Assembly (NCBI GenBank): GCA_016840085.1 | Contig: JAEOTA010000081.1 | Coordinates: 128,001 to 192,000, forward strand | DNA length: 64,000 bases | From: Promethearchaeota archaeon | GTDB taxonomy: Archaea > Asgardarchaeota > Lokiarchaeia > Sigyniarchaeales > SOKP01 | Direction: 5' to 3' | Shown: positions 1 to 64,000 of the stretch, piece after piece | Numbering within the stretch: position 1 is the stretch's first letter | How the letters are laid out: the number at the start of each line of letters is the position of its first letter | The notes under the pieces: model-generated | What the model was told of the DNA's origin: nothing | Seen by the model: the letters and a program-made list of their open reading frames with translations, nothing else | The model's database searches: none | Position numbers and translations under genes: made by a program

Positions 1-1
1 A

Positions 2-1021
2 ATAAAATCATTAGAAAAAGAAAAAATTAAAATTTTTTTTCCAAATAAGAATTATGAATATCTTCCTATTTTCAGATCTTCTTTAAAAACAGGAATAAAA
101 TTATTACATATTAATTGGATTCAAGAATTCACAGGTACAAGATATAGAAATTTCTTTTTTAATATATTTAAATTATTATTATTTAAAATTGACATCTACT
201 TAGTGAAATATCTCCTTAAAATCAAGATTGTTTGGACAATGCACAATCTTTATGCGCATGAATATTTTTATTTCTTAACTGAAAAATTAGGCAGAAAGTT
301 TTTGTTAAAAAAAGTTAATGCTATTATAATTCATTGCTATAAAGTTTTAACTTATATACGAAAAGAGTTTAAGGATTATTCTCATAAAATCTATATCATA
401 CCTCATGGTAATTATTTTAATTGCTATGAAAATGATATTTCTTCAATTGAAGCTAGGAAAATTCTTAAATTAAAAGAAAATGATCTTGTTTTTCTTTTTT
501 TTGGCAGGATTAGACCTTATAAGGGTATTTTTAATCTAATAAATACTTTTAAATCATTTGAAATAAATAAGAATTTAAAGTTATTGATAATAGGTAATCC
601 TAAAAATGAAAATACTAAGAATAAAATTTTAAGAATAATTCAAACCTCAAAAAACATCATCGGGGAATTAAAATTTATTCCTGATGAAGAGATCCAAATA
701 TTCATGAATGCGTCTGATATTGTGGTTTTTCCATACCATGAGATTTTAGCTTCTGGAGCACTTCATCTTGCAATGACTTATGGTAAACCTATCATTGCTC
801 CTCGTATTGGATGCATTCCAGAAACTTTGAATAAGAATGGTGCTTTTCTTTATAACTTAAAAGATAAAAAAGGATTAGGAAAAGCATTAGAGAAGGCAAT
901 TAAGAATAGAGAAAGACTCAAAAAAATGGGGATATTTAATTTGGAAATATCGAAAAAACTTGATTGGAATAAGATAGGATTAGAAACAAAGAAAATATAT
1001 AAGAAACTGTTTAAAAACTAA
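2..1021 (+). CDS. Glycosyltransferase family 4 (5'-partial)
   Basis: Frame is open from base 2, upstream of the GTG at 203. GT4 motifs WTMHN, IPHG, FFGRIRPYKG, and ASDIVVFPY..SGALHLAMTYGKPII. Confidence 0.9.
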   Translation: MKSLEKEKIKIFFPNKNYEYLPIFRSSLKTGIKLLHINWIQEFTGTRYRNFFFNIFKLLLFKIDIYLVKYLLKIKIVWTMHNLYAHEYFYFLTEKLGRKFLLKKVNAIIIHCYKVLTYIRKEFKDYSHKIYIIPHGNYFNCYENDISSIEARKILKLKENDLVFLFFGRIRPYKGIFNLINTFKSFEINKNLKLLIIGNPKNENTKNKILRIIQTSKNIIGELKFIPDEEIQIFMNASDIVVFPYHEILASGALHLAMTYGKPIIAPRIGCIPETLNKNGAFLYNLKDKKGLGKALEKAIKNRERLKKMGIFNLEISKKLDWNKIGLETKKIYKKLFKN

Positions 1022-1100
1022 TCTTAATCTTATTTATTTTTAAGTTAGGTAATGCATAATTTTCAAAAATTTAATTAAAAGATTTAGACTTTAAAAATTA

Positions 1101-1925
1101 ATGAGATTTAATAAGTTAATACAAAAATTACGATATTTTTCTGATACTTTTTTATCTAAAATTGAAATAAGTTTTCTTCTACAATATCACTTTTTTTATA
1201 GGAATTATTTAAAGATTTTTGAGGGATTATCATTTAAACCTAGGATTCCACAAAATATTAAATGGGGCAATACAACTTTAAAAAATAAAGAAGAACTAAA
1301 TTTAGCAATTAAAGAAATAAAAAAATCAAATTTAAATCTTCATCCAAAAGTACCAGAAAAAAATTGGGATTCTCTTATAGCATTAAATATTATTTTGCAA
1401 AATACAGACCAATCTGCTTATATCCTTGATGCTGGAGGGCAAAAAAATTCATTAATCCTCCACTGGCTCTATCAATTCGATTATTCTAATTTAAAAGCTA
1501 TAAATTTAGTTTTTGAAAATAGAAAAAGTAAAGGTAAAATTGAATTTATTCCCGGGGATATAACTAATACTCCATTTCCGGACAAATATTTTGATATTAT
1601 AACATGTTTGAGTGTCATTGAACATGGTGTTGATGAAGATCAATTTTTAATAGAAATGCATAGAATTCTGAAAGATGGGGGTTTACTTATTATTTCAACA
1701 GACTATTGGGAACAAAACATAAATATAGGAAATTTATATGCATATAATCACCCCATTTTTGTATATAATAAAGATTTTATTAAAAGATTATTAAAAAAAG
1801 CAATAACTAAGGGATTTAAAATATATGGTCCAAAGGTTGACCTTAGCTGTGAGGAAAAAGTAGTTAATTGGAGAAAATTTAATATAAGTTTCACATTTTT
1901 AATATTTAGTTTACAGAAAGAATAA
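1101..1925 (+). CDS. Class I SAM-dependent methyltransferase
   Basis: ILDAGG motif I, PFPDKYFDIITCLSVIEH, EMHRILKDGGLLIISTDY. Confidence 0.85.
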   Translation: MRFNKLIQKLRYFSDTFLSKIEISFLLQYHFFYRNYLKIFEGLSFKPRIPQNIKWGNTTLKNKEELNLAIKEIKKSNLNLHPKVPEKNWDSLIALNIILQNTDQSAYILDAGGQKNSLILHWLYQFDYSNLKAINLVFENRKSKGKIEFIPGDITNTPFPDKYFDIITCLSVIEHGVDEDQFLIEMHRILKDGGLLIISTDYWEQNINIGNLYAYNHPIFVYNKDFIKRLLKKAITKGFKIYGPKVDLSCEEKVVNWRKFNISFTFLIFSLQKE

Positions 1926-1943
1926 TGGGAGAAGAAATTAGGT

Positions 1944-4328
1944 TTGAACATATCTGAACAACTTTTATATAATATTTCAATAAGCATTTCCCAAATATTA
2001 AATTTATATTTAAACAATGTAGAACATAAATTCCCTTTTTATTTTTTATCATTTTTAAAAAATCGAAGAATTCCTCGAAATAATATAAATGCTGTTTTTT
2101 ATTCACTAAAAAAAAATCTTATTAAAAATAATCTTAATTTATTTTTTAATATTGATTTCAAAAAATCAGTTGAAGATAATATCATTAGTACAGTCATTGG
2201 ATTTGAAAATCTTATTAATAATCTTTCAAACGTGTTTAAATCAAAAATATTCTTAAGAAGCGAATTAAAGCAGGCGGATTTAAAGAACCTTTATGGAAAA
2301 TGTGGTGAGCAAAATGAACTAATATCACTGATTCGATATATATACCAATTTAAAAACTATTTCAAAATAGTATTAATTAATGGTAGTATTGGATCAAGAG
2401 ATTATAAACCTGGTTGGAGTGATGTTGACTTATTTATTATTATTAATAATCAATATCTCATTTCTAAAAATAAACTTAGGGATTTAAGAAAAATAACATT
2501 AAATATTAAGAAATTAATTATGACTTATAGTATTCTACAGCTACATGGGGTATATTATTCTTCAGAAGAACAAATGAAGGCAAATTATAATGAATTCTTC
2601 CCTATAGCCTGCTTAGAAACTGGGCAAATCATTAATGACTTGGATAAATTTGAATTAAAAATCCCAAATAATAAAGAATCAGCATTAAACTATTTTAGAT
2701 CAATCTATAAAAATTCAAAACTTTTATACAATCAGATAAAAATAAAGAAATTAGATATTTTCTCACAAATCTTATTGTTTCATAGAATATACTCTTTTCC
2801 ATTTTCATTTTTACAATGCTTAGGATTCAATATTGGAAAAAAAGAGTCATTTAAAGTTCTTACAACAAAATTTCAAGATCTATTTCCAAAAATTTCAGAT
2901 TTTTATAATGAGGTAAATAGGTTTTATCTGAATTGGAAAATAGATAAAATTAGAACATATAAATTTCGTAAATTTTTGAGTCATATCTTTTCTTTAGAAT
3001 TTCTAAATAGAATTTTTCTTCAATGGGAAAAGTCTATTATAAATAAAATAGAAAATCATTTTAAACAATTCCTAAAAAAGAGGATTTTTAATGAATTTAA
3101 CAAGTTCCTTGATATTGCAAATAGTTATATTATAAAAGAATATCCTTCTTATCAGAATCCTTTTAGACCATATTTAGATTACGAATTTTATGAAAAATGC
3201 ATACATAAAATTCAAAAGTTATTTTCTAATATTGATGAAATCATAGCAATTTATAGATTTGGGAGTATCAAAGCTCCCGGTAATTCAGATATAGATTTAA
3301 TATTTGTTGTAAAGAATAATATTCAAGTGTATGACAAGATTGTATATTGCCTTAAAACTAGATTTACTTCTAATGAAAAATTTATAGTGTTTCAACATAA
3401 ACCTTTCGTAATTACGGAAGATATTGCTAAAAACTTAAATTATATTTTACCATGCGAAGAAATAACAAAAATCTATGGAAAAGATATTATCTTTAATATA
3501 ATTTCAAATCCTTATGTAAAATTAGCTATGCTTATTGAATTGTTGATCTTTACAAAACCTATTCCGTTTCCGGTTTTAGTGAATATTCAAGAAGATTTTG
3601 CAAAATCATTACAACAAATTAATACAATGAATTACATAATGAAACAATATTTAGAGATTATTGATTATTTTGATATAGGATCAGAGATTAGCTTCAAATA
3701 TTTAAGAGAATTATTAAAGAAAAATGATTATATTCGAAAAAATATGTATACTTTACCTTTAAACTCGATTAAAACGCATATTGATAATTCTTGTTTAATT
3801 ATGAGAAATTACTTGTTAAGAATTAAATTAGAAATTGCTCATTTTATTGAAAATAATGGTTTCAATCAAAAAATAATAAAAGAATATAAGAGGAAACCTG
3901 TTTTAAGATTTGGGAGTTATTTTTTTATCTTTAATGAAGAAAAACTCAAAAAAATTAATCTTATCAATAATAGATCATATCTTTATAATCCATGGTCCTT
4001 TTATTTCTTTTTTAAAAATCAAGAATGTTTGAAGAAAAAATTTTATAAGGGAATTAAAGAAAGAAATAAGATATTAATCCCCTATTTGAGATATACATTA
4101 ATATATAATAATAATTCAAATTTGTATGTTCCATTTTGGTATCGTGATAAAAAAAGAAATCTTAATGAAATAATATGGAATTTAGTTCCAAAAACTTTAA
4201 AAAATAAGTATCTCTTTTATTTTTATTTCTGGCAAAAAGCTCCTCGACTATATGAAATTATATTATTACCTCTTTTATTATTAAAAAAATTCGCAAAAAA
4301 TCTTTTCCATTATTTGAGTAATATTTGA
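1944..4328 (+). CDS. Protein with two Pol-beta-superfamily nucleotidyltransferase-like domains
   Basis: Two hGS-x-DxD motifs: VLINGSIGSRDYKPGWSDVDLFII and IYRFGSIKAPGNSDIDLIFVV. TTG start uncertain. Confidence 0.65.
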   Translation: MNISEQLLYNISISISQILNLYLNNVEHKFPFYFLSFLKNRRIPRNNINAVFYSLKKNLIKNNLNLFFNIDFKKSVEDNIISTVIGFENLINNLSNVFKSKIFLRSELKQADLKNLYGKCGEQNELISLIRYIYQFKNYFKIVLINGSIGSRDYKPGWSDVDLFIIINNQYLISKNKLRDLRKITLNIKKLIMTYSILQLHGVYYSSEEQMKANYNEFFPIACLETGQIINDLDKFELKIPNNKESALNYFRSIYKNSKLLYNQIKIKKLDIFSQILLFHRIYSFPFSFLQCLGFNIGKKESFKVLTTKFQDLFPKISDFYNEVNRFYLNWKIDKIRTYKFRKFLSHIFSLEFLNRIFLQWEKSIINKIENHFKQFLKKRIFNEFNKFLDIANSYIIKEYPSYQNPFRPYLDYEFYEKCIHKIQKLFSNIDEIIAIYRFGSIKAPGNSDIDLIFVVKNNIQVYDKIVYCLKTRFTSNEKFIVFQHKPFVITEDIAKNLNYILPCEEITKIYGKDIIFNIISNPYVKLAMLIELLIFTKPIPFPVLVNIQEDFAKSLQQINTMNYIMKQYLEIIDYFDIGSEISFKYLRELLKKNDYIRKNMYTLPLNSIKTHIDNSCLIMRNYLLRIKLEIAHFIENNGFNQKIIKEYKRKPVLRFGSYFFIFNEEKLKKINLINNRSYLYNPWSFYFFFKNQECLKKKFYKGIKERNKILIPYLRYTLIYNNNSNLYVPFWYRDKKRNLNEIIWNLVPKTLKNKYLFYFYFWQKAPRLYEIILLPLLLLKKFAKNLFHYLSNI

Positions 4329-4338
4329 GTTAAGAAAA

Positions 4339-5382
4339 TTAGAAATCTTGAAAACATAGAAAAATCATTATTAAATCCTTTCTTAATAGAACTCTATTAA
4401 CCTCTCTTCTTAGGTAACTTATTAATAATTTTATAAGAATGGATCCAATTATTATCCTTAATCTATTAATAATAATTTCAAGTTTAGTTTGATTTATCGC
4501 ATTTTTACTGGCACCCAAACGACTACTTTTATAACTCTTAAATACTTCCTTCAAACTAACTGGAGAAAACTTAATTAAATCTTTTAACTCTTTAATATCT
4601 TTGAATATTTCTTCAGGTTTGAAGGATCCATTTACATTTTGATAATATTTATCAAAAATAGGTAATAAAGAATCCCAAAAATGATGTGAATTTAATATAG
4701 TAATTGTATCTTCTTTCTTAGGCTCCATTGAAGAAGTATAATGAAATTTTTGCCATCCTAAAACATTCTTTGGGTGGTTTGCTTCAAAATTTTTTACTTT
4801 TGTCCACCATTCTCTAGAATATGCCAATAAATCAACATTCAAAAAATTACCTATTAATTCAATTATTTTTTGATTTTTATAAATAATATCCTCCATGCGA
4901 ATATGTAAAACATCTGGTAATAAAAAACTCTTAAGAAAATAAGAACAATAATCAATTACTGTGGGTACAATATCTTGTGATGTTATATATGTCCGGATTG
5001 TAGAATCTTTACACAACCAAGTCCGAATATCTCTAATAGTAAAAATTATTCTGTCATTCTTGAGATCCTCTAATACCTTTTCATTGAGAGTAGGAAGTTT
5101 ATCACCCATAATTTCAAAATTATACCCATTATCTCTTAAAAATTCTTTTAATTCGAAATATAATACTTCTGGTTCACACTCAAATCTAAATAGATATCTA
5201 GCATTAGGATATTTCTCCAAAAATTTTTATGCATATTTTCCTGGCAATCCTCGATGAAGGATGGTTTCATAAAGAATAAAAATTTTAGGATGGCAATTTA
5301 AAATCCCAACGATAGGAGAAGTTCCAGTTTTATGAGCACCAGTAATAAATACGATTTTTTCTAATTTTTCCTTTAGGCTCAT
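4339..5382 (-). pseudogene. Sulfotransferase-like protein interrupted by one in-frame TAA
   Basis: ATG at 5382. PAPS-binding-like FITGAHKTGTS..LNCHP..LYE, then MGDKLP and IFTIRD. ORFs 5227-5460 and 4339-5220 are in the same frame, separated only by TAA at 5229-5227. Confidence 0.75.
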
Positions 5383-5693
5383 AATAATCAAACCACTTTT
5401 TCTTGTGAAATTCCTCTTTAGCATATATAATATGATTATTTCTGGTAATCTTCCTTCCATTTAAAACTATATTAATAAACGAATTAACTCAAATTTTATC
5501 AGAAAAAGAAAGCCTTGGATTATTTTTAATACGACTTAAAGAAAAAAAACTTGATTTTTGATAAAGTATTATTTGTATAGAATAATAATAAAATATCTCA
5601 GATTGGTAAATTTTAATAAAATTAGCTTTAAATTTCTTTAAAAATTATTAATAACTACATATAGATAAGGAAAAAGACATAACATTTGATCTT

Positions 5694-7313
5694 ATGATTT
5701 TTTTTGAGAAATTTTTAAATCTAATACGCTCAATTATAGATTCTTTCGATAAATGGAGATCTTATAAAAAAGAATATAATCATTTCAAGAAACTTTCAGG
5801 AAATATTGAAAGAACTCAATTAATTAGTAAGACAATCGTATTTAATACAGTCAGAAGTATAAAGTCTGTTATTGACAGAGAATTTTTTCTCGGAAAAATT
5901 TTAGCATTAAATGGAGCTAAAGTTATCGTATTGTTAGATGATGGTATCCTTAAGCATTGTGATACAATTACTTTAGGTAAATATATTAAATATAAAAATT
6001 TTAAAAAAACAAATTTTAATCCAACTCCCTTTTCTTACAAAAATTATAAAAATTTTGTAAAAAATCTTCTTTTAAGAAGTCTTTTAAAACAATCATTAAA
6101 ATCATTTCAAGATAAGAATCTTAAATTTATTTATTATAGTGAAATTTTAACAAAAAAAAAAATAAATTTTGAAAATTGGCAGGAGTTAAAGAAATATGCG
6201 CATTCTTCAACAATAAGATTTTTCACAAGAAGTAATTTAGATTTTAATAATAGATATGTAAAGCATTATTATAACTTATCTTTAATAAATGCTATTATGA
6301 GTAAAAATGTAGGAGAATATATTTTAAAAAGAATTAAACCAGATTTTTTTATAACTTCTCATGGAATATATTCTACTTGGGGACCTACTTATGATTTTTT
6401 AAAAAAGCACGGGATTAATTGTTTAGTATATTCAGGTGTCCATGGACATTCAACAAAGGAGAAAGATTTTTTTATTATTGATCAAAAACCTCATTTATTA
6501 TCAAGCTCAAAGTTTTGGCAAAAATTTAAGCATAATCGAGTAACTAAAGAAATGAAAGAAAAAGTTATGGATTATTTTGAAAAAAGATTTAACTATAATA
6601 GTAGAGATGGTAAATGGCTTTATTATGGTAAAAAAACTATATTAAAAATAAATAAAAATGATGGATATAAATATCATGTTGCTATGTTTCCTCATCTGTT
6701 ATGGGATGGAAATATTAAAGATAGGCATCCTGTCTTTTCAGGTTATTTAGATTGGCTACTTTCAACTATTGATTTTCTAAAAAATCGAAAAGATATAAAA
6801 TTGTATGTTAAAAGCCACCCAATAGAATTAAGACTTAAAAATTCAACAAGAGTAGTTGATTTGATTAAAAAATATATAGAATTAGAAGAAATTGATAATC
6901 TCGTTTTAATTCCACCTGAAACAAAACTTGATACTTATTTGTTTTTAAAAAGTGGAGTTGATTTAAGTTTAGTCTATGATGGTTTTTTGGGAATAGAAAT
7001 TCCATTTTTAAGAATTCCTACAATAACTTGTGTTAAAGGAGGATTTGCTTCTGTTGAAGGGGGAAATATCACAATTAGAGATAAAGAAAGTTATTTTGAA
7101 TATTTAAATAATATTGATAAGATCAATACTGAATTTAATGAAAATTATGATGAACGACTTAATAATCTAATAAAGTATGTTTATTGGTATATTTTTGAAA
7201 TATCGATAAAATTACCAACTTTATCTTCAGACTCTTACATTGGAACAAATTTATTACAATTGAAAAGAAAAGATTTAATTATAGATAATAAATTTTTATC
7301 TTTTTTTACATAA
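5694..7313 (+). CDS. Capsule polysaccharide biosynthesis (KpsS-like) protein, candidate CMP-nonulosonate transferase
   Basis: ITSHGIY, MFPHLLWD, VKSHP and GIEIPFLRIP motifs. Lies next to the nonulosonate pathway. Confidence 0.6.
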   Translation: MIFFEKFLNLIRSIIDSFDKWRSYKKEYNHFKKLSGNIERTQLISKTIVFNTVRSIKSVIDREFFLGKILALNGAKVIVLLDDGILKHCDTITLGKYIKYKNFKKTNFNPTPFSYKNYKNFVKNLLLRSLLKQSLKSFQDKNLKFIYYSEILTKKKINFENWQELKKYAHSSTIRFFTRSNLDFNNRYVKHYYNLSLINAIMSKNVGEYILKRIKPDFFITSHGIYSTWGPTYDFLKKHGINCLVYSGVHGHSTKEKDFFIIDQKPHLLSSSKFWQKFKHNRVTKEMKEKVMDYFEKRFNYNSRDGKWLYYGKKTILKINKNDGYKYHVAMFPHLLWDGNIKDRHPVFSGYLDWLLSTIDFLKNRKDIKLYVKSHPIELRLKNSTRVVDLIKKYIELEEIDNLVLIPPETKLDTYLFLKSGVDLSLVYDGFLGIEIPFLRIPTITCVKGGFASVEGGNITIRDKESYFEYLNNIDKINTEFNENYDERLNNLIKYVYWYIFEISIKLPTLSSDSYIGTNLLQLKRKDLIIDNKFLSFFT

Positions 7314-7551
7314 TCTTAAAGTTATTCTTATTCCTTAAATTTCTGAAATCATAAAATTTTTATTTTTAAAGGATTAATAAAAATATTTCAAATATTGATT
7401 TGATTTAAAATGGTTTTTAAAGAAATTATATGATATAAATTATGACAATTCGATTTATTTTTTTAAAAATTATTACTGCATTGATCTTCGAATGTCTTTT
7501 AATGTTTTATCAAAAAAATTCATATCTACATTTTTGCAATTTTGAAATGAT

Positions 7552-8070
7552 TTATTGATTGATAAAAAAAAAATCTTTTTTATTTAATCTATATACTAAA
7601 ACATCTTCCTCTTCTTTATATAATTTAAATCCAACCTTTTTTTTTATATGATGCGCACCAATATTTTCTTTATAAGCTCCAGAAGTAATTATTTTTAAAT
7701 TTAGATTATTAAATACGTAATTAATGAAGAGTTTATAGGTCTCTGTACCATAACCCTTACCCCAATATTCTTTTTCTCCAATTAGTAGGCCAATACTACC
7801 ACTTTTCTTATTAAAATCAATAGAGCTTAATCTGACGTTTCCGATATGTGTATCATTTTCTTTGAGAAAGATGCCTAAAAAAAGACAATTTGGATCATTA
7901 TTTTGAGTAGTTATGTAATTTTCTAATTCTTTTATTGATGTTTTCTTCGTTTCTAAAAATATATTTATTTCAGGATTATTTATCCAAGATCTATATTTTT
8001 CAGTAGCATCTTGTTCTGTTAATGTCCTCAAATAAATCCTATCTCCTTCAAGTTTTTTATTAATTATCAT
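7552..8070 (-). CDS. GNAT N-acetyltransferase (RimJ/RimL-like)
   Basis: IYLRTL, HIGNVRL, LLIGEKEYWGKGYGTE acetyl-CoA loop. Confidence 0.9.
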   Translation of the reverse strand: MIINKKLEGDRIYLRTLTEQDATEKYRSWINNPEINIFLETKKTSIKELENYITTQNNDPNCLFLGIFLKENDTHIGNVRLSSIDFNKKSGSIGLLIGEKEYWGKGYGTETYKLFINYVFNNLNLKIITSGAYKENIGAHHIKKKVGFKLYKEEEDVLVYRLNKKDFFFINQ

Positions 8071-8130
8071 TCCAATTTAGAAAATTTTAAGAAATAAATT
8101 AATGTATCTATTTTTCTTAAATAACTAATA

Positions 8131-9054
8131 ATGAAAATTTCAAAACTTACTTTGGGAACTGCTCAATTAGGATTGAACTATGGAATTTCTAATATAAATG
8201 GAAAACCAGATTTTAATTATTCTCTTAATTTGTTAAAATATGCTTGGAAGAATGGAATTAATACTTTTGATACAGCTCCAACATATGGAAATTCCGAAAA
8301 AATAATTGGAGATTTTATAGTTTCAAATTTCAAATCTATTCCAAAAAATTTAACTATAATTACAAAATTATCAGCTCTTCAAATAAATAATAAAATGAAT
8401 TTTGATGATTTCTTAACTAATATTAAGAATACTATAATCCAAACATTAAGAAATTTAAAAATTAAAAAAATTCCAATTTACTTGATACATCATGCTCCAG
8501 ATTTGTATTTGAAAAATGGTATTATTATTAAATGTTTAAGTCAATTAAAGAATGAGGGATTAATCGATCGTATAGGGATTTCGATCTATAATCAAGAAGA
8601 AATAATTGAAGCATTTAAATATAAGGAACTTGATGTAATTCAAATCCCAATAAATATTTTTGACCATCGATTAATTCATAATAAAATATTGAAAAAACTT
8701 AAAGAAAAAAATTATTTAATATTTGCAAGGAGCATCTTTTTACAAGGCCTATTCTTTATTGATTTAGAATGCTTGCCAAAGAATCTTGAAATAGCAAAAA
8801 ATTATTTACTGAAGTTAAGAAATATATGTAAAGATTACAAAATCGAATTAGACAAATTGGCATTATTATTTGTAAGAGAATTGCCAGAAATTGATAGTAT
8901 TGTAATTGGTGTTGAAAGATTAGAACAACTTAAAAGAAATTTAATTTTAATTGAAGAAAAACCTTTACGTCATAATATTTTAAATAGAATTTTTTTAGAA
9001 TTTTCAGATGTTCCTGAATTAATAATTAATCCTTCTCTATGGAAAACTATCTAG
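8131..9054 (+). CDS. Aldo/keto reductase
   Basis: LTLGTAQLG..YG, FDTAPTYGNSE, YLIHH, IGISIY, ARSIFLQG. Confidence 0.9.
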   Translation: MKISKLTLGTAQLGLNYGISNINGKPDFNYSLNLLKYAWKNGINTFDTAPTYGNSEKIIGDFIVSNFKSIPKNLTIITKLSALQINNKMNFDDFLTNIKNTIIQTLRNLKIKKIPIYLIHHAPDLYLKNGIIIKCLSQLKNEGLIDRIGISIYNQEEIIEAFKYKELDVIQIPINIFDHRLIHNKILKKLKEKNYLIFARSIFLQGLFFIDLECLPKNLEIAKNYLLKLRNICKDYKIELDKLALLFVRELPEIDSIVIGVERLEQLKRNLILIEEKPLRHNILNRIFLEFSDVPELIINPSLWKTI

Positions 9055-9128
9055 ATTATTTGAAAAAATAAAATATATTAAACCACAATAATTTTAGCGT
9101 AATATATTGTTTAAAAAGGTATTATATA

Positions 9129-10439
9129 ATGAACTGTCAAAAAGGAAATTCACTTTGGAAGAAGGCAAAACAATTGATCCCTGGGGGTTCACAATTATTA
9201 AGCAAGCGTTCTGAGATGTTTTTACCTGATCTTTGGCCCTCTTATTATACAAAAGCGAAAGGGATCGAAATCTGGGATTTAGATGGCAATAAATTTATTG
9301 ATTTTGCATCTATGGGTGTCGGCTCTTGTATACTTGGATATGCAGATGAAGAAGTTAATGAAGCAGTGAAAAATTCAATTAATAATGGTTCTATGACAAC
9401 TCTGAATTGTCCAGAGGAAGTTGAATTGGCAGAATTATTACTTGAAATACATCCCTGGGCTGGTGCTGTTCGTTATGCTCGTACCGGAGGAGAAAGCATG
9501 GCCATTGCGATTAGAATCGCTCGAGCATATAAAAAAAAAGAAAAAATTGCATTCTGTGGATATCATGGATGGCATGATTGGTATTTATCAAGTAATTTGG
9601 CAGATAATGCAAATCTTGACGGTCATCTTCTACCAGGGCTGGATCCTAATGGTGTCCCTAGAGGATTGATAAATACGGCAATTCCGTTCGAATATAATGA
9701 TATTGAGAAATTAGAATACATAACAAAAAAACATGACATTGGAATTATAGTTCTAGAGCCCATAAGACATCAAGAACCATCGAATAATTTTCTTAAACGA
9801 GTTAGAGAAATTGCTGATGATATTAATGCTGTTTTAATCTTTGATGAGATAACATCTGGCTGGAGACTAACTCTTGGAGGAGCTCATTTAAAATATAATG
9901 TTAATCCTGACATAATGGTAACTGCAAAAGCGATTAGTAATGGATTTCCTATGGGTGCTGTGATAGGAAAAAGTGAGATTATGGATTCAGCACAGATGAG
10001 TTTTATAAGTAGTACGTATTGGACTGAAAGAATTGGACCAACAGCAGCAATAGCAACTATAAATAAAATCAAAAAGGAAAAGGTTCCAGATAATTTAGAC
10101 AGAATTGGTAAAATTATTGGAAATGGTTGGACAAGATTAGCAGAAGAACATGAATTAGAGATTGAAATTCTGCATCCCAATGCTCTTATTTCTTTTTCAT
10201 TTGAGCTTGAAAATGCTCAAGAATGTAAAACATTATTTACACAAGAAATGCTTGATAAAGGATATCTTGCTTCAAATAGTGTTTATGTTAGTTTTAGCCA
10301 TAAAAAAGAATACTTGAATGATTACTTAAATGAAGTTGATGATGTTTTTGGCAAAATTAAATTAGCAGTAAAAAAAAATAGCGTAAAAAAGATGTTAAAG
10401 GGACCAATAGCTCATAATGGTTTTCAAAGATTAACCTAA
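9129..10439 (+). CDS. Class III PLP aminotransferase (GSA-aminomutase-like, KdnA-type sugar aminotransferase)
   Basis: IPGGSQLLSK, RTGGES, CGYHGWHDWY, LIFDEITSGWR, AKAISNG (PLP Lys), SSTYW. Confidence 0.88.
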   Translation: MNCQKGNSLWKKAKQLIPGGSQLLSKRSEMFLPDLWPSYYTKAKGIEIWDLDGNKFIDFASMGVGSCILGYADEEVNEAVKNSINNGSMTTLNCPEEVELAELLLEIHPWAGAVRYARTGGESMAIAIRIARAYKKKEKIAFCGYHGWHDWYLSSNLADNANLDGHLLPGLDPNGVPRGLINTAIPFEYNDIEKLEYITKKHDIGIIVLEPIRHQEPSNNFLKRVREIADDINAVLIFDEITSGWRLTLGGAHLKYNVNPDIMVTAKAISNGFPMGAVIGKSEIMDSAQMSFISSTYWTERIGPTAAIATINKIKKEKVPDNLDRIGKIIGNGWTRLAEEHELEIEILHPNALISFSFELENAQECKTLFTQEMLDKGYLASNSVYVSFSHKKEYLNDYLNEVDDVFGKIKLAVKKNSVKKMLKGPIAHNGFQRLT

Positions 10440-10444
10440 TCCTT

Positions 10445-11206
10445 TCATTTTATAATTCTATCCTTTTTAAGAGATCTTAAATATCCTTCATTTCGAATAT
10501 ATTTTTTATTAATTTCAATTAATTCGGGTCTTTCTTCTAATAACTTTAAAACATCATTCATCAAAAAAATCTTTTTTTTAGGATAAAGATATTTATAAAT
10601 TTCTCTTACAAATTGGAGATCTTCTTTCTCGTCAACAGTCCATCTCAGATGTGAAAGATTTTCAATATAAGATAAATTTTTTAACTTAAATTCTCCTGTA
10701 TCAGTAATGTAATTTGTAACATGTTCTCTCTGTGAAGTTAATTTTGCTTCTTTCCATGATTTTTCAAGGGCATAAAAAGAAAATCCTTCAACATCAAGAC
10801 CATCAGGATAAGTTGGTGGTCTAGTATTTGATGCATAATCACAATCTCCTTCTAAATATAAATCTACGACTTGATCAAATATTTTAGGATCAATTAAAGG
10901 ACAATCTGCAGTTATTCTTATTATAATGTCAACGCTATAAAGTTTTGCTGTCTGGTAATAACGGTCTAAAACATCATCACTACTTCCAGCAAAACTTTTT
11001 ATATTATATTGTTCAGCCAATTCTAATATTTTTTTATCTTGATTTAAATTTGTTGTTGCTATAATGATATCAGGAGAATATTTCGAATAATTCAATCGAT
11101 TGATATGATGCCATATCATTGGTTTTCTTTCGATGTCTGCCAATACTTTATTTGGTAATCTAGTAGAACCCATTCTTGCTTGAATTATAACGGCTAATTT
11201 AACCAT
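10445..11206 (-). CDS. spsF: SpsF-like acylneuraminate cytidylyltransferase family protein
   Basis: IIQARMGSTRLPNKVL, GSSDDVLDRY, RITADCPLIDP, REHVT, RWTVD. Confidence 0.88.
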   Translation of the reverse strand: MVKLAVIIQARMGSTRLPNKVLADIERKPMIWHHINRLNYSKYSPDIIIATTNLNQDKKILELAEQYNIKSFAGSSDDVLDRYYQTAKLYSVDIIIRITADCPLIDPKIFDQVVDLYLEGDCDYASNTRPPTYPDGLDVEGFSFYALEKSWKEAKLTSQREHVTNYITDTGEFKLKNLSYIENLSHLRWTVDEKEDLQFVREIYKYLYPKKKIFLMNDVLKLLEERPELIEINKKYIRNEGYLRSLKKDRIIK

Positions 11207-11282
11207 ATTTTCATAAACTCTTTAAAATTATTAAATATGTTATTTTATTTTTAATAGGAACTACTAATATTAAAAATTTAAA

Positions 11283-11750
11283 GTGAATTTTATGAATATT
11301 GATAGGCGTCTTATTGAAATAATTCCTGCTGAAAAAAATAATGAAAAACATAAAAAAAGAGTTTTAGAAATATTTAACCAAAATATTAATTTTTTCAATA
11401 TGACTAATAGGATTATTTCCTATGAAGAACATAGTAAATGGTGGGATTCTATTTTTAAAAAAGAAAAGATTTATCTAATTCTATTTAAAGGTGAAGTACA
11501 AGGCTATATTAGACTCTCAAAAATGAAAACAATTTCTAAAGAAAAACATGAAATGAGCATTGCTCTTGCTTCAAAAAACCAAAATTGTGGTATTGGAAGT
11601 ATAGCTTATCAAATGTTTGAAAAAGAAATGAAAAAGAAAGGAATAAAAGAAATTGTGGCAAAAACCATGGATGAGAATAAGAGAGCCCAAAATTTCTTTG
11701 AGAAGAATAATTTTCAACGCTCAATGGTAAGATATATTAAAAAAATTTGA
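11283..11750 (+). CDS. GNAT N-acetyltransferase (PseH-like)
   Basis: ISYEEHSKWW, GYIRL, QNCGIGS, NKRAQNFFEKNNF. Confidence 0.75.
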   Translation: MNFMNIDRRLIEIIPAEKNNEKHKKRVLEIFNQNINFFNMTNRIISYEEHSKWWDSIFKKEKIYLILFKGEVQGYIRLSKMKTISKEKHEMSIALASKNQNCGIGSIAYQMFEKEMKKKGIKEIVAKTMDENKRAQNFFEKNNFQRSMVRYIKKI

Positions 11751-11754
11751 AATC

Positions 11755-12819
11755 TTATTTCCTCTTAAAAGCATCTAATATAACTTGAGCAACACGATAT
11801 GCTCCCTTACCATCAAATAATGTTTGTCCTATTTGACTAATCTTTTTTCTTATATCAAGATTTTTTATTAAAGAATTTAGTTTATTTTTAATCATCTCAT
11901 CTGATACATTATTATGCCATCCTAAGTTAATTGTGCATTCTAATTCATTCATTTTTTTTGCCAAATTTTCCTGGTTCTCCGCAACTATAAAACTTATAGA
12001 AGGGGTTCCAGTAATTGCTAACTCGTATAATGTTCCTCCAGAAGTAGATAATGTAATATCACTTTTCATCATTAATTCACACATATTTGAGATATTATAA
12101 AAAAGTTCAATGTTATCAAATCTTTCTGCATAATTTTCTATTTCTTTTTCATTTCTGAACATGCAACCTATAATAACATTATATTTAAGATTAGATGAAT
12201 AACTATTAGTTTTTAGGATTCTTAATAATCTCAATGTTAAATTATGATTATCACTTCCTCCTGTTGTAATTAAAACCTCCTTTACATTTAAATTCACTAC
12301 TCTTTTTGCCAGATTTAAAAATTCAGCTCGAAATAAAATATATTTTGAACCTAACAAGAGAATAGTTGATTCATTTACATTAGAATAATAACTCTTTTTA
12401 GAAAAGATATTTCCATTAATTATGATATCCACAGGAACTCCATTCATACAAAAATCATCTATTAATACTAAGATTTTTAATTTATTTTTTAGAAATGTTA
12501 AATATTCCAATGAAGCTTGATAATGATCAACAATTAGACAATCAAGTTGAAGTTGTTGAATTATGTTTCCAATGAAATCCTTTTCATTTATCAAGTTCAG
12601 ATTTTTATTTCCAATGGATTTCTTTGCATTTGAAGGGATTTTTATTACAATATAGTTTTTATTGGTAATTATGTCATGTTCTTCATTTGAAATAAAGAAA
12701 ACTTTATAACCTCTATATTTGAATTCATCTGCCAAAGCCAAACATCGCATAATATGTCCTAAACCAATATCAGGGCTTCCATCAACTCTAAACCCTATAT
12801 TATATTTATATTCTACCAT
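11755..12819 (-). CDS. pseG: UDP-2,4-diacetamido-2,4,6-trideoxy-beta-L-altropyranose hydrolase (PseG)
   Basis: FRVDGSPDIGLGHIMRCLALA, VDHY, ITTGGSD, GGTLYEL, AENQ, DGKGA. Confidence 0.88.
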   Translation of the reverse strand: MVEYKYNIGFRVDGSPDIGLGHIMRCLALADEFKYRGYKVFFISNEEHDIITNKNYIVIKIPSNAKKSIGNKNLNLINEKDFIGNIIQQLQLDCLIVDHYQASLEYLTFLKNKLKILVLIDDFCMNGVPVDIIINGNIFSKKSYYSNVNESTILLLGSKYILFRAEFLNLAKRVVNLNVKEVLITTGGSDNHNLTLRLLRILKTNSYSSNLKYNVIIGCMFRNEKEIENYAERFDNIELFYNISNMCELMMKSDITLSTSGGTLYELAITGTPSISFIVAENQENLAKKMNELECTINLGWHNNVSDEMIKNKLNSLIKNLDIRKKISQIGQTLFDGKGAYRVAQVILDAFKRK

Positions 12820-12833
12820 ATAAATTACATTAT

Positions 12834-13517
12834 TTATCGAATTACTCTTACAGTTTTAAAAGGTTCAACATACTCCAAGCCAACTGATATACCCCAATAA
12901 TTTGAATTTATTTTTATTCCTTTTAGAGAGCGAGGATGAGGAAATTCTCGAATCTCGGATTTGTATGCTTTAAGCGCTTTTAATTTTAAATTTATTGTTT
13001 CTTTTATATCGAAAAAAACATCAGGAGAGAATGAAAAGGGATAATTCCATTCTGTAGAAGATGATACATAAAAAGAATAAATTTCTTTACAGGTTTCATT
13101 GATAAGGGGTCTAGTTGCCACTAATACCGCATTGTAAGTTAATTGATGATCAATATTTAGATCGGCCTTATAATGAGTAAATATGATGGTAGGATCGATC
13201 TTATTTTTTACTTGCTCAATTTTTTTGACTATCTTTAATAATGATACTGAATCAAAACTATTATCCGGAAGATCGTTAAAAATTATTTCCTTAATTCCAA
13301 GAATTTCATTTGCTTTTATTGCTTGCTCTTTTAATTCTTTTATCTCTTCTTTAAACGTATCTTGCTTACTCGAATCACTTCTTGAAGTTACTCCTTCTCC
13401 TAATATTAATGTTGTGGCTTGATATCCCTCTTTTATTAATTTCGCTACTGTGGCACCACAACCTAATACTTCATCATCTGGATGAGCAGCAACGATTAAA
13501 ATTTTTTTCATATTCAA
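12834..13517 (-). CDS. PIG-L family deacetylase
   Basis: AAHPDDEVLGCG, THY..DLNIDH, SSTEW, PHPRS. Confidence 0.9.
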   Translation of the reverse strand: MNMKKILIVAAHPDDEVLGCGATVAKLIKEGYQATTLILGEGVTSRSDSSKQDTFKEEIKELKEQAIKANEILGIKEIIFNDLPDNSFDSVSLLKIVKKIEQVKNKIDPTIIFTHYKADLNIDHQLTYNAVLVATRPLINETCKEIYSFYVSSSTEWNYPFSFSPDVFFDIKETINLKLKALKAYKSEIREFPHPRSLKGIKINSNYWGISVGLEYVEPFKTVRVIR

Positions 13518-13580
13518 TTTTTTACTCCTATTATTCTAAATTATTTTAATATCTCGTTTCTATTTATTATCTCTTTCACT

Positions 13581-14222
13581 CTATTGTGATAGTAATTTTA
13601 ATTTTTCATTGACAATATCTCTTAATTTCTGATGCATCCAAAAATATCTTTTTCCTTCTGATGGTTTTTGCTTAGTTACCTTCACAGTATTATTAATTAT
13701 TTGTTTTATAGCTTCAGCTAAAGCAATATAACGATTATTATAATAGTTCCTTCGAGTAATAGTTTCAACATTATCTCCAGGTTCTATTTTTAATTTTCTT
13801 GTTAATATTATATCACCTGTATCTGCATTTTCATCAACGAAATGGACAGAAACTCCAATATCACCATCTTCTAAAATAGCCCATCTTCTGACATCAAATC
13901 CTCTGTATTTAGGGAGAATGCCTGCATGAACGTTAATGATATATTTTGGAATTCTAATAATTTCTTTTTTTATTATCTTACTACACATTAGAAAAACAAG
14001 ATCGGATTTAATTTGCTTAAGATAATCAATTGTTTCTTGAGAATTTAATTCAGATACAAAAAAAACATTGAAATTATTTACTTGTGAATATTCCAACAAA
14101 AGGTAATATTTCTCTTTATCACCTTTTACAACTACATCATTGACTTTTATGTTTTGAGTTTGTAGATAAAAAATAGCATGAATAATTGCTGATTTTACAT
14201 CGGTTAGCATGGTAATATTCAT
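13581..14222 (-). CDS. Formyltransferase family protein
   Basis: INVHAGILPKYRG, GVSVHFVDENADTGDI. Confidence 0.85.
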   Translation of the reverse strand: MNITMLTDVKSAIIHAIFYLQTQNIKVNDVVVKGDKEKYYLLLEYSQVNNFNVFFVSELNSQETIDYLKQIKSDLVFLMCSKIIKKEIIRIPKYIINVHAGILPKYRGFDVRRWAILEDGDIGVSVHFVDENADTGDIILTRKLKIEPGDNVETITRRNYYNNRYIALAEAIKQIINNTVKVTKQKPSEGKRYFWMHQKLRDIVNEKLKLLSQ

Positions 14223-14239
14223 TAGATCTCAATATTTTG

Positions 14240-14515
14240 TTATTTAATTACCATTTCTTTTATTTTATTTAGTATTTCTTTTTCTAAAAGATTAATTCTT
14301 TCAATCTCGGATATTTTTAGAATTTTATTTTGTTGTCTTAAAAAATCATTAATTTTTAAAGATGTATTAAAAAATCTTTTATCATTTAATGTTTTAGTAA
14401 ATTCCATAAATTTTAAAGAAGTAAGATATAATTCTTTAATTTCCTCAGAACTTAATTCTTTATTCCAAGGTTTTGATAACTCTATTCTTATCATAGATTC
14501 TTCTATATCACTCAT
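14240..14515 (-). CDS. Hypothetical protein (D-x-RFFN-xx-LKIND motif)
   Basis: 91-aa ORF whose start overlaps the upstream methyltransferase stop, inside the minus-strand operon. Confidence 0.6.
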   Translation of the reverse strand: MSDIEESMIRIELSKPWNKELSSEEIKELYLTSLKFMEFTKTLNDKRFFNTSLKINDFLRQQNKILKISEIERINLLEKEILNKIKEMVIK

Positions 14516-15183
14516 TTCCTTGCCATCACAATATATTCTGCTAATCTCAGATGGCTTTTTTTCTCATCTAAGATACAATTAAGTTTATGTTCTAAAATAT
14601 CCTCAATCATAAAGTCTTTTAAAACATCTATAATCTCATCTTTACTGAAAAAATGTGCTATATCTGAATGAGAATATGAACCCTCTTTAAAATTTGTATA
14701 AGTATTTTTTTCAAATTCTTCTCCATAGATTAGATCGGGATGATTTAAATTTGGTAAAAAACCGATATAAATTCCCTCTTTTTTAAGAACTCTATAAACT
14801 TCATTAAAAATTAATTTAATATCTTTCCAGATATTGCAATAAATTGAAGCTCGATCTATTATACAATTAAAAAAATCATTTTCATAAGGTAAATTTTTAA
14901 AATTTCCTACAATGCATTGAGCATTTAAATTTTCCTGTTTTAATCTCTTCTTTGTTATTTCCACTCCTTTTGGAGCGCCATCAATGGCATATGTTTTAAA
15001 TCCTTCTTTTGCTAAAAAATATGTATTATTTCCCCCTCCACATCCTAAGTCTAAGATTTTTATTTGTTGTCTTTCTTTCACTGCAAATAAATTCATAACC
15101 AATGAAACTAAAATATCATATGGCCAATTATTATATCGGCCTTTCTGGTAGTTCCTTTCCCATGCTTCAATTTCTTTTTCCAT
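14512..15183 (-). CDS. Class I SAM-dependent methyltransferase
   Basis: ILDLGCGGGNN, LPYENDFFNCIID, EVYRVLKKEG. Confidence 0.9.
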   Translation of the reverse strand: MEKEIEAWERNYQKGRYNNWPYDILVSLVMNLFAVKERQQIKILDLGCGGGNNTYFLAKEGFKTYAIDGAPKGVEITKKRLKQENLNAQCIVGNFKNLPYENDFFNCIIDRASIYCNIWKDIKLIFNEVYRVLKKEGIYIGFLPNLNHPDLIYGEEFEKNTYTNFKEGSYSHSDIAHFFSKDEIIDVLKDFMIEDILEHKLNCILDEKKSHLRLAEYIVMARK

Positions 15184-15197
15184 TAATATAAAACCTC

Positions 15198-16256
15198 TCA
15201 GGAATTAAAATATTTGTTCTTTTTTATAAATAATTCATTCCAATACCTAATCATTTTAGTTTCTTGAACTTGTAGATTTTTTTCAATGGGAAGCCCCATT
15301 GCTAATTCTACTGCCTTTGCTAAGATATTTATGCCTGCTGCAGCATTAATTACGATAGATGCTCCCACTCTTGCATTAATTTCATATATCATAGGTAGGT
15401 TTTTTTCAATATTATAAGCCACTTCAATATTTAAACAATAATCAAATTTGAATATATTTACAACTTTTTTTACTAAATCATATACTTTCTTGTCTTCTTT
15501 AACAAGTCCTACTTTAACAGGTCCCGCTTTAGGAATCAAACGGACATTTGGAACAATATAGTAAGAAAAACCATTCTTTGCTAACACATCAACATTAAAA
15601 TCTTCACCTTCTAAATATGCCATTAATAATATTGATGGAAATGAATCAGCTTTAGTTAAAATCTCATGAACCTTTTCTAGACATGTGGTTTGTCTGTCTC
15701 TATCTTTTAAAAGACCATATACTTCATCATAATTCGCATCTAAAACCCAAAATCCTCGAGCTCCTCGTGAAAAATTTGGTTTTAAAACTATCTTTTTTTC
15801 AGGATAACCCAAATCTCCAGCATATTTAACTAATTCGTCACAATCATTAGGGATTCGAAATTTAGGAACCTCAATACCTTTTCTTTTTAGATACTTAAGC
15901 ATTTCCCCTTTATTAAAAGCAATTTTACATATATTATAATCAGAACATAAAGGTGTTATCCCATTGGCTAAGAATTTTTCTTTTTCTTTGGCTAATGCTA
16001 GTGTTTCTTCATCTGATGTAGGAATTATAAAACTTACTTTTTCCTTAAGTGCAATCTCTAAAATTTTATCACTATAATCTAAGTCACTTCCTAATGGTAC
16101 TTTATAATAAGTATCAGCAAAATGAAATCCAACTGCATCTTCCGAAGCATCTACAGCAACAATATAAATATTATTAAAATAGCTTCTTAGAGAATTAATC
16201 ATCGAGGGAATTACAAGCCCTCCTGAACTGGTTAATATTAATCTAATCTGTTCCAT
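15198..16256 (-). CDS. ATP-grasp domain protein
   Basis: IIPTSDEE, VLKPNFSRGARG, YLEGEDFNVD, IYEINAR. Confidence 0.85.
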   Translation of the reverse strand: MEQIRLILTSSGGLVIPSMINSLRSYFNNIYIVAVDASEDAVGFHFADTYYKVPLGSDLDYSDKILEIALKEKVSFIIPTSDEETLALAKEKEKFLANGITPLCSDYNICKIAFNKGEMLKYLKRKGIEVPKFRIPNDCDELVKYAGDLGYPEKKIVLKPNFSRGARGFWVLDANYDEVYGLLKDRDRQTTCLEKVHEILTKADSFPSILLMAYLEGEDFNVDVLAKNGFSYYIVPNVRLIPKAGPVKVGLVKEDKKVYDLVKKVVNIFKFDYCLNIEVAYNIEKNLPMIYEINARVGASIVINAAAGINILAKAVELAMGLPIEKNLQVQETKMIRYWNELFIKKNKYFNS

Positions 16257-17280
16257 TTAGCATATCCCATCTGATAATATCTTTAGATTTAATATTGATA
16301 AGGGCTTTTTTTCGTGGAACCTTTTTTTCAAAATTTTCCAAGGTAGGTTTAATTCCTGACGCGGGTCTTGCTGTATCAAGCATATCCTGGGTTATTATAG
16401 TTCCTTTAGGAATATCTACTTTTGCCATTATACTTCGTCTTCCTTGAGAAATATTCTTTTTTTCTTCGGGATAAATTGTTTTGTTTTTACTCCCTAATGC
16501 CTTTTCAACGATTTTTATTCCATCAACCATCATCTTAAATTCTTCTGGTTGCATAGCAAAGGGATGATCTGGTCCTTCTAAATTCCTATTTATTGTTAAA
16601 TGCTTTTCCACTACACATGCCCCTAAAGCAACTGATGCTATTGCAGGAAAGATTGAAAGAGAATGACCTGAATAACCAATAGGATAAGAGAATACTTTTT
16701 TAAATGTTTTAATTACATTTAAATCTATAGTATCTATTTCACTAGGATACATCGTAGTACATTGGAGGATTAATATCTTTCTATTACCTTGCCCTTCAAT
16801 GACTCCAATGGCTTCTTTAATCTCCTCAATACTTGATCCCCCACTCGACAATAATATCAGTTTTCCTTTAGAGGCGATATATTTCAACTTAGGATGGTCA
16901 GTAATTTGAACTCCGCCCCATTTATATAGAGGGGTATTAAATTCCTCTAAAATATCACAATCTTCATAATCTGAAGGAGTTGAAAATAAAATAATTTTTC
17001 TTTTATTACTATATTCAATTAATTCTTCTAGCCAATCGAGTTTGAATTCATATTTCTTTAAATAATTAATATTCAACCATTCTTGTTTTTCATTATGCAT
17101 CGAAATAAATTTTTTAGCCTGCCAAGTTTGAATTTTAATAGCATCAGCACCTGCCCACTTTGCTTTATCAATTAAATTTTTTGCCATTTTAATCGAACCA
17201 TTGTGATTAGCACCCATTTCAGCAATGATAAATACTGGACAATTATCGCCAATTTCGATATTATGAACTTTAAACTTTAT
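16243..17280 (-). CDS. neuB: N-acetylneuraminate/pseudaminate synthase family (NeuB/PseI) with C-terminal SAF domain
   Basis: FIIAEMGANHNG, GADAIKIQT, GYSGHS, VEKHLT..GPDH, RPASG. The frame extends 21 codons above the track start to an ATA at 17280, preceded by GGTGA. Confidence 0.9.
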   Translation of the reverse strand: MKFKVHNIEIGDNCPVFIIAEMGANHNGSIKMAKNLIDKAKWAGADAIKIQTWQAKKFISMHNEKQEWLNINYLKKYEFKLDWLEELIEYSNKRKIILFSTPSDYEDCDILEEFNTPLYKWGGVQITDHPKLKYIASKGKLILLSSGGSSIEEIKEAIGVIEGQGNRKILILQCTTMYPSEIDTIDLNVIKTFKKVFSYPIGYSGHSLSIFPAIASVALGACVVEKHLTINRNLEGPDHPFAMQPEEFKMMVDGIKIVEKALGSKNKTIYPEEKKNISQGRRSIMAKVDIPKGTIITQDMLDTARPASGIKPTLENFEKKVPRKKALINIKSKDIIRWDMLNGTD

Positions 17281-17341
17281 TTAAATCACCAATCCAATTA
17301 AGCAAATACAAAAATTACAACATTTGGTAATAGAAAATCTA

Positions 17342-18535
17342 CTATTTGCTATAGAAATTTATGATCTTTTCTAAAGCATTAATAACATCATATACATCTT
17401 TATCATTCATTTTAGAAAATAATGGAATGGTTAATAGTCTTGGATATAACCATTCAACATTGGGTAAAATACCTTTATTTAATCCAAATCTTTTCTGATA
17501 ATAAGAATGATAATGAACAGGAATATAATGTACATTAACTCCAATATTCTCTTCTCTTAAAGCTTTAAATATAAAATCTCTGTCACGTCTTAATTTTTCA
17601 AGTTCTAATTGAATTACGTATAAATGCCAAGAGTGTTTAATATTATTCTTTACATAAGGAAGCTTAACCTCTTCAATACTTTTTAACTCTCTCTCATAAA
17701 TTTTAACTATTTCACGTCTTCTTTTTTGGAAATCCTGTAATTTATTTAATTGATGAATTCCAAGAGAGGCGTGAAGTTCACTCATATTATATCTAAATCC
17801 TAAATATTTCATATCATAATAAAAATCTCCTGATTTTCCAAATCTTTTTATAGCATCCTTAGAAATCCCATGCGTTCTAAACATAAGGAGTTTTTCATAC
17901 AATTCTTCACTATTAGTTGTTACCATTCCTCCTTCAGCAGTAGTCATATTTTTTACAGGATGAAAACTAAATACTGTCAAATCACTAATATTTCCGATTT
18001 TCTTACCATTATATTCAGCATCAATTGCATGAGCAGCATCCTCAATAATATATAAATCGTTTTCTTGAGCAATTTCACAAATTTCATCCATATCACATGG
18101 TTGCCCTGCAAAATGAACTGGAATTATTGCTTTAGTCTTAGGGGTAATTTTTTTCTTAATCTCATTTGGATCAATATTGTAAGTATTCTTTTTAATATCA
18201 GCAAATATTGGTGTTCCTCCTCTATATACTACACAATTAGCTGATGCAACAAAAGTTAGTGGAGTAGTTATTACCTCATCTCCAGGTTTAATATCTATAC
18301 TTGAAGTAGACACATGCAGAGCTGCAGTTCCAGAATTTACAGCAATAGCGTACTTTGACCCTATAAACTTTTTAAAATGTTCTTCAAATAATCTCATTTT
18401 AGGGCCAGTAGTAATCCAATTAGATTTCAATGAATCAACAACTTCCTTTATTTCTTTATCATTTAACCATTGTATACCGTAAGGAAGAAAGTTATCTCTG
18501 ACAGGTTTTCCACCTTCAATTGCAGGTTTTTCCAT
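17342..18535 (-). CDS. pseC: UDP-4-amino-4,6-dideoxy-N-acetyl-beta-L-altrosamine transaminase (PseC, DegT family)
   Basis: LPYGIQ, WITTGP, NSGTAALH, EDAAHA, FSFHPVKNMTTAEGG, VHYIPVH. Confidence 0.88.
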   Translation of the reverse strand: MEKPAIEGGKPVRDNFLPYGIQWLNDKEIKEVVDSLKSNWITTGPKMRLFEEHFKKFIGSKYAIAVNSGTAALHVSTSSIDIKPGDEVITTPLTFVASANCVVYRGGTPIFADIKKNTYNIDPNEIKKKITPKTKAIIPVHFAGQPCDMDEICEIAQENDLYIIEDAAHAIDAEYNGKKIGNISDLTVFSFHPVKNMTTAEGGMVTTNSEELYEKLLMFRTHGISKDAIKRFGKSGDFYYDMKYLGFRYNMSELHASLGIHQLNKLQDFQKRRREIVKIYERELKSIEEVKLPYVKNNIKHSWHLYVIQLELEKLRRDRDFIFKALREENIGVNVHYIPVHYHSYYQKRFGLNKGILPNVEWLYPRLLTIPLFSKMNDKDVYDVINALEKIINFYSK

Positions 18536-19485
18536 TATTTACCCCTCTCAAATTTCATTATCCAATTTTCTAGTTTTTGTATTCCCTCTTTTAATGGTGT
18601 TTTTGGTTCCCAATTTAATAGATTTTTTGCTTTAGAGTTATCACATACTAATTTCATTATCTCACTTTGAGGATGGTGATGTTTAACGTGTTTTATAAGG
18701 TTCTCGTCATCTGCAATGAGCTTTGCTAATTCATTTATAGATATATCATTCCCCATCCCCGCGTTAATTACTTCTCCTATACAATTTTCATTTTCTGAAG
18801 CACCTACAATAAAATCAGCACAATCCTCAACATATAGAAAATCTCTAGTTTGGGTTCCATCTCCAAAAATCTTTAATTTTTCACCTTTATTTTTGAGTTT
18901 AACGAATATAGAAATAACTCCTCCTTCCATATTTGTTTTTTGAAACGGTCCATAAGTATTAAATGGTCTTAATACGACAATTGGCAAACCTAGGCCATAG
19001 TAATAAGAAAATGCTAATTCTTCAGCAGCAATTTTAGAACCTGCATAAGGGGATCTAGGTTTAATTCGATGTGTTTCAGATATAGCAACTTTTGTGTCTG
19101 CCATATCATAAACTAAACACGTACCAATTATAACAACTTTCGAATTTGTCTTACGTGCAGCTTCAAGAATGTGATATGTGCCGAGTACGTTAATTTCAAA
19201 AGCTCTATCAGGGTGTTCTATGCTTTCTTGTACATCTATTTGAGCTGCAAGGTGAATACAGGTTGAAATCTTAAATTTTCCAAATATATTTTCAATGATA
19301 GCTCTATTTCTGATATCATCAATAATTATATCTATTAGATTTTCATTTTCTTTAAACTCATCTAAATTTTCTATTCGACTATTGCTTAGGTTATCAATGA
19401 CAATTACTTTCTTCTTATCTTGCAATAATTTTTTAACTACCCATCTACCAATAAATCCTGCGCCACCTGTAACTAAAACAACCAC
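18535..19485 (-). CDS. NAD-dependent sugar epimerase/dehydratase
   Basis: VTGGAGFIG, HLAA, YAGSK, RPFNTYGP, GDGTQTRDFLYV. Confidence 0.9.
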   Translation of the reverse strand: MVVLVTGGAGFIGRWVVKKLLQDKKKVIVIDNLSNSRIENLDEFKENENLIDIIIDDIRNRAIIENIFGKFKISTCIHLAAQIDVQESIEHPDRAFEINVLGTYHILEAARKTNSKVVIIGTCLVYDMADTKVAISETHRIKPRSPYAGSKIAAEELAFSYYYGLGLPIVVLRPFNTYGPFQKTNMEGGVISIFVKLKNKGEKLKIFGDGTQTRDFLYVEDCADFIVGASENENCIGEVINAGMGNDISINELAKLIADDENLIKHVKHHHPQSEIMKLVCDNSKAKNLLNWEPKTPLKEGIQKLENWIMKFERGK

Positions 19486-19503
19486 TTTAAAAACTCTGAG
19501 ATT

Positions 19504-20532
19504 TTAAATAATTTTGTTTTTAATTAAGAAGTCTTTAATTTCTTTTTTAGTTAGAAAAGGACCATCCTTAGAATTAAAAGATTTAGAACTATCAAATTTA
19601 TTTATACTGGGATATAAAAGATTATTTATCTTGCCTGAAACCTCTGTTAATTGAGGTAAAATAATGTACATATTCTCTATTTCATATGTTCTCATTGATT
19701 CTTCAATTGAAAATAGTTCCTCATATAATTTCTCTCCTGCAAACATTCCAATTTCTTTTATTTGAATTTTTTCTTCTTTTTTATTGTATTTTTTTGCAAA
19801 ATTTTCAATTAGAACTTTAATAAGATCAATTATCTTGACAACATCCATTTTTAGAACAAAAACTTCTCCTCCCTGGGCAATTTCTAAAGTTTTTAAAATT
19901 AATTCAATAGCTCTATTAATACTCATAATATATCTTGTCATCTCAATATGAGTTAATGTTATAGGGATGTTATTTTTAATTTGATCTCTAATGAGAGGGA
20001 TTAAAGATCCTCTAGATCCTAACACATTCCCAAATCTTACTGAATAAAAAATAGTCTTAGCCTTTCCTTTATAAAAATTTGCTGCGGTGACTAATTTTTC
20101 TCCTAATAATTTGGTAACGCCCATAGTATTACTTGGTGAAGCTGCTTTATCTGTGCTAGTATAAACAAATTTTTCAATATTATAGTCTATACTTATTTCT
20201 ATTAAATTTTGAAGCCCTATAATATTTGTCTTAATAGCTTCAAATGGATTATATTCACATGCTACTACATGTTTTAAAGCAGCTAGATGAAACACAATAT
20301 CTACATCTTTAATAGCTCTATTTAATCTTTCTTTATCTCTTATATCCCCAATAAAAAATCTAAGTTTTTTTCTATAGTTCTTTAGTTTTTTAGATAAATA
20401 ATATTGTTTAGTATCATCCCGACTTAAAATTCTGATTACGTTAGGAGAATAATCTGATAATAATTTAAGAACTAGGTCTTCTCCGATAGAACCAGTACCT
20501 CCAGTAATTAAAATTGTTTTATTATCAAACAA
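19504..20532 (-). CDS. pseB: UDP-N-acetylglucosamine 4,6-dehydratase (PseB/CapD family)
   Basis: ITGGTGSIG, HLAALKHV, CEYNP, STDKA, VRFGNVLGSRGS, GEKLYEEL. Confidence 0.8.
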   Translation of the reverse strand: MFDNKTILITGGTGSIGEDLVLKLLSDYSPNVIRILSRDDTKQYYLSKKLKNYRKKLRFFIGDIRDKERLNRAIKDVDIVFHLAALKHVVACEYNPFEAIKTNIIGLQNLIEISIDYNIEKFVYTSTDKAASPSNTMGVTKLLGEKLVTAANFYKGKAKTIFYSVRFGNVLGSRGSLIPLIRDQIKNNIPITLTHIEMTRYIMSINRAIELILKTLEIAQGGEVFVLKMDVVKIIDLIKVLIENFAKKYNKKEEKIQIKEIGMFAGEKLYEELFSIEESMRTYEIENMYIILPQLTEVSGKINNLLYPSINKFDSSKSFNSKDGPFLTKKEIKDFLIKNKII

Positions 20533-20552
20533 TCAAACCACAAGAAAATTAA

Positions 20553-21470
20553 TTAAATAATATTTAAAAACAAATCTTCTAAGGATAATTCCTGTTCTTT
20601 TATTTTCAAAATTTTATAATTTCTTAAAATCTGAATTAAATCTTTGTAATAATCTCTATTTTTAATACGAACAATAAAGCCATTATTAATCTCAATAACT
20701 TCTTTTATAAAATTGTTTTTATTTAATTCTGATTTTAATTGGTTCTTAATTTCACTGATTTCTATTACAATTTTAATCTCTTGTTGTATTAATTTTGAAA
20801 TATCTTCCTTTGTCCCTATTTTGAGAATCTTACCTTTATCAATAAAAGCAATTCTGTCACATAATTGTTCTACAAGACTCATATCATGACTTGTCAGAAA
20901 TGTTGTTTTCTTAGATTCCTTTATTTTTTTTACTATATAAAATTTTGATTTAACATCTAAACCTAAAGTTGGCTCATCTAAAAATAAAATTTTACGATCC
21001 AATAATAGAGTTCGACATAAAGCAAGCTTCATTTTCATGCCACTTGAGAAATTCTCAACATATTGATTCAACCATTTTTCAAGTTCAAATTCTTTTATAA
21101 TTTCATTTATTTTCTTTTGATAATTTGGAATATTATAAATTTTACAAAAAAATTTTAAGTTATCATAGGCAGTAATTCTATAGTATAACATCTTGTCCTC
21201 TAACATTAATGCCACTTTAGATTTTGCTTTTTTAGGTTTTTTAAGAATATTGTATCCATCAATAAGAGCGTATCCACTTGTAGGTTGTTTTATTGTAGTT
21301 AAAATTTGAATTAATGTTGTTTTCCCTGCACCATTCGGACCTAATAGTCCAAATATCTCTCCCTCTTTTATTGATAAATTAACATCATTTAACGCAACAA
21401 TTTCTCTTTTACGTTGCTTTAACTTATAGATTTTAGATAAATCGAAAGTCTCAATGATATTTTTGTCCAT
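20553..21470 (-). CDS. ABC transporter ATP-binding protein (DrrA-like)
   Basis: Walker A GPNGAGKTT, signature FSSGMK, Walker B LFLDEPT, TSH. Confidence 0.93.
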   Translation of the reverse strand: MDKNIIETFDLSKIYKLKQRKREIVALNDVNLSIKEGEIFGLLGPNGAGKTTLIQILTTIKQPTSGYALIDGYNILKKPKKAKSKVALMLEDKMLYYRITAYDNLKFFCKIYNIPNYQKKINEIIKEFELEKWLNQYVENFSSGMKMKLALCRTLLLDRKILFLDEPTLGLDVKSKFYIVKKIKESKKTTFLTSHDMSLVEQLCDRIAFIDKGKILKIGTKEDISKLIQQEIKIVIEISEIKNQLKSELNKNNFIKEVIEINNGFIVRIKNRDYYKDLIQILRNYKILKIKEQELSLEDLFLNII

Positions 21471-21474
21471 TTTT

Positions 21475-22296
21475 TTAGTAACCTACAATTCCATATTTTT
21501 TATATATGATATTAAATATGTAAACACCAATAACAGGAAGCATAATGCTTGTTAAAAGTAAAATTATAAAAGAAACTGGATGCAGGGTTATAGTTAATAG
21601 GAAATTATCTTCAATCCATGTTTTCCTTAAAAAATCGAAAATATGAAACAATGGATTCAAATTTATTAAAGCCTGCAATAAATTTGGAAAAATCTCAAAT
21701 GGATATGTAATACAACTGAGCCAAAAAATCCAATTTATACAAAAAAGCAAAAATCGCCATATACTTTCTTTTGAGATAGCAAAAATTCCTAGAATAAGTC
21801 CAATTCCACTGAAAGTAAATTCAATAAGAAAGAATATAAAAATTATACTAAGAATGGTAAAAATAGATATGGGGTAAATAATGTAACAAATAATAAAAAA
21901 GATAGTAAAGGGAATCGATATAACAATTAAATGTGATACAAAAATTCCTAATAATAAATTAAATCGATTAAAAGGAGCAATTATTAAAGCTGGAAGCGTT
22001 TGCCAAAATTTTTCTTGCCGTAATCCTGCAGGAAATTTTATAACTATATTTTTTAAAAGAATGATTTGATATGCTATAAATAGAAATATGACATAATTTT
22101 CATTTGTCCAAGGACCAAATTGTTGATTCAATTGAAATAATCTACCCATTACGATTAGAGGAAATATTATAGAAATAATGGGAGAAATAAAAGAAATAAC
22201 CAAACCAAATTTATATCTTAATTCTAATTTTGTGTTTTTTTCTGTTATAGCGGCAATTTGGGATAAATTTCTTTTAATAAATCTATAATAATCCAT
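21475..22296 (-). CDS. ABC-2 type transporter permease
   Basis: About 6 hydrophobic segments, YP..P...LNPL motif, directly upstream of the ATPase. Confidence 0.85.
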   Translation of the reverse strand: MDYYRFIKRNLSQIAAITEKNTKLELRYKFGLVISFISPIISIIFPLIVMGRLFQLNQQFGPWTNENYVIFLFIAYQIILLKNIVIKFPAGLRQEKFWQTLPALIIAPFNRFNLLLGIFVSHLIVISIPFTIFFIICYIIYPISIFTILSIIFIFFLIEFTFSGIGLILGIFAISKESIWRFLLFCINWIFWLSCITYPFEIFPNLLQALINLNPLFHIFDFLRKTWIEDNFLLTITLHPVSFIILLLTSIMLPVIGVYIFNIIYKKYGIVGY

Positions 22297-22563
22297 TTTT
22301 AACTAATCCTTATTGATATTGAAAATAATTTTAATTATCACAGCTTCTTAATTCACTAGGTACTAACAAAAATTAGAATCTTTATATCTTTTAGTAATTT
22401 TAATTTGATATTTAATAAAAAAATTCTTATTTCAACTGTAATTAATGATTTAAATTTCTACAAAAAAGAAATATCCTATTGAAATTTACATATTTATTAA
22501 CAAAAAAAATTTTTATTAATGATAGATTGAAAGAAGTTGGAGAAAAAAAATTAATCAATTATA

Positions 22564-23727
22564 ATGAGATATATGGATAAACTAATAAATAATAATAAAA
22601 TTAAAATTTGTATTTTTTCTTTCCTTGGTTATCCTCTTTATAATAAAAATAAGAAAAGTAAGATTACCTTTGGAGGTTCTGAAGTCCAGTTATATTTGCT
22701 TTCAAAAGAACTAAGTAAAGAAAAAAATTTTATCATTGATGTAATTGTTGCGGATCAAAATCTCAGAGAAAGAGTTGAAAAGTATCAAAATTTAAAGATT
22801 CATGTTGCTCTCCCTATTGAAAGATCAATAAAAAATTATATAAAAGCTGTATTTCACTTTTATAAAACTTTAATTAGAATTAATCCTGATATAATTATCC
22901 AGAGATCTGCTGGAGTAGTAACAGGTCTTTTAGCTTTATATAGTAAATTATTAAAAAAAAAATTTCTCTTTTCTATTGCTAATCTTCCGAATGTCAATGG
23001 AAAAAGTGAAAGTGGTTTTCTTGGTAAATTCTTTAAGTTTGGAATTGATAATGCAACTCATATTATTGCTCAGAGTAAAGAGCAAATCTTAGAATTGGAA
23101 AAATATAAAAAAAGAAAATTCAATAATATTACTGTTATTAAAAGCGGTTTTGAGATAACAAATGAGCAAATAAGAAATAAAAAATATATATTATGGGTAG
23201 CAAGAGCAATAGATTGGAAAAGACCAGAACTTTTTTTGAAGCTTGCTGAAAAATTTTCCAATGAAAAATTTCTAATGATTTGCAATAAAGTAGATAACAA
23301 AATTGATAGTATTAAATATTGGAAAAGAATACACAATATAGCATCTAAGATTTCTAATATAAATTTCTTAAAATTTGTTCCTTTTGAAGAGATAAATCAA
23401 TATTTTGAGCAAGCGAAAATTTTAATTAATACTTCCTCATATGAAGGTTTTCCGAGTACATTCATTCAAGCCTTAATCAGTAAAACCCCCATACTCAGTT
23501 TAAATGTAGATCCTGATAATTTTTTGACAAATAATAAATGTGGCTTTAATTGTTTTAATAGCTTTAACGAATTAGTAAATAAAACTAAGGTTTTATTAAA
23601 AAATAAGGAAATCTATAAAAGCTATTCTCATAATGCTTATAAATACGCTAAAAACAATCATGATATCAAAATAATTATTAAAAAGTGGAATATATTAATT
23701 TATTCTCTATTTAAAGGAATAATTTAA
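22564..23727 (+). CDS. Glycosyltransferase family 4
   Basis: FGGSE, WVARAIDWKRP, NTSSYEGFPSTFIQA. Confidence 0.9.
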   Translation: MRYMDKLINNNKIKICIFSFLGYPLYNKNKKSKITFGGSEVQLYLLSKELSKEKNFIIDVIVADQNLRERVEKYQNLKIHVALPIERSIKNYIKAVFHFYKTLIRINPDIIIQRSAGVVTGLLALYSKLLKKKFLFSIANLPNVNGKSESGFLGKFFKFGIDNATHIIAQSKEQILELEKYKKRKFNNITVIKSGFEITNEQIRNKKYILWVARAIDWKRPELFLKLAEKFSNEKFLMICNKVDNKIDSIKYWKRIHNIASKISNINFLKFVPFEEINQYFEQAKILINTSSYEGFPSTFIQALISKTPILSLNVDPDNFLTNNKCGFNCFNSFNELVNKTKVLLKNKEIYKSYSHNAYKYAKNNHDIKIIIKKWNILIYSLFKGII

Positions 23728-23798
23728 AATAAAAGTCAAAAATACTTAAACTCAAGAATGCTAAACGTATTAAATGAAGGATTAATATCATGCAAATC

Positions 23799-23813
23799 AA
23801 AAAAATATTTAAA
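23799..23813 (+). promoter_or_regulatory. Putative BRE/TATA promoter, duplicated upstream of the paralogue at 26291-26305
   Basis: AAAAAAATATTTAAA about 50 nt before ATG 23863. GAAAAAATATTTAAG followed by a similar CATGAC-containing leader precedes the second copy. Confidence 0.45.
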
Positions 23814-23862
23814 TTTATCATCATGACTTAATATAAAAACTTTTTCTTTAATATCATTAACT

Positions 23863-26073
23863 ATGTTAATCGTAGACCATTATTTTATCATTACTTTTTT
23901 ACTTTTCATATCTTATTTTATTATGATCTCAATATTTGGTCTTGCTGTTCTCTCAATTTTCAAAAAGAAGCTGTATAAAAATAAAATTACTTTGTCATTA
24001 ACTCTACAATATTTTTCTATAGGGTTATGTCTACATATCATCTATTCGATGATTATTGTATCATTTCAAATATTTAACTTCTTCACGATTTACTTGCCTT
24101 TCATAATAGCAGATATTTGGTTCTTGATTTATTACTTAAAAAAATATAATATCGATATAAAATTTAAAATCCACTCTCTTAATAGGAATAAAACAATAGA
24201 CTTTTTTAAAAAGTATAAAACAGAGATTCTAATTTTAATTGTAATATTTTTTATGCTGTATACTTTACAAATGTATTTTATCTGGCAACGTTTAGCATTT
24301 CCAAGCAGTGATCCTTTCTTTTGGTTTAAAACTATATGGTTTGTTCATGAGAATGGAGCTATTAATTATGAATATATAGAAGGCTATACCCCTGGTTATG
24401 TATTATTTGTAGCATCCATGATCTCTGTTACTGATAATTATTTTATAGTATATTATTTTTGTAAATACATCCCTATTTTTTTATCAGTTGTCAATATTCT
24501 CGTATTATTTGAGATTTCAAAAAAACTTTTTAAAAAAAGAATATATGTCTTTTTCACACTCTCAATTTATCTAAGTATGAGTTATTTATTTTATCGATAT
24601 CAAATGCTTTTACCTTCTACATTGGCTACCACATTAGGATTCTTATTCTTATTATTCCTAAGAAAAGGGGCAATTTCGAATTTAATTTCAAAAGATCTAA
24701 AATTGCGAACACCCTCCTTAAAAAATATTAATAAACATGACAAGGTTTATAGAGGGTTAATCCTTTCAGGAATTTTTATGGCACATCCTTTATATGGGGC
24801 TTTTTATTTACTTTTTTACTTTTTATATGAAATATATATATTTATATCTACCATAAAATTGAAAAGAAACATTTTGGTATCAAGAACTTCGTTTACAATA
24901 AAATTTTTTGCTAATATTGTTTCATTGCTTTTAATTTTTGCGGGCTTACTACTTCCTTGGCTTATAGGTGCATCAATTTACCTAGATTACCCTTTATATA
25001 GTCCATTTTTACATTATTTTGCTACTCTTTATTTATATAATCCTTTAACTGGAATTGTGAAGATTGGGAAATTTTTTTATGATATAGCAATAGAAATATT
25101 ATATAAATCTGTTTATTATGATATAGACAGATATATTCTTTACGATTTTTTTGATTTATTTCGTATTTCAAGAATAAACTATTTCTATGTATATACTTTA
25201 GATATTGGAATTATAATAATTATAATAGGAATATTACTGCCATTTAATAGATTTTTTAACTTTAGTGAAAAACAAAAAAATATAGTTAGATTTATTAAAT
25301 TTACTTTTATTTTAAGTGTCTTTCTTTTCATTTTTAGACAAATTATTGATTTAGATGCATTACCATTTTTTACAGGATTGGATAGTTTTTTAAGTAGGTT
25401 TCTTAGACGTTTAATTGAATTATTTTCAGGTTATTGGGCAGTTATATTTGTATTATCTTTTTATTACTTTTTTTTCCTAATAAAAAATATCTTTTTTGAG
25501 TTTAAAGCTGTTCTGAATTATTCTAAGAACAAAATTATGAAAAAACCTTTCTTTATCAATAAATTAAATAGATCTTTATTAAAATTCAAATCTATTATAA
25601 AGAGTTCTAACAAGAAATATCAAAAAAAAATTTTAAGCGTTCCAATTATAGTTATAATAAGCCTAGTAAGCTATTTTTTTTATACTACTAATTATGGGAG
25701 GATTTATTATTATAATCATTTTTTAAATAGTCAAACCGACGCAGTTATATTTGCTGGAAATTATTTTAATGAAAACCCATTAGAAGAAGAAACTTTAATA
25801 CTTGTACAAAAAATAGAAGGTAGATTTCTTTATGATTTAATTGTTTTTAATAATTTAAAAATAATTTATTACAAATTTTATTTTGGATTAAATTTTTCTG
25901 AATTTAGAAATTACTACGAATCTCAAAATGTTACTTATATCTTATTTAATGGATATTTTACCTTTGTACAATATGCGAATAAAAATTATTTTTACAGAAA
26001 TCTAACACTATATTTTAATATTCTTTACCGAAATAGCAAAGAATGGGTATTTGCAAAGTTAAAAATAGAATAA
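23863..26073 (+). CDS. Multi-pass membrane protein, GT-C-like (paralogue 1)
   Basis: More than 12 hydrophobic segments, loop motifs SSDPFFW and YTPGY, soluble C-terminal domain. Confidence 0.6.
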   Translation: MLIVDHYFIITFLLFISYFIMISIFGLAVLSIFKKKLYKNKITLSLTLQYFSIGLCLHIIYSMIIVSFQIFNFFTIYLPFIIADIWFLIYYLKKYNIDIKFKIHSLNRNKTIDFFKKYKTEILILIVIFFMLYTLQMYFIWQRLAFPSSDPFFWFKTIWFVHENGAINYEYIEGYTPGYVLFVASMISVTDNYFIVYYFCKYIPIFLSVVNILVLFEISKKLFKKRIYVFFTLSIYLSMSYLFYRYQMLLPSTLATTLGFLFLLFLRKGAISNLISKDLKLRTPSLKNINKHDKVYRGLILSGIFMAHPLYGAFYLLFYFLYEIYIFISTIKLKRNILVSRTSFTIKFFANIVSLLLIFAGLLLPWLIGASIYLDYPLYSPFLHYFATLYLYNPLTGIVKIGKFFYDIAIEILYKSVYYDIDRYILYDFFDLFRISRINYFYVYTLDIGIIIIIIGILLPFNRFFNFSEKQKNIVRFIKFTFILSVFLFIFRQIIDLDALPFFTGLDSFLSRFLRRLIELFSGYWAVIFVLSFYYFFFLIKNIFFEFKAVLNYSKNKIMKKPFFINKLNRSLLKFKSIIKSSNKKYQKKILSVPIIVIISLVSYFFYTTNYGRIYYYNHFLNSQTDAVIFAGNYFNENPLEEETLILVQKIEGRFLYDLIVFNNLKIIYYKFYFGLNFSEFRNYYESQNVTYILFNGYFTFVQYANKNYFYRNLTLYFNILYRNSKEWVFAKLKIE

Positions 26074-26919
26074 TTAATAAAATTTTATTGAAGAAAAATA
26101 TCTTTACCCTAATAAATTAAATTATAATTATTATAACTGAAAAAATACTCAAAATTGTAAAATATATTTATAAAACAATTAACTAAACTAATTTTTTATT
26201 TAAAAGGTGAAATTTATAGAATTTGAATTTAAAAAATTTTGAATATAAGGCATAATAAATTTTAAAATAAAGGTAATTACTAAAGAAATCGAAAAAATAT
26301 TTAAGTTTTTTACCATGACATAATGCAAAAACAAGTTTCTTTAAGTTAATTGTTTATGTTAATAGTAGATTTATTCTTTATAATCACTTTCTTTCTATTT
26401 ATCTCATATTTCATTATAATTTCATATTTTGGTTTTGCGATTTCATTTTTTTTTAAAAATACGTGTTATGAAAGAAGAATTACTTTATCATTAATATTGA
26501 AGCGTTTTTCTATTGGACTATGTTTCCACATTTTATATTCGATAATTATTGTATCACTTCAAATATTTAATTTCTTTACAGTTTATTTACCATTTGTTAT
26601 AATAGATATTGGATTTTTAACTTATTTCTTAAAGAAAAAGAATTTTTACTTAAAATTTCGAATACAAAATATTAGTTGGAATAAAATAATAGATTTTTTT
26701 AAAAAGTATGCAACAGATATTCTAACTTTAATTGTAATATTTTTTATGCTCTATACTTTACAAATGTATTTTATCTGGCGTCGTTTAGCATTTCCTAGCA
26801 GTGATCCTTTCTTTTGGTTTAAAAATATATGGTTTGTTCATGAGAATGGAGCTATTAATTATGAATATATAGAAGGCTATACCCCTGGTTATGTATTATT
26901 TGTAGCATCCATGATCTCT
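24333..26919 (+). repeat. Direct repeat between the tandem paralogues, including an identical 94-bp block (24333-24426 = 26826-26919)
   Basis: Direct base comparison, offset 2493. Near-identity continues over roughly 24230-24910 vs 26720-27400. Confidence 0.9.
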
Positions 26920-28557
26920 ATTACTGATAATTATTTTATAGTTTATTATTTTTGTAAATATATCCCGATTTTTCTATCAGCTGTCAATATTCTCGTATTA
27001 TTCGAGATTTCAAAAAAACTTTTTAAAAAAAGAATATATGTCTTTTTCACACTCTCAATTTATCTAAGTATGAGTTATTTATTTTATCGTTATCAAATGC
27101 TTTTACCCTCTACACTGGCTACTACATTAGGATTTTTATTCTTATTATTCCTAAGAAAAGGAGCAATTTCGAATTTAGTTTCAAAAGATCTAAAATTGAG
27201 AACACCCTCCTTAAAAAATATTAATAAACACGATAAATTATATAGAGGATTAATCCTTGCAGGAATTTTTATGGCACATCCTTTGTATGGAGTTTTTTTT
27301 TTACTTTTTTACTTTTTATATGAAATTTATATATTTATAATAACAATAAAATTGAAAAGGAAAATCTTGTTATCAAGAACTTCGTTTACAATAAAGTTTT
27401 TTGTTAACATGGGCTCTTTATTTTTAATTTTTATCATAATGTTATTTCCATGGCTCATAGGAGCATCGATTTACCTAGATTACCCATTATATAGCCCATT
27501 TCAGCATTATATTGCTCCTAGTTATTTATATAATCCTTTAAACGGCATCATAGAAATTGGAAAATTTTTTTTTAACTTAGCTAGAAACATATTATATCAA
27601 TCTATTTATTATGAAATTGATACATATATTATGAATGATTTCTTTAAAGCTATTCGTGTTAGTAATTTGAATCATTTTTATAGGCATACCATGGAAGTTG
27701 GAATAATTTTTATTGTAATAGGAATATTGCTACCATTTAATAGATTTTTTAACTTCAATGAAAAGCAAAAAAATATAATTAGATTTATTAAATTTACTTT
27801 TGTTTTAAGTGTCTTTCTTTACATTTTTCGACAAATTATTAATTTAGATGCATTACCATTTTTCACCAGAATAGATAGCTTTCTAAAAGTTTTTCTTAGA
27901 CGCTTATTTGAATTATTCGCAGGATATTGGGCAATAATTTTTGTATTATCATTTTATTATTTTATTTTTCTATTTAAGAAGATCTTTTTTAAATTTAGAG
28001 CATCTCTAAAATATTCTAAAAATAGAATTAGGAATAAAATATTCTCAATCAATATCGTTATGAGATTTTTAACTAAATTAAATTTCATTACCCAAATTCT
28101 TAAAAAATTAAATATTAAAAAAAGAGAAATCCTAAGCATCCCTATTATTATATCTGTAATAATTATAAGTGGATTTTTTTATACCACGAATTATGGGAAC
28201 ATTTACTATTATAATCATTTCCCTAATAGCCATACTGACGCCGTTATTTTTGCGGGGAATTATTTTAATGAAAATCCATTAGAAGAAGAAACTGCAATAC
28301 TTGTCAAAAAAATAGAAGGTAGATTTCTTTATGATTTAATTGTATTTGATAATTTAAAAATAATTTATTACAAATTCTATTATGGGTTAAATTATACAGA
28401 ATTCAGAAGTTTCTATGAACCGCGAAATATCTCTTATGCATTGTTTAATATAAAATATTCTTTTGAAGAATTCAAGGCAAATTTGACCATTTATTTTGAA
28501 ATTCTATATCGAAATGAACAAGATTGGATTTTTGCTAAATTAAACACCTTTAGTTAG
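26350..28557 (+). CDS. Multi-pass membrane protein, GT-C-like (paralogue 2)
   Basis: Colinear paralogue of 23863-26073. True start probably ATG 26356. Confidence 0.6.
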   Translation: MFMLIVDLFFIITFFLFISYFIIISYFGFAISFFFKNTCYERRITLSLILKRFSIGLCFHILYSIIIVSLQIFNFFTVYLPFVIIDIGFLTYFLKKKNFYLKFRIQNISWNKIIDFFKKYATDILTLIVIFFMLYTLQMYFIWRRLAFPSSDPFFWFKNIWFVHENGAINYEYIEGYTPGYVLFVASMISITDNYFIVYYFCKYIPIFLSAVNILVLFEISKKLFKKRIYVFFTLSIYLSMSYLFYRYQMLLPSTLATTLGFLFLLFLRKGAISNLVSKDLKLRTPSLKNINKHDKLYRGLILAGIFMAHPLYGVFFLLFYFLYEIYIFIITIKLKRKILLSRTSFTIKFFVNMGSLFLIFIIMLFPWLIGASIYLDYPLYSPFQHYIAPSYLYNPLNGIIEIGKFFFNLARNILYQSIYYEIDTYIMNDFFKAIRVSNLNHFYRHTMEVGIIFIVIGILLPFNRFFNFNEKQKNIIRFIKFTFVLSVFLYIFRQIINLDALPFFTRIDSFLKVFLRRLFELFAGYWAIIFVLSFYYFIFLFKKIFFKFRASLKYSKNRIRNKIFSINIVMRFLTKLNFITQILKKLNIKKREILSIPIIISVIIISGFFYTTNYGNIYYYNHFPNSHTDAVIFAGNYFNENPLEEETAILVKKIEGRFLYDLIVFDNLKIIYYKFYYGLNYTEFRSFYEPRNISYALFNIKYSFEEFKANLTIYFEILYRNEQDWIFAKLNTFS

Positions 28558-28756
28558 ACTTAAATAATTGTGGAATAAATAGTAGTAAAATATTCATTTT
28601 ATTATTATTAAATATAAATTCAATGAATCGATTATTTTAGATCATTAAAAACGCAGGATACAATTAAATTTATATTTTAAAAAGCTATTATATTATTCAA
28701 AAAAATCTTATTAAAAACATATAAAAAAAATAATAAAATCTGACAAAAGGGCAAAT

Positions 28757-29605
28757 TTGTTGAAAATCCTAAGTTCTGAAAAGAAAATTATATTAGATTC
28801 TAAAAATCACGTCACAAATCAAAAACAAGAGACAGGCTTCAAATTTCAGGAATTGTATGATTATTTAAATCAATATAGGCTCAAAGATGATCAAATTTTG
28901 TTATCTATCGTGTTACCTGCTTATAATGAAGAAAAATCAATTAAAAAAATATTAGAGAGTCTCCCTAATGATAGTTCTATTGAAATAATTGTAATTGACG
29001 ATAATTCATCAGATGGTAGTATTAAAGAAATTCAAAAAGTAAATGATCATAGAAAAATTAAACTATTGAGACATAAGAAGAATCGAGGTTATGGTGGAGC
29101 AATAATCACTGGAATCAAACATGCTAAAGGTGAAGTAATCGTAACTATGGATTCTGATGGTCAACATTCTCCTAAAGATATTATTCAATTAATAAAACCA
29201 ATTTTTGAGCATGAGGTTGATTGTACTATCGGTTCAAGATACTTAGGGGGCAATTATTATGATTTACCATCACTAACGAGACTAGGGGAAGCGATTATAG
29301 AAAAACTGCTTCATATTTTTTTTGGTCAGAAAGTAATGAACAGTCAAAACGGTTTTCGTGCTTTTAATAGAAAATTGGTTCCAATCTTTAAAGATGCAAA
29401 ATATTATGGATTTACTTATGCTACTGAGATGATAATTTTAACGTTAATTAATGGATGTAAAATAAAAGAATGCCCAATTAAAGTGTATGAACGTGCGTAT
29501 GGAGTTTCAAAAATTAGTATGAGAAAGCTGGCCTTTAATCTCCTTATTTGTTTTTTACGATACTATTTTCGAAAGCTTTTAATGCTTTTTACAAGGAAAA
29601 AATAG
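28757..29605 (+). CDS. Glycosyltransferase family 2 (Dol-P-Man synthase-like)
   Basis: VLPAYNEE, IDDNSSDG, NRGYGGA, MDSDGQH, GSRY. Confidence 0.92.
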   Translation: MLKILSSEKKIILDSKNHVTNQKQETGFKFQELYDYLNQYRLKDDQILLSIVLPAYNEEKSIKKILESLPNDSSIEIIVIDDNSSDGSIKEIQKVNDHRKIKLLRHKKNRGYGGAIITGIKHAKGEVIVTMDSDGQHSPKDIIQLIKPIFEHEVDCTIGSRYLGGNYYDLPSLTRLGEAIIEKLLHIFFGQKVMNSQNGFRAFNRKLVPIFKDAKYYGFTYATEMIILTLINGCKIKECPIKVYERAYGVSKISMRKLAFNLLICFLRYYFRKLLMLFTRKK

Positions 29606-29840
29606 AAATAAAACTTTATTTCAATATTTAAAACCATTTTTAAGAAAAACTGCTTATAATCAAACTGAATTTAATAATCAAATTAATTTTTTGAAAGAAA
29701 ATGGTTTTCAGTACTTATTAACAGATCAAACTTTCATATCTGAATACAAAAGTGGAAATTTATTCATTAATAATTTCTACAATATAACATTATATAGATG
29801 TGGTGATTTAAATTTATATTATGCACCATATTTCAATTAA
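29604..29840 (+). pseudogene. Start-less C-terminal remnant of a membrane (GT-C-like) protein
   Basis: Open frame ...NQTEFNNQINFLKENGFQYLLTD...FYNITLYRCGDLNLYYAPYFN*, resembling the soluble tails of the GT-C-like proteins in this window. Confidence 0.45.
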
Positions 29841-29841
29841 A

Positions 29842-30263
29842 TTATGGAGAACGATTGCAGATCTTAACCAAAATATTAATATATATGGATAAATCAGGTA
29901 CCGTTAGTCCAGAAATCCAGAGAAAAAGGCTATATTTTTTGTGATGGGATCATTTGCAGTGAAAAAGAAGGACCTCTTGAGCCTGATCCAAAAAAAATTG
30001 GTATTATTATTGGGGGTTATGATCCTGCAATGATAGATCTAACAATAGCAGAATTATTTAATTATGATTATAAAAAAATACCTCAATTATATAAATTATT
30101 TAATCTTAAAACTAGAAAAATTTCTACTAATAATCCTACAGATTTGAGATTATATTCAAATTATTCTAATTGGAATAAAAAAGATATTAACACCTTAAAT
30201 CATAGAATAAATTTCACGCTTAGTTCTGGATGGATACATCATATTGAAAAAAATAATAGGTAG
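29842..30263 (+). pseudogene. C-terminal remnant of a DUF362-like protein with two frameshifts
   Basis: LWRTIADLN / ILIYMDKSG..QRKRLYF / CDGIICSEKEGPLEPDPKKIG..GYDPAMID..DYKKIP across three frames. Confidence 0.7.
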
Positions 30264-30293
30264 AAAAGAAATATAAAAATATTTTTTTGAAAA

Positions 30294-30495
30294 ATGAAAT
30301 TTAAAAATTTTACCCTTTAATCATCAATATCAATTAAAATGGGCCCAATGGATTACAAGATTCAGAAAAAAAGCACTAATTTTAGATTATGGATGTGGTT
30401 TAGGAAAAGTTGTTTTAGCGGGAAGGAAAATCGGATTAAACATACTTGGAGCAGACATGTTTTTCAGATTACATTGGAACTTATTTTATGATTAA
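30294..30495 (+). pseudogene. N-terminal remnant of a class I SAM methyltransferase
   Basis: ALILDYGCGLGKVVLAGRKIGLNILGADMF. ATG 30294 is out of frame by 1 nt, and the remnant runs into the flippase. Confidence 0.75.
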
Positions 30496-31765
30496 AGTAG
30501 TATTATTAATTATCAATATTATAATTACGTTAGGATTATTAGCAATATTACAAATATGGAGCACTGTATTTATTGTGTTCAGCTTACTTTTACTCTTTTC
30601 TAAAATTTTCTTTTGTATAGGAAATATATTTATAGTTAACCTAAGGATAAAGCTTAAAATTTTCAAGGCTGAAATGCCTAATTTTTTCGTTATAACTGGG
30701 AATAGTCTTTCAATAATTTATCTTGCATTCAATACATCTCATATTTCTGATCCGATATTATACCTAAGCGTTTCAAATTTCATATTTTATACATTTTTTG
30801 TAATAATAATATTTTATCTGTCGAAAAATGAGATTAAAATTAACAACCCTAAGAAAGATTTAGCTCGTAATTACATTAAAGATGCAAAACCTTTAATATT
30901 CTTTTCAATGATATCGATAATAGCAACATACTTAGGAAATCTGATTCTCTATTATTCATTTGGTAATGAGTCTCTTGGTTATTTTAGCAGTGTAAACACA
31001 TATTTAATTCCTGTTTTATTATTAATCTCAGGAAGTATTAGTTCGATATATTTAGCTCTTTTTTCACAAGATTTTGAAAAGGAAGATTTTAATTCGATAA
31101 AAACAACTTTGTACATCATTGAAAATTACTCTTCAATCTTATTCCTGTCTATTATAATAATAATTCTCCTTAATGGAGAGTTAATTATATCAATATTTTT
31201 ACCGAACTTTCTTGAAGCTGTTCCTATTCTTTATATTATGATATTCATGCCCTATCTCATCGCAATCTCTCAACCATATAGCTGGCTCCTAGTCGCAGGA
31301 AAAAAGCAAAAAATTAATGCTCGTGTGAATTCTTTTGTCTCTATCCTCATAATTTTTTTAATGCTTTACTTTATTCCACAAGAATTATTTTTCTTTCAAA
31401 CTTTAGGTTTAGGTGTAATAGGTGATGCTTTAGCTCAAACAATTCCATGGATTTTTTGGACATTTCTATGTCGTTATTATATTAACAAAACTCTTAACAT
31501 AAAATATCAAAAAACAATGATTTTACAGTTTTTTTTAGCAATTCTGACAATAATAATTACATTCTTTATCAAAATCTTTCTTAATGGCATATTTCCTGGA
31601 AATCTCATTTTACTACTAACATTATCATCAATTATAGCAATGGGTATATTTATTGGGTTTTTAATCATTTTTAAAGAACTAAAAAGAGAAGATTTATCAT
31701 TCTTCATTGAAATTTTGAAATTAAAAAGTTACACCGAATCCGTAAAAAAAGAATTTACACGTTAG
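30446..31765 (+). CDS. Oligosaccharide flippase (Wzx/MATE-like), probably N-terminally truncated
   Basis: About 12 hydrophobic segments and LGYFS / LLVAGKKQK motifs. Its TTG start lies inside the methyltransferase remnant. Confidence 0.7.
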   Translation: MEQTCFSDYIGTYFMIKVVLLIINIIITLGLLAILQIWSTVFIVFSLLLLFSKIFFCIGNIFIVNLRIKLKIFKAEMPNFFVITGNSLSIIYLAFNTSHISDPILYLSVSNFIFYTFFVIIIFYLSKNEIKINNPKKDLARNYIKDAKPLIFFSMISIIATYLGNLILYYSFGNESLGYFSSVNTYLIPVLLLISGSISSIYLALFSQDFEKEDFNSIKTTLYIIENYSSILFLSIIIIILLNGELIISIFLPNFLEAVPILYIMIFMPYLIAISQPYSWLLVAGKKQKINARVNSFVSILIIFLMLYFIPQELFFFQTLGLGVIGDALAQTIPWIFWTFLCRYYINKTLNIKYQKTMILQFFLAILTIIITFFIKIFLNGIFPGNLILLLTLSSIIAMGIFIGFLIIFKELKREDLSFFIEILKLKSYTESVKKEFTR

Positions 31766-32391
31766 GGAGCAGTTTTTATTTCAGTTTTAAATGATTTATC
31801 TTCAATAATTTCAACGTAAGAATTTTTTTCTAAATTGTATTTTTTATAATAAAATAATTTTTTTGCTTTTTCTATATTCATAATCAAAGTATCAATCATG
31901 ACATTTCCAACAAAAAAAATTTTAGAGGAATCAATCCCTTCTCTTTTTAAATTAATTTCAGCACTTTTTTCAGTTGTAAATAAAAAATCTGACAACTGAT
32001 CTGTCAGAAGCCGATTTACTTCTTCTGGCATTTTTTGATCAAAGCTTCTTAATCCCGCTTCTACATGTGCTACTTTTATAAATAATTTTTTGGCAACCAA
32101 TGCACATGCTAGTGTAGAATTAACATCTCCTACAACTAAAACTAGTGAAGGTTTATCTTTAAGAAGAAATTCTTCAAATTTTACCATAATTTTCGCAGTT
32201 TAAGTTGCGTGAGAAGCTGAACCAACATTTAAATGTATATCTGGTTCCGGAATTTCAAGATCATTAAAATTTTTTTTTGACATATTATAGTCGTAATGTT
32301 GACCTGTATGAATAAATTTATAAATGATATTTTTTTTTTTTAATTCTTGTATCAAAGGAGCGATTTTAACTAAATAGATTAATTTTTTCAT
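31762..32391 (-). pseudogene. wecB: UDP-N-acetylglucosamine 2-epimerase (WecB/WbpI family) pseudogene
   Basis: HTGQHYD, VGDVNSTLA, HVEAGLRSFD..MPEEVNR, VGNVMID. In-frame TAA at 32202-32200, missing the GxRP N-terminal motif and the C-terminal third. Confidence 0.9.
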
Positions 32392-32652
32392 TGAATTTTG
32401 TCTATTTTTTAAAATTAATAAAAGCTTATTTTAATAACTTAATAATATATTAATATTTAAATGTAAATTCTAAGGATTCATTTTAACCTTAAAAACCTCT
32501 CCCTATCTTTAATAATTTTATCCTAAAGAGTTTTTATATTTATGAGTATAAAATAACTTATAAATATAAACTCAAAAACTTATAGTCTCTCTTTGGAACT
32601 ATAAGATGTAAACTCGGGATTACCCTCTTTATTGCTCAATTTTATAGGATAA

Positions 32653-33897
32653 CTATGAAAGATAAATGAAGTAATAATATAAAATTGCTTCAATTAAATT
32701 AAAGAAAAGTAATCCAATAATTAACATTATCCCACTATTCATAAAGAAACCTAATATTAAAAAAGATAATAATCCCAAGAAGGACAAAAATGAACTAAAA
32801 GCAATTTTTTTATATCTACCTAAAGCTTGGATTTTACCTCCCAAGAAAGCAACTATTACCATTGAAAAAATTAAAAAAATAAAAACACGAATTATATTTT
32901 TTCCATCAGTAGATAAATATAAATTGAAGAATTTGTATAAAATTAATTCTAAAGGGATAAAATCTAAAATGAAAAATATAAGGAAAGTTATAATTATTCC
33001 GACAACAATTAAATAGAACATATTTTTATTTTTTTGAGGTGTTTCTTCAACATTGGAAACAGAGAGGGTGGAAATTAGCAAATTTGAACAAAACATAGCT
33101 ATAAATGAAACGAAAAATAGAGATAAATCAAAAATCTTAAATGAATCAGGTGTCATAATTTTAATTGCAAGAAATACTACTAGCCAATTTCCAATAGAAT
33201 GAAATAAGGTATTAATGCTCAATAAAAATCCTTTTTTAATATTTTTAACAGCATTCAACAAATATTCTTTATTGAGTAATTTCTGTAATGAAAAAAATAG
33301 ATATTTCCAACTTGGTTTAGAAAGAATTGCCCCAATAATAAACGAAGATATAAGACTAAAACAATATAAATAGATAAAGAAATTTAAGTTAAGAAAAATC
33401 TGAATATTAAATATAAATGGAATTATAATTAAACCTTCAATAATTGCTGGTATAGATGTGATTAATGCTGATTTTACAGCATATCCACGGGCTCTTGTAT
33501 TGGCAATAAAAAATTCCATAAATGACCTAAATATTATACTTATCGAAAAAAATAATAATTGGAAAATGGAAAATACTTTTAGATAAAAAAATCCCATCAT
33601 AAATATAAAGATAAAGCCAATAAAATTTGTGATCCAATAAGATAAAGCAAAATTCATTTCAATATCCTTAGAAGTATTATTCAATCTAATTTCTCTAGTT
33701 AGTGGACTATGTAGTGTTAATCCAGCCATAGTTATAGTTAGAGCAAATGTTTGTAATGTTAGAGAAAAAATGGGATAATCTTTTCCAGCTAAGACAATTA
33801 ATGGAATGAATCTGAACGGTATTCTGCCCAAGAAAGAAATTACGGTTCCGATTGAAAGAATAAATGTAAATCTTTTGATAGATCTAATTTTTTTCAT
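32653..33897 (-). CDS. Multi-pass membrane protein, putative polysaccharide flippase
   Basis: 414 aa with about 12 hydrophobic segments in a two-fold MATE-like layout. Glycan-cluster context. Confidence 0.55.
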   Translation of the reverse strand: MKKIRSIKRFTFILSIGTVISFLGRIPFRFIPLIVLAGKDYPIFSLTLQTFALTITMAGLTLHSPLTREIRLNNTSKDIEMNFALSYWITNFIGFIFIFMMGFFYLKVFSIFQLLFFSISIIFRSFMEFFIANTRARGYAVKSALITSIPAIIEGLIIIPFIFNIQIFLNLNFFIYLYCFSLISSFIIGAILSKPSWKYLFFSLQKLLNKEYLLNAVKNIKKGFLLSINTLFHSIGNWLVVFLAIKIMTPDSFKIFDLSLFFVSFIAMFCSNLLISTLSVSNVEETPQKNKNMFYLIVVGIIITFLIFFILDFIPLELILYKFFNLYLSTDGKNIIRVFIFLIFSMVIVAFLGGKIQALGRYKKIAFSSFLSFLGLLSFLILGFFMNSGIMLIIGLLFFNLIEAILYYYFIYLS

Positions 33898-34409
33898 TTA
33901 ATTTACCGAATAAATTCACTGTCTTCAGAATGTTTAATTTACTTTGAATAATAGGATAATACCATAAACGATTGATTAATTAAAAAATATGATATTCTTA
34001 TTGTTTACGTAGTTCACACGTTTTTAAGTGAATTGAAAACTCTATTGAACTTATATTATCCATAAAAAACATTCTTGACTTATTACCACTATTTGAATTT
34101 TCTTATATTTCAGGGTCTTTTTTGATGTTTATTAATGCACGAATATTTAGAATTTGTATGCTTATAGATCAAGATCATATGAGTGATTTCACTTCTCAAA
34201 CTCTTAAATATCGCGAGGATTCCGCTCCAAGCATCCGAAGTAAAGTGAAAGATGATTATAAATTGGTAGAATTATTAATTGGAATAGAAAGGTAAAAATT
34301 TAAGAAATTACTTCATATAAATTTAAGGGTTATTGAGAAATTTAAATACAATAACTGATATTTGCAACTATCAAGAAAATAATACGTAAACTTAGTAAGC
34401 AATATAGAT

Positions 34410-35510
34410 ATGAAATTAAAAAAAATTTTTTTAGTAATAATGGGACTAAATCAGAGTAAAGCTTTAACTTATATTTTACCGATTTTGGAGACTATGAAGA
34501 TATACAAGTTATATGTAATCCGCGATTCACCTTTACTATTAAATGATGAAAGAATTATAAATATCAACCCACCAAAAAGATTTAGAAAGAATCCTCTAAT
34601 TAAATCAATTTATAAATTATTTTTATTGATTGTATTGAATTTCAGATATAAATTTGATTTAATATATGCAGTTCATATGTTTCCACATGGGTTAGTTGGT
34701 TGGTTTATTTCCAAATTATTTAAAATAAAATATGTATTCAACTTAATTGCATATGATGCTGAATTAAGATATTGGGGTAACACTTTTACTTTTATTACGA
34801 AAAGAGTACTTTTAGATGCGGATTACCTTATGATTGAAGGTTTTTTTGATCAAGATCAAATTAATTCTAAAAATAAGCTACTCAGTTTCTTTAAACAATT
34901 GAATATTGATTTTCATAAATTATTACCTGGTTATACAGCAGTTTTTCCAGAAAAATTTTTTCCGATAAAAAAAGAGATAAAATGGGATATAATTACAATT
35001 ACTAGATTAAATCAAATTAAGCGGATTGACTTATTTATTGAAATAGTCCAAAATCTATTGGATAATATTGACATAAATTGTGCTATAATTGGAGATGGTC
35101 CGTTATTAAAAAAATTAAAAAAACAAGTTGAAAATAAAGGATTAAAAAATAAGATTTGTTTTTTAGGACGAATACCTAATAATAAATTAAATCAATTTTA
35201 TAATAGTGCAAAGATTTTTTTATTAACATCTGAAAATGAAGGATTACCCGCAACTCTAGTAGAAGCAATGTTAACTAAAACTTGTCCAATAACAACAGAT
35301 GTAGGCGCGATTCCAAATCTTATTAAAGATGGCTATAATGGATTTTTATACTCAATAAATAATTTAAAAAATGCTGAAAAAATAATTATAAAATGCTTAA
35401 AAAATAATAATTTGCGAAAAACTATTGGAAATAATGGTAGAAAACGAGCATTAGAAGTATCCGCATGGAATCGTATCTCTACATGGAATAGAATAATACA
35501 AAGTATTTAA
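34410..35510 (+). CDS. Glycosyltransferase family 4
   Basis: ITRLNQIKRID, IGDGP, LTSENEGLPATLVEAM, TDVGAI. Confidence 0.92.
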   Translation: MKLKKIFLVIMGLNQSKALTYILPILETMKIYKLYVIRDSPLLLNDERIININPPKRFRKNPLIKSIYKLFLLIVLNFRYKFDLIYAVHMFPHGLVGWFISKLFKIKYVFNLIAYDAELRYWGNTFTFITKRVLLDADYLMIEGFFDQDQINSKNKLLSFFKQLNIDFHKLLPGYTAVFPEKFFPIKKEIKWDIITITRLNQIKRIDLFIEIVQNLLDNIDINCAIIGDGPLLKKLKKQVENKGLKNKICFLGRIPNNKLNQFYNSAKIFLLTSENEGLPATLVEAMLTKTCPITTDVGAIPNLIKDGYNGFLYSINNLKNAEKIIIKCLKNNNLRKTIGNNGRKRALEVSAWNRISTWNRIIQSI

Positions 35511-35721
35511 TATGGATTTTTTCTATACATTAAATTAGTTGTTTTGTTTCTAAAAGAAAAAGGGCTCGATATATAATTCGAGAATTTAATATGAAAGGAA
35601 AATAGAAATGCGATAAAGCATTTTTTTTTTATTAATCTTTAATCAAATTCTGCTATTATCTATTTATAAAATTTAATAAAGCTTATAATATTTTATCAAT
35701 TTATCTTCAGTAGAAAAGAGA

Positions 35722-36825
35722 TTGGGATTATTTTCAATGACTATAAAGTTAAGTATTACTGGAGATATATTTCTTTCGGATCAACCACATATGGTTGGCA
35801 TTGGGGTTAGATCTTGTACTAAAAAAACCAAAATTAGAGATTATCCTTTTCATAAAATTAAAAACCATTTAAAAAGATCAGATATAGTTTTTGGTAATTT
35901 AGAATCGAGTTTTAGCAATAAAAGGAATAAATTTATACTTAAACCATTTTTAATTGATATAAAGAGTGCTATGTCCTTGAAAAATGCAAATTATAATATT
36001 TTAAATGTTGCAAATAATCATATTATGGAAAATGGATTTGAAGGCTTTAATTTCACTAAAAAAGTTTTGAATAGCTTAAACATTAAACTCTTAGGACAAA
36101 AAGACAGTAAATGTGGGTATTATACTAAACCAATTATTCTGATAAAAGATAATAAAAAAATATCGTTTTTAGGCTATAGTTTAAAAGCTGATGATTTTGG
36201 GAAAAATGTTTTATACTCTATTTCGGATGAAAAAATGATCATTGAAGATATAAAAAGGATTAAGGAGAAGGAGAACCCCAATATTATTATAATATCTCTT
36301 CATTGGGGTGATGAATACATTAGCATCCCGCATCCCGAAAATGTTAAAATTGCCAGAAGATTTATTGATACAGGTGCTAATTTAATTATTGGACATCATT
36401 CTCATGTTTTAGCTCCTATTGAAAAATATAAAAATTCATTTATAATATATAGTCTTGGGAATTTTGTTTTTGATATGACATATCCATTTACTAACTATGG
36501 ACTATTGGTTGATCTAAGCATATCGGGAGAAAATAATGAATTATTTTTAAAACCCAATCTTATAGTGATTCAAAAAAATTGGATTCCAAAAATCCTAAAA
36601 TTAAATTTTAAAAAGATAATATATCCATCAAGAAAAATAGATGAAATCACAAATAATATTGATAAATATCTCTATATTCTATCTGTAAATAGACAAAACT
36701 ATAGAAAATCTTTTTATAAACTATTAATTAAAAATTTAATAAGAAATCCTTATTACTTAATTCCATTTCTTCTTAGGCTTATTAAACTTAGGAGATATCA
36801 TATAATTAAAAAAAAAAAGTGGTAA
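35722..36825 (+). CDS. CapA family (PGA_cap) metallophosphoesterase-like protein
   Basis: TGDI, GNLES, ANNHIME, SLHWGDE, IGHHSHV, YSLGNFVFD. Confidence 0.9.
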   Translation: MGLFSMTIKLSITGDIFLSDQPHMVGIGVRSCTKKTKIRDYPFHKIKNHLKRSDIVFGNLESSFSNKRNKFILKPFLIDIKSAMSLKNANYNILNVANNHIMENGFEGFNFTKKVLNSLNIKLLGQKDSKCGYYTKPIILIKDNKKISFLGYSLKADDFGKNVLYSISDEKMIIEDIKRIKEKENPNIIIISLHWGDEYISIPHPENVKIARRFIDTGANLIIGHHSHVLAPIEKYKNSFIIYSLGNFVFDMTYPFTNYGLLVDLSISGENNELFLKPNLIVIQKNWIPKILKLNFKKIIYPSRKIDEITNNIDKYLYILSVNRQNYRKSFYKLLIKNLIRNPYYLIPFLLRLIKLRRYHIIKKKKW

Positions 36826-36856
36826 AATTATAGACTATCGTAAATTCTTATTTAAT

Positions 36857-38170
36857 TTGGGACATTTTCTAAATTATCCTTTTTTCTTTAAATTGTATAA
36901 CTGGTTAGATAATAACCAGTATAAGAAAAAACAAATAATGCTTAAGCAACAATCATTTTATTTAAAACAGATAGTCAACTTTTGTTATGAAAATGTAAAA
37001 TTTTATCGGAATAACCTTAAGGCTTTAAATCTATTGCCTAAAGATATTAAATTTATTGAAGATCTTTCAAAACTTCCAATTATCGATAAGAAAACAATAA
37101 ACCAAAATTATAATGATTTTTTTCCAAAAAATCTGAATAACATAAAATATATTGAAAGATCTACGGGAGGTACTACAGGTACTCCAATGAGATATCGTAT
37201 TACCAAATACGAGCGTAATTTAGCAGGCGCATTAACCTATCGACGCTGGAAAAGGGCAAATTATAAAATTGGAGATAGAATCTTAATTATTGGAGGTTCT
37301 TCAATTATACCTAATAAAAATACTTATTTAAAAGATTTAATAACTCGAACTATAAGAAATGCTTTTTATTTAGATTCTTTTAATTTGTCTGAGAAGATTC
37401 TTAGAAATGAGATCGATAGAATAAATAAATTTCAACCCAAATTTATATATGGTTATCCTTCTGCAATTGAATTTTTTGGTAGATGGTTATATAATAATGG
37501 ATATAGTTTAAATGGAATTAGAGGGATAGTAACAACCTCTGAAACATTATATCAACATATTAGGGTGAAAATTGAAAATTATTACGGAATTTCAGTTTTT
37601 GATAATTATGGTTTAAATGATGGCGGAATCTCTGCAGGTGAATGTAAAAAGAAAGAAGGTCTTCACATTGATACCGAAAGAAGTATTCTAGACGTAGTTG
37701 ATAACAATAATAATAATATTATTGGAGAAGAGGGTGAGATAATCGCAACCTCTCTTTTCAATTATGCTATGCCTTTTATAAGATATCGTACCGGAGATGT
37801 TGGAATTCTATCACCCACAACATACGAATGTGAATGTGGAATAAATTCTCCGATTCTTGAATCAATTAAAGGTAGGACTGTTGATATATTGATAACTCCA
37901 GAAGGTAATTTTGTTCATGGATGGTATTTTTTATATATTTTTTGGAATTATTGTAAAGGAATCATTTCTTACAAAATTGAACAGAATAATAAAGAGGAGA
38001 TTAATATTTATATTGTCCCAGAAAAAGAATCAGATTATAAAAATACAATTAAAAAAATTGAATTAGCTGTTAAAGCGAGATTTCCAACATGGAAATTGAA
38101 TTTTATAATTAATGAAAAAATTAGTTATAACAATAAAAGAAAATTCATTATAAATAACCTATTAAATTAG
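36857..38170 (+). CDS. Phenylacetate-CoA ligase family (CapK-like) adenylate-forming enzyme
   Basis: STGGTTGTP, GYPS, TTSE, YGLNDGG, AMPFIRYRTGD, IKGR. Confidence 0.88.
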   Translation: MGHFLNYPFFFKLYNWLDNNQYKKKQIMLKQQSFYLKQIVNFCYENVKFYRNNLKALNLLPKDIKFIEDLSKLPIIDKKTINQNYNDFFPKNLNNIKYIERSTGGTTGTPMRYRITKYERNLAGALTYRRWKRANYKIGDRILIIGGSSIIPNKNTYLKDLITRTIRNAFYLDSFNLSEKILRNEIDRINKFQPKFIYGYPSAIEFFGRWLYNNGYSLNGIRGIVTTSETLYQHIRVKIENYYGISVFDNYGLNDGGISAGECKKKEGLHIDTERSILDVVDNNNNNIIGEEGEIIATSLFNYAMPFIRYRTGDVGILSPTTYECECGINSPILESIKGRTVDILITPEGNFVHGWYFLYIFWNYCKGIISYKIEQNNKEEINIYIVPEKESDYKNTIKKIELAVKARFPTWKLNFIINEKISYNNKRKFIINNLLN

Positions 38171-38189
38171 ATGACCAAAAAATAGCAAA

Positions 38190-38366
38190 AAAATCAAAGA
38201 AGGAATTAATAAATCTTCCATACATCTAAAAGATAAGATATTAGTTAAACTAAAAGATAGAAAAAATTTTATGGTTCTCATAAATATAATGAAACATTAT
38301 GAAATTTTGAAAATTAAAGAAATCGAAATTTCACTTGAAAATTTATTTGTAAATCTTATTAAGTAG
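38190..38366 (+). pseudogene. C-terminal remnant of an ABC ATPase paralogous to 20553-21470
   Basis: KILVKLKDRKNFMVLINIMKHYEILKIKEIEISLENLFVNLIK* vs GFIVRIKNRDYYKDLIQILRNYKILKIKEQELSLEDLFLNII*. Confidence 0.75.
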
Positions 38367-38403
38367 TATAGAGGTAATTACCGATTTCTATATTATTTTT
38401 TAT

Positions 38404-38640
38404 ATTATGCAAAATAATCCTTTGAAATAAGCCATTCTTGGTTATTAGTATACTAATTCACGGTCAATTCTAAACCCTTGTCAAAATTGCTTAAGTTTGC
38501 CATTTTATCATGATTGATAAAATACCTTAGGTCATGATCAGGTCGGTCCTTTACAAATGGTATGAGACATTCGGGTTTATCAAGTATTTTAAGAATCTTC
38601 TTAACTAAATCAATATTTAGTAACTCAGAATTTCACCAAA
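38404..38640 (-). pseudogene. rmlB: C-terminal remnant of dTDP-glucose 4,6-dehydratase
   Basis: NIDLVKKILKILDKPECLIPFVKDRPDHDLRYFINHDK..FDKGLELTVN*YTNNQEWL matches the C-terminus of 59347-60378. Confidence 0.85.
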
Positions 38641-40512
38641 AATAGATGAGCTATTCTTATATCTTAGAATTTCATAAATCAATATGCTATTCTCATCATA
38701 AATTAGCCGATAATAATCCGGTAATGAGTTAAGCTTAAGAAGAAATAAAATGAAATCATCTGTATATTCTGAATTTGTTAAATTCCCATGAAAGATGGGT
38801 AATATAGGAAAGGTATGAGGAGGATTGATATCAATAAATAAATATAGATATGATAATGGATAATAATTGGTTTTGAACTCATCTTTATCAAAGTCATCAA
38901 AAAACATATTCATGTAAGGAGTTGCCCATCTCATCGATACCCCTGATATTAGAGCCGTTAAACATAGTGATGTGACAAATCGGGAATCTTCTGGTAGGTT
39001 GGTGTTAATCCAATAACAAGCATTGTACTGTTCTTCTGTGTAACTTAAATTTCTATCATATATAGTTATAGATAATAATGATATGGATAAAATTAAAAAA
39101 ACTTTAGTTGATTTTTTTTTAAATATTGAATTGAGTTTAAAACATTTGGAAATTAAATAAAATCGTTTTTCATCAATTATCGTCATAAAATCAAATAATA
39201 AAAAAAATATATATATAGGCATTATAAAAGTTATAACTCTGAAGAATAAAAAACCTGCCCCATAAAAAAGACTTAAAATAACGAATATTGATGTTATATT
39301 AACAAATAATCTTAAATAAGACTGAAAATTTGCCTCGAATTTCTTTTTCTTTTGATATTTAAAGGAATAACGAAATTGGCTATAAAATATAACAAAAAAG
39401 ATTATCATGAATTCAATAGACTTTAATAATAATCTGTAAAGAGAACCTTCATGACGTGATCTAACAAATGTACCACCAGTATTCCAATTTATTATAATAT
39501 ACTCTTTTATATAATCGGATAAAGGTAAAATGGATATGAAACTTGTCAAAATAAAGGGAAATAATATAATTAAGAACATGACTATATAAAGCAACCCATT
39601 CAAAATTAGAACATGAAAATAGGTAATTTTTAATTCTTTTCTTTTAATAAGGAAATATATAAATCTTAAAATTAGCGCGATAAATGTAAATGCAACTAAT
39701 AAATATCCGTAAACATGAGATTGAACCGAAAAGAAATTTATAATAATTAAAAAAATAAAATTAATAATTGAGAATTTATAAGAAAGATATATTACTAAAG
39801 GCATAAAAGTTGCAATAAAAATCCATGGCATCATTGTAAAGATAATCCCAAAATTCATTGAAAGAAACATAGTAAATAAAAAAATAATATAAAAAATTAG
39901 ATTGTTTTCTCGTTTTTTATTGAAAAACTCTGAATGAATTAGAAATATTCCAATAAAAAAAATTGAAAATTGAATAAATGGAGCAATATAAAGAAAAATA
40001 AAATGAGGATTCAAACCAGTTAAATTACTTAATAACGCATAAATTTTATGATAATACAAATTCTGATAATTATTCATACGTGTTTCAACAACAAATTCAG
40101 AGAGATTTTCGTTGTTTATTAATAATTTAACAATATAAAGATGATCTAAACTATCCTCTGACCAAATTCTTTTATTAGCTAGACTTGGCCCTAAAGCAAT
40201 TAGTAAACTTAAAATGAATACTATTGAAAAATAAATGGTTTTTTTGTAATTAATTCTCTCATATAAAATTTTAATCAAAATTGCACAAGTCAAAAGTATT
40301 ATTAAAATATAAAAAAAAACAAAAAATATATTCAATCTTTCTAGATAATATCGATAGCCAGGAAGAAAATACCCTAAAAACCCTTTAACTAAAATATTTT
40401 GTGGATTAATTAGGCTAAGAATATAGAAAATGAATAAAAGAAGAAGAAGGAAGAAAATCATTTTAACCTTCAGAAACTTCCATTGATATAATTTTAGTAC
40501 AAATTTTTTCAT
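38617..40512 (-). CDS. Multi-pass membrane protein, GT-C-like
   Basis: About 13 hydrophobic segments, WSEDSLDH loop, and EEQYNACYWINTNLPEDS at the start of a soluble C-terminal domain. Confidence 0.6.
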   Translation of the reverse strand: MKKFVLKLYQWKFLKVKMIFFLLLLLFIFYILSLINPQNILVKGFLGYFLPGYRYYLERLNIFFVFFYILIILLTCAILIKILYERINYKKTIYFSIVFILSLLIALGPSLANKRIWSEDSLDHLYIVKLLINNENLSEFVVETRMNNYQNLYYHKIYALLSNLTGLNPHFIFLYIAPFIQFSIFFIGIFLIHSEFFNKKRENNLIFYIIFLFTMFLSMNFGIIFTMMPWIFIATFMPLVIYLSYKFSIINFIFLIIINFFSVQSHVYGYLLVAFTFIALILRFIYFLIKRKELKITYFHVLILNGLLYIVMFLIILFPFILTSFISILPLSDYIKEYIIINWNTGGTFVRSRHEGSLYRLLLKSIEFMIIFFVIFYSQFRYSFKYQKKKKFEANFQSYLRLFVNITSIFVILSLFYGAGFLFFRVITFIMPIYIFFLLFDFMTIIDEKRFYLISKCFKLNSIFKKKSTKVFLILSISLLSITIYDRNLSYTEEQYNACYWINTNLPEDSRFVTSLCLTALISGVSMRWATPYMNMFFDDFDKDEFKTNYYPLSYLYLFIDINPPHTFPILPIFHGNLTNSEYTDDFILFLLKLNSLPDYYRLIYDENSILIYEILRYKNSSSIFGEILSY

Positions 40513-40686
40513 TGATAAGACTTAAAATTTACTATTTTTTTTTCTCTTAAATAAATTATGTTTTCTATTAGTCTTCTTTTGGGTAATTATATCAAATTAA
40601 GTATTAATTGTAAGTTTATTTAATTTCATCTAAAAATAAATTGTAATTGATGATCTTCTAATGATTAGGATATAATATTAAATTGG

Positions 40687-42528
40687 TTAGAGGAGGAAAG
40701 GAATACACTCTCTCATCCTTGATTGAAAGTTTCGCTTTACATAAGGAATCAAAAATAGATATTCTTCATGAAGTTCAATACCCGGATATGAAATTATCCC
40801 TATTTTGTATGAACACAATTGTGCTGTGTCGAGAAAATCAGAGAGATTTTGGACTTCGCTATAAGATGCTTTCAGAGAATCCCAATCATCGAAGAATACA
40901 GGATATAACACCCTCTTCCAAGGCTGGAATACATGCAAATCCGGAAGAATCGTTAAATTGTCGTTAGAGCGATAAAGCTCTATATCATAATATACACAAT
41001 ATGCAGCGATTATGCGAACATTGTAATCTACGGGGAATCCTACTAGTATAAGCACTTGAATATCATCGTTTGCCAGATGGTTGCGTAGCGGTATTGAATC
41101 AAGATCGGAATCTGGCACTATTGGGGGATACAAGATTTGTGATCCGATTAGAAGTGTAGAGAGTGCCACCACAGCAATTCCACCAGAATATTTCTTAAGG
41201 TGTTTGATATTAGTAGAATCAATTCTATCTAGTAATGTGTTTAACCTACATGATTGGGATTTCTTCATAATTTCGTAAACCGCGGTGATTGAAATGAAGA
41301 CAAGTACAATCACGATACCTAACAGATGAACCTTATAGTGAGGATAATCCTTGGTAACTCCAGTCCATGATCCTTGAACTATTAAATATACAACTAATCC
41401 TATAAGCGTGATGAAATGGATCCAAAAGTCCCTAAGAAATTTTGATAACTTCTCTGAAATCCCTGAATGCAAAACTTGTTCAGAATCAATATTCAGATAT
41501 CCTCTTACCATGATGCCTACTACTAGAGCACATAGACAAATGAGGAAAATGGATCCCAAAAGGGGATCAATCTCGAGGTCGTTATAACCCAAGAATGGTA
41601 TCTGTGGAACTTGATATATAGCTATTCGGTAGATAATCATGAGATTATATTCCGATTTTAAAATTTGCAGTCCTGCATCTAAGAGTGAAGTACTCCCGTA
41701 GAAAGTTGGTAAAAAAATAGGTTGTAGAACCAAGAACAAATAAAACCAACCAGCGCTCAGAAATAATATACCGCCAAACACAATCAAAGATTTAATTGGT
41801 ATTGTTCCGATAATACCATATAGCATGACTATAAAACAGAGAACTATTGCGAAATATACACACGAATAGTCATAAATCATGAACAAACCAACAGACAAGC
41901 CAAATAATGCGGAATGTCGCAAATTGCTCAGGTCCAGTGTTCCCATTAGGAGAATGAGGAAAAGTATCTGACTCATAACTGCGGTGTAAAAATGAGAATC
42001 TCTGCTCATGTTAACTAGAGGTGGATAAAAGAGAAATATACTTGCAACAAATAATCCCGTACGTTGATGGTTTAGAATTTTGGAGAATATTCCATATGCC
42101 CAAACCCCGGCTAAAGTTCCGGAGATAATCGATATAAAACGGGCTCCAAACTCAATCGGAAAACCCAGATTCCCAAAACCTACGATGGATATTCCATTCA
42201 GAAAGTTTCCAAGTGGGGGATGGAGCCGATTGAATGGCGATCTTTTATATCCTAATAACGAATAAACAACCTTCACTGGATTATTCAAGTTTTCAAGGAT
42301 AAGCTCCACAGTAAATGCCTCTTCCAGAGCATAGGTACCTTCATCCCATCTCAGAGGTATTAGATCGATATTGAAGACTCGTATAAGGAATCCGATTACT
42401 ACGAGTATCATCATCAATATCATCATTAGTGTTTTCCTGCGGAAAAGGATATCGCGGAGAAACTCTTTATTCTCTAATACTTTTTCTGTTTCTGATTTGG
42501 AACGTACAAGATTATTGCTTGAACTCAG
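40687..42528 (-). CDS. GT-C glycosyltransferase (PMT/ArnT-like), GC-rich
   Basis: LRWDEGTY, HPPLG, GARFISIISG. The frame extends 34 codons above 42426 to a CTG at 42528, preceded by GGAGGAG. Confidence 0.75.
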   Translation of the reverse strand: MSSSNNLVRSKSETEKVLENKEFLRDILFRRKTLMMILMMILVVIGFLIRVFNIDLIPLRWDEGTYALEEAFTVELILENLNNPVKVVYSLLGYKRSPFNRLHPPLGNFLNGISIVGFGNLGFPIEFGARFISIISGTLAGVWAYGIFSKILNHQRTGLFVASIFLFYPPLVNMSRDSHFYTAVMSQILFLILLMGTLDLSNLRHSALFGLSVGLFMIYDYSCVYFAIVLCFIVMLYGIIGTIPIKSLIVFGGILFLSAGWFYLFLVLQPIFLPTFYGSTSLLDAGLQILKSEYNLMIIYRIAIYQVPQIPFLGYNDLEIDPLLGSIFLICLCALVVGIMVRGYLNIDSEQVLHSGISEKLSKFLRDFWIHFITLIGLVVYLIVQGSWTGVTKDYPHYKVHLLGIVIVLVFISITAVYEIMKKSQSCRLNTLLDRIDSTNIKHLKKYSGGIAVVALSTLLIGSQILYPPIVPDSDLDSIPLRNHLANDDIQVLILVGFPVDYNVRIIAAYCVYYDIELYRSNDNLTILPDLHVFQPWKRVLYPVFFDDWDSLKASYSEVQNLSDFLDTAQLCSYKIGIISYPGIELHEEYLFLIPYVKRNFQSRMRECIPFLL

Positions 42529-42876
42529 GTATATCTCCTCCGACCGTGACTTATGGGCTAAATATTACCAACATCAAGTTTAAAATTCTATTCTCTTAAT
42601 ATAGTGATTGACGCTAGATGAAAACCTTCCTTAAACAGCCTTTCGAAAGAAAATATTAAAAATTAATAATCATATTATCAACATCATTTAAAAATTTATA
42701 GCTAATTTTAGCCATTCAGATTGACAAAAAACAATCAATAACAGAGTAGTATTGTTTAATGAATTAGACGAAAGATGAATAAAAATAGGTAATTCTACCT
42801 GAATATGTTAATTTTCAATATTTAATATTATTATCTCATATTTATATTTTAGATATTTCAACTTCTCCCTTCCAAT

Positions 42877-44007
42877 TTATAGGAAATATACTACTAATAT
42901 GATTAGAAAAATATTATTAGCTAGTTCTCTTTTATCCTTAGGTTGAGATAAAATACCATAATGAGGGGAATTAATCACATCTGGTATTCCACCAACTTTT
43001 GTACCTATAAAAGGTTTACCACAACCTAATGATTCAAACATTACAGTTGGATTTCCTTCAAATAGACTTGAGGATACAAAAATGTCGCAAGCTCCAAACC
43101 AATAGACTAATTCATCGTGTGGTTTTCTTCCCAAAAGTTTAACATAGTCATCTAATTTATATTTTGAGATTAATTTCTTTAGATTACCTTCTTCTGTTCC
43201 ATCACCGATAATTAGACATAAAAAATCTTTTTTATATCTTGTAAGAATATTCAACGCTTTAATTAGAATATCAAAGCCTTTAACTTTCTCTAAGTTGCCT
43301 ATAGATAGTATTAATTTTCTCTCATCTAATAGATTTAAAATATTTCTAGCTTTTTGTTTTTCTATATAGTAAAATAAAGAGGAAAGAAATCCATTAGGTA
43401 ATATATAAACTTCATTTTTAATACCTAATTTTTGTAAATATTCTCGATTTTTTAAGCTTACTGTTGTTAACCGATCTGCTCTCCAATAGACTTCTGTCAA
43501 TCTTTTCCTCCAATTTCTATCGCGAAATGGAAGATCATACACATCATACTCATGCCCAGTAATCACTAATGGTTTTTTGTATTTTTCCTTCACTTTCATT
43601 CCAGCATAACCAGCAGACCATCCAAAATGTGCATGAATAATATCAAACTTGATTTTTCTTGTTTTAAGAATTTTTAAAACAGCCTTAGCATGTTTATGGC
43701 CTAAAAATTTATAAAAAAAATTTAAGGGAAGGTACCATAAAGGGACAAGAATAATTTCAACATTATCTGGTTTATTAGTATAATTTATGGAATATCTCTT
43801 GCTATGCCTCCTCCTAGATTTGAAGAAAGGTAAAGGAATAATATTAGATAACTCAGCAATAGGTTTATAACGAACCATTACAAAAATCTTATTAAATTCC
43901 TTCGATATTATCTCAATCGGGTCTTTAATAAAACTACCATATGTATGATACAAAATTAAAAGATTTGGTTTAGTCCTTTCTTCTTTCATTCTTAATCTTA
44001 ATTCCAA
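42877..44007 (-). CDS. Glycosyltransferase family 4, C-terminus apparently replaced or truncated
   Basis: IHAHF, ITGH, IGNLEKVKG, SSLFEGNPTVMFESLGCGKP. Ends abruptly in NNIFLIILVVYFL. Start probably ATG 43989. Confidence 0.85.
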   Translation of the reverse strand: MELRLRMKEERTKPNLLILYHTYGSFIKDPIEIISKEFNKIFVMVRYKPIAELSNIIPLPFFKSRRRHSKRYSINYTNKPDNVEIILVPLWYLPLNFFYKFLGHKHAKAVLKILKTRKIKFDIIHAHFGWSAGYAGMKVKEKYKKPLVITGHEYDVYDLPFRDRNWRKRLTEVYWRADRLTTVSLKNREYLQKLGIKNEVYILPNGFLSSLFYYIEKQKARNILNLLDERKLILSIGNLEKVKGFDILIKALNILTRYKKDFLCLIIGDGTEEGNLKKLISKYKLDDYVKLLGRKPHDELVYWFGACDIFVSSSLFEGNPTVMFESLGCGKPFIGTKVGGIPDVINSPHYGILSQPKDKRELANNIFLIILVVYFL

Positions 44008-44052
44008 GTTTCTTTATTCATATCTGAATTGATATGTAATCCTTGATGCGAG

Positions 44053-44072
44053 TATAGCATTCAAATGCTATA
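44053..44072. promoter_or_regulatory. Palindrome TATAGCATT-CA-AATGCTATA
   Basis: Perfect 9-bp arms with a 2-nt spacer in a divergent intergenic region. Confidence 0.4.
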
Positions 44073-44160
44073 GAATTGAGTTAACCCGTCTATGAGATCA
44101 ACTATCTCTATAATTGAAAACTTTCATCAATTATAAACTCATCATACTACAAAGGAGCAT

Positions 44161-44575
44161 ATGAAAGTACTAATTGATATATGTCACCTAGCTCATGTTT
44201 CTTTTTTAAAAATATTATAACGAAAAGAACCAGATAATAGTAAGATCACAAAAAACACACATTACTGAAAAAATTTTAATGGAAGAGAAGTATCCATTTA
44301 TATCTTTAGGTAACTATAAGAATAATCTGCAAAAAATTATAAAAACGATACATATTGTCATTAAACTGATTACACTTTTAAAACGATTTAAATTTAATCA
44401 AAATGATTTTATTATGGGTATTTCTCCTGTCCATGCGAGTATTGCGTCCAAATTTGTTAGAAGTATTTGTATTAGATTTACAGATACTGATTTCGCGCCC
44501 CAACAATTTTATATTTATAGTTTTTTTTCAGATTACCTTTTTACACCAAATTGGTTCCCATTAAAATTTTATGGT
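44161..44575 (+). pseudogene. Degenerate 5' copy of the DUF354 gene at 45017
   Basis: MKVLIDICHLAHVSF, frameshift, then ...IMGISPVHASIASKFV...FTDTDFAP...WFPLKFYG. The upstream ~50 nt are also homologous to 44965-45016. Confidence 0.9.
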
Positions 44576-44607
44576 CTATGTTCATCCTGTAGATATGGAT
44601 CCTCTAA

Positions 44608-44940
44608 TTGAGGTTGCTAATGATAATAATATTAAATGAGGAGAAGACATCGGTAACAATAGATTTTATCAGAAAAGCAAAAGAGAAAGATTTAAAAATT
44701 CATTATATTCCTAATATTTTTGTATATACTAAATGTACTAATAGTTTTCTTGGTTTTTTTAAAGTTAAAATTAAGATGGAGAGAATCAGGTACATATTAA
44801 CATTTAGTTATACTTATGGGTCATCATTTTTCTTATTCTGTTCCATTCTACTTAGAATATACTCATTAAATATTTTCTTAACAATATTGGATATCATTTC
44901 AACAAATACCCCATCAAAATTCTGTATAGTGGGAGATTAA
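44608..44940 (+). pseudogene. Internal remnant of a GT2 glycosyltransferase (QxxRW-type region)
   Basis: DFIRKAKEKDLKIHYIPNIFVYTKCTNSFLGFFK, then KLRWRESG in a shifted frame, then hydrophobic sequence. Confidence 0.5.
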
Positions 44941-45016
44941 AGTCTTTTATCAGTTATCTTTTATATAATTGAAAACTAACATTAATTATAAATTCATTAT
45001 ACTATAAAAAAAGAAT

Positions 45017-46027
45017 ATGAAAGTATTAATTGATATTGTTCACCCCGCACATGTTCATTTCTTTAAATTTATAATCAGAGATTTAAAGAAAAACCATCAT
45101 CAGGTTATCATAACTTCACGAAAAAAGATAATTACAGAGAAATTATTAGAAGAAGAGAATATACCATACATTTCTCTGGGTGATTACAAGAATAATTTGG
45201 ATAAAATCATAAAAACAATACCGATAATTATTAAATTGATTACTATCTTGAAACATTTTAAATTTGGTAAAAAAGATTATATTATGGGAATCTCTCCTGT
45301 CCATGCGAGTATTGCTTCGAAATTTGTAAAGAGTACTTGCATAGGGTTTACGGATACTGATTTCGCCCCTGAACAATTTTATATTTGCAGTTTTTTTTCT
45401 AATTTTATTTTTACTCCAATGTGGTTTCCATTAAAAGTATATGGTGCCAAACATGTCAAATATAGAGGTTGTCAGGAATATACTTATCTAAATACAAAAT
45501 ATTTCAAACCTAATGTAGAAATAATTAGAAAATATGGATTGAATGCAGATAAATATATAGTGGTTAGACTAATAGACTGGGATGCTACTCATGATATAGG
45601 TAAAAGAGGAATTCCCGATATTGATAAATTTTTAACCATTCTTTCCGAAAAATATGAAATACTTCTCACCTCAGAGTTCCCAATCAGTGATAAATGGAAA
45701 AAAAAACTATATAGAGGAAAATTAGGAGATTTTCATAATTTTTTATTTTTTTCTGCAGGTTATATTGGAGAAGCATTTACAACTGCCCAAGAAGCTTTAA
45801 TTTTAGGTAGACCTAGTGTTGTAATTAATCCTATAAAATGTTTACTGTTTGAACATTTTAATTCAATTAAGGCATTATGCAGAAAAACAAGTAATTTCTT
45901 AGAAGGAATAAAAATTCTTGATAATTTATTAGATTTAGTTGAAGAAAAAAAAGAAGAAATGGTATCTAATTATTGTAAAAATTTCGTTGATTTAAATCAA
46001 TTTATTCTAAAATTCATAACTTCATAG
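45017..46027 (+). CDS. DUF354 family GT-B-like protein
   Basis: IDIVHPAHVHFFK, FTDTD, VRL..WDATHD, YIGE..T.A.EA.ILGRP. Confidence 0.85.
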   Translation: MKVLIDIVHPAHVHFFKFIIRDLKKNHHQVIITSRKKIITEKLLEEENIPYISLGDYKNNLDKIIKTIPIIIKLITILKHFKFGKKDYIMGISPVHASIASKFVKSTCIGFTDTDFAPEQFYICSFFSNFIFTPMWFPLKVYGAKHVKYRGCQEYTYLNTKYFKPNVEIIRKYGLNADKYIVVRLIDWDATHDIGKRGIPDIDKFLTILSEKYEILLTSEFPISDKWKKKLYRGKLGDFHNFLFFSAGYIGEAFTTAQEALILGRPSVVINPIKCLLFEHFNSIKALCRKTSNFLEGIKILDNLLDLVEEKKEEMVSNYCKNFVDLNQFILKFITS

Positions 46028-46045
46028 ATACTAAACAACCTATTC

Positions 46046-46121
46046 AAAAAATTGATTATTTAAAATTTTGTATCATTGATGAGAAGAGAGTTAAAGAAAT
46101 CTCTGAGATTAATTCTATAGA
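46046..46121 (+). repeat. Intergenic ~76-bp copy of coding sequence 47393-47469
   Basis: 42 bp are identical (46074-46115 = 47422-47463) and the flanks are imperfectly matched. Confidence 0.92.
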
Positions 46122-46208
46122 AATATTTATAAAGAGCAAAATTTAAAGTATAATTTAAAGAATTAAAGTCACAAAACAAAAATTCAAAATTTATTATAAT
46201 AGTTATTA

Positions 46209-47315
46209 GTGGACTCCATGAATGAGATAAAGTTAGTTAAAATGTATATGAATCAAGATATTAAAAATGCTGTCATAGACGTTCTTGAAAGTGGATATTA
46301 TATTAAAGGACCTAATTTAAGAAATTTTGAAGAATCTTTTAGAGATTATATTGGATCAAAATATGCTATAGGTGTAAGTTCTGGAACTGCCGCGTTATTT
46401 TTAGCTTACCAAGAAATAAATTTAAATCCTGGGGATGAAGTTATCGTTCCTTCTCATACGTTTATTGCAACAGTAACTCCCTTGGCATATTTTAAAGCTA
46501 AACCAATATTTGTTGATATCGACCCCGAAACGTATTGCATGAATATTGAGAAAGTAAAAAGCAAAATCTCCCCAAAAACCAAATGCGTCGTTCCCGTTCA
46601 TATTTATGGACATCCAGTGGATATGGATCCTTTATTGGAGATTGCTGAAGAAAATAATATTAAAATCATTGAAGACTGTTGTCAAGCTCATGGAGCAGAA
46701 TATAAAGAAAAAAAAGTCGGAAAACTTGGAGATATTGGAGTATTTAGTTTTTTTCCCTCAAAAAATATGACTGTTGGTGGGGATGGGGGAATGATAGTCA
46801 CGAATAACGAGAAATATGGAGAAGAATTGAAATTGAGGCGAGATCACGGTAGGAAATCTAAATATGAAAATGAACTATTAGGTTTAAACTTCCGATTGAA
46901 TGAAATTCAAGCTGTAATCGGTAAAGAACAATTAAAATACCTTGAAGAATGGATTGAAAAACGAAGGGAAATCGTTAATTTTTATAATGAGATATTTGAA
47001 AAACACCCAAATGTTAAGATTCCTTCCGAAAAAGAATGGGCAAAATGTTCTTATTACGTATATACTATTCAAATTGAAAAAAGAAGTTCATTCATAGAAC
47101 ACCTTAATAAAGAGAAGATTGCAACTGGTATTTATTATCCTATCCCCGTTCACAGGCAACCAATTATTCAAAAATTATATGGGATGCAACCTAAATTAGG
47201 TGTGACGGAAGAGATCGTTGAAAAAATTGTGTCCTTACCATTATCTCCTCAATTAACTAATGAGGAACTAAACCGAATAAAAGTAGCTATTAATGAATAT
47301 ATGGAGGATTTATAA
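46209..47315 (+). CDS. DegT/DnrJ family aminotransferase (WbpE-like)
   Basis: SSGTAAL, VHIYG, EDCCQAHGA, FSFFPSKNMTVGGDGG, GLNFRLNEIQA. Confidence 0.9.
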   Translation: MDSMNEIKLVKMYMNQDIKNAVIDVLESGYYIKGPNLRNFEESFRDYIGSKYAIGVSSGTAALFLAYQEINLNPGDEVIVPSHTFIATVTPLAYFKAKPIFVDIDPETYCMNIEKVKSKISPKTKCVVPVHIYGHPVDMDPLLEIAEENNIKIIEDCCQAHGAEYKEKKVGKLGDIGVFSFFPSKNMTVGGDGGMIVTNNEKYGEELKLRRDHGRKSKYENELLGLNFRLNEIQAVIGKEQLKYLEEWIEKRREIVNFYNEIFEKHPNVKIPSEKEWAKCSYYVYTIQIEKRSSFIEHLNKEKIATGIYYPIPVHRQPIIQKLYGMQPKLGVTEEIVEKIVSLPLSPQLTNEELNRIKVAINEYMEDL

Positions 47316-48322
47316 TGGTTGGTATTGGTATAACTGGAACGGGATACTGGGGTAAGAATCATGTAACAATTTATAAATCTCTACTTCTTGAGAAAAAGAT
47401 TGATTATTTAAAGCTTTGTGACATTGATGAGAAGAGAGTTAAAGAAATCTCTGAGATTAATTCAATAGATTATACAACAAATATAAAGGAATTATTAAAT
47501 GACGATAAAATAACTGCTGTCGTGATTGTTACTCCCTCATCAACTCATTATGAATTATCTAAACTGTCTTTAGAGAGTGGTAAGGATGTATTTGTGGAAA
47601 AACCAATAACTCTCAAATCTGATAATGCTATGAAGTTAATTGATTTAGCAAAACAAAAAAGAAAAATCCTAATGGTTGGTCATCTTTTCAGATATCACCC
47701 TGCGGTTGAAGAGATTAAAAAAAGAATAGATCTTGGTGAATTTGGAAAAATTCAAATGATTTTGTCATTTAGATTCGCATTAGGAGTCCCTAGAAAAGAT
47801 ATGGGCGTAATCTTAGCATTAGCAGTTCACGATCTTGATCTTACATGTTATTTATTAAATAAAAAGGAACCAGAATCTATTCTAGTTGATAATGGAAAAT
47901 TTAATCAAGAAGAAGTTACTGAAATGACAAACATGTCTTTAAATTTTGATAATAATACTAAAGGTTATATAATGGAAAGTTGGAATATTCCTGTTTATGG
48001 TAAAAGAAGGGAATTGCTAATAATTGGATCTGAAAAGAGTGGCTACGTAAATTATCTTACTCCATCTGAATATCAAATTTTTGATTCAAGTATAAGGAAC
48101 AGTGTTATGAATGATAAAGTAATGTTCGAAAAATCTGATAATGGAATTCATAAAGTCGTTATTGAATATAAGGAACCTTTAAAGCAAGAAATACTTCATT
48201 TTATTAAATGCATTGAAACTAGGCAAAATCCAAATTCAGATGGTTTAGTGGGGTATAACGCAGTAAGGATGTGTGAAAAAGCAATACTTTCAGCAGAAAA
48301 AAATGAAAGAATCTATTTTTAA
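47315..48322 (+). CDS. Gfo/Idh/MocA oxidoreductase (WbpB-like)
   Basis: GTGYWGKNH, TPSSTH, VFVEKP, MVGHLFRYHP, LAVHDLD. Confidence 0.9.
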   Translation: MVGIGITGTGYWGKNHVTIYKSLLLEKKIDYLKLCDIDEKRVKEISEINSIDYTTNIKELLNDDKITAVVIVTPSSTHYELSKLSLESGKDVFVEKPITLKSDNAMKLIDLAKQKRKILMVGHLFRYHPAVEEIKKRIDLGEFGKIQMILSFRFALGVPRKDMGVILALAVHDLDLTCYLLNKKEPESILVDNGKFNQEEVTEMTNMSLNFDNNTKGYIMESWNIPVYGKRRELLIIGSEKSGYVNYLTPSEYQIFDSSIRNSVMNDKVMFEKSDNGIHKVVIEYKEPLKQEILHFIKCIETRQNPNSDGLVGYNAVRMCEKAILSAEKNERIYF

Positions 48323-48519
48323 AATATGATAGATCTATCTAAAAAAGACAATAAATTAAGCATAAATATAAATAAACAATATTATGAATAATTCTTATAG
48401 TTGAATTGTATTATACTGTTAACTATCAGCGAGGAAGCAATGAAATCCTTAAAAATAGAATTGAAATAAACACAGATAGAATAAATATTAAATATCAGAT
48501 AACTTAAAATTAATAATAT

Positions 48520-48834
48520 TTATCGGGATTCTTCTTTTGTTTTATTGTGCTTTTTTAAATAATCTTCTAGAATCTTTTCATGTTTTCCTGATGTTTTACT
48601 CAAATTACTGTATGGTGCTTTTTTCAATAAAAATATTAAAGTCCAAAGAAATTCTCTTTCAAAAAGAAGAATAATAATCCATAATGGAATAAATGGGATT
48701 AAAAAAAATAATGATATTTTATTAAATATTAATAGAAGAATTGAACCGATAAAGATTAAACCGAGAATAAATGTCAACCCTCCAATTATGACATTAACAA
48801 TTATTCTAACTATTAAACTCGCCATTTTTATCAT
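48520..48834 (-). CDS. Small hypothetical membrane protein
   Basis: 104 aa with two hydrophobic segments, 13 nt downstream of a GT2. Confidence 0.6.
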   Translation of the reverse strand: MIKMASLIVRIIVNVIIGGLTFILGLIFIGSILLLIFNKISLFFLIPFIPLWIIILLFEREFLWTLIFLLKKAPYSNLSKTSGKHEKILEDYLKKHNKTKEESR

Positions 48835-48847
48835 TTCTCTAATAATT

Positions 48848-49606
48848 TTAGAGTTTTTTATCTTTTCGTTTATTTCTAATCTTTCTTTGATGGATTATTC
48901 TCCACTTCCATCCTTTTAATATCATTAAAAAATTACGCTTTATATAGCGAGAAATAACAATTTTTGATTGCTTTTCTCCTTCGAGATATATCGATCTTCT
49001 TGGAACATCCTTAATACGAAATCCATGAGCTGCAATTTTTATAATGAAATCAGATACATAGCCATATCCGTCCCAAAAAAGATCCCAATCAACAGTTTCA
49101 ATTACTTTCCTTGAGATAGCAGTAAATCCATCTTGTGTATCGAATATATTATGAACACCTGATCCTATTCTTGTTAGAATCGAAAGAAAAATATTTCCAA
49201 AATATCTTTTGTTAGGCATTACTTTTTTAGCATCGACTAGGAATCGATTTCCCTTTGTATAATCAGCTTCATCATTCACAATTGGGTCTAATAATAAAGG
49301 CAATTGTTCTAAATCAAATTGATGATCACCACCTACTACTGCTACAATATCTATATTGTGTCGTAAAGATGTCATATAACCTATTTTGATTGCATTTCCG
49401 ACGCCTTGATTTTTAGTTAATTTTATTAGTTTTATTTTTGGATTTTTTAATCTTTCGACTAAATTTGATGTCAAATCTTTGCTCCCATCATCTACTACAA
49501 ATATTTTATCAACAAAATCGGGAATTCCCATGATGGTTGGAATTATTAACCGCTCCTCATTATAAGCAGGGATAGTTATTGAAATTTTCTTTCCTCTATA
49601 AACCAA
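48848..49606 (-). CDS. Glycosyltransferase family 2 (Dol-P-Man synthase-like)
   Basis: IPAYNEE, VDDGSKD, NQGVG, GGDHQFD, KGNRF, DTQDGF. Confidence 0.9.
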   Translation of the reverse strand: MVYRGKKISITIPAYNEERLIIPTIMGIPDFVDKIFVVDDGSKDLTSNLVERLKNPKIKLIKLTKNQGVGNAIKIGYMTSLRHNIDIVAVVGGDHQFDLEQLPLLLDPIVNDEADYTKGNRFLVDAKKVMPNKRYFGNIFLSILTRIGSGVHNIFDTQDGFTAISRKVIETVDWDLFWDGYGYVSDFIIKIAAHGFRIKDVPRRSIYLEGEKQSKIVISRYIKRNFLMILKGWKWRIIHQRKIRNKRKDKKL

Positions 49607-49902
49607 ATAAAAAGACCTTGGATATTGTTTAAATTTATAAAGATTTACAATATTTAAAAATTTTTTTGACCTCCTAGATTATTTTTGGCTTTTAATATTG
49701 ACTGAAGTTACACTTAAAAAATGATAAATTTCTAAAAGTTATTGAATTTACTCAAGATTCTTAATCTTTGGAAAAAAATCTTTTCTTTTTCACATATAAT
49801 TCAGTAAATAATTGATTGAGAATTTAAGAAAAATTTTTTTATGTATATATTCAAAAATCATAGATAATGAAATAGAAAATTTTTAGAAAATCCTTTAAAC
49901 AA

Positions 49903-51501
49903 CTACTTCAACTGATATTTATAAAGATTCCTTATATCTCTTATTTTTTTTCCTGGATTCCCTGTAACAATCGCATAATCCTCCACATTTTTAACAACAA
50001 CTGTACCAGCACCAATTAAAGCATGTTTTCCAATTATTAAACCAGATAAAATTGTAGAATTTGCTCCAATTTTTGCATATTTTTTTATAGTTGGACCAAC
50101 AAGATTCCTTTTTACACCGATAGATTTAGGATATTTTGCATTGCATAAAACCACATTTGGACCTAACCAGCAATCATGCTTCAGAATTGAAAATTCAGGA
50201 ACAAAGCAATTAGAGTGAATACGAACATTATCTTCAATGATGATATGATGTTCTATATTAGAATGGGACCCAATACTAACATTATTTCCAATTTTATTAT
50301 TTTCTCTGATAGTAACAAAATGACCAGTTTGAAAATTATCTCCAATCTCATTTCGAGGATAAATAATAGTTGGTTGTCTTATATTGGAATTTATGCCAAT
50401 TTTATAATCTTGCTTAAACTTTTTGTATTCTTCTGCTTTAATTTTTTCTTTTTTTATTATTTGGGAACTTATTTCTTTCCTTTTTATACTAATACTTTTA
50501 TCTTCTTGAATAAATACGGGCAATTTAGCTATTGCTTTGATTTCTTCTTTGAGATTTAAACGTTCTCTCCGCGTGTATGTGTCTTTTGGAAAAACATTAG
50601 CTTTAAAATCAGGCAATTCAAAATTTTTAATAGCTCTTTTACTAATTTGATTGAAATTGAATTTACTTTCTAGCGATTGCCTTCGATGTGTCATTTTTTT
50701 AAAAATATAATGCAGGATACAAGAAGAGATTGATCTGAGAATCCTTATAAGATTGACATGAGAAGTGCCATATTGTCGGGGATTGGCAGAAACAGGAGTT
50801 TCAACAATCTTTAATTGATTAAATGCAGCTGTAAATAATAATTCGGTGGAAAAGCCCCTTCCAGTATTTCGTATATTCCCTAAAATTTTCTTGATGTCTT
50901 TTTTAAAGGCTCTAAAACCACATTGGTTATCATGTACTCTTTGAAGATATAACATTCTAAAGAATACTCTTATAAAATATTCACCTACACGAGCATAGAG
51001 CGGATATTTATAATTAAACTTACCTAAATATCGTGATCCAACAACAAGATCAGCTTGATTATTAATAATTGGCTTAGCTAAATAAGGAATTTCTTCAGGA
51101 TTATGTTGTCCATCCGAATCCATTGTTATTATAATATCTCCTGTGGCGTGCTTAAATCCAGTTAATAATGCTGCTCCATAACCTTGATTTTTTTCATGGC
51201 GAATGAGTTTAATTTTTCTATTTGTAATTTCTTTAATTCTTTCCACGCTATTATCAGTAGAGCCATCATCGACTATAACAATTTCATATAAACGGTGGTG
51301 TGGTATTCGGTCAATTACACCCTTAATTGAATTTTCCTCATTATAAAGAGGAATAACAATAGAAGTTAGGATTTTTTTTCCTTTTTGAACTAAATTTTCA
51401 CTAGAACGAAAATCTTCAACCTTATCAATTCTCGACTTCTCTAAATATAAATTTTCAAGAGTCATTTTCTGTTTATAAAAATTGCTATTACTAAAAAACA
51501 T
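49903..51501 (-). CDS. Fusion of a GT2 (Dol-P-Man synthase-like) and a hexapeptide-repeat N-acetyltransferase (WbpD-like)
   Basis: N-terminal IPLYNEE, VDDGSTD, MDSDGQH, GSRY. C-terminal left-handed beta-helix repeats, [26 protein letters not shown]. Confidence 0.88.
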
Positions 51502-51969
51502 TTGAATGATTTCTGAATATTATTATCAAAATAAGCTTTTAAATTGTCGAATAATTTCACTGAATTATAACTTTTTTTCTTCTTTAACATAATTCTATTA
51601 TTTTTTTCAGACAATATGCGTTAGTTTCCTTTCTTTTTTGCCTAGTATTTTTTAATATTACTATTATATAAAAATTTATTTGAATTGTACATTTTTATAG
51701 AAAATTCTAAAATGAATTTAACAAAAAGATTCGAAATATGATTTATTATTTTAAAGCATAATCATCAATAATGTTGTTTATTAGAATACCAGTTATAAAG
51801 CCATATATATGAAAGTGAAGGTATTGAGGTTTCGTAGAGCGTTGAAGAAGCAACACTCTATGAATTAAAAATATTGGATAAAAAGTCCATTATGAAAACA
51901 CTTGAGCTAAGTAAGATTTTCCTCTAAAAAACGATTTATGACACTTTAACAATGTATATAATTAGATAT

Positions 51970-53895
51970 TCAAAATATTTTCCATACTAATAAATGTTGA
52001 GTTGAGAAAACAGGTTCAAATAATTCCGACTGCTGTAAAGATTGGATTAAGGTGCAATTATTTATACTTCCTGACTGAAAAGTGTCGTTAATAGAAATAA
52101 TATATTGCACATTATACGAGACCAAAACCTCAAAATCTGTCCCCTCTCTTAAATCTAATGCTCTAATAGAATTCAATAGCTCTATTATAGGATCCATTTC
52201 ATTAAAAGTGAAAAGACCGAACCTAAACAATTCGGATAAGGAAAATTTTGCATTCTCATGAACATAATTGGGTGGGATAATACCATAATATAAGGGTATT
52301 CCAATTATTCTAGAACTTCTGCTAAAAGTGGGTAAAAAACCAACCCCTCCAATTCTATCAGAGAGATAAACATCAGTAACATATATTAATCCCTCAATAT
52401 CTTCATTTTGGAAATATTCAATAATTTCGATTTCTTCATTGGTTAAATATCTATTTTCCCATGGATAGGGGCTGGTAGTGAGAGCATGTCTGCCTGCCAC
52501 TACATATAATTCCGAAAATGTTAAAAATGAAATTGTTAATGCTATAATCCAGATCTCTTTTTTCATTTTATGGGGATCAAAAGAAGCGCGTGAAAAAGTT
52601 AGATTATTAAAATTATAAATTAAAAAAACAAACAAAAATAAGATCAAAGAAACAAGCGAGAATAAAAATACATTCCAAAATACAATATTTGAATAATTTT
52701 CATACCTTAGAAAGTAATAACTCACTACTAAAAATAAGAGAAGTATCGGAAAAACCCAATCTAATTTTTTAGAAAAGCTTGAAATAAACTTTTTAATATA
52801 AATTAGACCTTGGACTGAAAAAATTACTATTATAGGCAAAAATATGACTATCGCATAAAAGAAATTAAAAATCGTAAAAAAAAAAGGTATAAGAAAAAGT
52901 TGTAAATAATAAAAATTGTCAATAAATTCATGATGGGAATTGTCAAGTTGTGCATTCTTTTTTTTAGATGTTTTAAAGGCATTAGAATTTTTAAATGTAA
53001 AAGTTAATTTATACAGGGTTATTATTACTCCAATCGGAAAAAAAAGAGAAATTAATCCTATTCTAAATCCAAAATACTCGATCAAAAATGTACTTATTTC
53101 GAGAACAGTTGCATTAACACCAAAATCAGATCTAGATTCAACATCAAAAAATTCTAATCCATAGAAAAAAGCGATAATGCTTAGCGGAAGAAGTAAAAAT
53201 ACAGTAAGATGATGTAATTTTTTATGTTTTCGAATAAAAACCGTAAAAATCATGAATATTATCGTTATAACTGTACCCATCCAGAGTCTATGCGCTAACG
53301 CACCAACCAAGAGAAGTAAAAACATAAGAATCGTTGTTTCAAATTTATTTTGATTATCTGTAGTTATTATCTTTAAATTTAGATTTAAAAGAGCTATCAT
53401 GACAATAGTTATAATAATTCTGGTACCTACGTACATGGCGGTATTACCAATTATGTTCGTAGATAATAAAATAGCAGCTACAAATATAAATCGACTCCAT
53501 TCTTCTTCGAATAGTCTATTTGCGAGATTTCGAGAGCTTTTATAGATAATTAGGATAAGTATAATATTGAACGTTAATATCGCTTCAGCTAGACCAAATG
53601 TACCGAATGAAATAAAGTCCAGAAGACTTATTAAAAATGCAAGGAACATAGGAACGCCTATCGCTCGATGAGAAAAGGGGAAATATCCAAAGTAGGAAAA
53701 GGGGGAGATTAACCACGTATTATTAGAAAATAAAGCCCCCTCTCTAAGAGCATTTGCCATCCATATCACTTGAAATGCGTCTACTCCATATATGCGTGGA
53801 TAATGGATTATTTGGATTACAATTGCCACTAAAACAAGGACAAGGTAATAAAGTCTGTTTTTTTTTATAATTGCACTCATAAAATTATAGCTCAT
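51970..53895 (-). CDS. Multi-pass membrane protein, GT-C-like
   Basis: YGVDAFQVIW acidic loop after the first TM, about 13 hydrophobic segments, soluble C-terminal domain beginning EEIEIIEYF. Confidence 0.55.
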   Translation of the reverse strand: MSYNFMSAIIKKNRLYYLVLVLVAIVIQIIHYPRIYGVDAFQVIWMANALREGALFSNNTWLISPFSYFGYFPFSHRAIGVPMFLAFLISLLDFISFGTFGLAEAILTFNIILILIIYKSSRNLANRLFEEEWSRFIFVAAILLSTNIIGNTAMYVGTRIIITIVMIALLNLNLKIITTDNQNKFETTILMFLLLLVGALAHRLWMGTVITIIFMIFTVFIRKHKKLHHLTVFLLLPLSIIAFFYGLEFFDVESRSDFGVNATVLEISTFLIEYFGFRIGLISLFFPIGVIITLYKLTFTFKNSNAFKTSKKKNAQLDNSHHEFIDNFYYLQLFLIPFFFTIFNFFYAIVIFLPIIVIFSVQGLIYIKKFISSFSKKLDWVFPILLLFLVVSYYFLRYENYSNIVFWNVFLFSLVSLILFLFVFLIYNFNNLTFSRASFDPHKMKKEIWIIALTISFLTFSELYVVAGRHALTTSPYPWENRYLTNEEIEIIEYFQNEDIEGLIYVTDVYLSDRIGGVGFLPTFSRSSRIIGIPLYYGIIPPNYVHENAKFSLSELFRFGLFTFNEMDPIIELLNSIRALDLREGTDFEVLVSYNVQYIISINDTFQSGSINNCTLIQSLQQSELFEPVFSTQHLLVWKIF

Positions 53896-53932
53896 TTTTT
53901 CTTATCTCTTACAGACTTTTTTAAAGACAATT

Positions 53933-55771
53933 TCAAGCCAGACGATTTAATTTTTTTTTGATGAAAAAAGTTGCTTTAATAATAATATATGATACAACAG
54001 CAATTATGAAAATTATAGCTGAAATTAAAAATAAATCCGGAAAGTCCATTTCTTCGTTCATCTTTTCATAAATAGGACCTAGTCCATTATCTTCTAAAGA
54101 ATTTCCCGAAATTTTATTGAACTTACTTTCTTCTAAATATATACCATATTTAAAATTCTTATTAGCGATATTGTAAGTTAAAGTGTTATTATTGGAATAC
54201 CATAAATGAAAACCATGTTGATCATTATTATTAGCGGTGTTGTTAGTTATTGTATTATTATTAGAATAGCTGAGAAAAAAACCATTGAGATTACCCGTTG
54301 CAGTATTATTTATTAAGATATTATTATTGGAAGAACCTAGGTAAACCCCGAGATAAGTGTTATCCTTTATCTCATTACTCATCAAGGAATTATTATAGGA
54401 TGAATCGAGGGATAACCCATGCCTATTATTCGTTATGTTATTGAAAGTCAAAGTATTGAAATTGCTTGAGTTGATTGTGATTCCATTAATATTGCCAATT
54501 GCAGTATTGTCCTCTAAGCTGTTATTATAGGAATCTTTAAGAAGGAAACCATATATATTATTCTTCGCGATATTATTTTCCAATTTTCCGTGTGTCACAT
54601 TCTCTAAATAAAAACCAAAATAATTATTTAAAAAACCATTACTCACTCTTACATTTCTGATTTTAAAATAGATATCCGTGTTTTGAATATGAACTCCGTG
54701 TCCCACTGAAGCAACAATTTCATAATTTTCGATAATATAGGGATTGTTGTAAGTTCCATCACCAGAATAGTTATAAGCAACCGCTTTTTGATAAAAATCA
54801 GAATTTCCATCAACATGAATAGTATAGCTAACAATAACTTCGATTATATTCGAATCTAGTTCTTCATATTTATTAATTGCTTTTACAAAAAATTCATAAG
54901 TTCCTATAGCTAAATTATGGATGGTGTAATCTGTTGTTGTTAATCTTTCAGCTATAATTTCATTATTTTGATATAATGTATAACTATCAGCATACTTCGA
55001 AACTGTCCAGGTTAGTGTGAATGATCCATCCTCATCGAAGCCATCGACGTCTGAAAATAAAGTAAATGGTTGCGGACCGCGACCGCATATATTATCTGAA
55101 ATATTATTCCATATGCAATTTTTCTCATAAATGCAATCTATACCATTACGCAATAAAACATTTTCCGAAATTGTATTATTATTGCTATTATCTAAAAATA
55201 TACCGTATTCAATATTATCATTAGCAGTATTATTAATTAGGGAATTATTTGTGGAATACCAGATCCGAAATCCATGTAAATTGTCATTTGCAATATTACC
55301 TTCCAAGGTGTTATTATCGGAATCTTTGAAGAGGAAACTAGCGATATTATTATTAGCAGTATTGTTTATCAATTTTCCGTTAGTTATATTATTGAAATAA
55401 AATCCATGTTTATAGTTTGAAGCACCATTGCTTATGATCACATTTTTGATAATGAAATAGAGATCCGTGTTTCGAATCTCGATTCCGTGATCGTCGAAGG
55501 AGGTACTGATAATATAATTTTCAATAATGTAAGGGTTACTGAGAGTTCCATCGCCATCCCAACCCTCGCTACTTGCTTTAACAGTAAACATATTATTACC
55601 ATCAATAAAAATAGGATTATGATTTTCCGATATTTTAAGATATTCATTATTTTTCTTGTTTCTATTTGTTTGTAATATTTCGTGAGTATTGAAATAGAGT
55701 ATTGACACTATGAAAAATATACAGAAGATGAGAGTTAGTATTAAAACGTTTTTCTTTCTATTACTCATCAT
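53933..55771 (-). CDS. Membrane-anchored surface protein with two NosD/CASH right-handed beta-helix domains flanking an FN3-like domain
   Basis: N-terminal signal/TM, two GDGT-x2-NPYIIENY starts, many SNNNT/GI-x-L repeats, LTWT..ADSYTLY..YEFFVKAIN, C-terminal TM with basic tail. Confidence 0.85.
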   Translation of the reverse strand: MMSNRKKNVLILTLIFCIFFIVSILYFNTHEILQTNRNKKNNEYLKISENHNPIFIDGNNMFTVKASSEGWDGDGTLSNPYIIENYIISTSFDDHGIEIRNTDLYFIIKNVIISNGASNYKHGFYFNNITNGKLINNTANNNIASFLFKDSDNNTLEGNIANDNLHGFRIWYSTNNSLINNTANDNIEYGIFLDNSNNNTISENVLLRNGIDCIYEKNCIWNNISDNICGRGPQPFTLFSDVDGFDEDGSFTLTWTVSKYADSYTLYQNNEIIAERLTTTDYTIHNLAIGTYEFFVKAINKYEELDSNIIEVIVSYTIHVDGNSDFYQKAVAYNYSGDGTYNNPYIIENYEIVASVGHGVHIQNTDIYFKIRNVRVSNGFLNNYFGFYLENVTHGKLENNIAKNNIYGFLLKDSYNNSLEDNTAIGNINGITINSSNFNTLTFNNITNNRHGLSLDSSYNNSLMSNEIKDNTYLGVYLGSSNNNILINNTATGNLNGFFLSYSNNNTITNNTANNNDQHGFHLWYSNNNTLTYNIANKNFKYGIYLEESKFNKISGNSLEDNGLGPIYEKMNEEMDFPDLFLISAIIFIIAVVSYIIIKATFFIKKKLNRLA

Positions 55772-56339
55772 TTTTCATATTGGTTTTATTATTTAATTTT
55801 TATTATCTACCAATAGATAAGGAACTGTTATTTAAATTTTATATTTTATTAGCTTTTTAGATCCATTTTATGAAGGCTAAATAAGCTCTTAATTGAATGA
55901 ACATATTTGATTATAATTAAAAATTTTGAAATTATATAATAGGATTTTTTAAATAAATTCTCATTTTGCTATAACTTTGGATTTTTTTTCGCTTTTGAGA
56001 ACAAGATTTCTAGCAATTAATAAATTTTTAGTTAAATTATGATTTATTACGTTAATTTTTATCTCCTTTTCATAAAATTTAATTATATATGCTCGAATCT
56101 TTAGATATATTGTCAATTATAGCAAATCCAATCTCCTTTAAGTTATTCAAAGACTTTATTGAATCTAAATGTCATTTAAGGAATTTTGCTTTATTATATA
56201 AGGAAAAATTTACTAATTTTTTAGGATTTGTCATTTATACTGTTTAAAAGGCTCTAATATCTCAAAAAGGATTTTGTTATGTTCCTAAAAGTTTTACAAA
56301 AAGATATTTAACATAAAAATATTTTGAAAATTAACTCAA

Positions 56340-56833
56340 TCCAAAAGCAAGAATTCAATACCTTTATTATTTTTATTTTAATTTTTCATTATTTACTTCA
56401 TTTTTCTATGAATCAAGAGCAATAGACACCTTTTGTTTAAAAAGACGAGAAGTAAGTTCTACACGGTGGTATTATCATTTCTGAATTTGGATGGGGGTCG
56501 ACTTTTATTTACTATGATTATCCGTTTGGAGATAACCATAAAACACTACCATTAAAATCAATTCATTTTTTTTTAGATGTAAATTCTTCTACATTACATC
56601 CCTCCTTACATTATCCGAATGGTATTAATATATTGAAGAAATTGAAGGCAGAATATAATACTGATGTTATAATAATCTTGCCGGGATATTACTATTCACT
56701 ACTTAGTTGGAGTTTCTTTGATCAGCTTAATGAAGAGGAAAAAGAAGTATATTATACGCTCGAATATTTAAATCGAATTTTTTCAGCTAAGACAGAAGCA
56801 GGTGAAGAAACACCTTATTATTGGGTTATATGA
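56340..56833 (+). pseudogene. C-terminal remnant of a membrane (GT-C-like) protein
   Basis: Start-less open frame 56456-56833 (HGGIIISEFGWGSTFIYYDYP...LNRIFSAK..PYYWVI*), preceded in another frame by FSLFTSFFYESRAID..KRREVSS. Confidence 0.55.
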
Positions 56834-57017
56834 ATAAATTTATTGATTAAAAGAATAATAATTCAGGAATTTTCGTAAAAGGGCAAATTATAAGGATACT
56901 TGTAATGAAAGAAAGTTTTGATATCATTAAATGTTAATAAATTTTGTAAATATTTTTGAGATGAGAGTTTATTGATTTATTATAGTGTGAAACGCACAAA
57001 AATTAAGCGTGTTTTAA

Positions 57018-57526
57018 ATGGATAGGCAAAGAATATTAAGAGAAGCCCAAAAATTGCCTTAAAATTTTCATTTTGGATGGTTTCAGGGAACATTGCTCAC
57101 TTATATGGACATATGTATGAAATACCTGAAAAAAAATATGAATTAGTAATAAAATTTGGCGAGAATTTCCCAAATCCCCCTCCTAAACTAGTGGATCATG
57201 ATGAAATAAAGAGAGTATTAGGGGATTTTCAATTAAAAAATATAACAAATTGGGCTCCTGAGAAAGCTGTAATTGATATTATTGAAGAACTTAATATGAA
57301 AATTCAAGAAACATTAGAAATGCCAAAAGAAGAGTTGATTTCACCAAAAACCGAGGAATATATCACTCCTGATTTAAATGCATATCCCCCAGATGCCGAG
57401 TTGAATAAATATCTTACTCCCTCTTATACTGAAAATGAATTTTTCTAAGATAAACCGCCAGAGATTTCTGATCTTCATTTAACTGAAAATTCCATAAATG
57501 AATCAAAAACTATACCACGAGAGTGA
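57018..57526 (+). pseudogene. Degenerate copy of the 5' ~510 nt of the UBC-like/RING gene at 61544
   Basis: MDRQRILREAQK, 1-nt deletion, FSFWMVSGNIAHLYG...EEYITPDLN, TAA in place of TAT at 57446-57448. Similarity ends near 57526. Confidence 0.93.
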
Positions 57527-57800
57527 AAGTGTATTAGTAATTTTAGATTCAGATCATTCAAAGAATCATGTTCTTACAGAATTAAAAATCTATAGTAAGA
57601 TTGTGACTATAGGTAGTTATATCATTGTAGAAGATTTAAATATTAATGGAGATCCCATTTTACCTTAATTTGGTCCGAGTCCTATGGAAGCTATCAAGGA
57701 ATTTTTGAAAGATAATAATAATTTTATAATTGATAAATCCAAGGAAAAATTTTTTATAACCTTCTTTTCTCCAAATGGTTATCTTAAAAGAATAAAATAA
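57525..57800 (+). pseudogene. C-terminal remnant of a CmcI family (cephalosporin hydroxylase / rhamnosyl O-methyltransferase-like) protein
   Basis: VLVILDSDHSKNHVLTELKIYSKIVTIGSYIIVED..P*FGPSPMEAIKEFL..SPNGYLKRIK*, with an in-frame stop at 57666-57668. Confidence 0.85.
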
Positions 57801-57911
57801 GTGAGTTGTATCTTAAAAAAATCAATATTTTTAATCAAATTACCAAATATTTATGAGATTTATTTAATCTAATTGAATTATATTCCTTTTCTTAAAAATC
57901 AGATCGTCATA

Positions 57912-57929
57912 ATCTGACATTTGTCAGAT
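57912..57929. promoter_or_regulatory. Palindrome ATCTGACA-TT-TGTCAGAT, candidate operator upstream of rmlA
   Basis: Perfect 8-bp arms about 135 nt before the rmlA start. Confidence 0.45.
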
Positions 57930-58063
57930 GATATAAAGAAGAAAATGAGAAAAAATCATTAAATACGGGTATATCTTATAAAAAAATCTTAAAATAAAAG
58001 AATAAAAAATAATATTAAAGAATTAAAAATATTACGAATTAAACCCAAATATTCAAAAAATAG

Positions 58064-58813
58064 TTGAGTATTATTAAAGGAGTTATTTTAGCGGGAGGAA
58101 CGGGTTCAAGGTTATCTCCTTTAACCAAAGTAACAAACAAACATCTTTTACCCGTTTATAATGAGCCAATGATTTATAAGGTTATTAAAACTCTAACTAA
58201 TTCAGGAATTGGAGATATTACTATTGTATTGGGTGGAGAGAGTGTTGGCGATTTTGTAAGATTACTGGGGGATGGTAGCGAATTTAATGCTAGTTTTAGT
58301 TATGTTTATCAACAAAAAGCGGGAGGTATAGCAGAAGCTTTATATTTAACAAAAAAAATTGTTGAGGGGGACAAAGTGGCTGTTATTTTAGGAGATAATA
58401 TATTCGAAAATACTTTCAAGTCCGAAATTGAGGAATTTGAAAAAACAAACGCATATCAATGTTGCTTATTTTTGAAAGAAGTAAAGGATCCAAAAAGATT
58501 TGGTGTTGCAGAATTAGATGGAAGAAATACTATAAAATCAATTGAGGAAAAACCAAAAAATCCACAAAGTAACTTTGCTGTGACAGGGTTATATATCTAT
58601 GATGAAAATATTTTCAAAGTAATTAATTATATTATCAATAAAATCGGATATTCAAAACGAGGAGAACTAGAAATTACTGATGTTAATAACTACTATATTA
58701 AGAATTACAAAACCAAAGCAGTAAAAGTGGACGGTTTTTGGTCAGATGCTGGAACTTTCGATACTTTAATCAAATCTAGTAATTTTATTCAATCAGTTTT
58801 AAAAAAGGAATAA
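58064..58813 (+). CDS. rmlA: Glucose-1-phosphate thymidylyltransferase (short form)
   Basis: GVILAGGTGSRLSPLT..NKHLLPVY, LGDN, EEKP, RGELEITD, WSDAGT. Confidence 0.93.
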   Translation: MSIIKGVILAGGTGSRLSPLTKVTNKHLLPVYNEPMIYKVIKTLTNSGIGDITIVLGGESVGDFVRLLGDGSEFNASFSYVYQQKAGGIAEALYLTKKIVEGDKVAVILGDNIFENTFKSEIEEFEKTNAYQCCLFLKEVKDPKRFGVAELDGRNTIKSIEEKPKNPQSNFAVTGLYIYDENIFKVINYIINKIGYSKRGELEITDVNNYYIKNYKTKAVKVDGFWSDAGTFDTLIKSSNFIQSVLKKE

Positions 58814-58864
58814 AAGGATACTAACAAATAAAATTATTTAATTAGTTTTAGTGAGAATTTAAAA

Positions 58865-59326
58865 ATGGATTTAATTGAAGGGTTGGCAATAAAAAGTTTA
58901 AAACCAAATTTAGATGAGAGAGGTTATTTGCAGGAGTGTTTTAGATCAGATTGGTCGATATTTAAAAAATTTGGTCAAGCTTATATTACTATAGCATTTC
59001 CTGGTGTTGTTAAAGCATGGCATATGCACAAGATACAAACAGATAATATGGTATGTATATATGGAAATGCAAAGTTAGTTTTATGTGATAATAGAGAAAC
59101 AAGTTCTACTTATAAAAAAGTAACTGAGATCTTTTTTGGGGAAAAAAATCCTCTTTTAGTAAATATACCTCCTAATATTTGGCATGGTTTTAAAGCAATT
59201 GGGGGAAGAAAAATTATTGTCTTAAATTGTCCCACAGAACTCTATAATTATGAAAATCCCGATGAATTTCGATTACCTTATGATAGTGAAGAAATAGATT
59301 ATGATTGGGACATTAAAATGGGATAA
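58865..59326 (+). CDS. rmlC: dTDP-4-dehydrorhamnose 3,5-epimerase
   Basis: DERG, VKAWHMH..QTD, IPPNIWHGF. Confidence 0.9.
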   Translation: MDLIEGLAIKSLKPNLDERGYLQECFRSDWSIFKKFGQAYITIAFPGVVKAWHMHKIQTDNMVCIYGNAKLVLCDNRETSSTYKKVTEIFFGEKNPLLVNIPPNIWHGFKAIGGRKIIVLNCPTELYNYENPDEFRLPYDSEEIDYDWDIKMG

Positions 59327-59346
59327 ACTCTAAAATTATAAAAAAT

Positions 59347-60378
59347 ATGAGTGAAATGAAGAATATCTTAGTTACAGGAGGAATGGGGTTTATCGGAAGT
59401 AATTTCATTAGATTTATTCTTGATTTAAATCAAGATTTCAATATTATTAATGTTGATAAATTAACCTACGCAGGCAATCCTGAAAATTTAAAAGAATTTA
59501 CTGATAAATTTTCAAACTGCTACAGATTTTATAAAAATGATATTTGTGATTTTGATTCGATTGATAAAATTGTTAAAAAAGAAAATATAGAGTATATTAT
59601 TAATTTTGCAGCAGAATCTCATGTAGACCGTTCGATTAATAATTCCACTACTTTTTGTAATACAAATTTTATGGGAACACAGTCCTTATTAAATGCTGCT
59701 AAAATAAATGGTATTAGAAAATTTCTGCAAATTTCTACTGATGAAGTCTATGGATCTTTAGATTTTGAAGACCCTCCTTTTACTGAGCAAACTCCTTTAG
59801 CTCCAAACAGTCCTTATTCTGCAAGTAAAGCTTCAGCTGATCTTTTAGTAAATGCTTATTATAAAACCTTTGGATTACCTGTAAACATAACTCGCTGTTC
59901 TAATAATTATGGACTTTATCAATTTCCTGAAAAATTTATTCCTTTAATGATCACCAATGCCTTAAATAACAAAAAACTCCCTGTTTATGGAAAAGGGATT
60001 AATATTAGAGATTGGATTTACGTAGAAGATCATTGTAAAGCAATTTTAGAAGTTCTATTAAATGGAAGAATTGGAGAAACTTATAATATCGGTGGAGATT
60101 CTGAGATTGCTAATATTGATTTAGTTAAAATAATATTAAAACATTTAAATAAACCTGAATCTCTCATAACTTTTGTAAAGGATCGTCCAGGACATGATTT
60201 ACGGTATGCTATTAATCACGATAAAATTACAAGAGAACTAAATTGGAAACCTAATATAAAATTCGAAAATGGATTAGAAATAACCATTCAATGGTATAAG
60301 CACAACGAAAATTGGTTAAATAACGTGATAAGCAAAGAATATCTTAAATATTATGAGCACCAATATAAAAACAGATAA
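59347..60378 (+). CDS. rmlB: dTDP-glucose 4,6-dehydratase
   Basis: GGMGFIGSNF, DKLTYAGN, AAESHVDRSI, STDEVYG, YSASKA, DRPGHDLRY. Confidence 0.96.
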   Translation: MSEMKNILVTGGMGFIGSNFIRFILDLNQDFNIINVDKLTYAGNPENLKEFTDKFSNCYRFYKNDICDFDSIDKIVKKENIEYIINFAAESHVDRSINNSTTFCNTNFMGTQSLLNAAKINGIRKFLQISTDEVYGSLDFEDPPFTEQTPLAPNSPYSASKASADLLVNAYYKTFGLPVNITRCSNNYGLYQFPEKFIPLMITNALNNKKLPVYGKGINIRDWIYVEDHCKAILEVLLNGRIGETYNIGGDSEIANIDLVKIILKHLNKPESLITFVKDRPGHDLRYAINHDKITRELNWKPNIKFENGLEITIQWYKHNENWLNNVISKEYLKYYEHQYKNR

Positions 60379-61288
60379 AAACCTTAAAAAAGTTCTGATA
60401 GTGGGTGCAAACGGATTTTTAGGCACTAATTTATTAAGATTTAGAACTTCTCATGACTATATAAGTCAAAATCTGGATTTAATTGCTGCGGATCTAGATA
60501 ATTCAAATATTCCCTCTGATGTTCAATTTCATAAGATTAATATTACCAACCATGAACAAACTCGTAAAAAAATCACTAAAATTGCTCCAGATATCGTCAT
60601 TCTGACCGCAGCCATGACAAATGTGGATCAATGCGAAGTTAATAAAAATCTTGCAACTAAAGTAAATGTAGAAGGACCATTTAACATAATTAAGGCATGT
60701 AAAAAGACAGGTTCTAAATTAATTTTTATATCAACAGATTTTATATTTGATGGAATGAAAAAAAGAGGGTATTCTTATAAAGAAACTGACGTTCCAAATC
60801 CTTTAAGTTATTATGCAAAAACTAAATATGAAGCAGAATTGGTTATTTTCAGTTCTGGGATTGAATATTTAATATGTAGAACTGGAGTATTATATGGTTG
60901 GAATGAAAAGAAATTGAATTTTATTACATGGATTTTAAATAACCTAGAACAAAATAAACCAATATCAATCATTACAAATCAGATTAACTCCCCTACTTTT
61001 ATAGCTAATTTAGCTCAAATATTATTAAAATTAGTTGAAAAAGAAGCCAAGGGGATTTATCATACGGTAGGAGATTGCGCTTTAAATAGATATGAAATAG
61101 CTTTAAAATGTGCGGATATTTTTGAATACCATAAAGATCTGATTACTCCAATAGATCATTTAGAACAGAAAGCGATAAGACCTAAAAATGCTAGCTTAGA
61201 TATAACAAAATTAAAAAATTTACTAGGATCAGAACTTAAAATTTTTAATCTTGATGATGGTTTAAAATATATGAGAAATTTTAAGTAA
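60353..61288 (+). CDS. rmlD: dTDP-4-dehydrorhamnose reductase
   Basis: GANGFLG, AAMTNVDQCE, STDFIFDG, PLSYYAKTK, RP. Confidence 0.93.
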   Translation: MSTNIKTDKNLKKVLIVGANGFLGTNLLRFRTSHDYISQNLDLIAADLDNSNIPSDVQFHKINITNHEQTRKKITKIAPDIVILTAAMTNVDQCEVNKNLATKVNVEGPFNIIKACKKTGSKLIFISTDFIFDGMKKRGYSYKETDVPNPLSYYAKTKYEAELVIFSSGIEYLICRTGVLYGWNEKKLNFITWILNNLEQNKPISIITNQINSPTFIANLAQILLKLVEKEAKGIYHTVGDCALNRYEIALKCADIFEYHKDLITPIDHLEQKAIRPKNASLDITKLKNLLGSELKIFNLDDGLKYMRNFK

Positions 61289-61508
61289 ATTTAAAGAGTA
61301 TATTAAATTTATCAACTCTATTCTAATTATTTAAATTTTATAATGTAATTTTGTAATATTTGATTTAGAAATTTTACAAATTCTTTCAAAATATAATTTA
61401 TTCAGAAATAGTATCTTTTAATAATTATAAAAAGATATTTTCACGAAATTAAAAGAAGTACTAATATTAAATATTCAATAATATTTTTAAGAGAATTCTT
61501 TAATGTTC

Positions 61509-61516
61509 TTTATATA
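61509..61516 (+). promoter_or_regulatory. Putative archaeal TATA box TTTATATA
   Basis: Ends 27 nt before ATG 61544, which fits a leaderless or short-leader transcript. Confidence 0.45.
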
Positions 61517-61543
61517 CAAAAAGTAAAAAATTCTGATATCTAA

Positions 61544-63196
61544 ATGGATACACAAAGAATATTAAAAGAAGCCCAAAAACTCGCTGCAAGGTTTTCTTTT
61601 TGGATGGTCTCAGGAAATATCACTCACTTATATGGATATATGTATGAGACTGCTGGAAAAAAATATGAATTAGAAATAAAATTTGATGAAAATTTTCCAG
61701 ATTCTCCTCCTCAATTCTTATATCATAATGAAATTAAAGAATTACTTGGCGATTTTCAATTAGAAAAAATATCAAATTGGAGTCCTGAATTCGCCGTAGT
61801 TGAAATTGTTGAAGAACTTAAAATGAAAATTCAAGAGATATTACAATCTCCTAAAGAAGAGTTGATTTCACCAGAAACTGAGGAATATATCACTCCTGAT
61901 TTAAATGTATATCCTCCAGATGTAAAATTTGATGAATATGTTACACCTTCATATTCTGATGATGATTTTTTTTATGAGGAGCCACCAGATACTAGTTCTC
62001 AAGATATTCCAGATTTTAATTCGACTGAAAATTCTAAAATAGAGTCAAAAATTACACCGAAAGAACCAATCTTTAAGGAACCTGAATCGATGAGTATAGC
62101 TCTAAACACTGAATTAGGTTTAATTCAGCAAGAATATGCTTATGACCAAAGAAGTTCGAAAGAAGCAGATATTAATGTGTATATGACAATTACTCTAACA
62201 AAAACATTTAATATTTCAATAGATTTTGTAAATTATCCTGAAAGACCAATAATTGTTTTCCCTGAAGAGATCGGACATCTACTGGGAGATCCTTATAAGA
62301 CTTTAAACTCATTAAAGTCATGGGATTCTAAAGAACCGTTACATATTGTAGACATTTTACATGAATTAGAAAAAAAATTGCATTTCATTAAAGAGATAGA
62401 AACTCAAACTAAAAAAATTTCAGGAGAATATGAATGTGAAACTGTTTCAGATAGTTTAACCAAATTGAAGGTGCATTTATTAACATATGGTTTCAAAGAT
62501 TATACTATGGATATAGATTTAGAGTCATATCCTAAAGCTCCTATTATAAACCTATCTCCTGAATTGCAACAAATTATTCCTCTCCCACTAACAGAACTAA
62601 ACTCCCATAAAAATTGGAGAGAAGAAGAATCCGAGCCCGTTGAAATTGTTAGAGAAATATCTTGGTTAGTTGATAAATTTTCAAGAATTAACTTCGAAAT
62701 TGATTTATTGAAAGACCATTATAAGAATATGAAATACGATACCGAGACTTCAACGTTAAATGTGGATATGAAAGGTAAAATGAAGACTCAAGATCTCACT
62801 TTTGAATTTCAAATTAATTTACCTTTAGAATATCCTATGAAGATGCCTGAAATAAAAGTTGTAAATGAATTTGAATTAGAGGCACATGAAAAAATTAAAG
62901 AAGATTTACACACATCTTTTGATGATTTCTTTGATGAATGGACGCCTTTTAGCTATCTCATTGACTTATTTAATTTGATTTCAAAGAAAATTTTTGAAGT
63001 ATCAGTTGTCTCATGTGTAATATGCCATAAAATAGAATGTCCAAGTTGTACAAAAAAAATTGGTGGTGATGATAGTTGCCATGCGGAGTGTCCTTACTGC
63101 GAAAAACAATATCATCTTCACTGTTGGCAGCAAACTATTAAATCTTTTGGCAAATGTGGCTTTTGCCTTAAAGCTCCTCCTCCAAGTATGATGTAA
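61544..63196 (+). CDS. Four UBC-like (UEV/RWD) repeats plus C-terminal C4HC3 RING-type zinc finger, putative ubiquitin E3 ligase
   Basis: RILKE N-terminal helix. FPDSPP, YPERP, YPKAP and YPMKMP are each followed by a W-containing helix cap. C-terminal CxxC...CxxC-x4-HxxCW...GKCxxC. Confidence 0.75.
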   Translation: MDTQRILKEAQKLAARFSFWMVSGNITHLYGYMYETAGKKYELEIKFDENFPDSPPQFLYHNEIKELLGDFQLEKISNWSPEFAVVEIVEELKMKIQEILQSPKEELISPETEEYITPDLNVYPPDVKFDEYVTPSYSDDDFFYEEPPDTSSQDIPDFNSTENSKIESKITPKEPIFKEPESMSIALNTELGLIQQEYAYDQRSSKEADINVYMTITLTKTFNISIDFVNYPERPIIVFPEEIGHLLGDPYKTLNSLKSWDSKEPLHIVDILHELEKKLHFIKEIETQTKKISGEYECETVSDSLTKLKVHLLTYGFKDYTMDIDLESYPKAPIINLSPELQQIIPLPLTELNSHKNWREEESEPVEIVREISWLVDKFSRINFEIDLLKDHYKNMKYDTETSTLNVDMKGKMKTQDLTFEFQINLPLEYPMKMPEIKVVNEFELEAHEKIKEDLHTSFDDFFDEWTPFSYLIDLFNLISKKIFEVSVVSCVICHKIECPSCTKKIGGDDSCHAECPYCEKQYHLHCWQQTIKSFGKCGFCLKAPPPSMM

Positions 63197-63604
63197 TTGT
63201 AAGATTAAGGAAGTAAATTTTGATTTTTTGCATAAAATTTTTGATAAATAAAAAAGACTTAATTAGAATATTAATTTTAAAAGTTAGTCCTAGAATTCTT
63301 AAAAAATTCGAATATGTCATTCTACTATTAAGAAAAGGTATTTCTAAATGAATTTTTTATAATTTTAAAAATAATTTAAACAATGTTCAGATTTAAAAAT
63401 ATTGCAATCTTTAGAAATAGATTTTGTTCAAGTGTTTTCTGTCCTATTTTGATGCCAAAATACGGAAAGGGACTCTCTATTAAGAGATTTTATATAATTT
63501 TTAAATTGAAAATTTAGTTATGTAAGTTCTTAGATGAATTAATTAAATTTTTTTAATATGCTCCTCTTATTATAAACAATCAAATATGGAACTAGATGAT
63601 TTTC

Positions 63605-64000
63605 ATGGAATTATTAGATAAAAAGTTGCTTCTGAATGAATTAGAAGAAAAAATATTGACTTATTGGGAAGAGAAAGATATTTATTCATTGATAAGAAAG
63701 AAAGAAGAGGGAAAGGAAGTATGGCGCTTTATCGATGGTCCTCCCTACACTACAGGATTAATCCATCTTGGAACTGCATGGAATAAGATTCTTAAAGATT
63801 ATTTAATAAAATACAAAAGAATGAGAGGGTTCAAAGTAACGGATACTCCCGGCTATGATACGCATGGATTACCAATTGAGGTTCAGATGGAAAAAGAACT
63901 GGGTATAACAAATAAACAAGAGATTTACGAATATGGCGTAGATAAATTCATTAAAAATTGTAAAGATTATGCCCAGAAAAATTTGAAAATTATGAATGAT
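63605..64000 (+). CDS. ileS: Isoleucine--tRNA ligase (3'-partial)
   Basis: My translation gives MELLDKK..FIDGPPYTTGLIHLGTAWNKILKD..PGYDTHGLPIEV (HIGH-type motif, archaeal-like). Alternative ATG at 63596. Confidence 0.93.
   Translation, partial: MELLDKKLLLNELEEKILTYWEEKDIYSLIRKKEEGKEVWRFIDGPPYTTGLIHLGTAWNKILKDYLIKYKRMRGFKVTDTPGYDTHGLPIEVQMEKELGITNKQEIYEYGVDKFIKNCKDYAQKNLKIMND

Follow-up and report, generated by a model that had tools for sequence, protein, structure and literature searches.

The window analysed here is a 64,000-nucleotide stretch of contig C78 from the genome of an uncultured Promethearchaeota (Loki-type Asgard) archaeon, a metagenome-assembled genome (MAG) of 89 contigs with an estimated contamination of 7.6%. 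Our analysis concerned window positions 29604–58063, and coordinates preceded by C78 are those of the contig carrying this region. Labels beginning with G denote genomes of relatives and those beginning with L denote metagenome loci; G024 is the closest (sister) species. The genetic code was standard, and table 4 rescued no broken reading frame. The genes of the locus, as identified by Pfam and by counts of hydrophobic segments, encode glycosyltransferases, sugar-nucleotide enzymes and polytopic membrane proteins. They include a tandem pair of 736- and 735-aa genes and one GC3 outlier (gene 40687–42426, z = +3.2). To the right of the region lie an intact cassette and an intact gene:

58064–61288, + strand: rmlA-rmlC-rmlB-rmlD cassette (Pfam NTP_transferase, dTDP_sugar_isom, GDP_Man_Dehyd/Epimerase and RmlD_sub_bind)
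61544–63196, + strand: UBC/RWD-domain ("RING") gene (Pfam UQ_con, 7e-11; RWD, 1.8e-6), which flanks the island on the right and precedes ileS

This region takes up the right-hand 28 kb of a 114-kb variable cell-surface glycan island, bounded by a conserved left block (C78:50844–75082) that ends in a gene for a 761-aa membrane protein and by the RING gene adjoining ileS. Both flanks were kept in six congeners (G002, G003, G004, G007, G011 and G015). The interval between them was 114 kb in the source genome versus 10–21 kb in the congeners, whose gene sets differed. The initial annotation had proposed comparing the locus upstream of ileS across related genomes, and this comparison, covering 10 congeners and 68 metagenome loci, revealed variable glycan gene content at a fixed position. 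The gene upstream of RING in the metagenome loci was rmlD, rmlB, a GT2 gene, wecB, a 765-aa gene, an epimerase or ABC remnants, and the rmlACBD cassette adjoined RING or a RING fragment in five loci (L031, L034, L036, L039 and L098). RING itself was detected in 20 of the 24 congeners searched and bordered the glycan genes on the right every time. The sister species had no DNA in common with 29604–44000; across 44001–61540 long matches were limited to the 5' end of RING and a GT2 piece, the rest being short and weak (~50–260 bp). Together, these data supported the locus being a glycan island that is fixed in chromosomal position across the genus and species-specific in gene content.

Between the intact genes of the region, the initial annotation had counted at least 14 gene remnants. 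Pfam searches combined with DNA and protein similarity identified 11 robust remnants in 29604–58063:

29607–29837, + strand: final ~74 codons, with the native stop, of a ~840-aa polytopic membrane protein (first "GT-C tail")
31762–32430, − strand: wecB (UDP-GlcNAc 2-epimerase) remnant, codons 1–214 of 366 with one frame break, 3' part deleted
38175–38363, + strand: C-terminal remnant of an ABC-transporter ATPase, similar to the intact ATPase gene 20553–21470
38456–38634, − strand: rmlB (dTDP-glucose 4,6-dehydratase) fragment, codons ~250–314 of 343
44109–44575, + strand: diverged DUF354 copy, upstream region and codons 1–143 with a frame break, similar to 44964–45445
44577–44636, + strand: 60-bp piece of a degT-type aminotransferase gene, 82% identical to 46605–46664 inside the intact DegT gene
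46046–46121, + strand: 76-bp GFO/IDH/MocA oxidoreductase piece, a copy of nt ~80–155 of the gene, between the intact DUF354 and degT genes
56082–56171, − strand: 5' piece of a 339-aa gene, codons ~25–52
56335–56830, + strand: tail of a 761/765-aa, 12–13-TM membrane protein (second "GT-C tail"), codons ~590–765 with one frame break
57015–57516, + strand: decayed 5' copy of the UBC/RWD RING gene, upstream 3 nt and codons 1 to ~170
57498–57797, + strand: 3' remnant of a CmcI-type methyltransferase gene, profile positions 105–206 of 206, one in-frame TAA

The degT and 339-aa-gene pieces were new relative to the earlier list. The tail of the ~840-aa protein, which begins 1 nt past the stop of an intact GT2 gene (28757–29605), was 41–44% identical by blastp to residues 769–842 of 842 in proteins of G016 and G023 and to residues 790–852 of 854 in L090, and it had no paralogue in the source genome. 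The wecB remnant matched Pfam Epimerase_2 (2.1e-39 and 2.4e-9) and shared 75% nt identity over 554 bp with the intact wecB at C78:199707–200807. The ABC remnant had 44–46% aa identity to residues ~250–305 of the 305 in the intact ATPase and 78% nt identity over 65 bp, together with a weak DrrA1-3_C match. For the rmlB fragment, identity to the intact rmlB (59347–60378) was 62% (aa) and 79% (nt). The DUF354 remnant was 76% identical to its intact counterpart over 484 bp (77% aa identity across codons 46–143), with the degT piece joined straight onto it, and the oxidoreductase piece was 92% identical to 47394–47469, including an exact run of 42 nt.

At the right-hand end of the region, the 339-aa-gene piece showed 71% and 67% identity to proteins of G016 and G008, in both of which the intact gene is the divergent neighbour of the 765-aa gene. 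The 765-type tail was 61–64% identical to proteins of G016, L078 and L080, whose genes adjoin RING upstream, and only 45% identical to the two intact paralogues in the source genome. The RING 5' copy, with 77% nt identity to 61541–62058 over 519 bp, was interrupted by two stops, one of them a nonsense mutation at codon 15, and by a frameshift. The CmcI remnant matched Pfam RMNT_CmcI (2.2e-16 and 1.4e-8), the sole CmcI match genome-wide, and had 59–68% identity to intact genes of G015 and G021. Its mid-gene end joins the RING 5' copy with no spacer, the two overlapping by at most 10 bp.

Four further candidates from the initial annotation were weak:

29880–30260, + strand: C-terminal end of a DUF362 gene (PF04015, E 0.0018, below the curated cut-off, profile 159–199 of 200; weak paralogue matches)
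30298–30444, + strand: N-terminal SAM-binding part of a methyltransferase gene (PF13489, E 0.0019, profile 1–42 of 164), abutting the next ORF
30446–31765, + strand: 439-aa polytopic membrane ORF ("truncated flippase") with at least 7 hydrophobic stretches and no Pfam match
42877–44007, − strand: GT4 glycosyltransferase ORF, probably the "truncated GT4", in which the Glycos_transf_1 match reaches only profile position 152 of 172

Residues 128–436 of the "flippase" ORF aligned to residues 193–488 of 492-aa homologues with 28% identity, and by this alignment the ORF is possibly ~60 codons short at its 5' end. The GT4 ORF ends ~35–45 residues short of its homologues, leaving 37–48 of their C-terminal residues unmatched. 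A possible assignment for the "GT2 fragment" of the initial annotation is 44637–44940 (+ strand), part of a 110-aa ORF, which had no Pfam match and no blastp match in the genome, its relatives or the metagenome loci.

GT-C proteins have many N-terminal TM helices, an acidic motif in the first loop and a C-terminal soluble domain. The proteins behind the two "GT-C" tails had 12–13 hydrophobic segments and a ~150-aa tail, with no Pfam match even at E 5 and no PDB sequence match. Their AlphaFold model was unusable (pLDDT 41), and the nearest language-model clusters (DUF6541, PMT-like and DUF2206; score 0.97) provide a lead only.

The recognisable remnants made up ~47% of the ~8 kb of non-coding DNA in the region. 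They had been described as filling the gaps between intact genes, which held for 6 of the 13 gaps, with nothing recognisable in the other 7; the description of their spacers as nearly absent was borne out, as they often abutted within 1–20 bp. A comparison with the rest of the genome, using remnants detectable through a paralogue, gave 8 in this region versus a mean of 1.67 per 28.2 kb (99th percentile 7, maximum 8), so the region ties the genome maximum and is in the top 0.3% of windows, with other parts of the genome reaching similar counts. The islands of congeners held 0–1 remnants (type A) or 3–5 (type B).

Substitution patterns provided evidence on the history of these fragments. Differences between remnants and their intact partners were mostly synonymous, with dN/dS of 0.07–0.43 (0.07 for the N-terminal piece of wecB, 0.19 for rmlB and 0.12 for DUF354 codons 46–143) and dS from 0.26 to >2, and control pairs of intact genes gave dN/dS of 0.23–0.30. 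Each remnant carried 1–3 disruptions. These values supported the remnants being formerly functional genes that appear to have diverged under purifying selection and to have been truncated recently.

Such remnants could in principle be products of purely internal turnover, with tandem duplications and deletions acting on the lineage's own genes and nothing imported. The initial annotation had recognised five diverged paralogues of intact genes in the window; such copies do exist, and we counted six, with intact partners 1–22 kb away on the same contig, as internal turnover would produce. The tandem 736/735-aa pair likewise demonstrates that duplication does happen here. However, the high dS and low dN/dS imply that both internal copies would have retained function over a very long period before a truncation that came only recently. 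In addition, the source genome has no intact copy of the genes behind the CmcI remnant, the 840-aa tail, the 339-aa-gene piece or the 765-type tail, and island content was almost wholly unlike that of the sister species. The DUF354 gene was found in none of 40 relatives, the source genome having two copies that are 76% identical. Its alleles in metagenomes formed a 69–88% allelic series, and no database allele was closer to the remnant than the intact gene.

The RING copies were compared in a set with one genome per species. The RING 5' remnant was 81.6% identical to the G024 allele versus 79.0% to its own intact copy, and the G024 allele is nearer to the remnant than to the intact 5' end (75.4%). 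In the RING tree the remnant grouped with the G024 allele, not with the intact copy (support 98/95). The AU test did not reject the remnant and intact RING as sisters (p 0.168), the wecB tree was a polytomy, and a metagenome scan found no relative with >69% RING identity; the AU result and the wecB tree are compatible with internal turnover. Import of cassettes from other lineages is thus suggested rather than proven by the RING tree, given the AU result. On balance, internal turnover as the whole explanation seems quite unlikely to us.

It was also necessary to consider whether the fragments and junctions are metagenome-assembly artefacts, with the contig stitching together co-occurring strains or species. 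The contig number and estimated contamination of this MAG, the coexistence of many relatives in the same kinds of sediment metagenomes and the notorious difficulty of assembling variable islands all make a chimera conceivable. Against this, the remnants are broken by nonsense codons and frameshifts in the manner of decaying pseudogenes. Mis-joins of the assembly graph at shared k-mers are unlikely because the exact runs between remnants and intact genes were only 12–42 nt and the fragment boundaries fall elsewhere. A blastn search of the region against the whole bin turned up neither RING nor any other part of the region a second time on a different contig; matches outside C78 were limited to three weak ones (72–155 bp, 70–76% identity) on C53 and C69. 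Importantly, similar scars were present at the homologous locus in independent assemblies of relatives from other projects: L098 has rmlACBD followed by a 36-codon RING fragment, L050, L057 and L081 have the same ABC remnants as the region, and L094, L078 and G019 have pieces of the 765-type tail. We consider a chimeric origin correspondingly improbable.

This recurrence at the same place across populations, together with the way RING pieces accompany the rml cassette (L098), could also be read as retention of the fragments for a function, as silent gene-conversion donors, selected landing pads, or regulatory elements in the form of small ORFs or RNAs. The recurrence can be accounted for by common descent of closely related populations, however; the source genes encode many unrelated enzymes rather than one variable surface protein, the fragments contain stops and frameshifts, and the window has no Rfam family or tRNA. 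A retained function is, in our judgement, highly improbable.

The initial annotation had reported no transposase, integrase or terminal repeats, and our searches agreed: the integrase (PF00589), TnpB (PF07282) and DDE_Tnp_1 (PF01609) profiles were unmatched in the window, no Pfam transposase occurred among the ORFs and no high-identity terminal repeats were seen. The locus therefore differs from an integrative mobile element or classical genomic island, which is recognised by an integrase, a tRNA or att target, and direct repeats. The initial annotation had invoked joining through short homologies. At the sole junction with both parents at hand there was only a TATG-type match, which is uninformative because the DNA is 26% GC. 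A donor sequence was found for none of the junctions, and it is therefore only their geometry that points to homology-anchored or illegitimate joining.

We consider it likely that the locus is a flexible replacement/additive surface-glycan island whose gaps hold the recombination and deletion scars of swapped and trimmed cassettes. Whole or partial cassettes (rmlACBD, DUF354-degT-oxidoreductase, the ABC transporter, wecB and the large membrane transferase-like genes) would enter repeatedly by recombination anchored in genes common to cassettes or flanks, sometimes by one-sided homology with an illegitimate join at the other end. Redundant or displaced genes would then be trimmed by deletion, leaving abutting gene heads, tails and internal pieces between the intact genes as non-functional scars. 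The initial annotation had proposed much the same, with cassettes coming from related strains and being trimmed after recombining in. Its account fits the variable island and the truncated, once-functional genes, the RING data going as far as suggesting foreign import; pieces may thus be foreign, remnants may act as the landing pads that it envisaged, and viruses or partners may provide a selective driver.

A bolder reading, which we regard as possible but doubtful, is that additive cassette capture diversifies Asgard surface glycans. Here one-sided homology in border genes (the UBC/RWD-RING gene, the 761/765-aa membrane-protein gene and the rml genes) would be combined with an illegitimate join, old anchors would be reusable as landing pads, and growth would have led to the 114-kb super-island, which is 5–10 times the size of congeners' islands. 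If this is correct, it would give a first insight into the mechanism of gene flow at an Asgard surface locus.

In many prokaryotes, strains differ chiefly in their surface-glycan islands, which are believed to influence recognition by viruses and partners. Asgard archaea are the closest prokaryotic relatives of eukaryotes and, to our knowledge, little is known of gene exchange among them. The locus offers a clear record, with a fixed hotspot lying between a conserved block and a ubiquitin-system-like gene, numerous scars that can be dated and an allelic copy of the 5' part of the flank gene. Given strain-resolved or long-read data, it could reveal whether Asgard surface variation is driven by homologous and illegitimate recombination in the absence of mobile elements. 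It also carries a warning for annotation, as the short ORFs at 31762–32187, 44279–44611 and 57077–57448 are pseudogene pieces.

The closest parallel is the replacement flexible genomic islands for surface glycans described by Lopez-Perez, Martin-Cuadrado and Rodriguez-Valera (2014; PMC4033161), in which exchange was attributed to recombination in conserved borders, based on strains of >96% ANI in which the exchanged clusters were nearly identical and SNPs peaked at the borders. As in those islands, the locus has a fixed position between conserved flanks, equivalent but unrelated glycan gene sets in relatives, none of the searched integrase or transposase genes, and GC below that of the genome. 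In contrast, our comparison was at the species level, the only level at which relatives were available, and thus caught no exchange in the act. In addition, this 114-kb island looks additive as well as replacing, with an unusually dense remnant load. The cell-wall island of Haloquadratum walsbyi is a related example in which mobile elements are also involved (PMC4535781), unlike here, where none of the searched genes was present. Remnants of wzy occur in the O-antigen clusters of Salmonella groups B1 and D1 (Reeves et al. 2013, PMC3715488). O-antigen and capsule clusters resemble the locus in having truncated, non-functional pieces of glycan genes between intact genes, recording earlier cluster forms and serial deletions, but an IS or H-repeat often lies at their junctions, whereas the locus shows none; it also belongs to an Asgard archaeon and has far more remnants per kb.

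Homology-facilitated illegitimate recombination, which combines one homologous anchor with an illegitimate join, is a process of naturally transformable bacteria. The order at 57015–63196, in which the intact rmlACBD cassette sits between the old RING 5' end with CmcI cut mid-gene and the intact RING gene, has the geometry expected from a RING anchor and an illegitimate join; we know of no demonstration of this process in Asgard archaea. The process itself is well known from bacteria and other archaea; the locus is unusual for how densely its scars are packed and extends the phenomenon to a new lineage.

The region studied (29604-58063) is part of the window, which corresponds to positions 128001-192000 of contig C78, and belongs to an assembly of 4.68 Mb in 89 contigs, with a GC content of 29.5%, a completeness of 98.8% and an estimated contamination of 7.6%. 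The intact genes in and around it were assigned by Pfam and are listed below; the gene called UBC-RING in the initial annotation is referred to here as RING. The region has six further ORFs of 414-641 residues that had no Pfam match, five of which encode polytopic membrane proteins. There were no matches to tRNA or Rfam families in the window. Translation with an alternative genetic code (table 4, in which TGA is a sense codon) joined no fragments, and so the standard code holds.

Intact genes in and around the region, assigned by Pfam
28757-29605, GT2
34410-35510, GT4
35722-36825, PGA_cap-like
42877-44007, GT4 (3'-short, a weak claim of truncation)
45017-46027, DUF354
46209-47315, DegT aminotransferase
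47315-48322, GFO/IDH/MocA oxidoreductase
48848-49606, GT2
49903-51501, GT2 fused to a hexapeptide acyltransferase
53933-55771, NosD/beta-helix protein
58064-61288, rmlA, rmlC, rmlB and rmlD
61544-63196, UBC/RWD-domain gene (RING)
from 63596, ileS

The 153-residue rmlC-like protein (58865-59326, + strand) had an odd double match, in that dTDP_sugar_isom (2e-14) and Polysacc_synt_C (2e-11) matched the same residues. A 104-residue hydrophobic ORF (48520-48834, - strand), which had no homologue in the sets searched, is located 13 bp downstream of the 252-residue GT2 gene and could be either a small membrane protein or the membrane tail of that GT2, split off from it. The gene for a 579-residue polytopic membrane protein without a Pfam match (40687-42426, - strand) has a GC content of 37% in surroundings of approximately 25%, and its GC3 of 0.347 (z = +3.2 against 3219 genes of the genome) makes it look like a recent import from a donor of higher GC.

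To inventory the remnants, all the non-coding gaps were cut into stop-to-stop peptides, which were compared with Pfam, the long ORFs of the same genome, the homologous loci of ten congeners and 68 metagenome loci; the DNA of the region was also compared with the whole genome. These comparisons identified 11 robust remnants.

Robust remnants in the region
last 74 codons of an approximately 840-residue membrane protein, starting 1 nt past a GT2 stop codon
wecB codons 1-214
ABC ATPase tail
rmlB piece
copy of the DUF354 upstream region and codons 1-143
degT piece, 60 bp, fused to the DUF354 copy
oxidoreductase piece, 76 bp
28-codon piece of a 339-residue gene
56335-56830, tail of a 761/765-residue membrane protein
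5' copy of RING, 500 bp
3' half of a CmcI methyltransferase gene, with no spacer to the RING copy

A further four claims were weak (a DUF362 tail, a methyltransferase head, a 5'-short "flippase" and the 3'-short GT4). The initial annotation, made from sequence alone, had counted at least 14 remnants, which was essentially right apart from a "GT2 fragment" that was not confirmed. Its description of abutting fragments also held, as in the tail 1 nt after the GT2 stop codon and the CmcI piece on the RING copy, and the five remnants it had counted as paralogues of genes within the window rose to six. By our tally, recognizable remnants account for about 3.8 kb of the non-coding DNA, which totals about 8.0 kb, and are found in six of the 13 gaps. 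The other seven (174-512 bp) contained nothing recognizable in these comparisons, including Pfam searches of their peptides.

The remnant density of the region is exceptional for this genome. When only remnants detectable through a paralogue within the same genome were counted, the region had eight, compared with a mean of 1.67 and a median of 1 per 28.2-kb window genome-wide (99th percentile 7, maximum 8), and only 0.3% of windows reached the same number. An equal density throughout the genome, the counter-case named in the initial annotation, was thus not found, and the few other hotspots mostly involved multi-copy families. The contrast was weaker when expressed as the proportion of gap base pairs that matched paralogues (17% in the region versus 8.7% genome-wide), because the largest remnants had been called as ORFs and the background includes mis-called starts. 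As the initial annotation had reported, mobile elements were not apparent: no integrase, TnpB-type or DDE_Tnp_1 genes were identified in the window, the TnpB-like matches nearest to it being at positions 57195 and 225084 of the contig (C78), and the repeat comparison revealed no terminal repeats, the only long repeats in the window being the diverged gene copies.

Fragments and junctions of this type might also be produced by chimeric metagenome assembly, and four points count against this explanation. The remnants bear the lesions of pseudogenes. Exact runs shared by remnant and intact copies are only 12-42 nt long, and their positions differ from those of the fragment borders. Neither RING nor any other part of the region has a second copy on another contig of the bin, and the only off-contig matches were three weak ones of 72-155 bp. 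Lastly, comparable scars are present at the homologous locus in independent assemblies of related genomes (G-numbers) and of metagenome contigs carrying RING (L-numbers): L098 has a RING fragment; L050, L057 and L081 have the same ABC remnants; L094, L078 and G019 have pieces of the 765-residue gene tail; and in G008 the 765-residue gene is split. The ABC-transporter wreck directly upstream of RING (L050:4915-5597, L057:6755-7437 and L081:223-905, from different projects) consists of ATPase codons 5-45 only and a frame-broken permease, a scar common to these populations. When metagenomes were scanned for the RING protein, the 68 loci recovered had identities of at most 69%, and no contig of the same strain was among them.

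Comparisons of remnants with intact genes gave dN/dS values of 0.07-0.43 (dS ranging from 0.26 to saturation), similar to the 0.23-0.30 of intact-intact controls, and each remnant had only one to three disruptions. The low dN/dS values and few disruptions indicate that most of the divergence built up while both genes were functional, with truncation occurring later. Several remnants had no intact partner in the genome. The CmcI remnant is the sole match to its family genome-wide and is 59-68% identical to intact genes in G015 and G021. The membrane-protein tail has 61-64% identity to the 765-residue genes upstream of RING in G016, L078 and L080, versus only 45% to the two 761-residue genes of this genome. 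Together with the piece of the 339-residue gene, this tail indicates that an ancestor probably had a G016-like order of 339-residue gene (-), 765-residue gene (+) and RING (+), most of which would since have been deleted. The wecB tree was an unresolved polytomy.

No DUF354 gene was detected in the 40 relatives searched. The genome has an intact copy and a remnant 76% identical to it, and metagenomes contain an allelic series at 69-88% identity; a search of 5.8 billion proteins produced no donor allele nearer to the remnant than the intact copy. The simplest reading of the order in 44.1-48.3 kb (DUF354 head, degT piece, unassigned DNA, intact DUF354, oxidoreductase piece, intact degT and intact oxidoreductase) is that of three successive copies of an operon that would have been trimmed by deletions, leaving one working operon. 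The only microhomology at the DUF354/degT junction was a TATG-type match, which is not meaningful in DNA of 26% GC.

From 56.3 to 63.2 kb the order is 765-type tail, decayed RING 5' copy, CmcI 3' half, rmlACBD and intact RING. Such a geometry would result if a cmcI-rml-RING segment had been brought in by homologous crossover within RING and joined illegitimately on its left. Over the RING 5' segment, the remnant has 81.6% nucleotide identity to the allele of G024, the closest sampled species, and 79.0% to the intact copy, while the intact copy and the G024 allele share 75.4%. A maximum-likelihood tree of this segment grouped the remnant with G024 (98/95 support), and the 3' part of the intact gene was sister to G024. 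An AU test did not reject pairing of the remnant with the intact copy (p 0.168), and therefore the foreign origin of one RING copy is only suggested. In L098, rmlACBD is followed by a 36-codon RING fragment directly after rmlD, and RING appears to serve repeatedly as a border for recombination. Short internal or 3' pieces of the gene, either away from a complete RING or as a second copy downstream of a complete one, were observed in contigs of other populations (L098:4027-4134, L097:10001-10180, L068:3908-3982, L070:3861-3935 and L087:2163-2306).

Of the 24 congeners searched, 20 had RING. In six of them (G002, G003, G004, G007, G011 and G015) a conserved block whose last gene encodes a 761-residue membrane protein is separated from RING by 10-21 kb of glycan genes, and in the genome studied here the interval from the end of that block (C78:75082) to the start of RING (C78:189544) is 114 kb. 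G016, G008 and G023 have another arrangement with rml and ABC-transporter genes, the 339- and 765-residue genes being immediately upstream of RING in the first two. Among the 68 metagenome loci, the gene adjoining RING upstream varies (rmlD, rmlB, GT2, wecB, the 765-residue gene, an epimerase or ABC remnants). G024, whose RING has 74% amino acid identity, had no detectable DNA in common with 29604-44000, and in 44001-61540 it had long matches only to the 5' end of RING and to a portion of one GT2 gene, the others being short and weak (about 50-260 bp). The comparisons of block, interval and upstream gene show that the locus is an island at a fixed position with variable content. Contig breaks, considered as a sign of hypervariability within populations, were not more common upstream of RING than downstream (medians 1554 and 1762 bp, Wilcoxon p 0.92). 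The contigs of both closest relatives end at RING, that of L115 (CAYSZJ010000231.1) inside the gene and G024:C38 8 nt upstream of it, which blocked comparison of their islands.

The 761/765-residue protein, with 12-13 TM segments, is a border marker of the glycan island across the genus (copies at C78:75075-77360 and C78:100665-102950, and at L018:15894-18191). It had no match in Pfam or to PDB sequences, and an AlphaFold model from eight sequences was unusable (pLDDT 41). Its language-model neighbours (DUF6541, PMT-like and DUF2206) are a lead only, and it may be an unclassified GT-C-like transferase. Proteins of 736 and 735 residues, encoded in tandem (23863-26073 and 26350-28557, + strand), have 11 TM segments and no Pfam match, and are 75% identical in amino acids with a dN/dS of 0.23; a 43%-identical homologue of the pair adjoins the RING fragment in L098.

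Replacement flexible genomic islands for surface glycans, which are swapped via recombination in conserved borders without mobile elements, have been described in bacteria and in a single archaeon (PMC4033161); the archaeon Haloquadratum walsbyi carries a cell-wall island (PMC4535781), and remnants of genes that serial deletions have eroded are a classic feature of O-antigen clusters (PMC3715488). The locus studied here shares with replacement islands its position, its variable but equivalent content and the lack of integrase, TnpB or DDE transposase genes, our comparison being at the level of species. The mechanism is probably the familiar turnover of cassettes in flexible glycan islands, operating in this case in an Asgard archaeon and in an island of very large size.

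Follow-up and report, generated by a model that had tools for sequence, protein, structure and literature searches.

Dead E2 folds combined with a RING are a design known from the eukaryotic proteins FANCL, Ltn1 and RNF25. First, in FANCL (PDB 7KZP, 3K1L, 3ZQS, 4CCG), an ELF domain that binds ubiquitin and a double RWD (DRWD) domain that binds substrate are followed by a C4HC3 RING that binds the E2, with Ile309 at the E2-contact position (PMC5264512). Second, Ltn1/listerin and RNF25 are RWD and RING ligases with one RWD only, and Ltn1 has a long HEAT arm in addition. Third, BRE/BRCC45, which belongs to BRCA1-A and BRISC as their tandem UEV subunit (PDB 6GVW, 6H3C), comprises tandem inactive UBC folds without a RING and serves a JAMM deubiquitinase. 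In Asgard archaea, a UEV-Vps23 and a stand-alone Helarchaeia RING E3 have been described and E1-E2-RING cascades work in vitro (bioRxiv 10.1101/2023.07.25.550441), and a Uev-like homologue and a single RWD-like sequence have been reported (PMC6601020). These archaeal proteins belong to the same ubiquitin system as the protein presented here; however, in the accessible parts of both sources the E3s are stand-alone RING proteins, the UEV/RWD-like domains occur only singly, and no fusion of tandem UBC domains with a RING appears. Nor was such a protein found for Asgard archaea in the searchable, non-subscription literature.

The protein analysed in the present study, 550 amino acids in length, is encoded on a stretch of 64,000 nucleotides (the window) that the preliminary description had correctly attributed to an Asgard archaeon and that belongs to the class Lokiarchaeia. 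The parts of the gene and its surroundings are as follows.

57018 to 57526, plus strand: degraded, incomplete copy of the 5' end of the gene, covering D1 and the first part of the linker, with a 1-nt deletion near codon 12 and a stop near codon 144
61544 to 63196, plus strand: whole gene, 550 aa, four inactive UBC/RWD-like domains and a C4HC3 RING with a predicted three zincs
61544 to 61846, plus strand: D1, aa 1-101, extra N-terminal UEV-like domain, nearest to D2 by profile
61847 to 62092, plus strand: linker, aa 102-183, acidic, Pro-rich and disordered in the AlphaFold model
62093 to 62386, plus strand: D2, aa 184-281, inactive UBC-like domain at the position of the FANCL ELF
62387 to 62677, plus strand: D3, aa 282-378, inactive UBC-like domain with continuous helices to D2 and D4
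62678 to 63001, plus strand: D4, aa 379-486, RWD/UEV-like domain immediately before the RING
63014 to 63166, plus strand: C4HC3 RING-type finger, aa 491-541, with a predicted central helix at aa 525-535
63038 to 63079, plus strand: inserted zinc loop with C499, C502 and C512, a putative third site completed by H526 (63119-63121)
63596 to 64000, plus strand: 5' part of ileS, the downstream neighbour, conserved in close relatives

The four tandem repeats read at the outset were confirmed using profile-profile comparison, with profiles built from 120 homologues. D1 and D2 were related with a probability of 96.8% (E 3e-10), D2 and D3 with 97.4% (E 1.5e-11), D1 and D3 with 91.7%, and D1 and D4 with 68% (E 5e-5), D4 being the most divergent of the four. 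The UBC/RWD fold claimed for all repeats is consistent with the Pfam matches to UQ_con (42.3 bits, cut-off 27) and RWD (28.5 bits, cut-off 22.8), as well as with the AlphaFold models and structure alignments, and the [FY]P..P prolines and four Trp residues named as its signature are invariant across the 120 homologues. Both the HPN motif and a Cys at the E2 active-site position are absent from all four repeats, as determined from an alignment with the cognate E2 and from column counts. The repeats had been called Cys-less, which is accurate for the active-site position but not for the domains as a whole, as 94 of 120 close and 34 of 77 diverse relatives retain C298, located in the first D3 strand. 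This residue lies far from the active-site position, and it was rejected as a catalytic Cys because its position is wrong and it is not invariant. The acidic, Pro-rich linker after repeat 1 was likewise recovered as described; it is disordered in the AlphaFold model and includes a short conserved motif at about aa 113-125, in which P118 and P124 are invariant.

AlphaFold predicted four helix-meander-helix domains with pLDDT of approximately 80-92. In a second model, covering aa 184-546 and based on a more diverse alignment (pLDDT 88, pTM 0.71), D2, D3 and D4 are joined by continuous helices and the finger helix is present. D1 and D4 superpose on structures of E2s, the Tsg101 UEV and RWD domains with Z of 10-12, D1 aligns with the cognate E2 over its full length (hhalign 83%, E 1e-6) and with E2 structures at Z 12, the RNF25 RWD was aligned at Z 11.0, and D4 together with the RING aligns with the C-terminal RWD-RING of Ltn1 over 153 residues (Z 8.8). 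The nearest solved multi-domain structures in Foldseek were BRE/BRCC45 (E 9.5e-8), FANCL (1.2e-7) and Ltn1. When solved structures were searched by sequence, the single protein query returned nothing better than E 0.3; a diverse profile found E2s, with FANCL absent from the best 60 matches, and the repeats are nearest to ordinary E2s.

The C-terminal C4HC3 finger was also borne out, with eight ligands in C4HC3 order and the predicted central helix. The core RING ligands are C491/C494/C516/C519/H524/C527/C538/C541, which are invariant or nearly so across relatives, and C499/C502/C512/H526 would form the third zinc site. The 120 close homologues, which retain 11 Cys/His unchanged in addition to H495 and H526, cannot separate core from extra ligands. 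In natural deletion variants, the insert and residue 526 are lost together, and the two sets are therefore separable: His or Cys is found at 526 in 63 of the 64 fingers with the C499-x2-C502...C512 insert and in none of nine fingers, from roughly four unrelated groups, without this segment, counts that overstate the association since kin among the fingers are not independent. Throughout these fingers, with or without the insert, C491 and C494 are invariant; H495 is conserved in 44/64 and H513 in 8/64. The suggestion of an additional zinc was therefore sound, but the ligands first chosen for it (C491, C494, H495, C512, H513) were rejected, since C491 and C494 belong to the core and H495 and H513 are not conserved. 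The "FGxCxxC" ending, offered as a mark of FANCL, is weak evidence, because distant relatives do not have the motif and the finger scores with Prok-RING_1 and not FANCL_C.

Fingers without the insert matched best to Prok-RING_1 (PF14446), followed by RING, PHD and C1 models, and FANCL_C was absent among the Pfam matches listed for them. The Prok-RING_1 scores of insert-less relatives were 33.1 (P0162, over the cut-off of 29.1), 29.0 and 25.5 bits, and the 550-aa protein's own finger scored 10-12 bits because it carries the zinc insert. In addition to this insert, the protein differs from Prok-RING_1 in its tandem UBC fusion, which is absent from the Pfam family description. The E2-contact position two residues after the first Cys is Ile493, with Ile, Leu or Val in 54/64 fingers. 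The usual RING Trp position, four residues after the sixth ligand, is occupied by Thr531, which we take to be the equivalent of FANCL Trp341; Gly539 stands at the position of the Pro after the seventh ligand, and Leu542 at that of the basic linchpin. The E2-binding Trp is found in 0/64 insert-bearing fingers and is present in the two-domain homologues of Jordarchaeia. Many active RINGs also deviate from the canonical E2-binding residues. The PHD-type Trp before the seventh ligand is absent. The ligand order, the RING-like Pfam matches and the colinear alignment with FANCL and Ltn1 are consistent with a cross-brace topology for this finger, the structure of which is a prediction. The same three-zinc finger also ends unrelated membrane-anchored proteins (P0173, P0185, P0193, P0200 and others) with a transmembrane helix, a zinc ribbon and, in some, long extracellular repeat regions. 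These are candidate membrane E3 ligases of Lokiarchaeia, and because of such fusions we regard the finger as a mobile module. A von Willebrand A-like protein (L045:13684-14865), encoded just after an E1-E2-JAMM cluster, carries a pair of RING-like fingers, and the insert pattern recurs in the first of them.

The search returned 328 homologues; the named ones among the 120 listed all derive from Asgard metagenome bins, and their automatic annotations read hypothetical or "ubiquitin-protein ligase". Among 400 Asgard genomes surveyed for the architecture, the full D2-D4-RING unit was observed in all seven families of the class Lokiarchaeia and in no other family. The four-domain form with D1 and the linker was seen in the order of the source organism. 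In the class's other families, including Helarchaeota, D1 is absent and proteins of 351-436 aa combine three UBC domains with a RING, and two or three such paralogues are common. D1 might most simply be a later duplicate, because it is closest to D2. The Jordarchaeia/Freyarchaeia homologue has two UBC domains and a RING, some records from Freyarchaeia are for a shorter protein of 190 aa, and one paralogue (L057) is without a RING. The number of UBC-like domains varies from 2 to 5, which, together with the close likeness of D2 and D3, points to easy local duplication. The Jordarchaeia protein P0322 (L039:5326-6183, minus strand, and L073), encoded beside E1/E2, has the most FANCL-like RING seen and only two UBC domains. 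A further family member, P0168 (L037:2549-3850), lies in a bin labelled Thermoplasmata, for which transfer and mis-binning are both possible. Numerous other Asgard proteins also contain one inactive UBC domain of D2/D3 type, in many cases at their C-terminal end (P0182-P0270), with instances in the source genome (G000) at C43:22648-23331, C47:55043-56845 and C89:3927-5207; together they point to a larger unannotated UEV-like family.

In the source genome and its genus, the gene has ileS and glycan genes as neighbours, with E1/E2 some 135 kb away. The ileS gene is downstream in 24 of 28 informative relatives of the genus, whereas the genes found upstream are of 8 different groups; in the other families that were inspected, ileS does not adjoin the gene. 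The synteny with ileS that had been pointed out for this gene thus holds within the genus but not beyond it; the neighbourhood is probably positional rather than functional, and a functional link to ileS or rmlACBD was rejected on the same grounds. The rmlACBD cluster (58064-61288) is bracketed by the degraded copy and the intact gene, and this arrangement, with the widely varying upstream neighbour, suggests that the locus is an insertion hotspot. Elsewhere in the family, the three-domain orthologues lie directly upstream of ubiquitin E1 in 4/4 genomes from two families (L043, L044, L045, L047), one of them in the arrangement gene-E1-E2-JAMM. P0162 is the first gene of an operon of gene-ubiquitin-E1-E2-JAMM-RING, P0157 overlaps an adjoining JAMM gene, and the Jordarchaeia two-domain homologue lies tail-to-tail with E2-E1. 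The role in the ubiquitin system assumed in the preliminary description is supported by these operons. The linked members lie on separate branches of a quick tree, in which long branches meet at the insert-less members, the grouping of which is not trusted. Downstream of a Helarchaeales-type paralogue (L034:9216-10283, L048-L052), there is consistently a gene for a conserved protein of some 355 aa with multiple RINGs.

Ubiquitin, E1, E2 and six JAMM-like genes are encoded elsewhere in the source genome. The sole canonical E2 gene is broken by an insert of 30 nt that contains an in-frame stop (L001:1832-1861, on G000 contig C78 some 75 kb ahead of the window; also L083). The insert forms a full bulge-helix-bulge motif, and its removal restores the reading seen in relatives. 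The E2 of G181 carries, at the identical position, another 30-nt insert, whose central helix differs but is paired throughout, and the E2 insert is likely a tRNA-type intron in an mRNA. In the ubiquitin E1 gene, too, 30 nt that include a stop are inserted, here within the nucleotide-binding loop (minus strand of G000 contig C78:56825-56854, which is not part of the window); this insert forms a relaxed bulge-helix-bulge with 3/4 central pairs, and its removal restores the motif. Since removing the E1 and E2 inserts restores the reading, the ubiquitin cascade is probably intact. The E2 of the genus has no ATG start (L001:1438-1450, L059-L072) and seems to begin with GTG or ATA after a ribosome-binding-like sequence.

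Herein, we propose that the protein is probably a single-chain RING-type E3 ubiquitin ligase, whose dead E2 folds would serve to bind substrate or ubiquitin. From its anatomy, its conservation and the linkage of its relatives to E1, E2, ubiquitin and JAMM genes, we infer binding and catalysis as follows. First, the finger would adopt a cross-brace RING fold that includes a third zinc loop, and would dock a ubiquitin-charged E2, most likely of the type encoded beside the gene in the G128 operon. Second, the rigid D2-D3-D4 arm would bind substrate, and perhaps ubiquitin, in the manner of the FANCL DRWD and ELF, and might hold the substrate near the E2. Third, D1 on its flexible acidic tether might be a later add-on binding module. 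Co-folding of the RING with the genus E2 lends weak support (0.40 against 0.02 for the best control, contacts agreeing in at least 93% and partner pLDDT at least 80). The mark was reached by 58 of 80 solved and 2 of 110 mismatched pairs, but in the range up to 0.60 these shrink to 7 solved pairs, alongside both mismatched ones, and the pass may mirror likeness to solved structures, because RING-E2 is a textbook pair. Against the E3 reading we count the missing Trp, Pro and linchpin, the affinity of the finger to Prok-RING_1, PHD and C1 models, the distance of the gene from its own E1/E2, and the mobility of the finger.

Whether the core of three UBC domains and a RING is a true archaeal FANCL orthologue, passed to eukaryotes from an Asgard ancestor, is a separate matter compatible with E3 function, and we consider such descent doubtful. 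The three-domain relatives and FANCL share the same order and count of domains and a similar length (351-436 aa compared with 370 modelled FANCL residues), D2-D3-D4-RING of the 550-aa protein is colinear with the ELF, double RWD and C4HC3 RING, and Ile is found at the E2-contact position of this protein and of FANCL. VIA-align placed model residues 5-363 on FANCL 2-367 (7KZP chain L) over 305 residues, but the Z of 9.8 is level with single RWD, E2 and Tsg101 domains (11.1), at an rmsd of 26.7 and TM of about 0.3; the rmsd was 23-27 over the full length and 6.6 over the double RWD, in a comparison in which hinges may flex and one side is predicted. For the insert-less P0162, the top language-model neighbour is a FANCL cluster (0.92, 184 shared features), on a par with the protein's own family, and the first non-self match of the 550-aa protein is FANCL (0.89, a lead only), in searches that, like those of structure, respond to shared architecture as well as descent. 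The RING of the Jordarchaeia homologue has FANCL-like spacing, the Trp and a FANCL_C score of 24.5 bits, but the cut-off (27.3) was reached in 0/400 Asgard genomes. FANCL_d1 and FANCL_d2 were each matched weakly by 1/25 members, compared with 24/25 for RWD and 22/25 for UQ_con, and FANCL_d1, d2, d3 and FANCL_C had no Pfam match in the 550-aa protein. The FANCL-like architecture first proposed therefore stands as a domain order with an extra N-terminal domain, without a match to FANCL-specific sequence models. Also against orthology, the repeats are closest to E2s by sequence, D2 and D3 are far more alike than either is to D4, the domain number is variable, and the three-domain form was found only in Lokiarchaeia among the 400 Asgard genomes; the finger gives its best scores with Prok-RING_1 and lacks the E2-binding Trp of FANCL, and the domains appear to pack differently in the model. 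Eukaryotes, moreover, have other tandem-UBC or RWD and RING proteins (BRE, Ltn1, RNF25, CENP-O, Knl1). Unlike FANCL, the 550-aa protein adds D1, the acidic linker and the third-zinc insert, has shorter spacing between ligands 3-4 and 6-7, and shares approximately 10-12% identity, with no known FANCD2/I-type substrate here. Nothing identified as eukaryotic FANCL was present among the returns of the homologue and all-representatives searches, and the evidence gathered gave no sign of a DNA-repair role. We raise only tentatively the idea that the Asgard ancestor might already have had, as an operon-encoded ubiquitin ligase, the subunit that acts as the catalyst in the Fanconi anaemia pathway, and with it the tandem-RWD architecture that kinetochores came to use.

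A non-catalytic scaffold of the ubiquitin system resembling BRE/BRCC45, whose tandem UEVs would bind ubiquitin or a JAMM deubiquitinase and whose finger would be PHD-like, is in our judgement unlikely. BRE was the first Foldseek match for both models and is matched weakly by D1 at the sequence level; the best Pfam BRE score, in a relative, was 19.4 bits (cut-off 25.8). BRE has no zinc finger, whereas the finger of this family is among its most conserved parts and has the central helix predicted for a RING rather than the Trp of a PHD. Several relatives adjoin JAMM genes, but E1, not JAMM, is the most consistent neighbour; the absence of the canonical E2-activating residues, as well as the paralogue without a RING, would be expected of a scaffold. 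An E2-variant chain-building cofactor like Mms2/Uev1, in which a dead UBC domain would pair with an active E2 and position the acceptor ubiquitin while the RING served as a built-in activator, is very improbable, as the operon-linked relatives lack D1 and D2-D4 are locked in a tandem arm in the model, despite the whole-length resemblance of D1 to E2s in sequence and structure and the clustering of the gene with E1/E2 in relatives.

The single-chain E3 is thus the reading that we prefer for this real and conserved family of Lokiarchaeia, apparently undescribed so far and a variant of a known enzyme design. If the protein is a ligase, then the eukaryote-style design of a dead-E2 arm, as in FANCL, Ltn1 and RNF25, exists in archaea too, whether it was inherited or put together in parallel out of the same components. 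Members linked to operons, 351-421 aa in length, are encoded together with an E1 and an E2 of their own, one of them also with ubiquitin, and their function is therefore testable in vitro; they also provide concrete sequences bearing on the origin of FANCL and of tandem RWDs.
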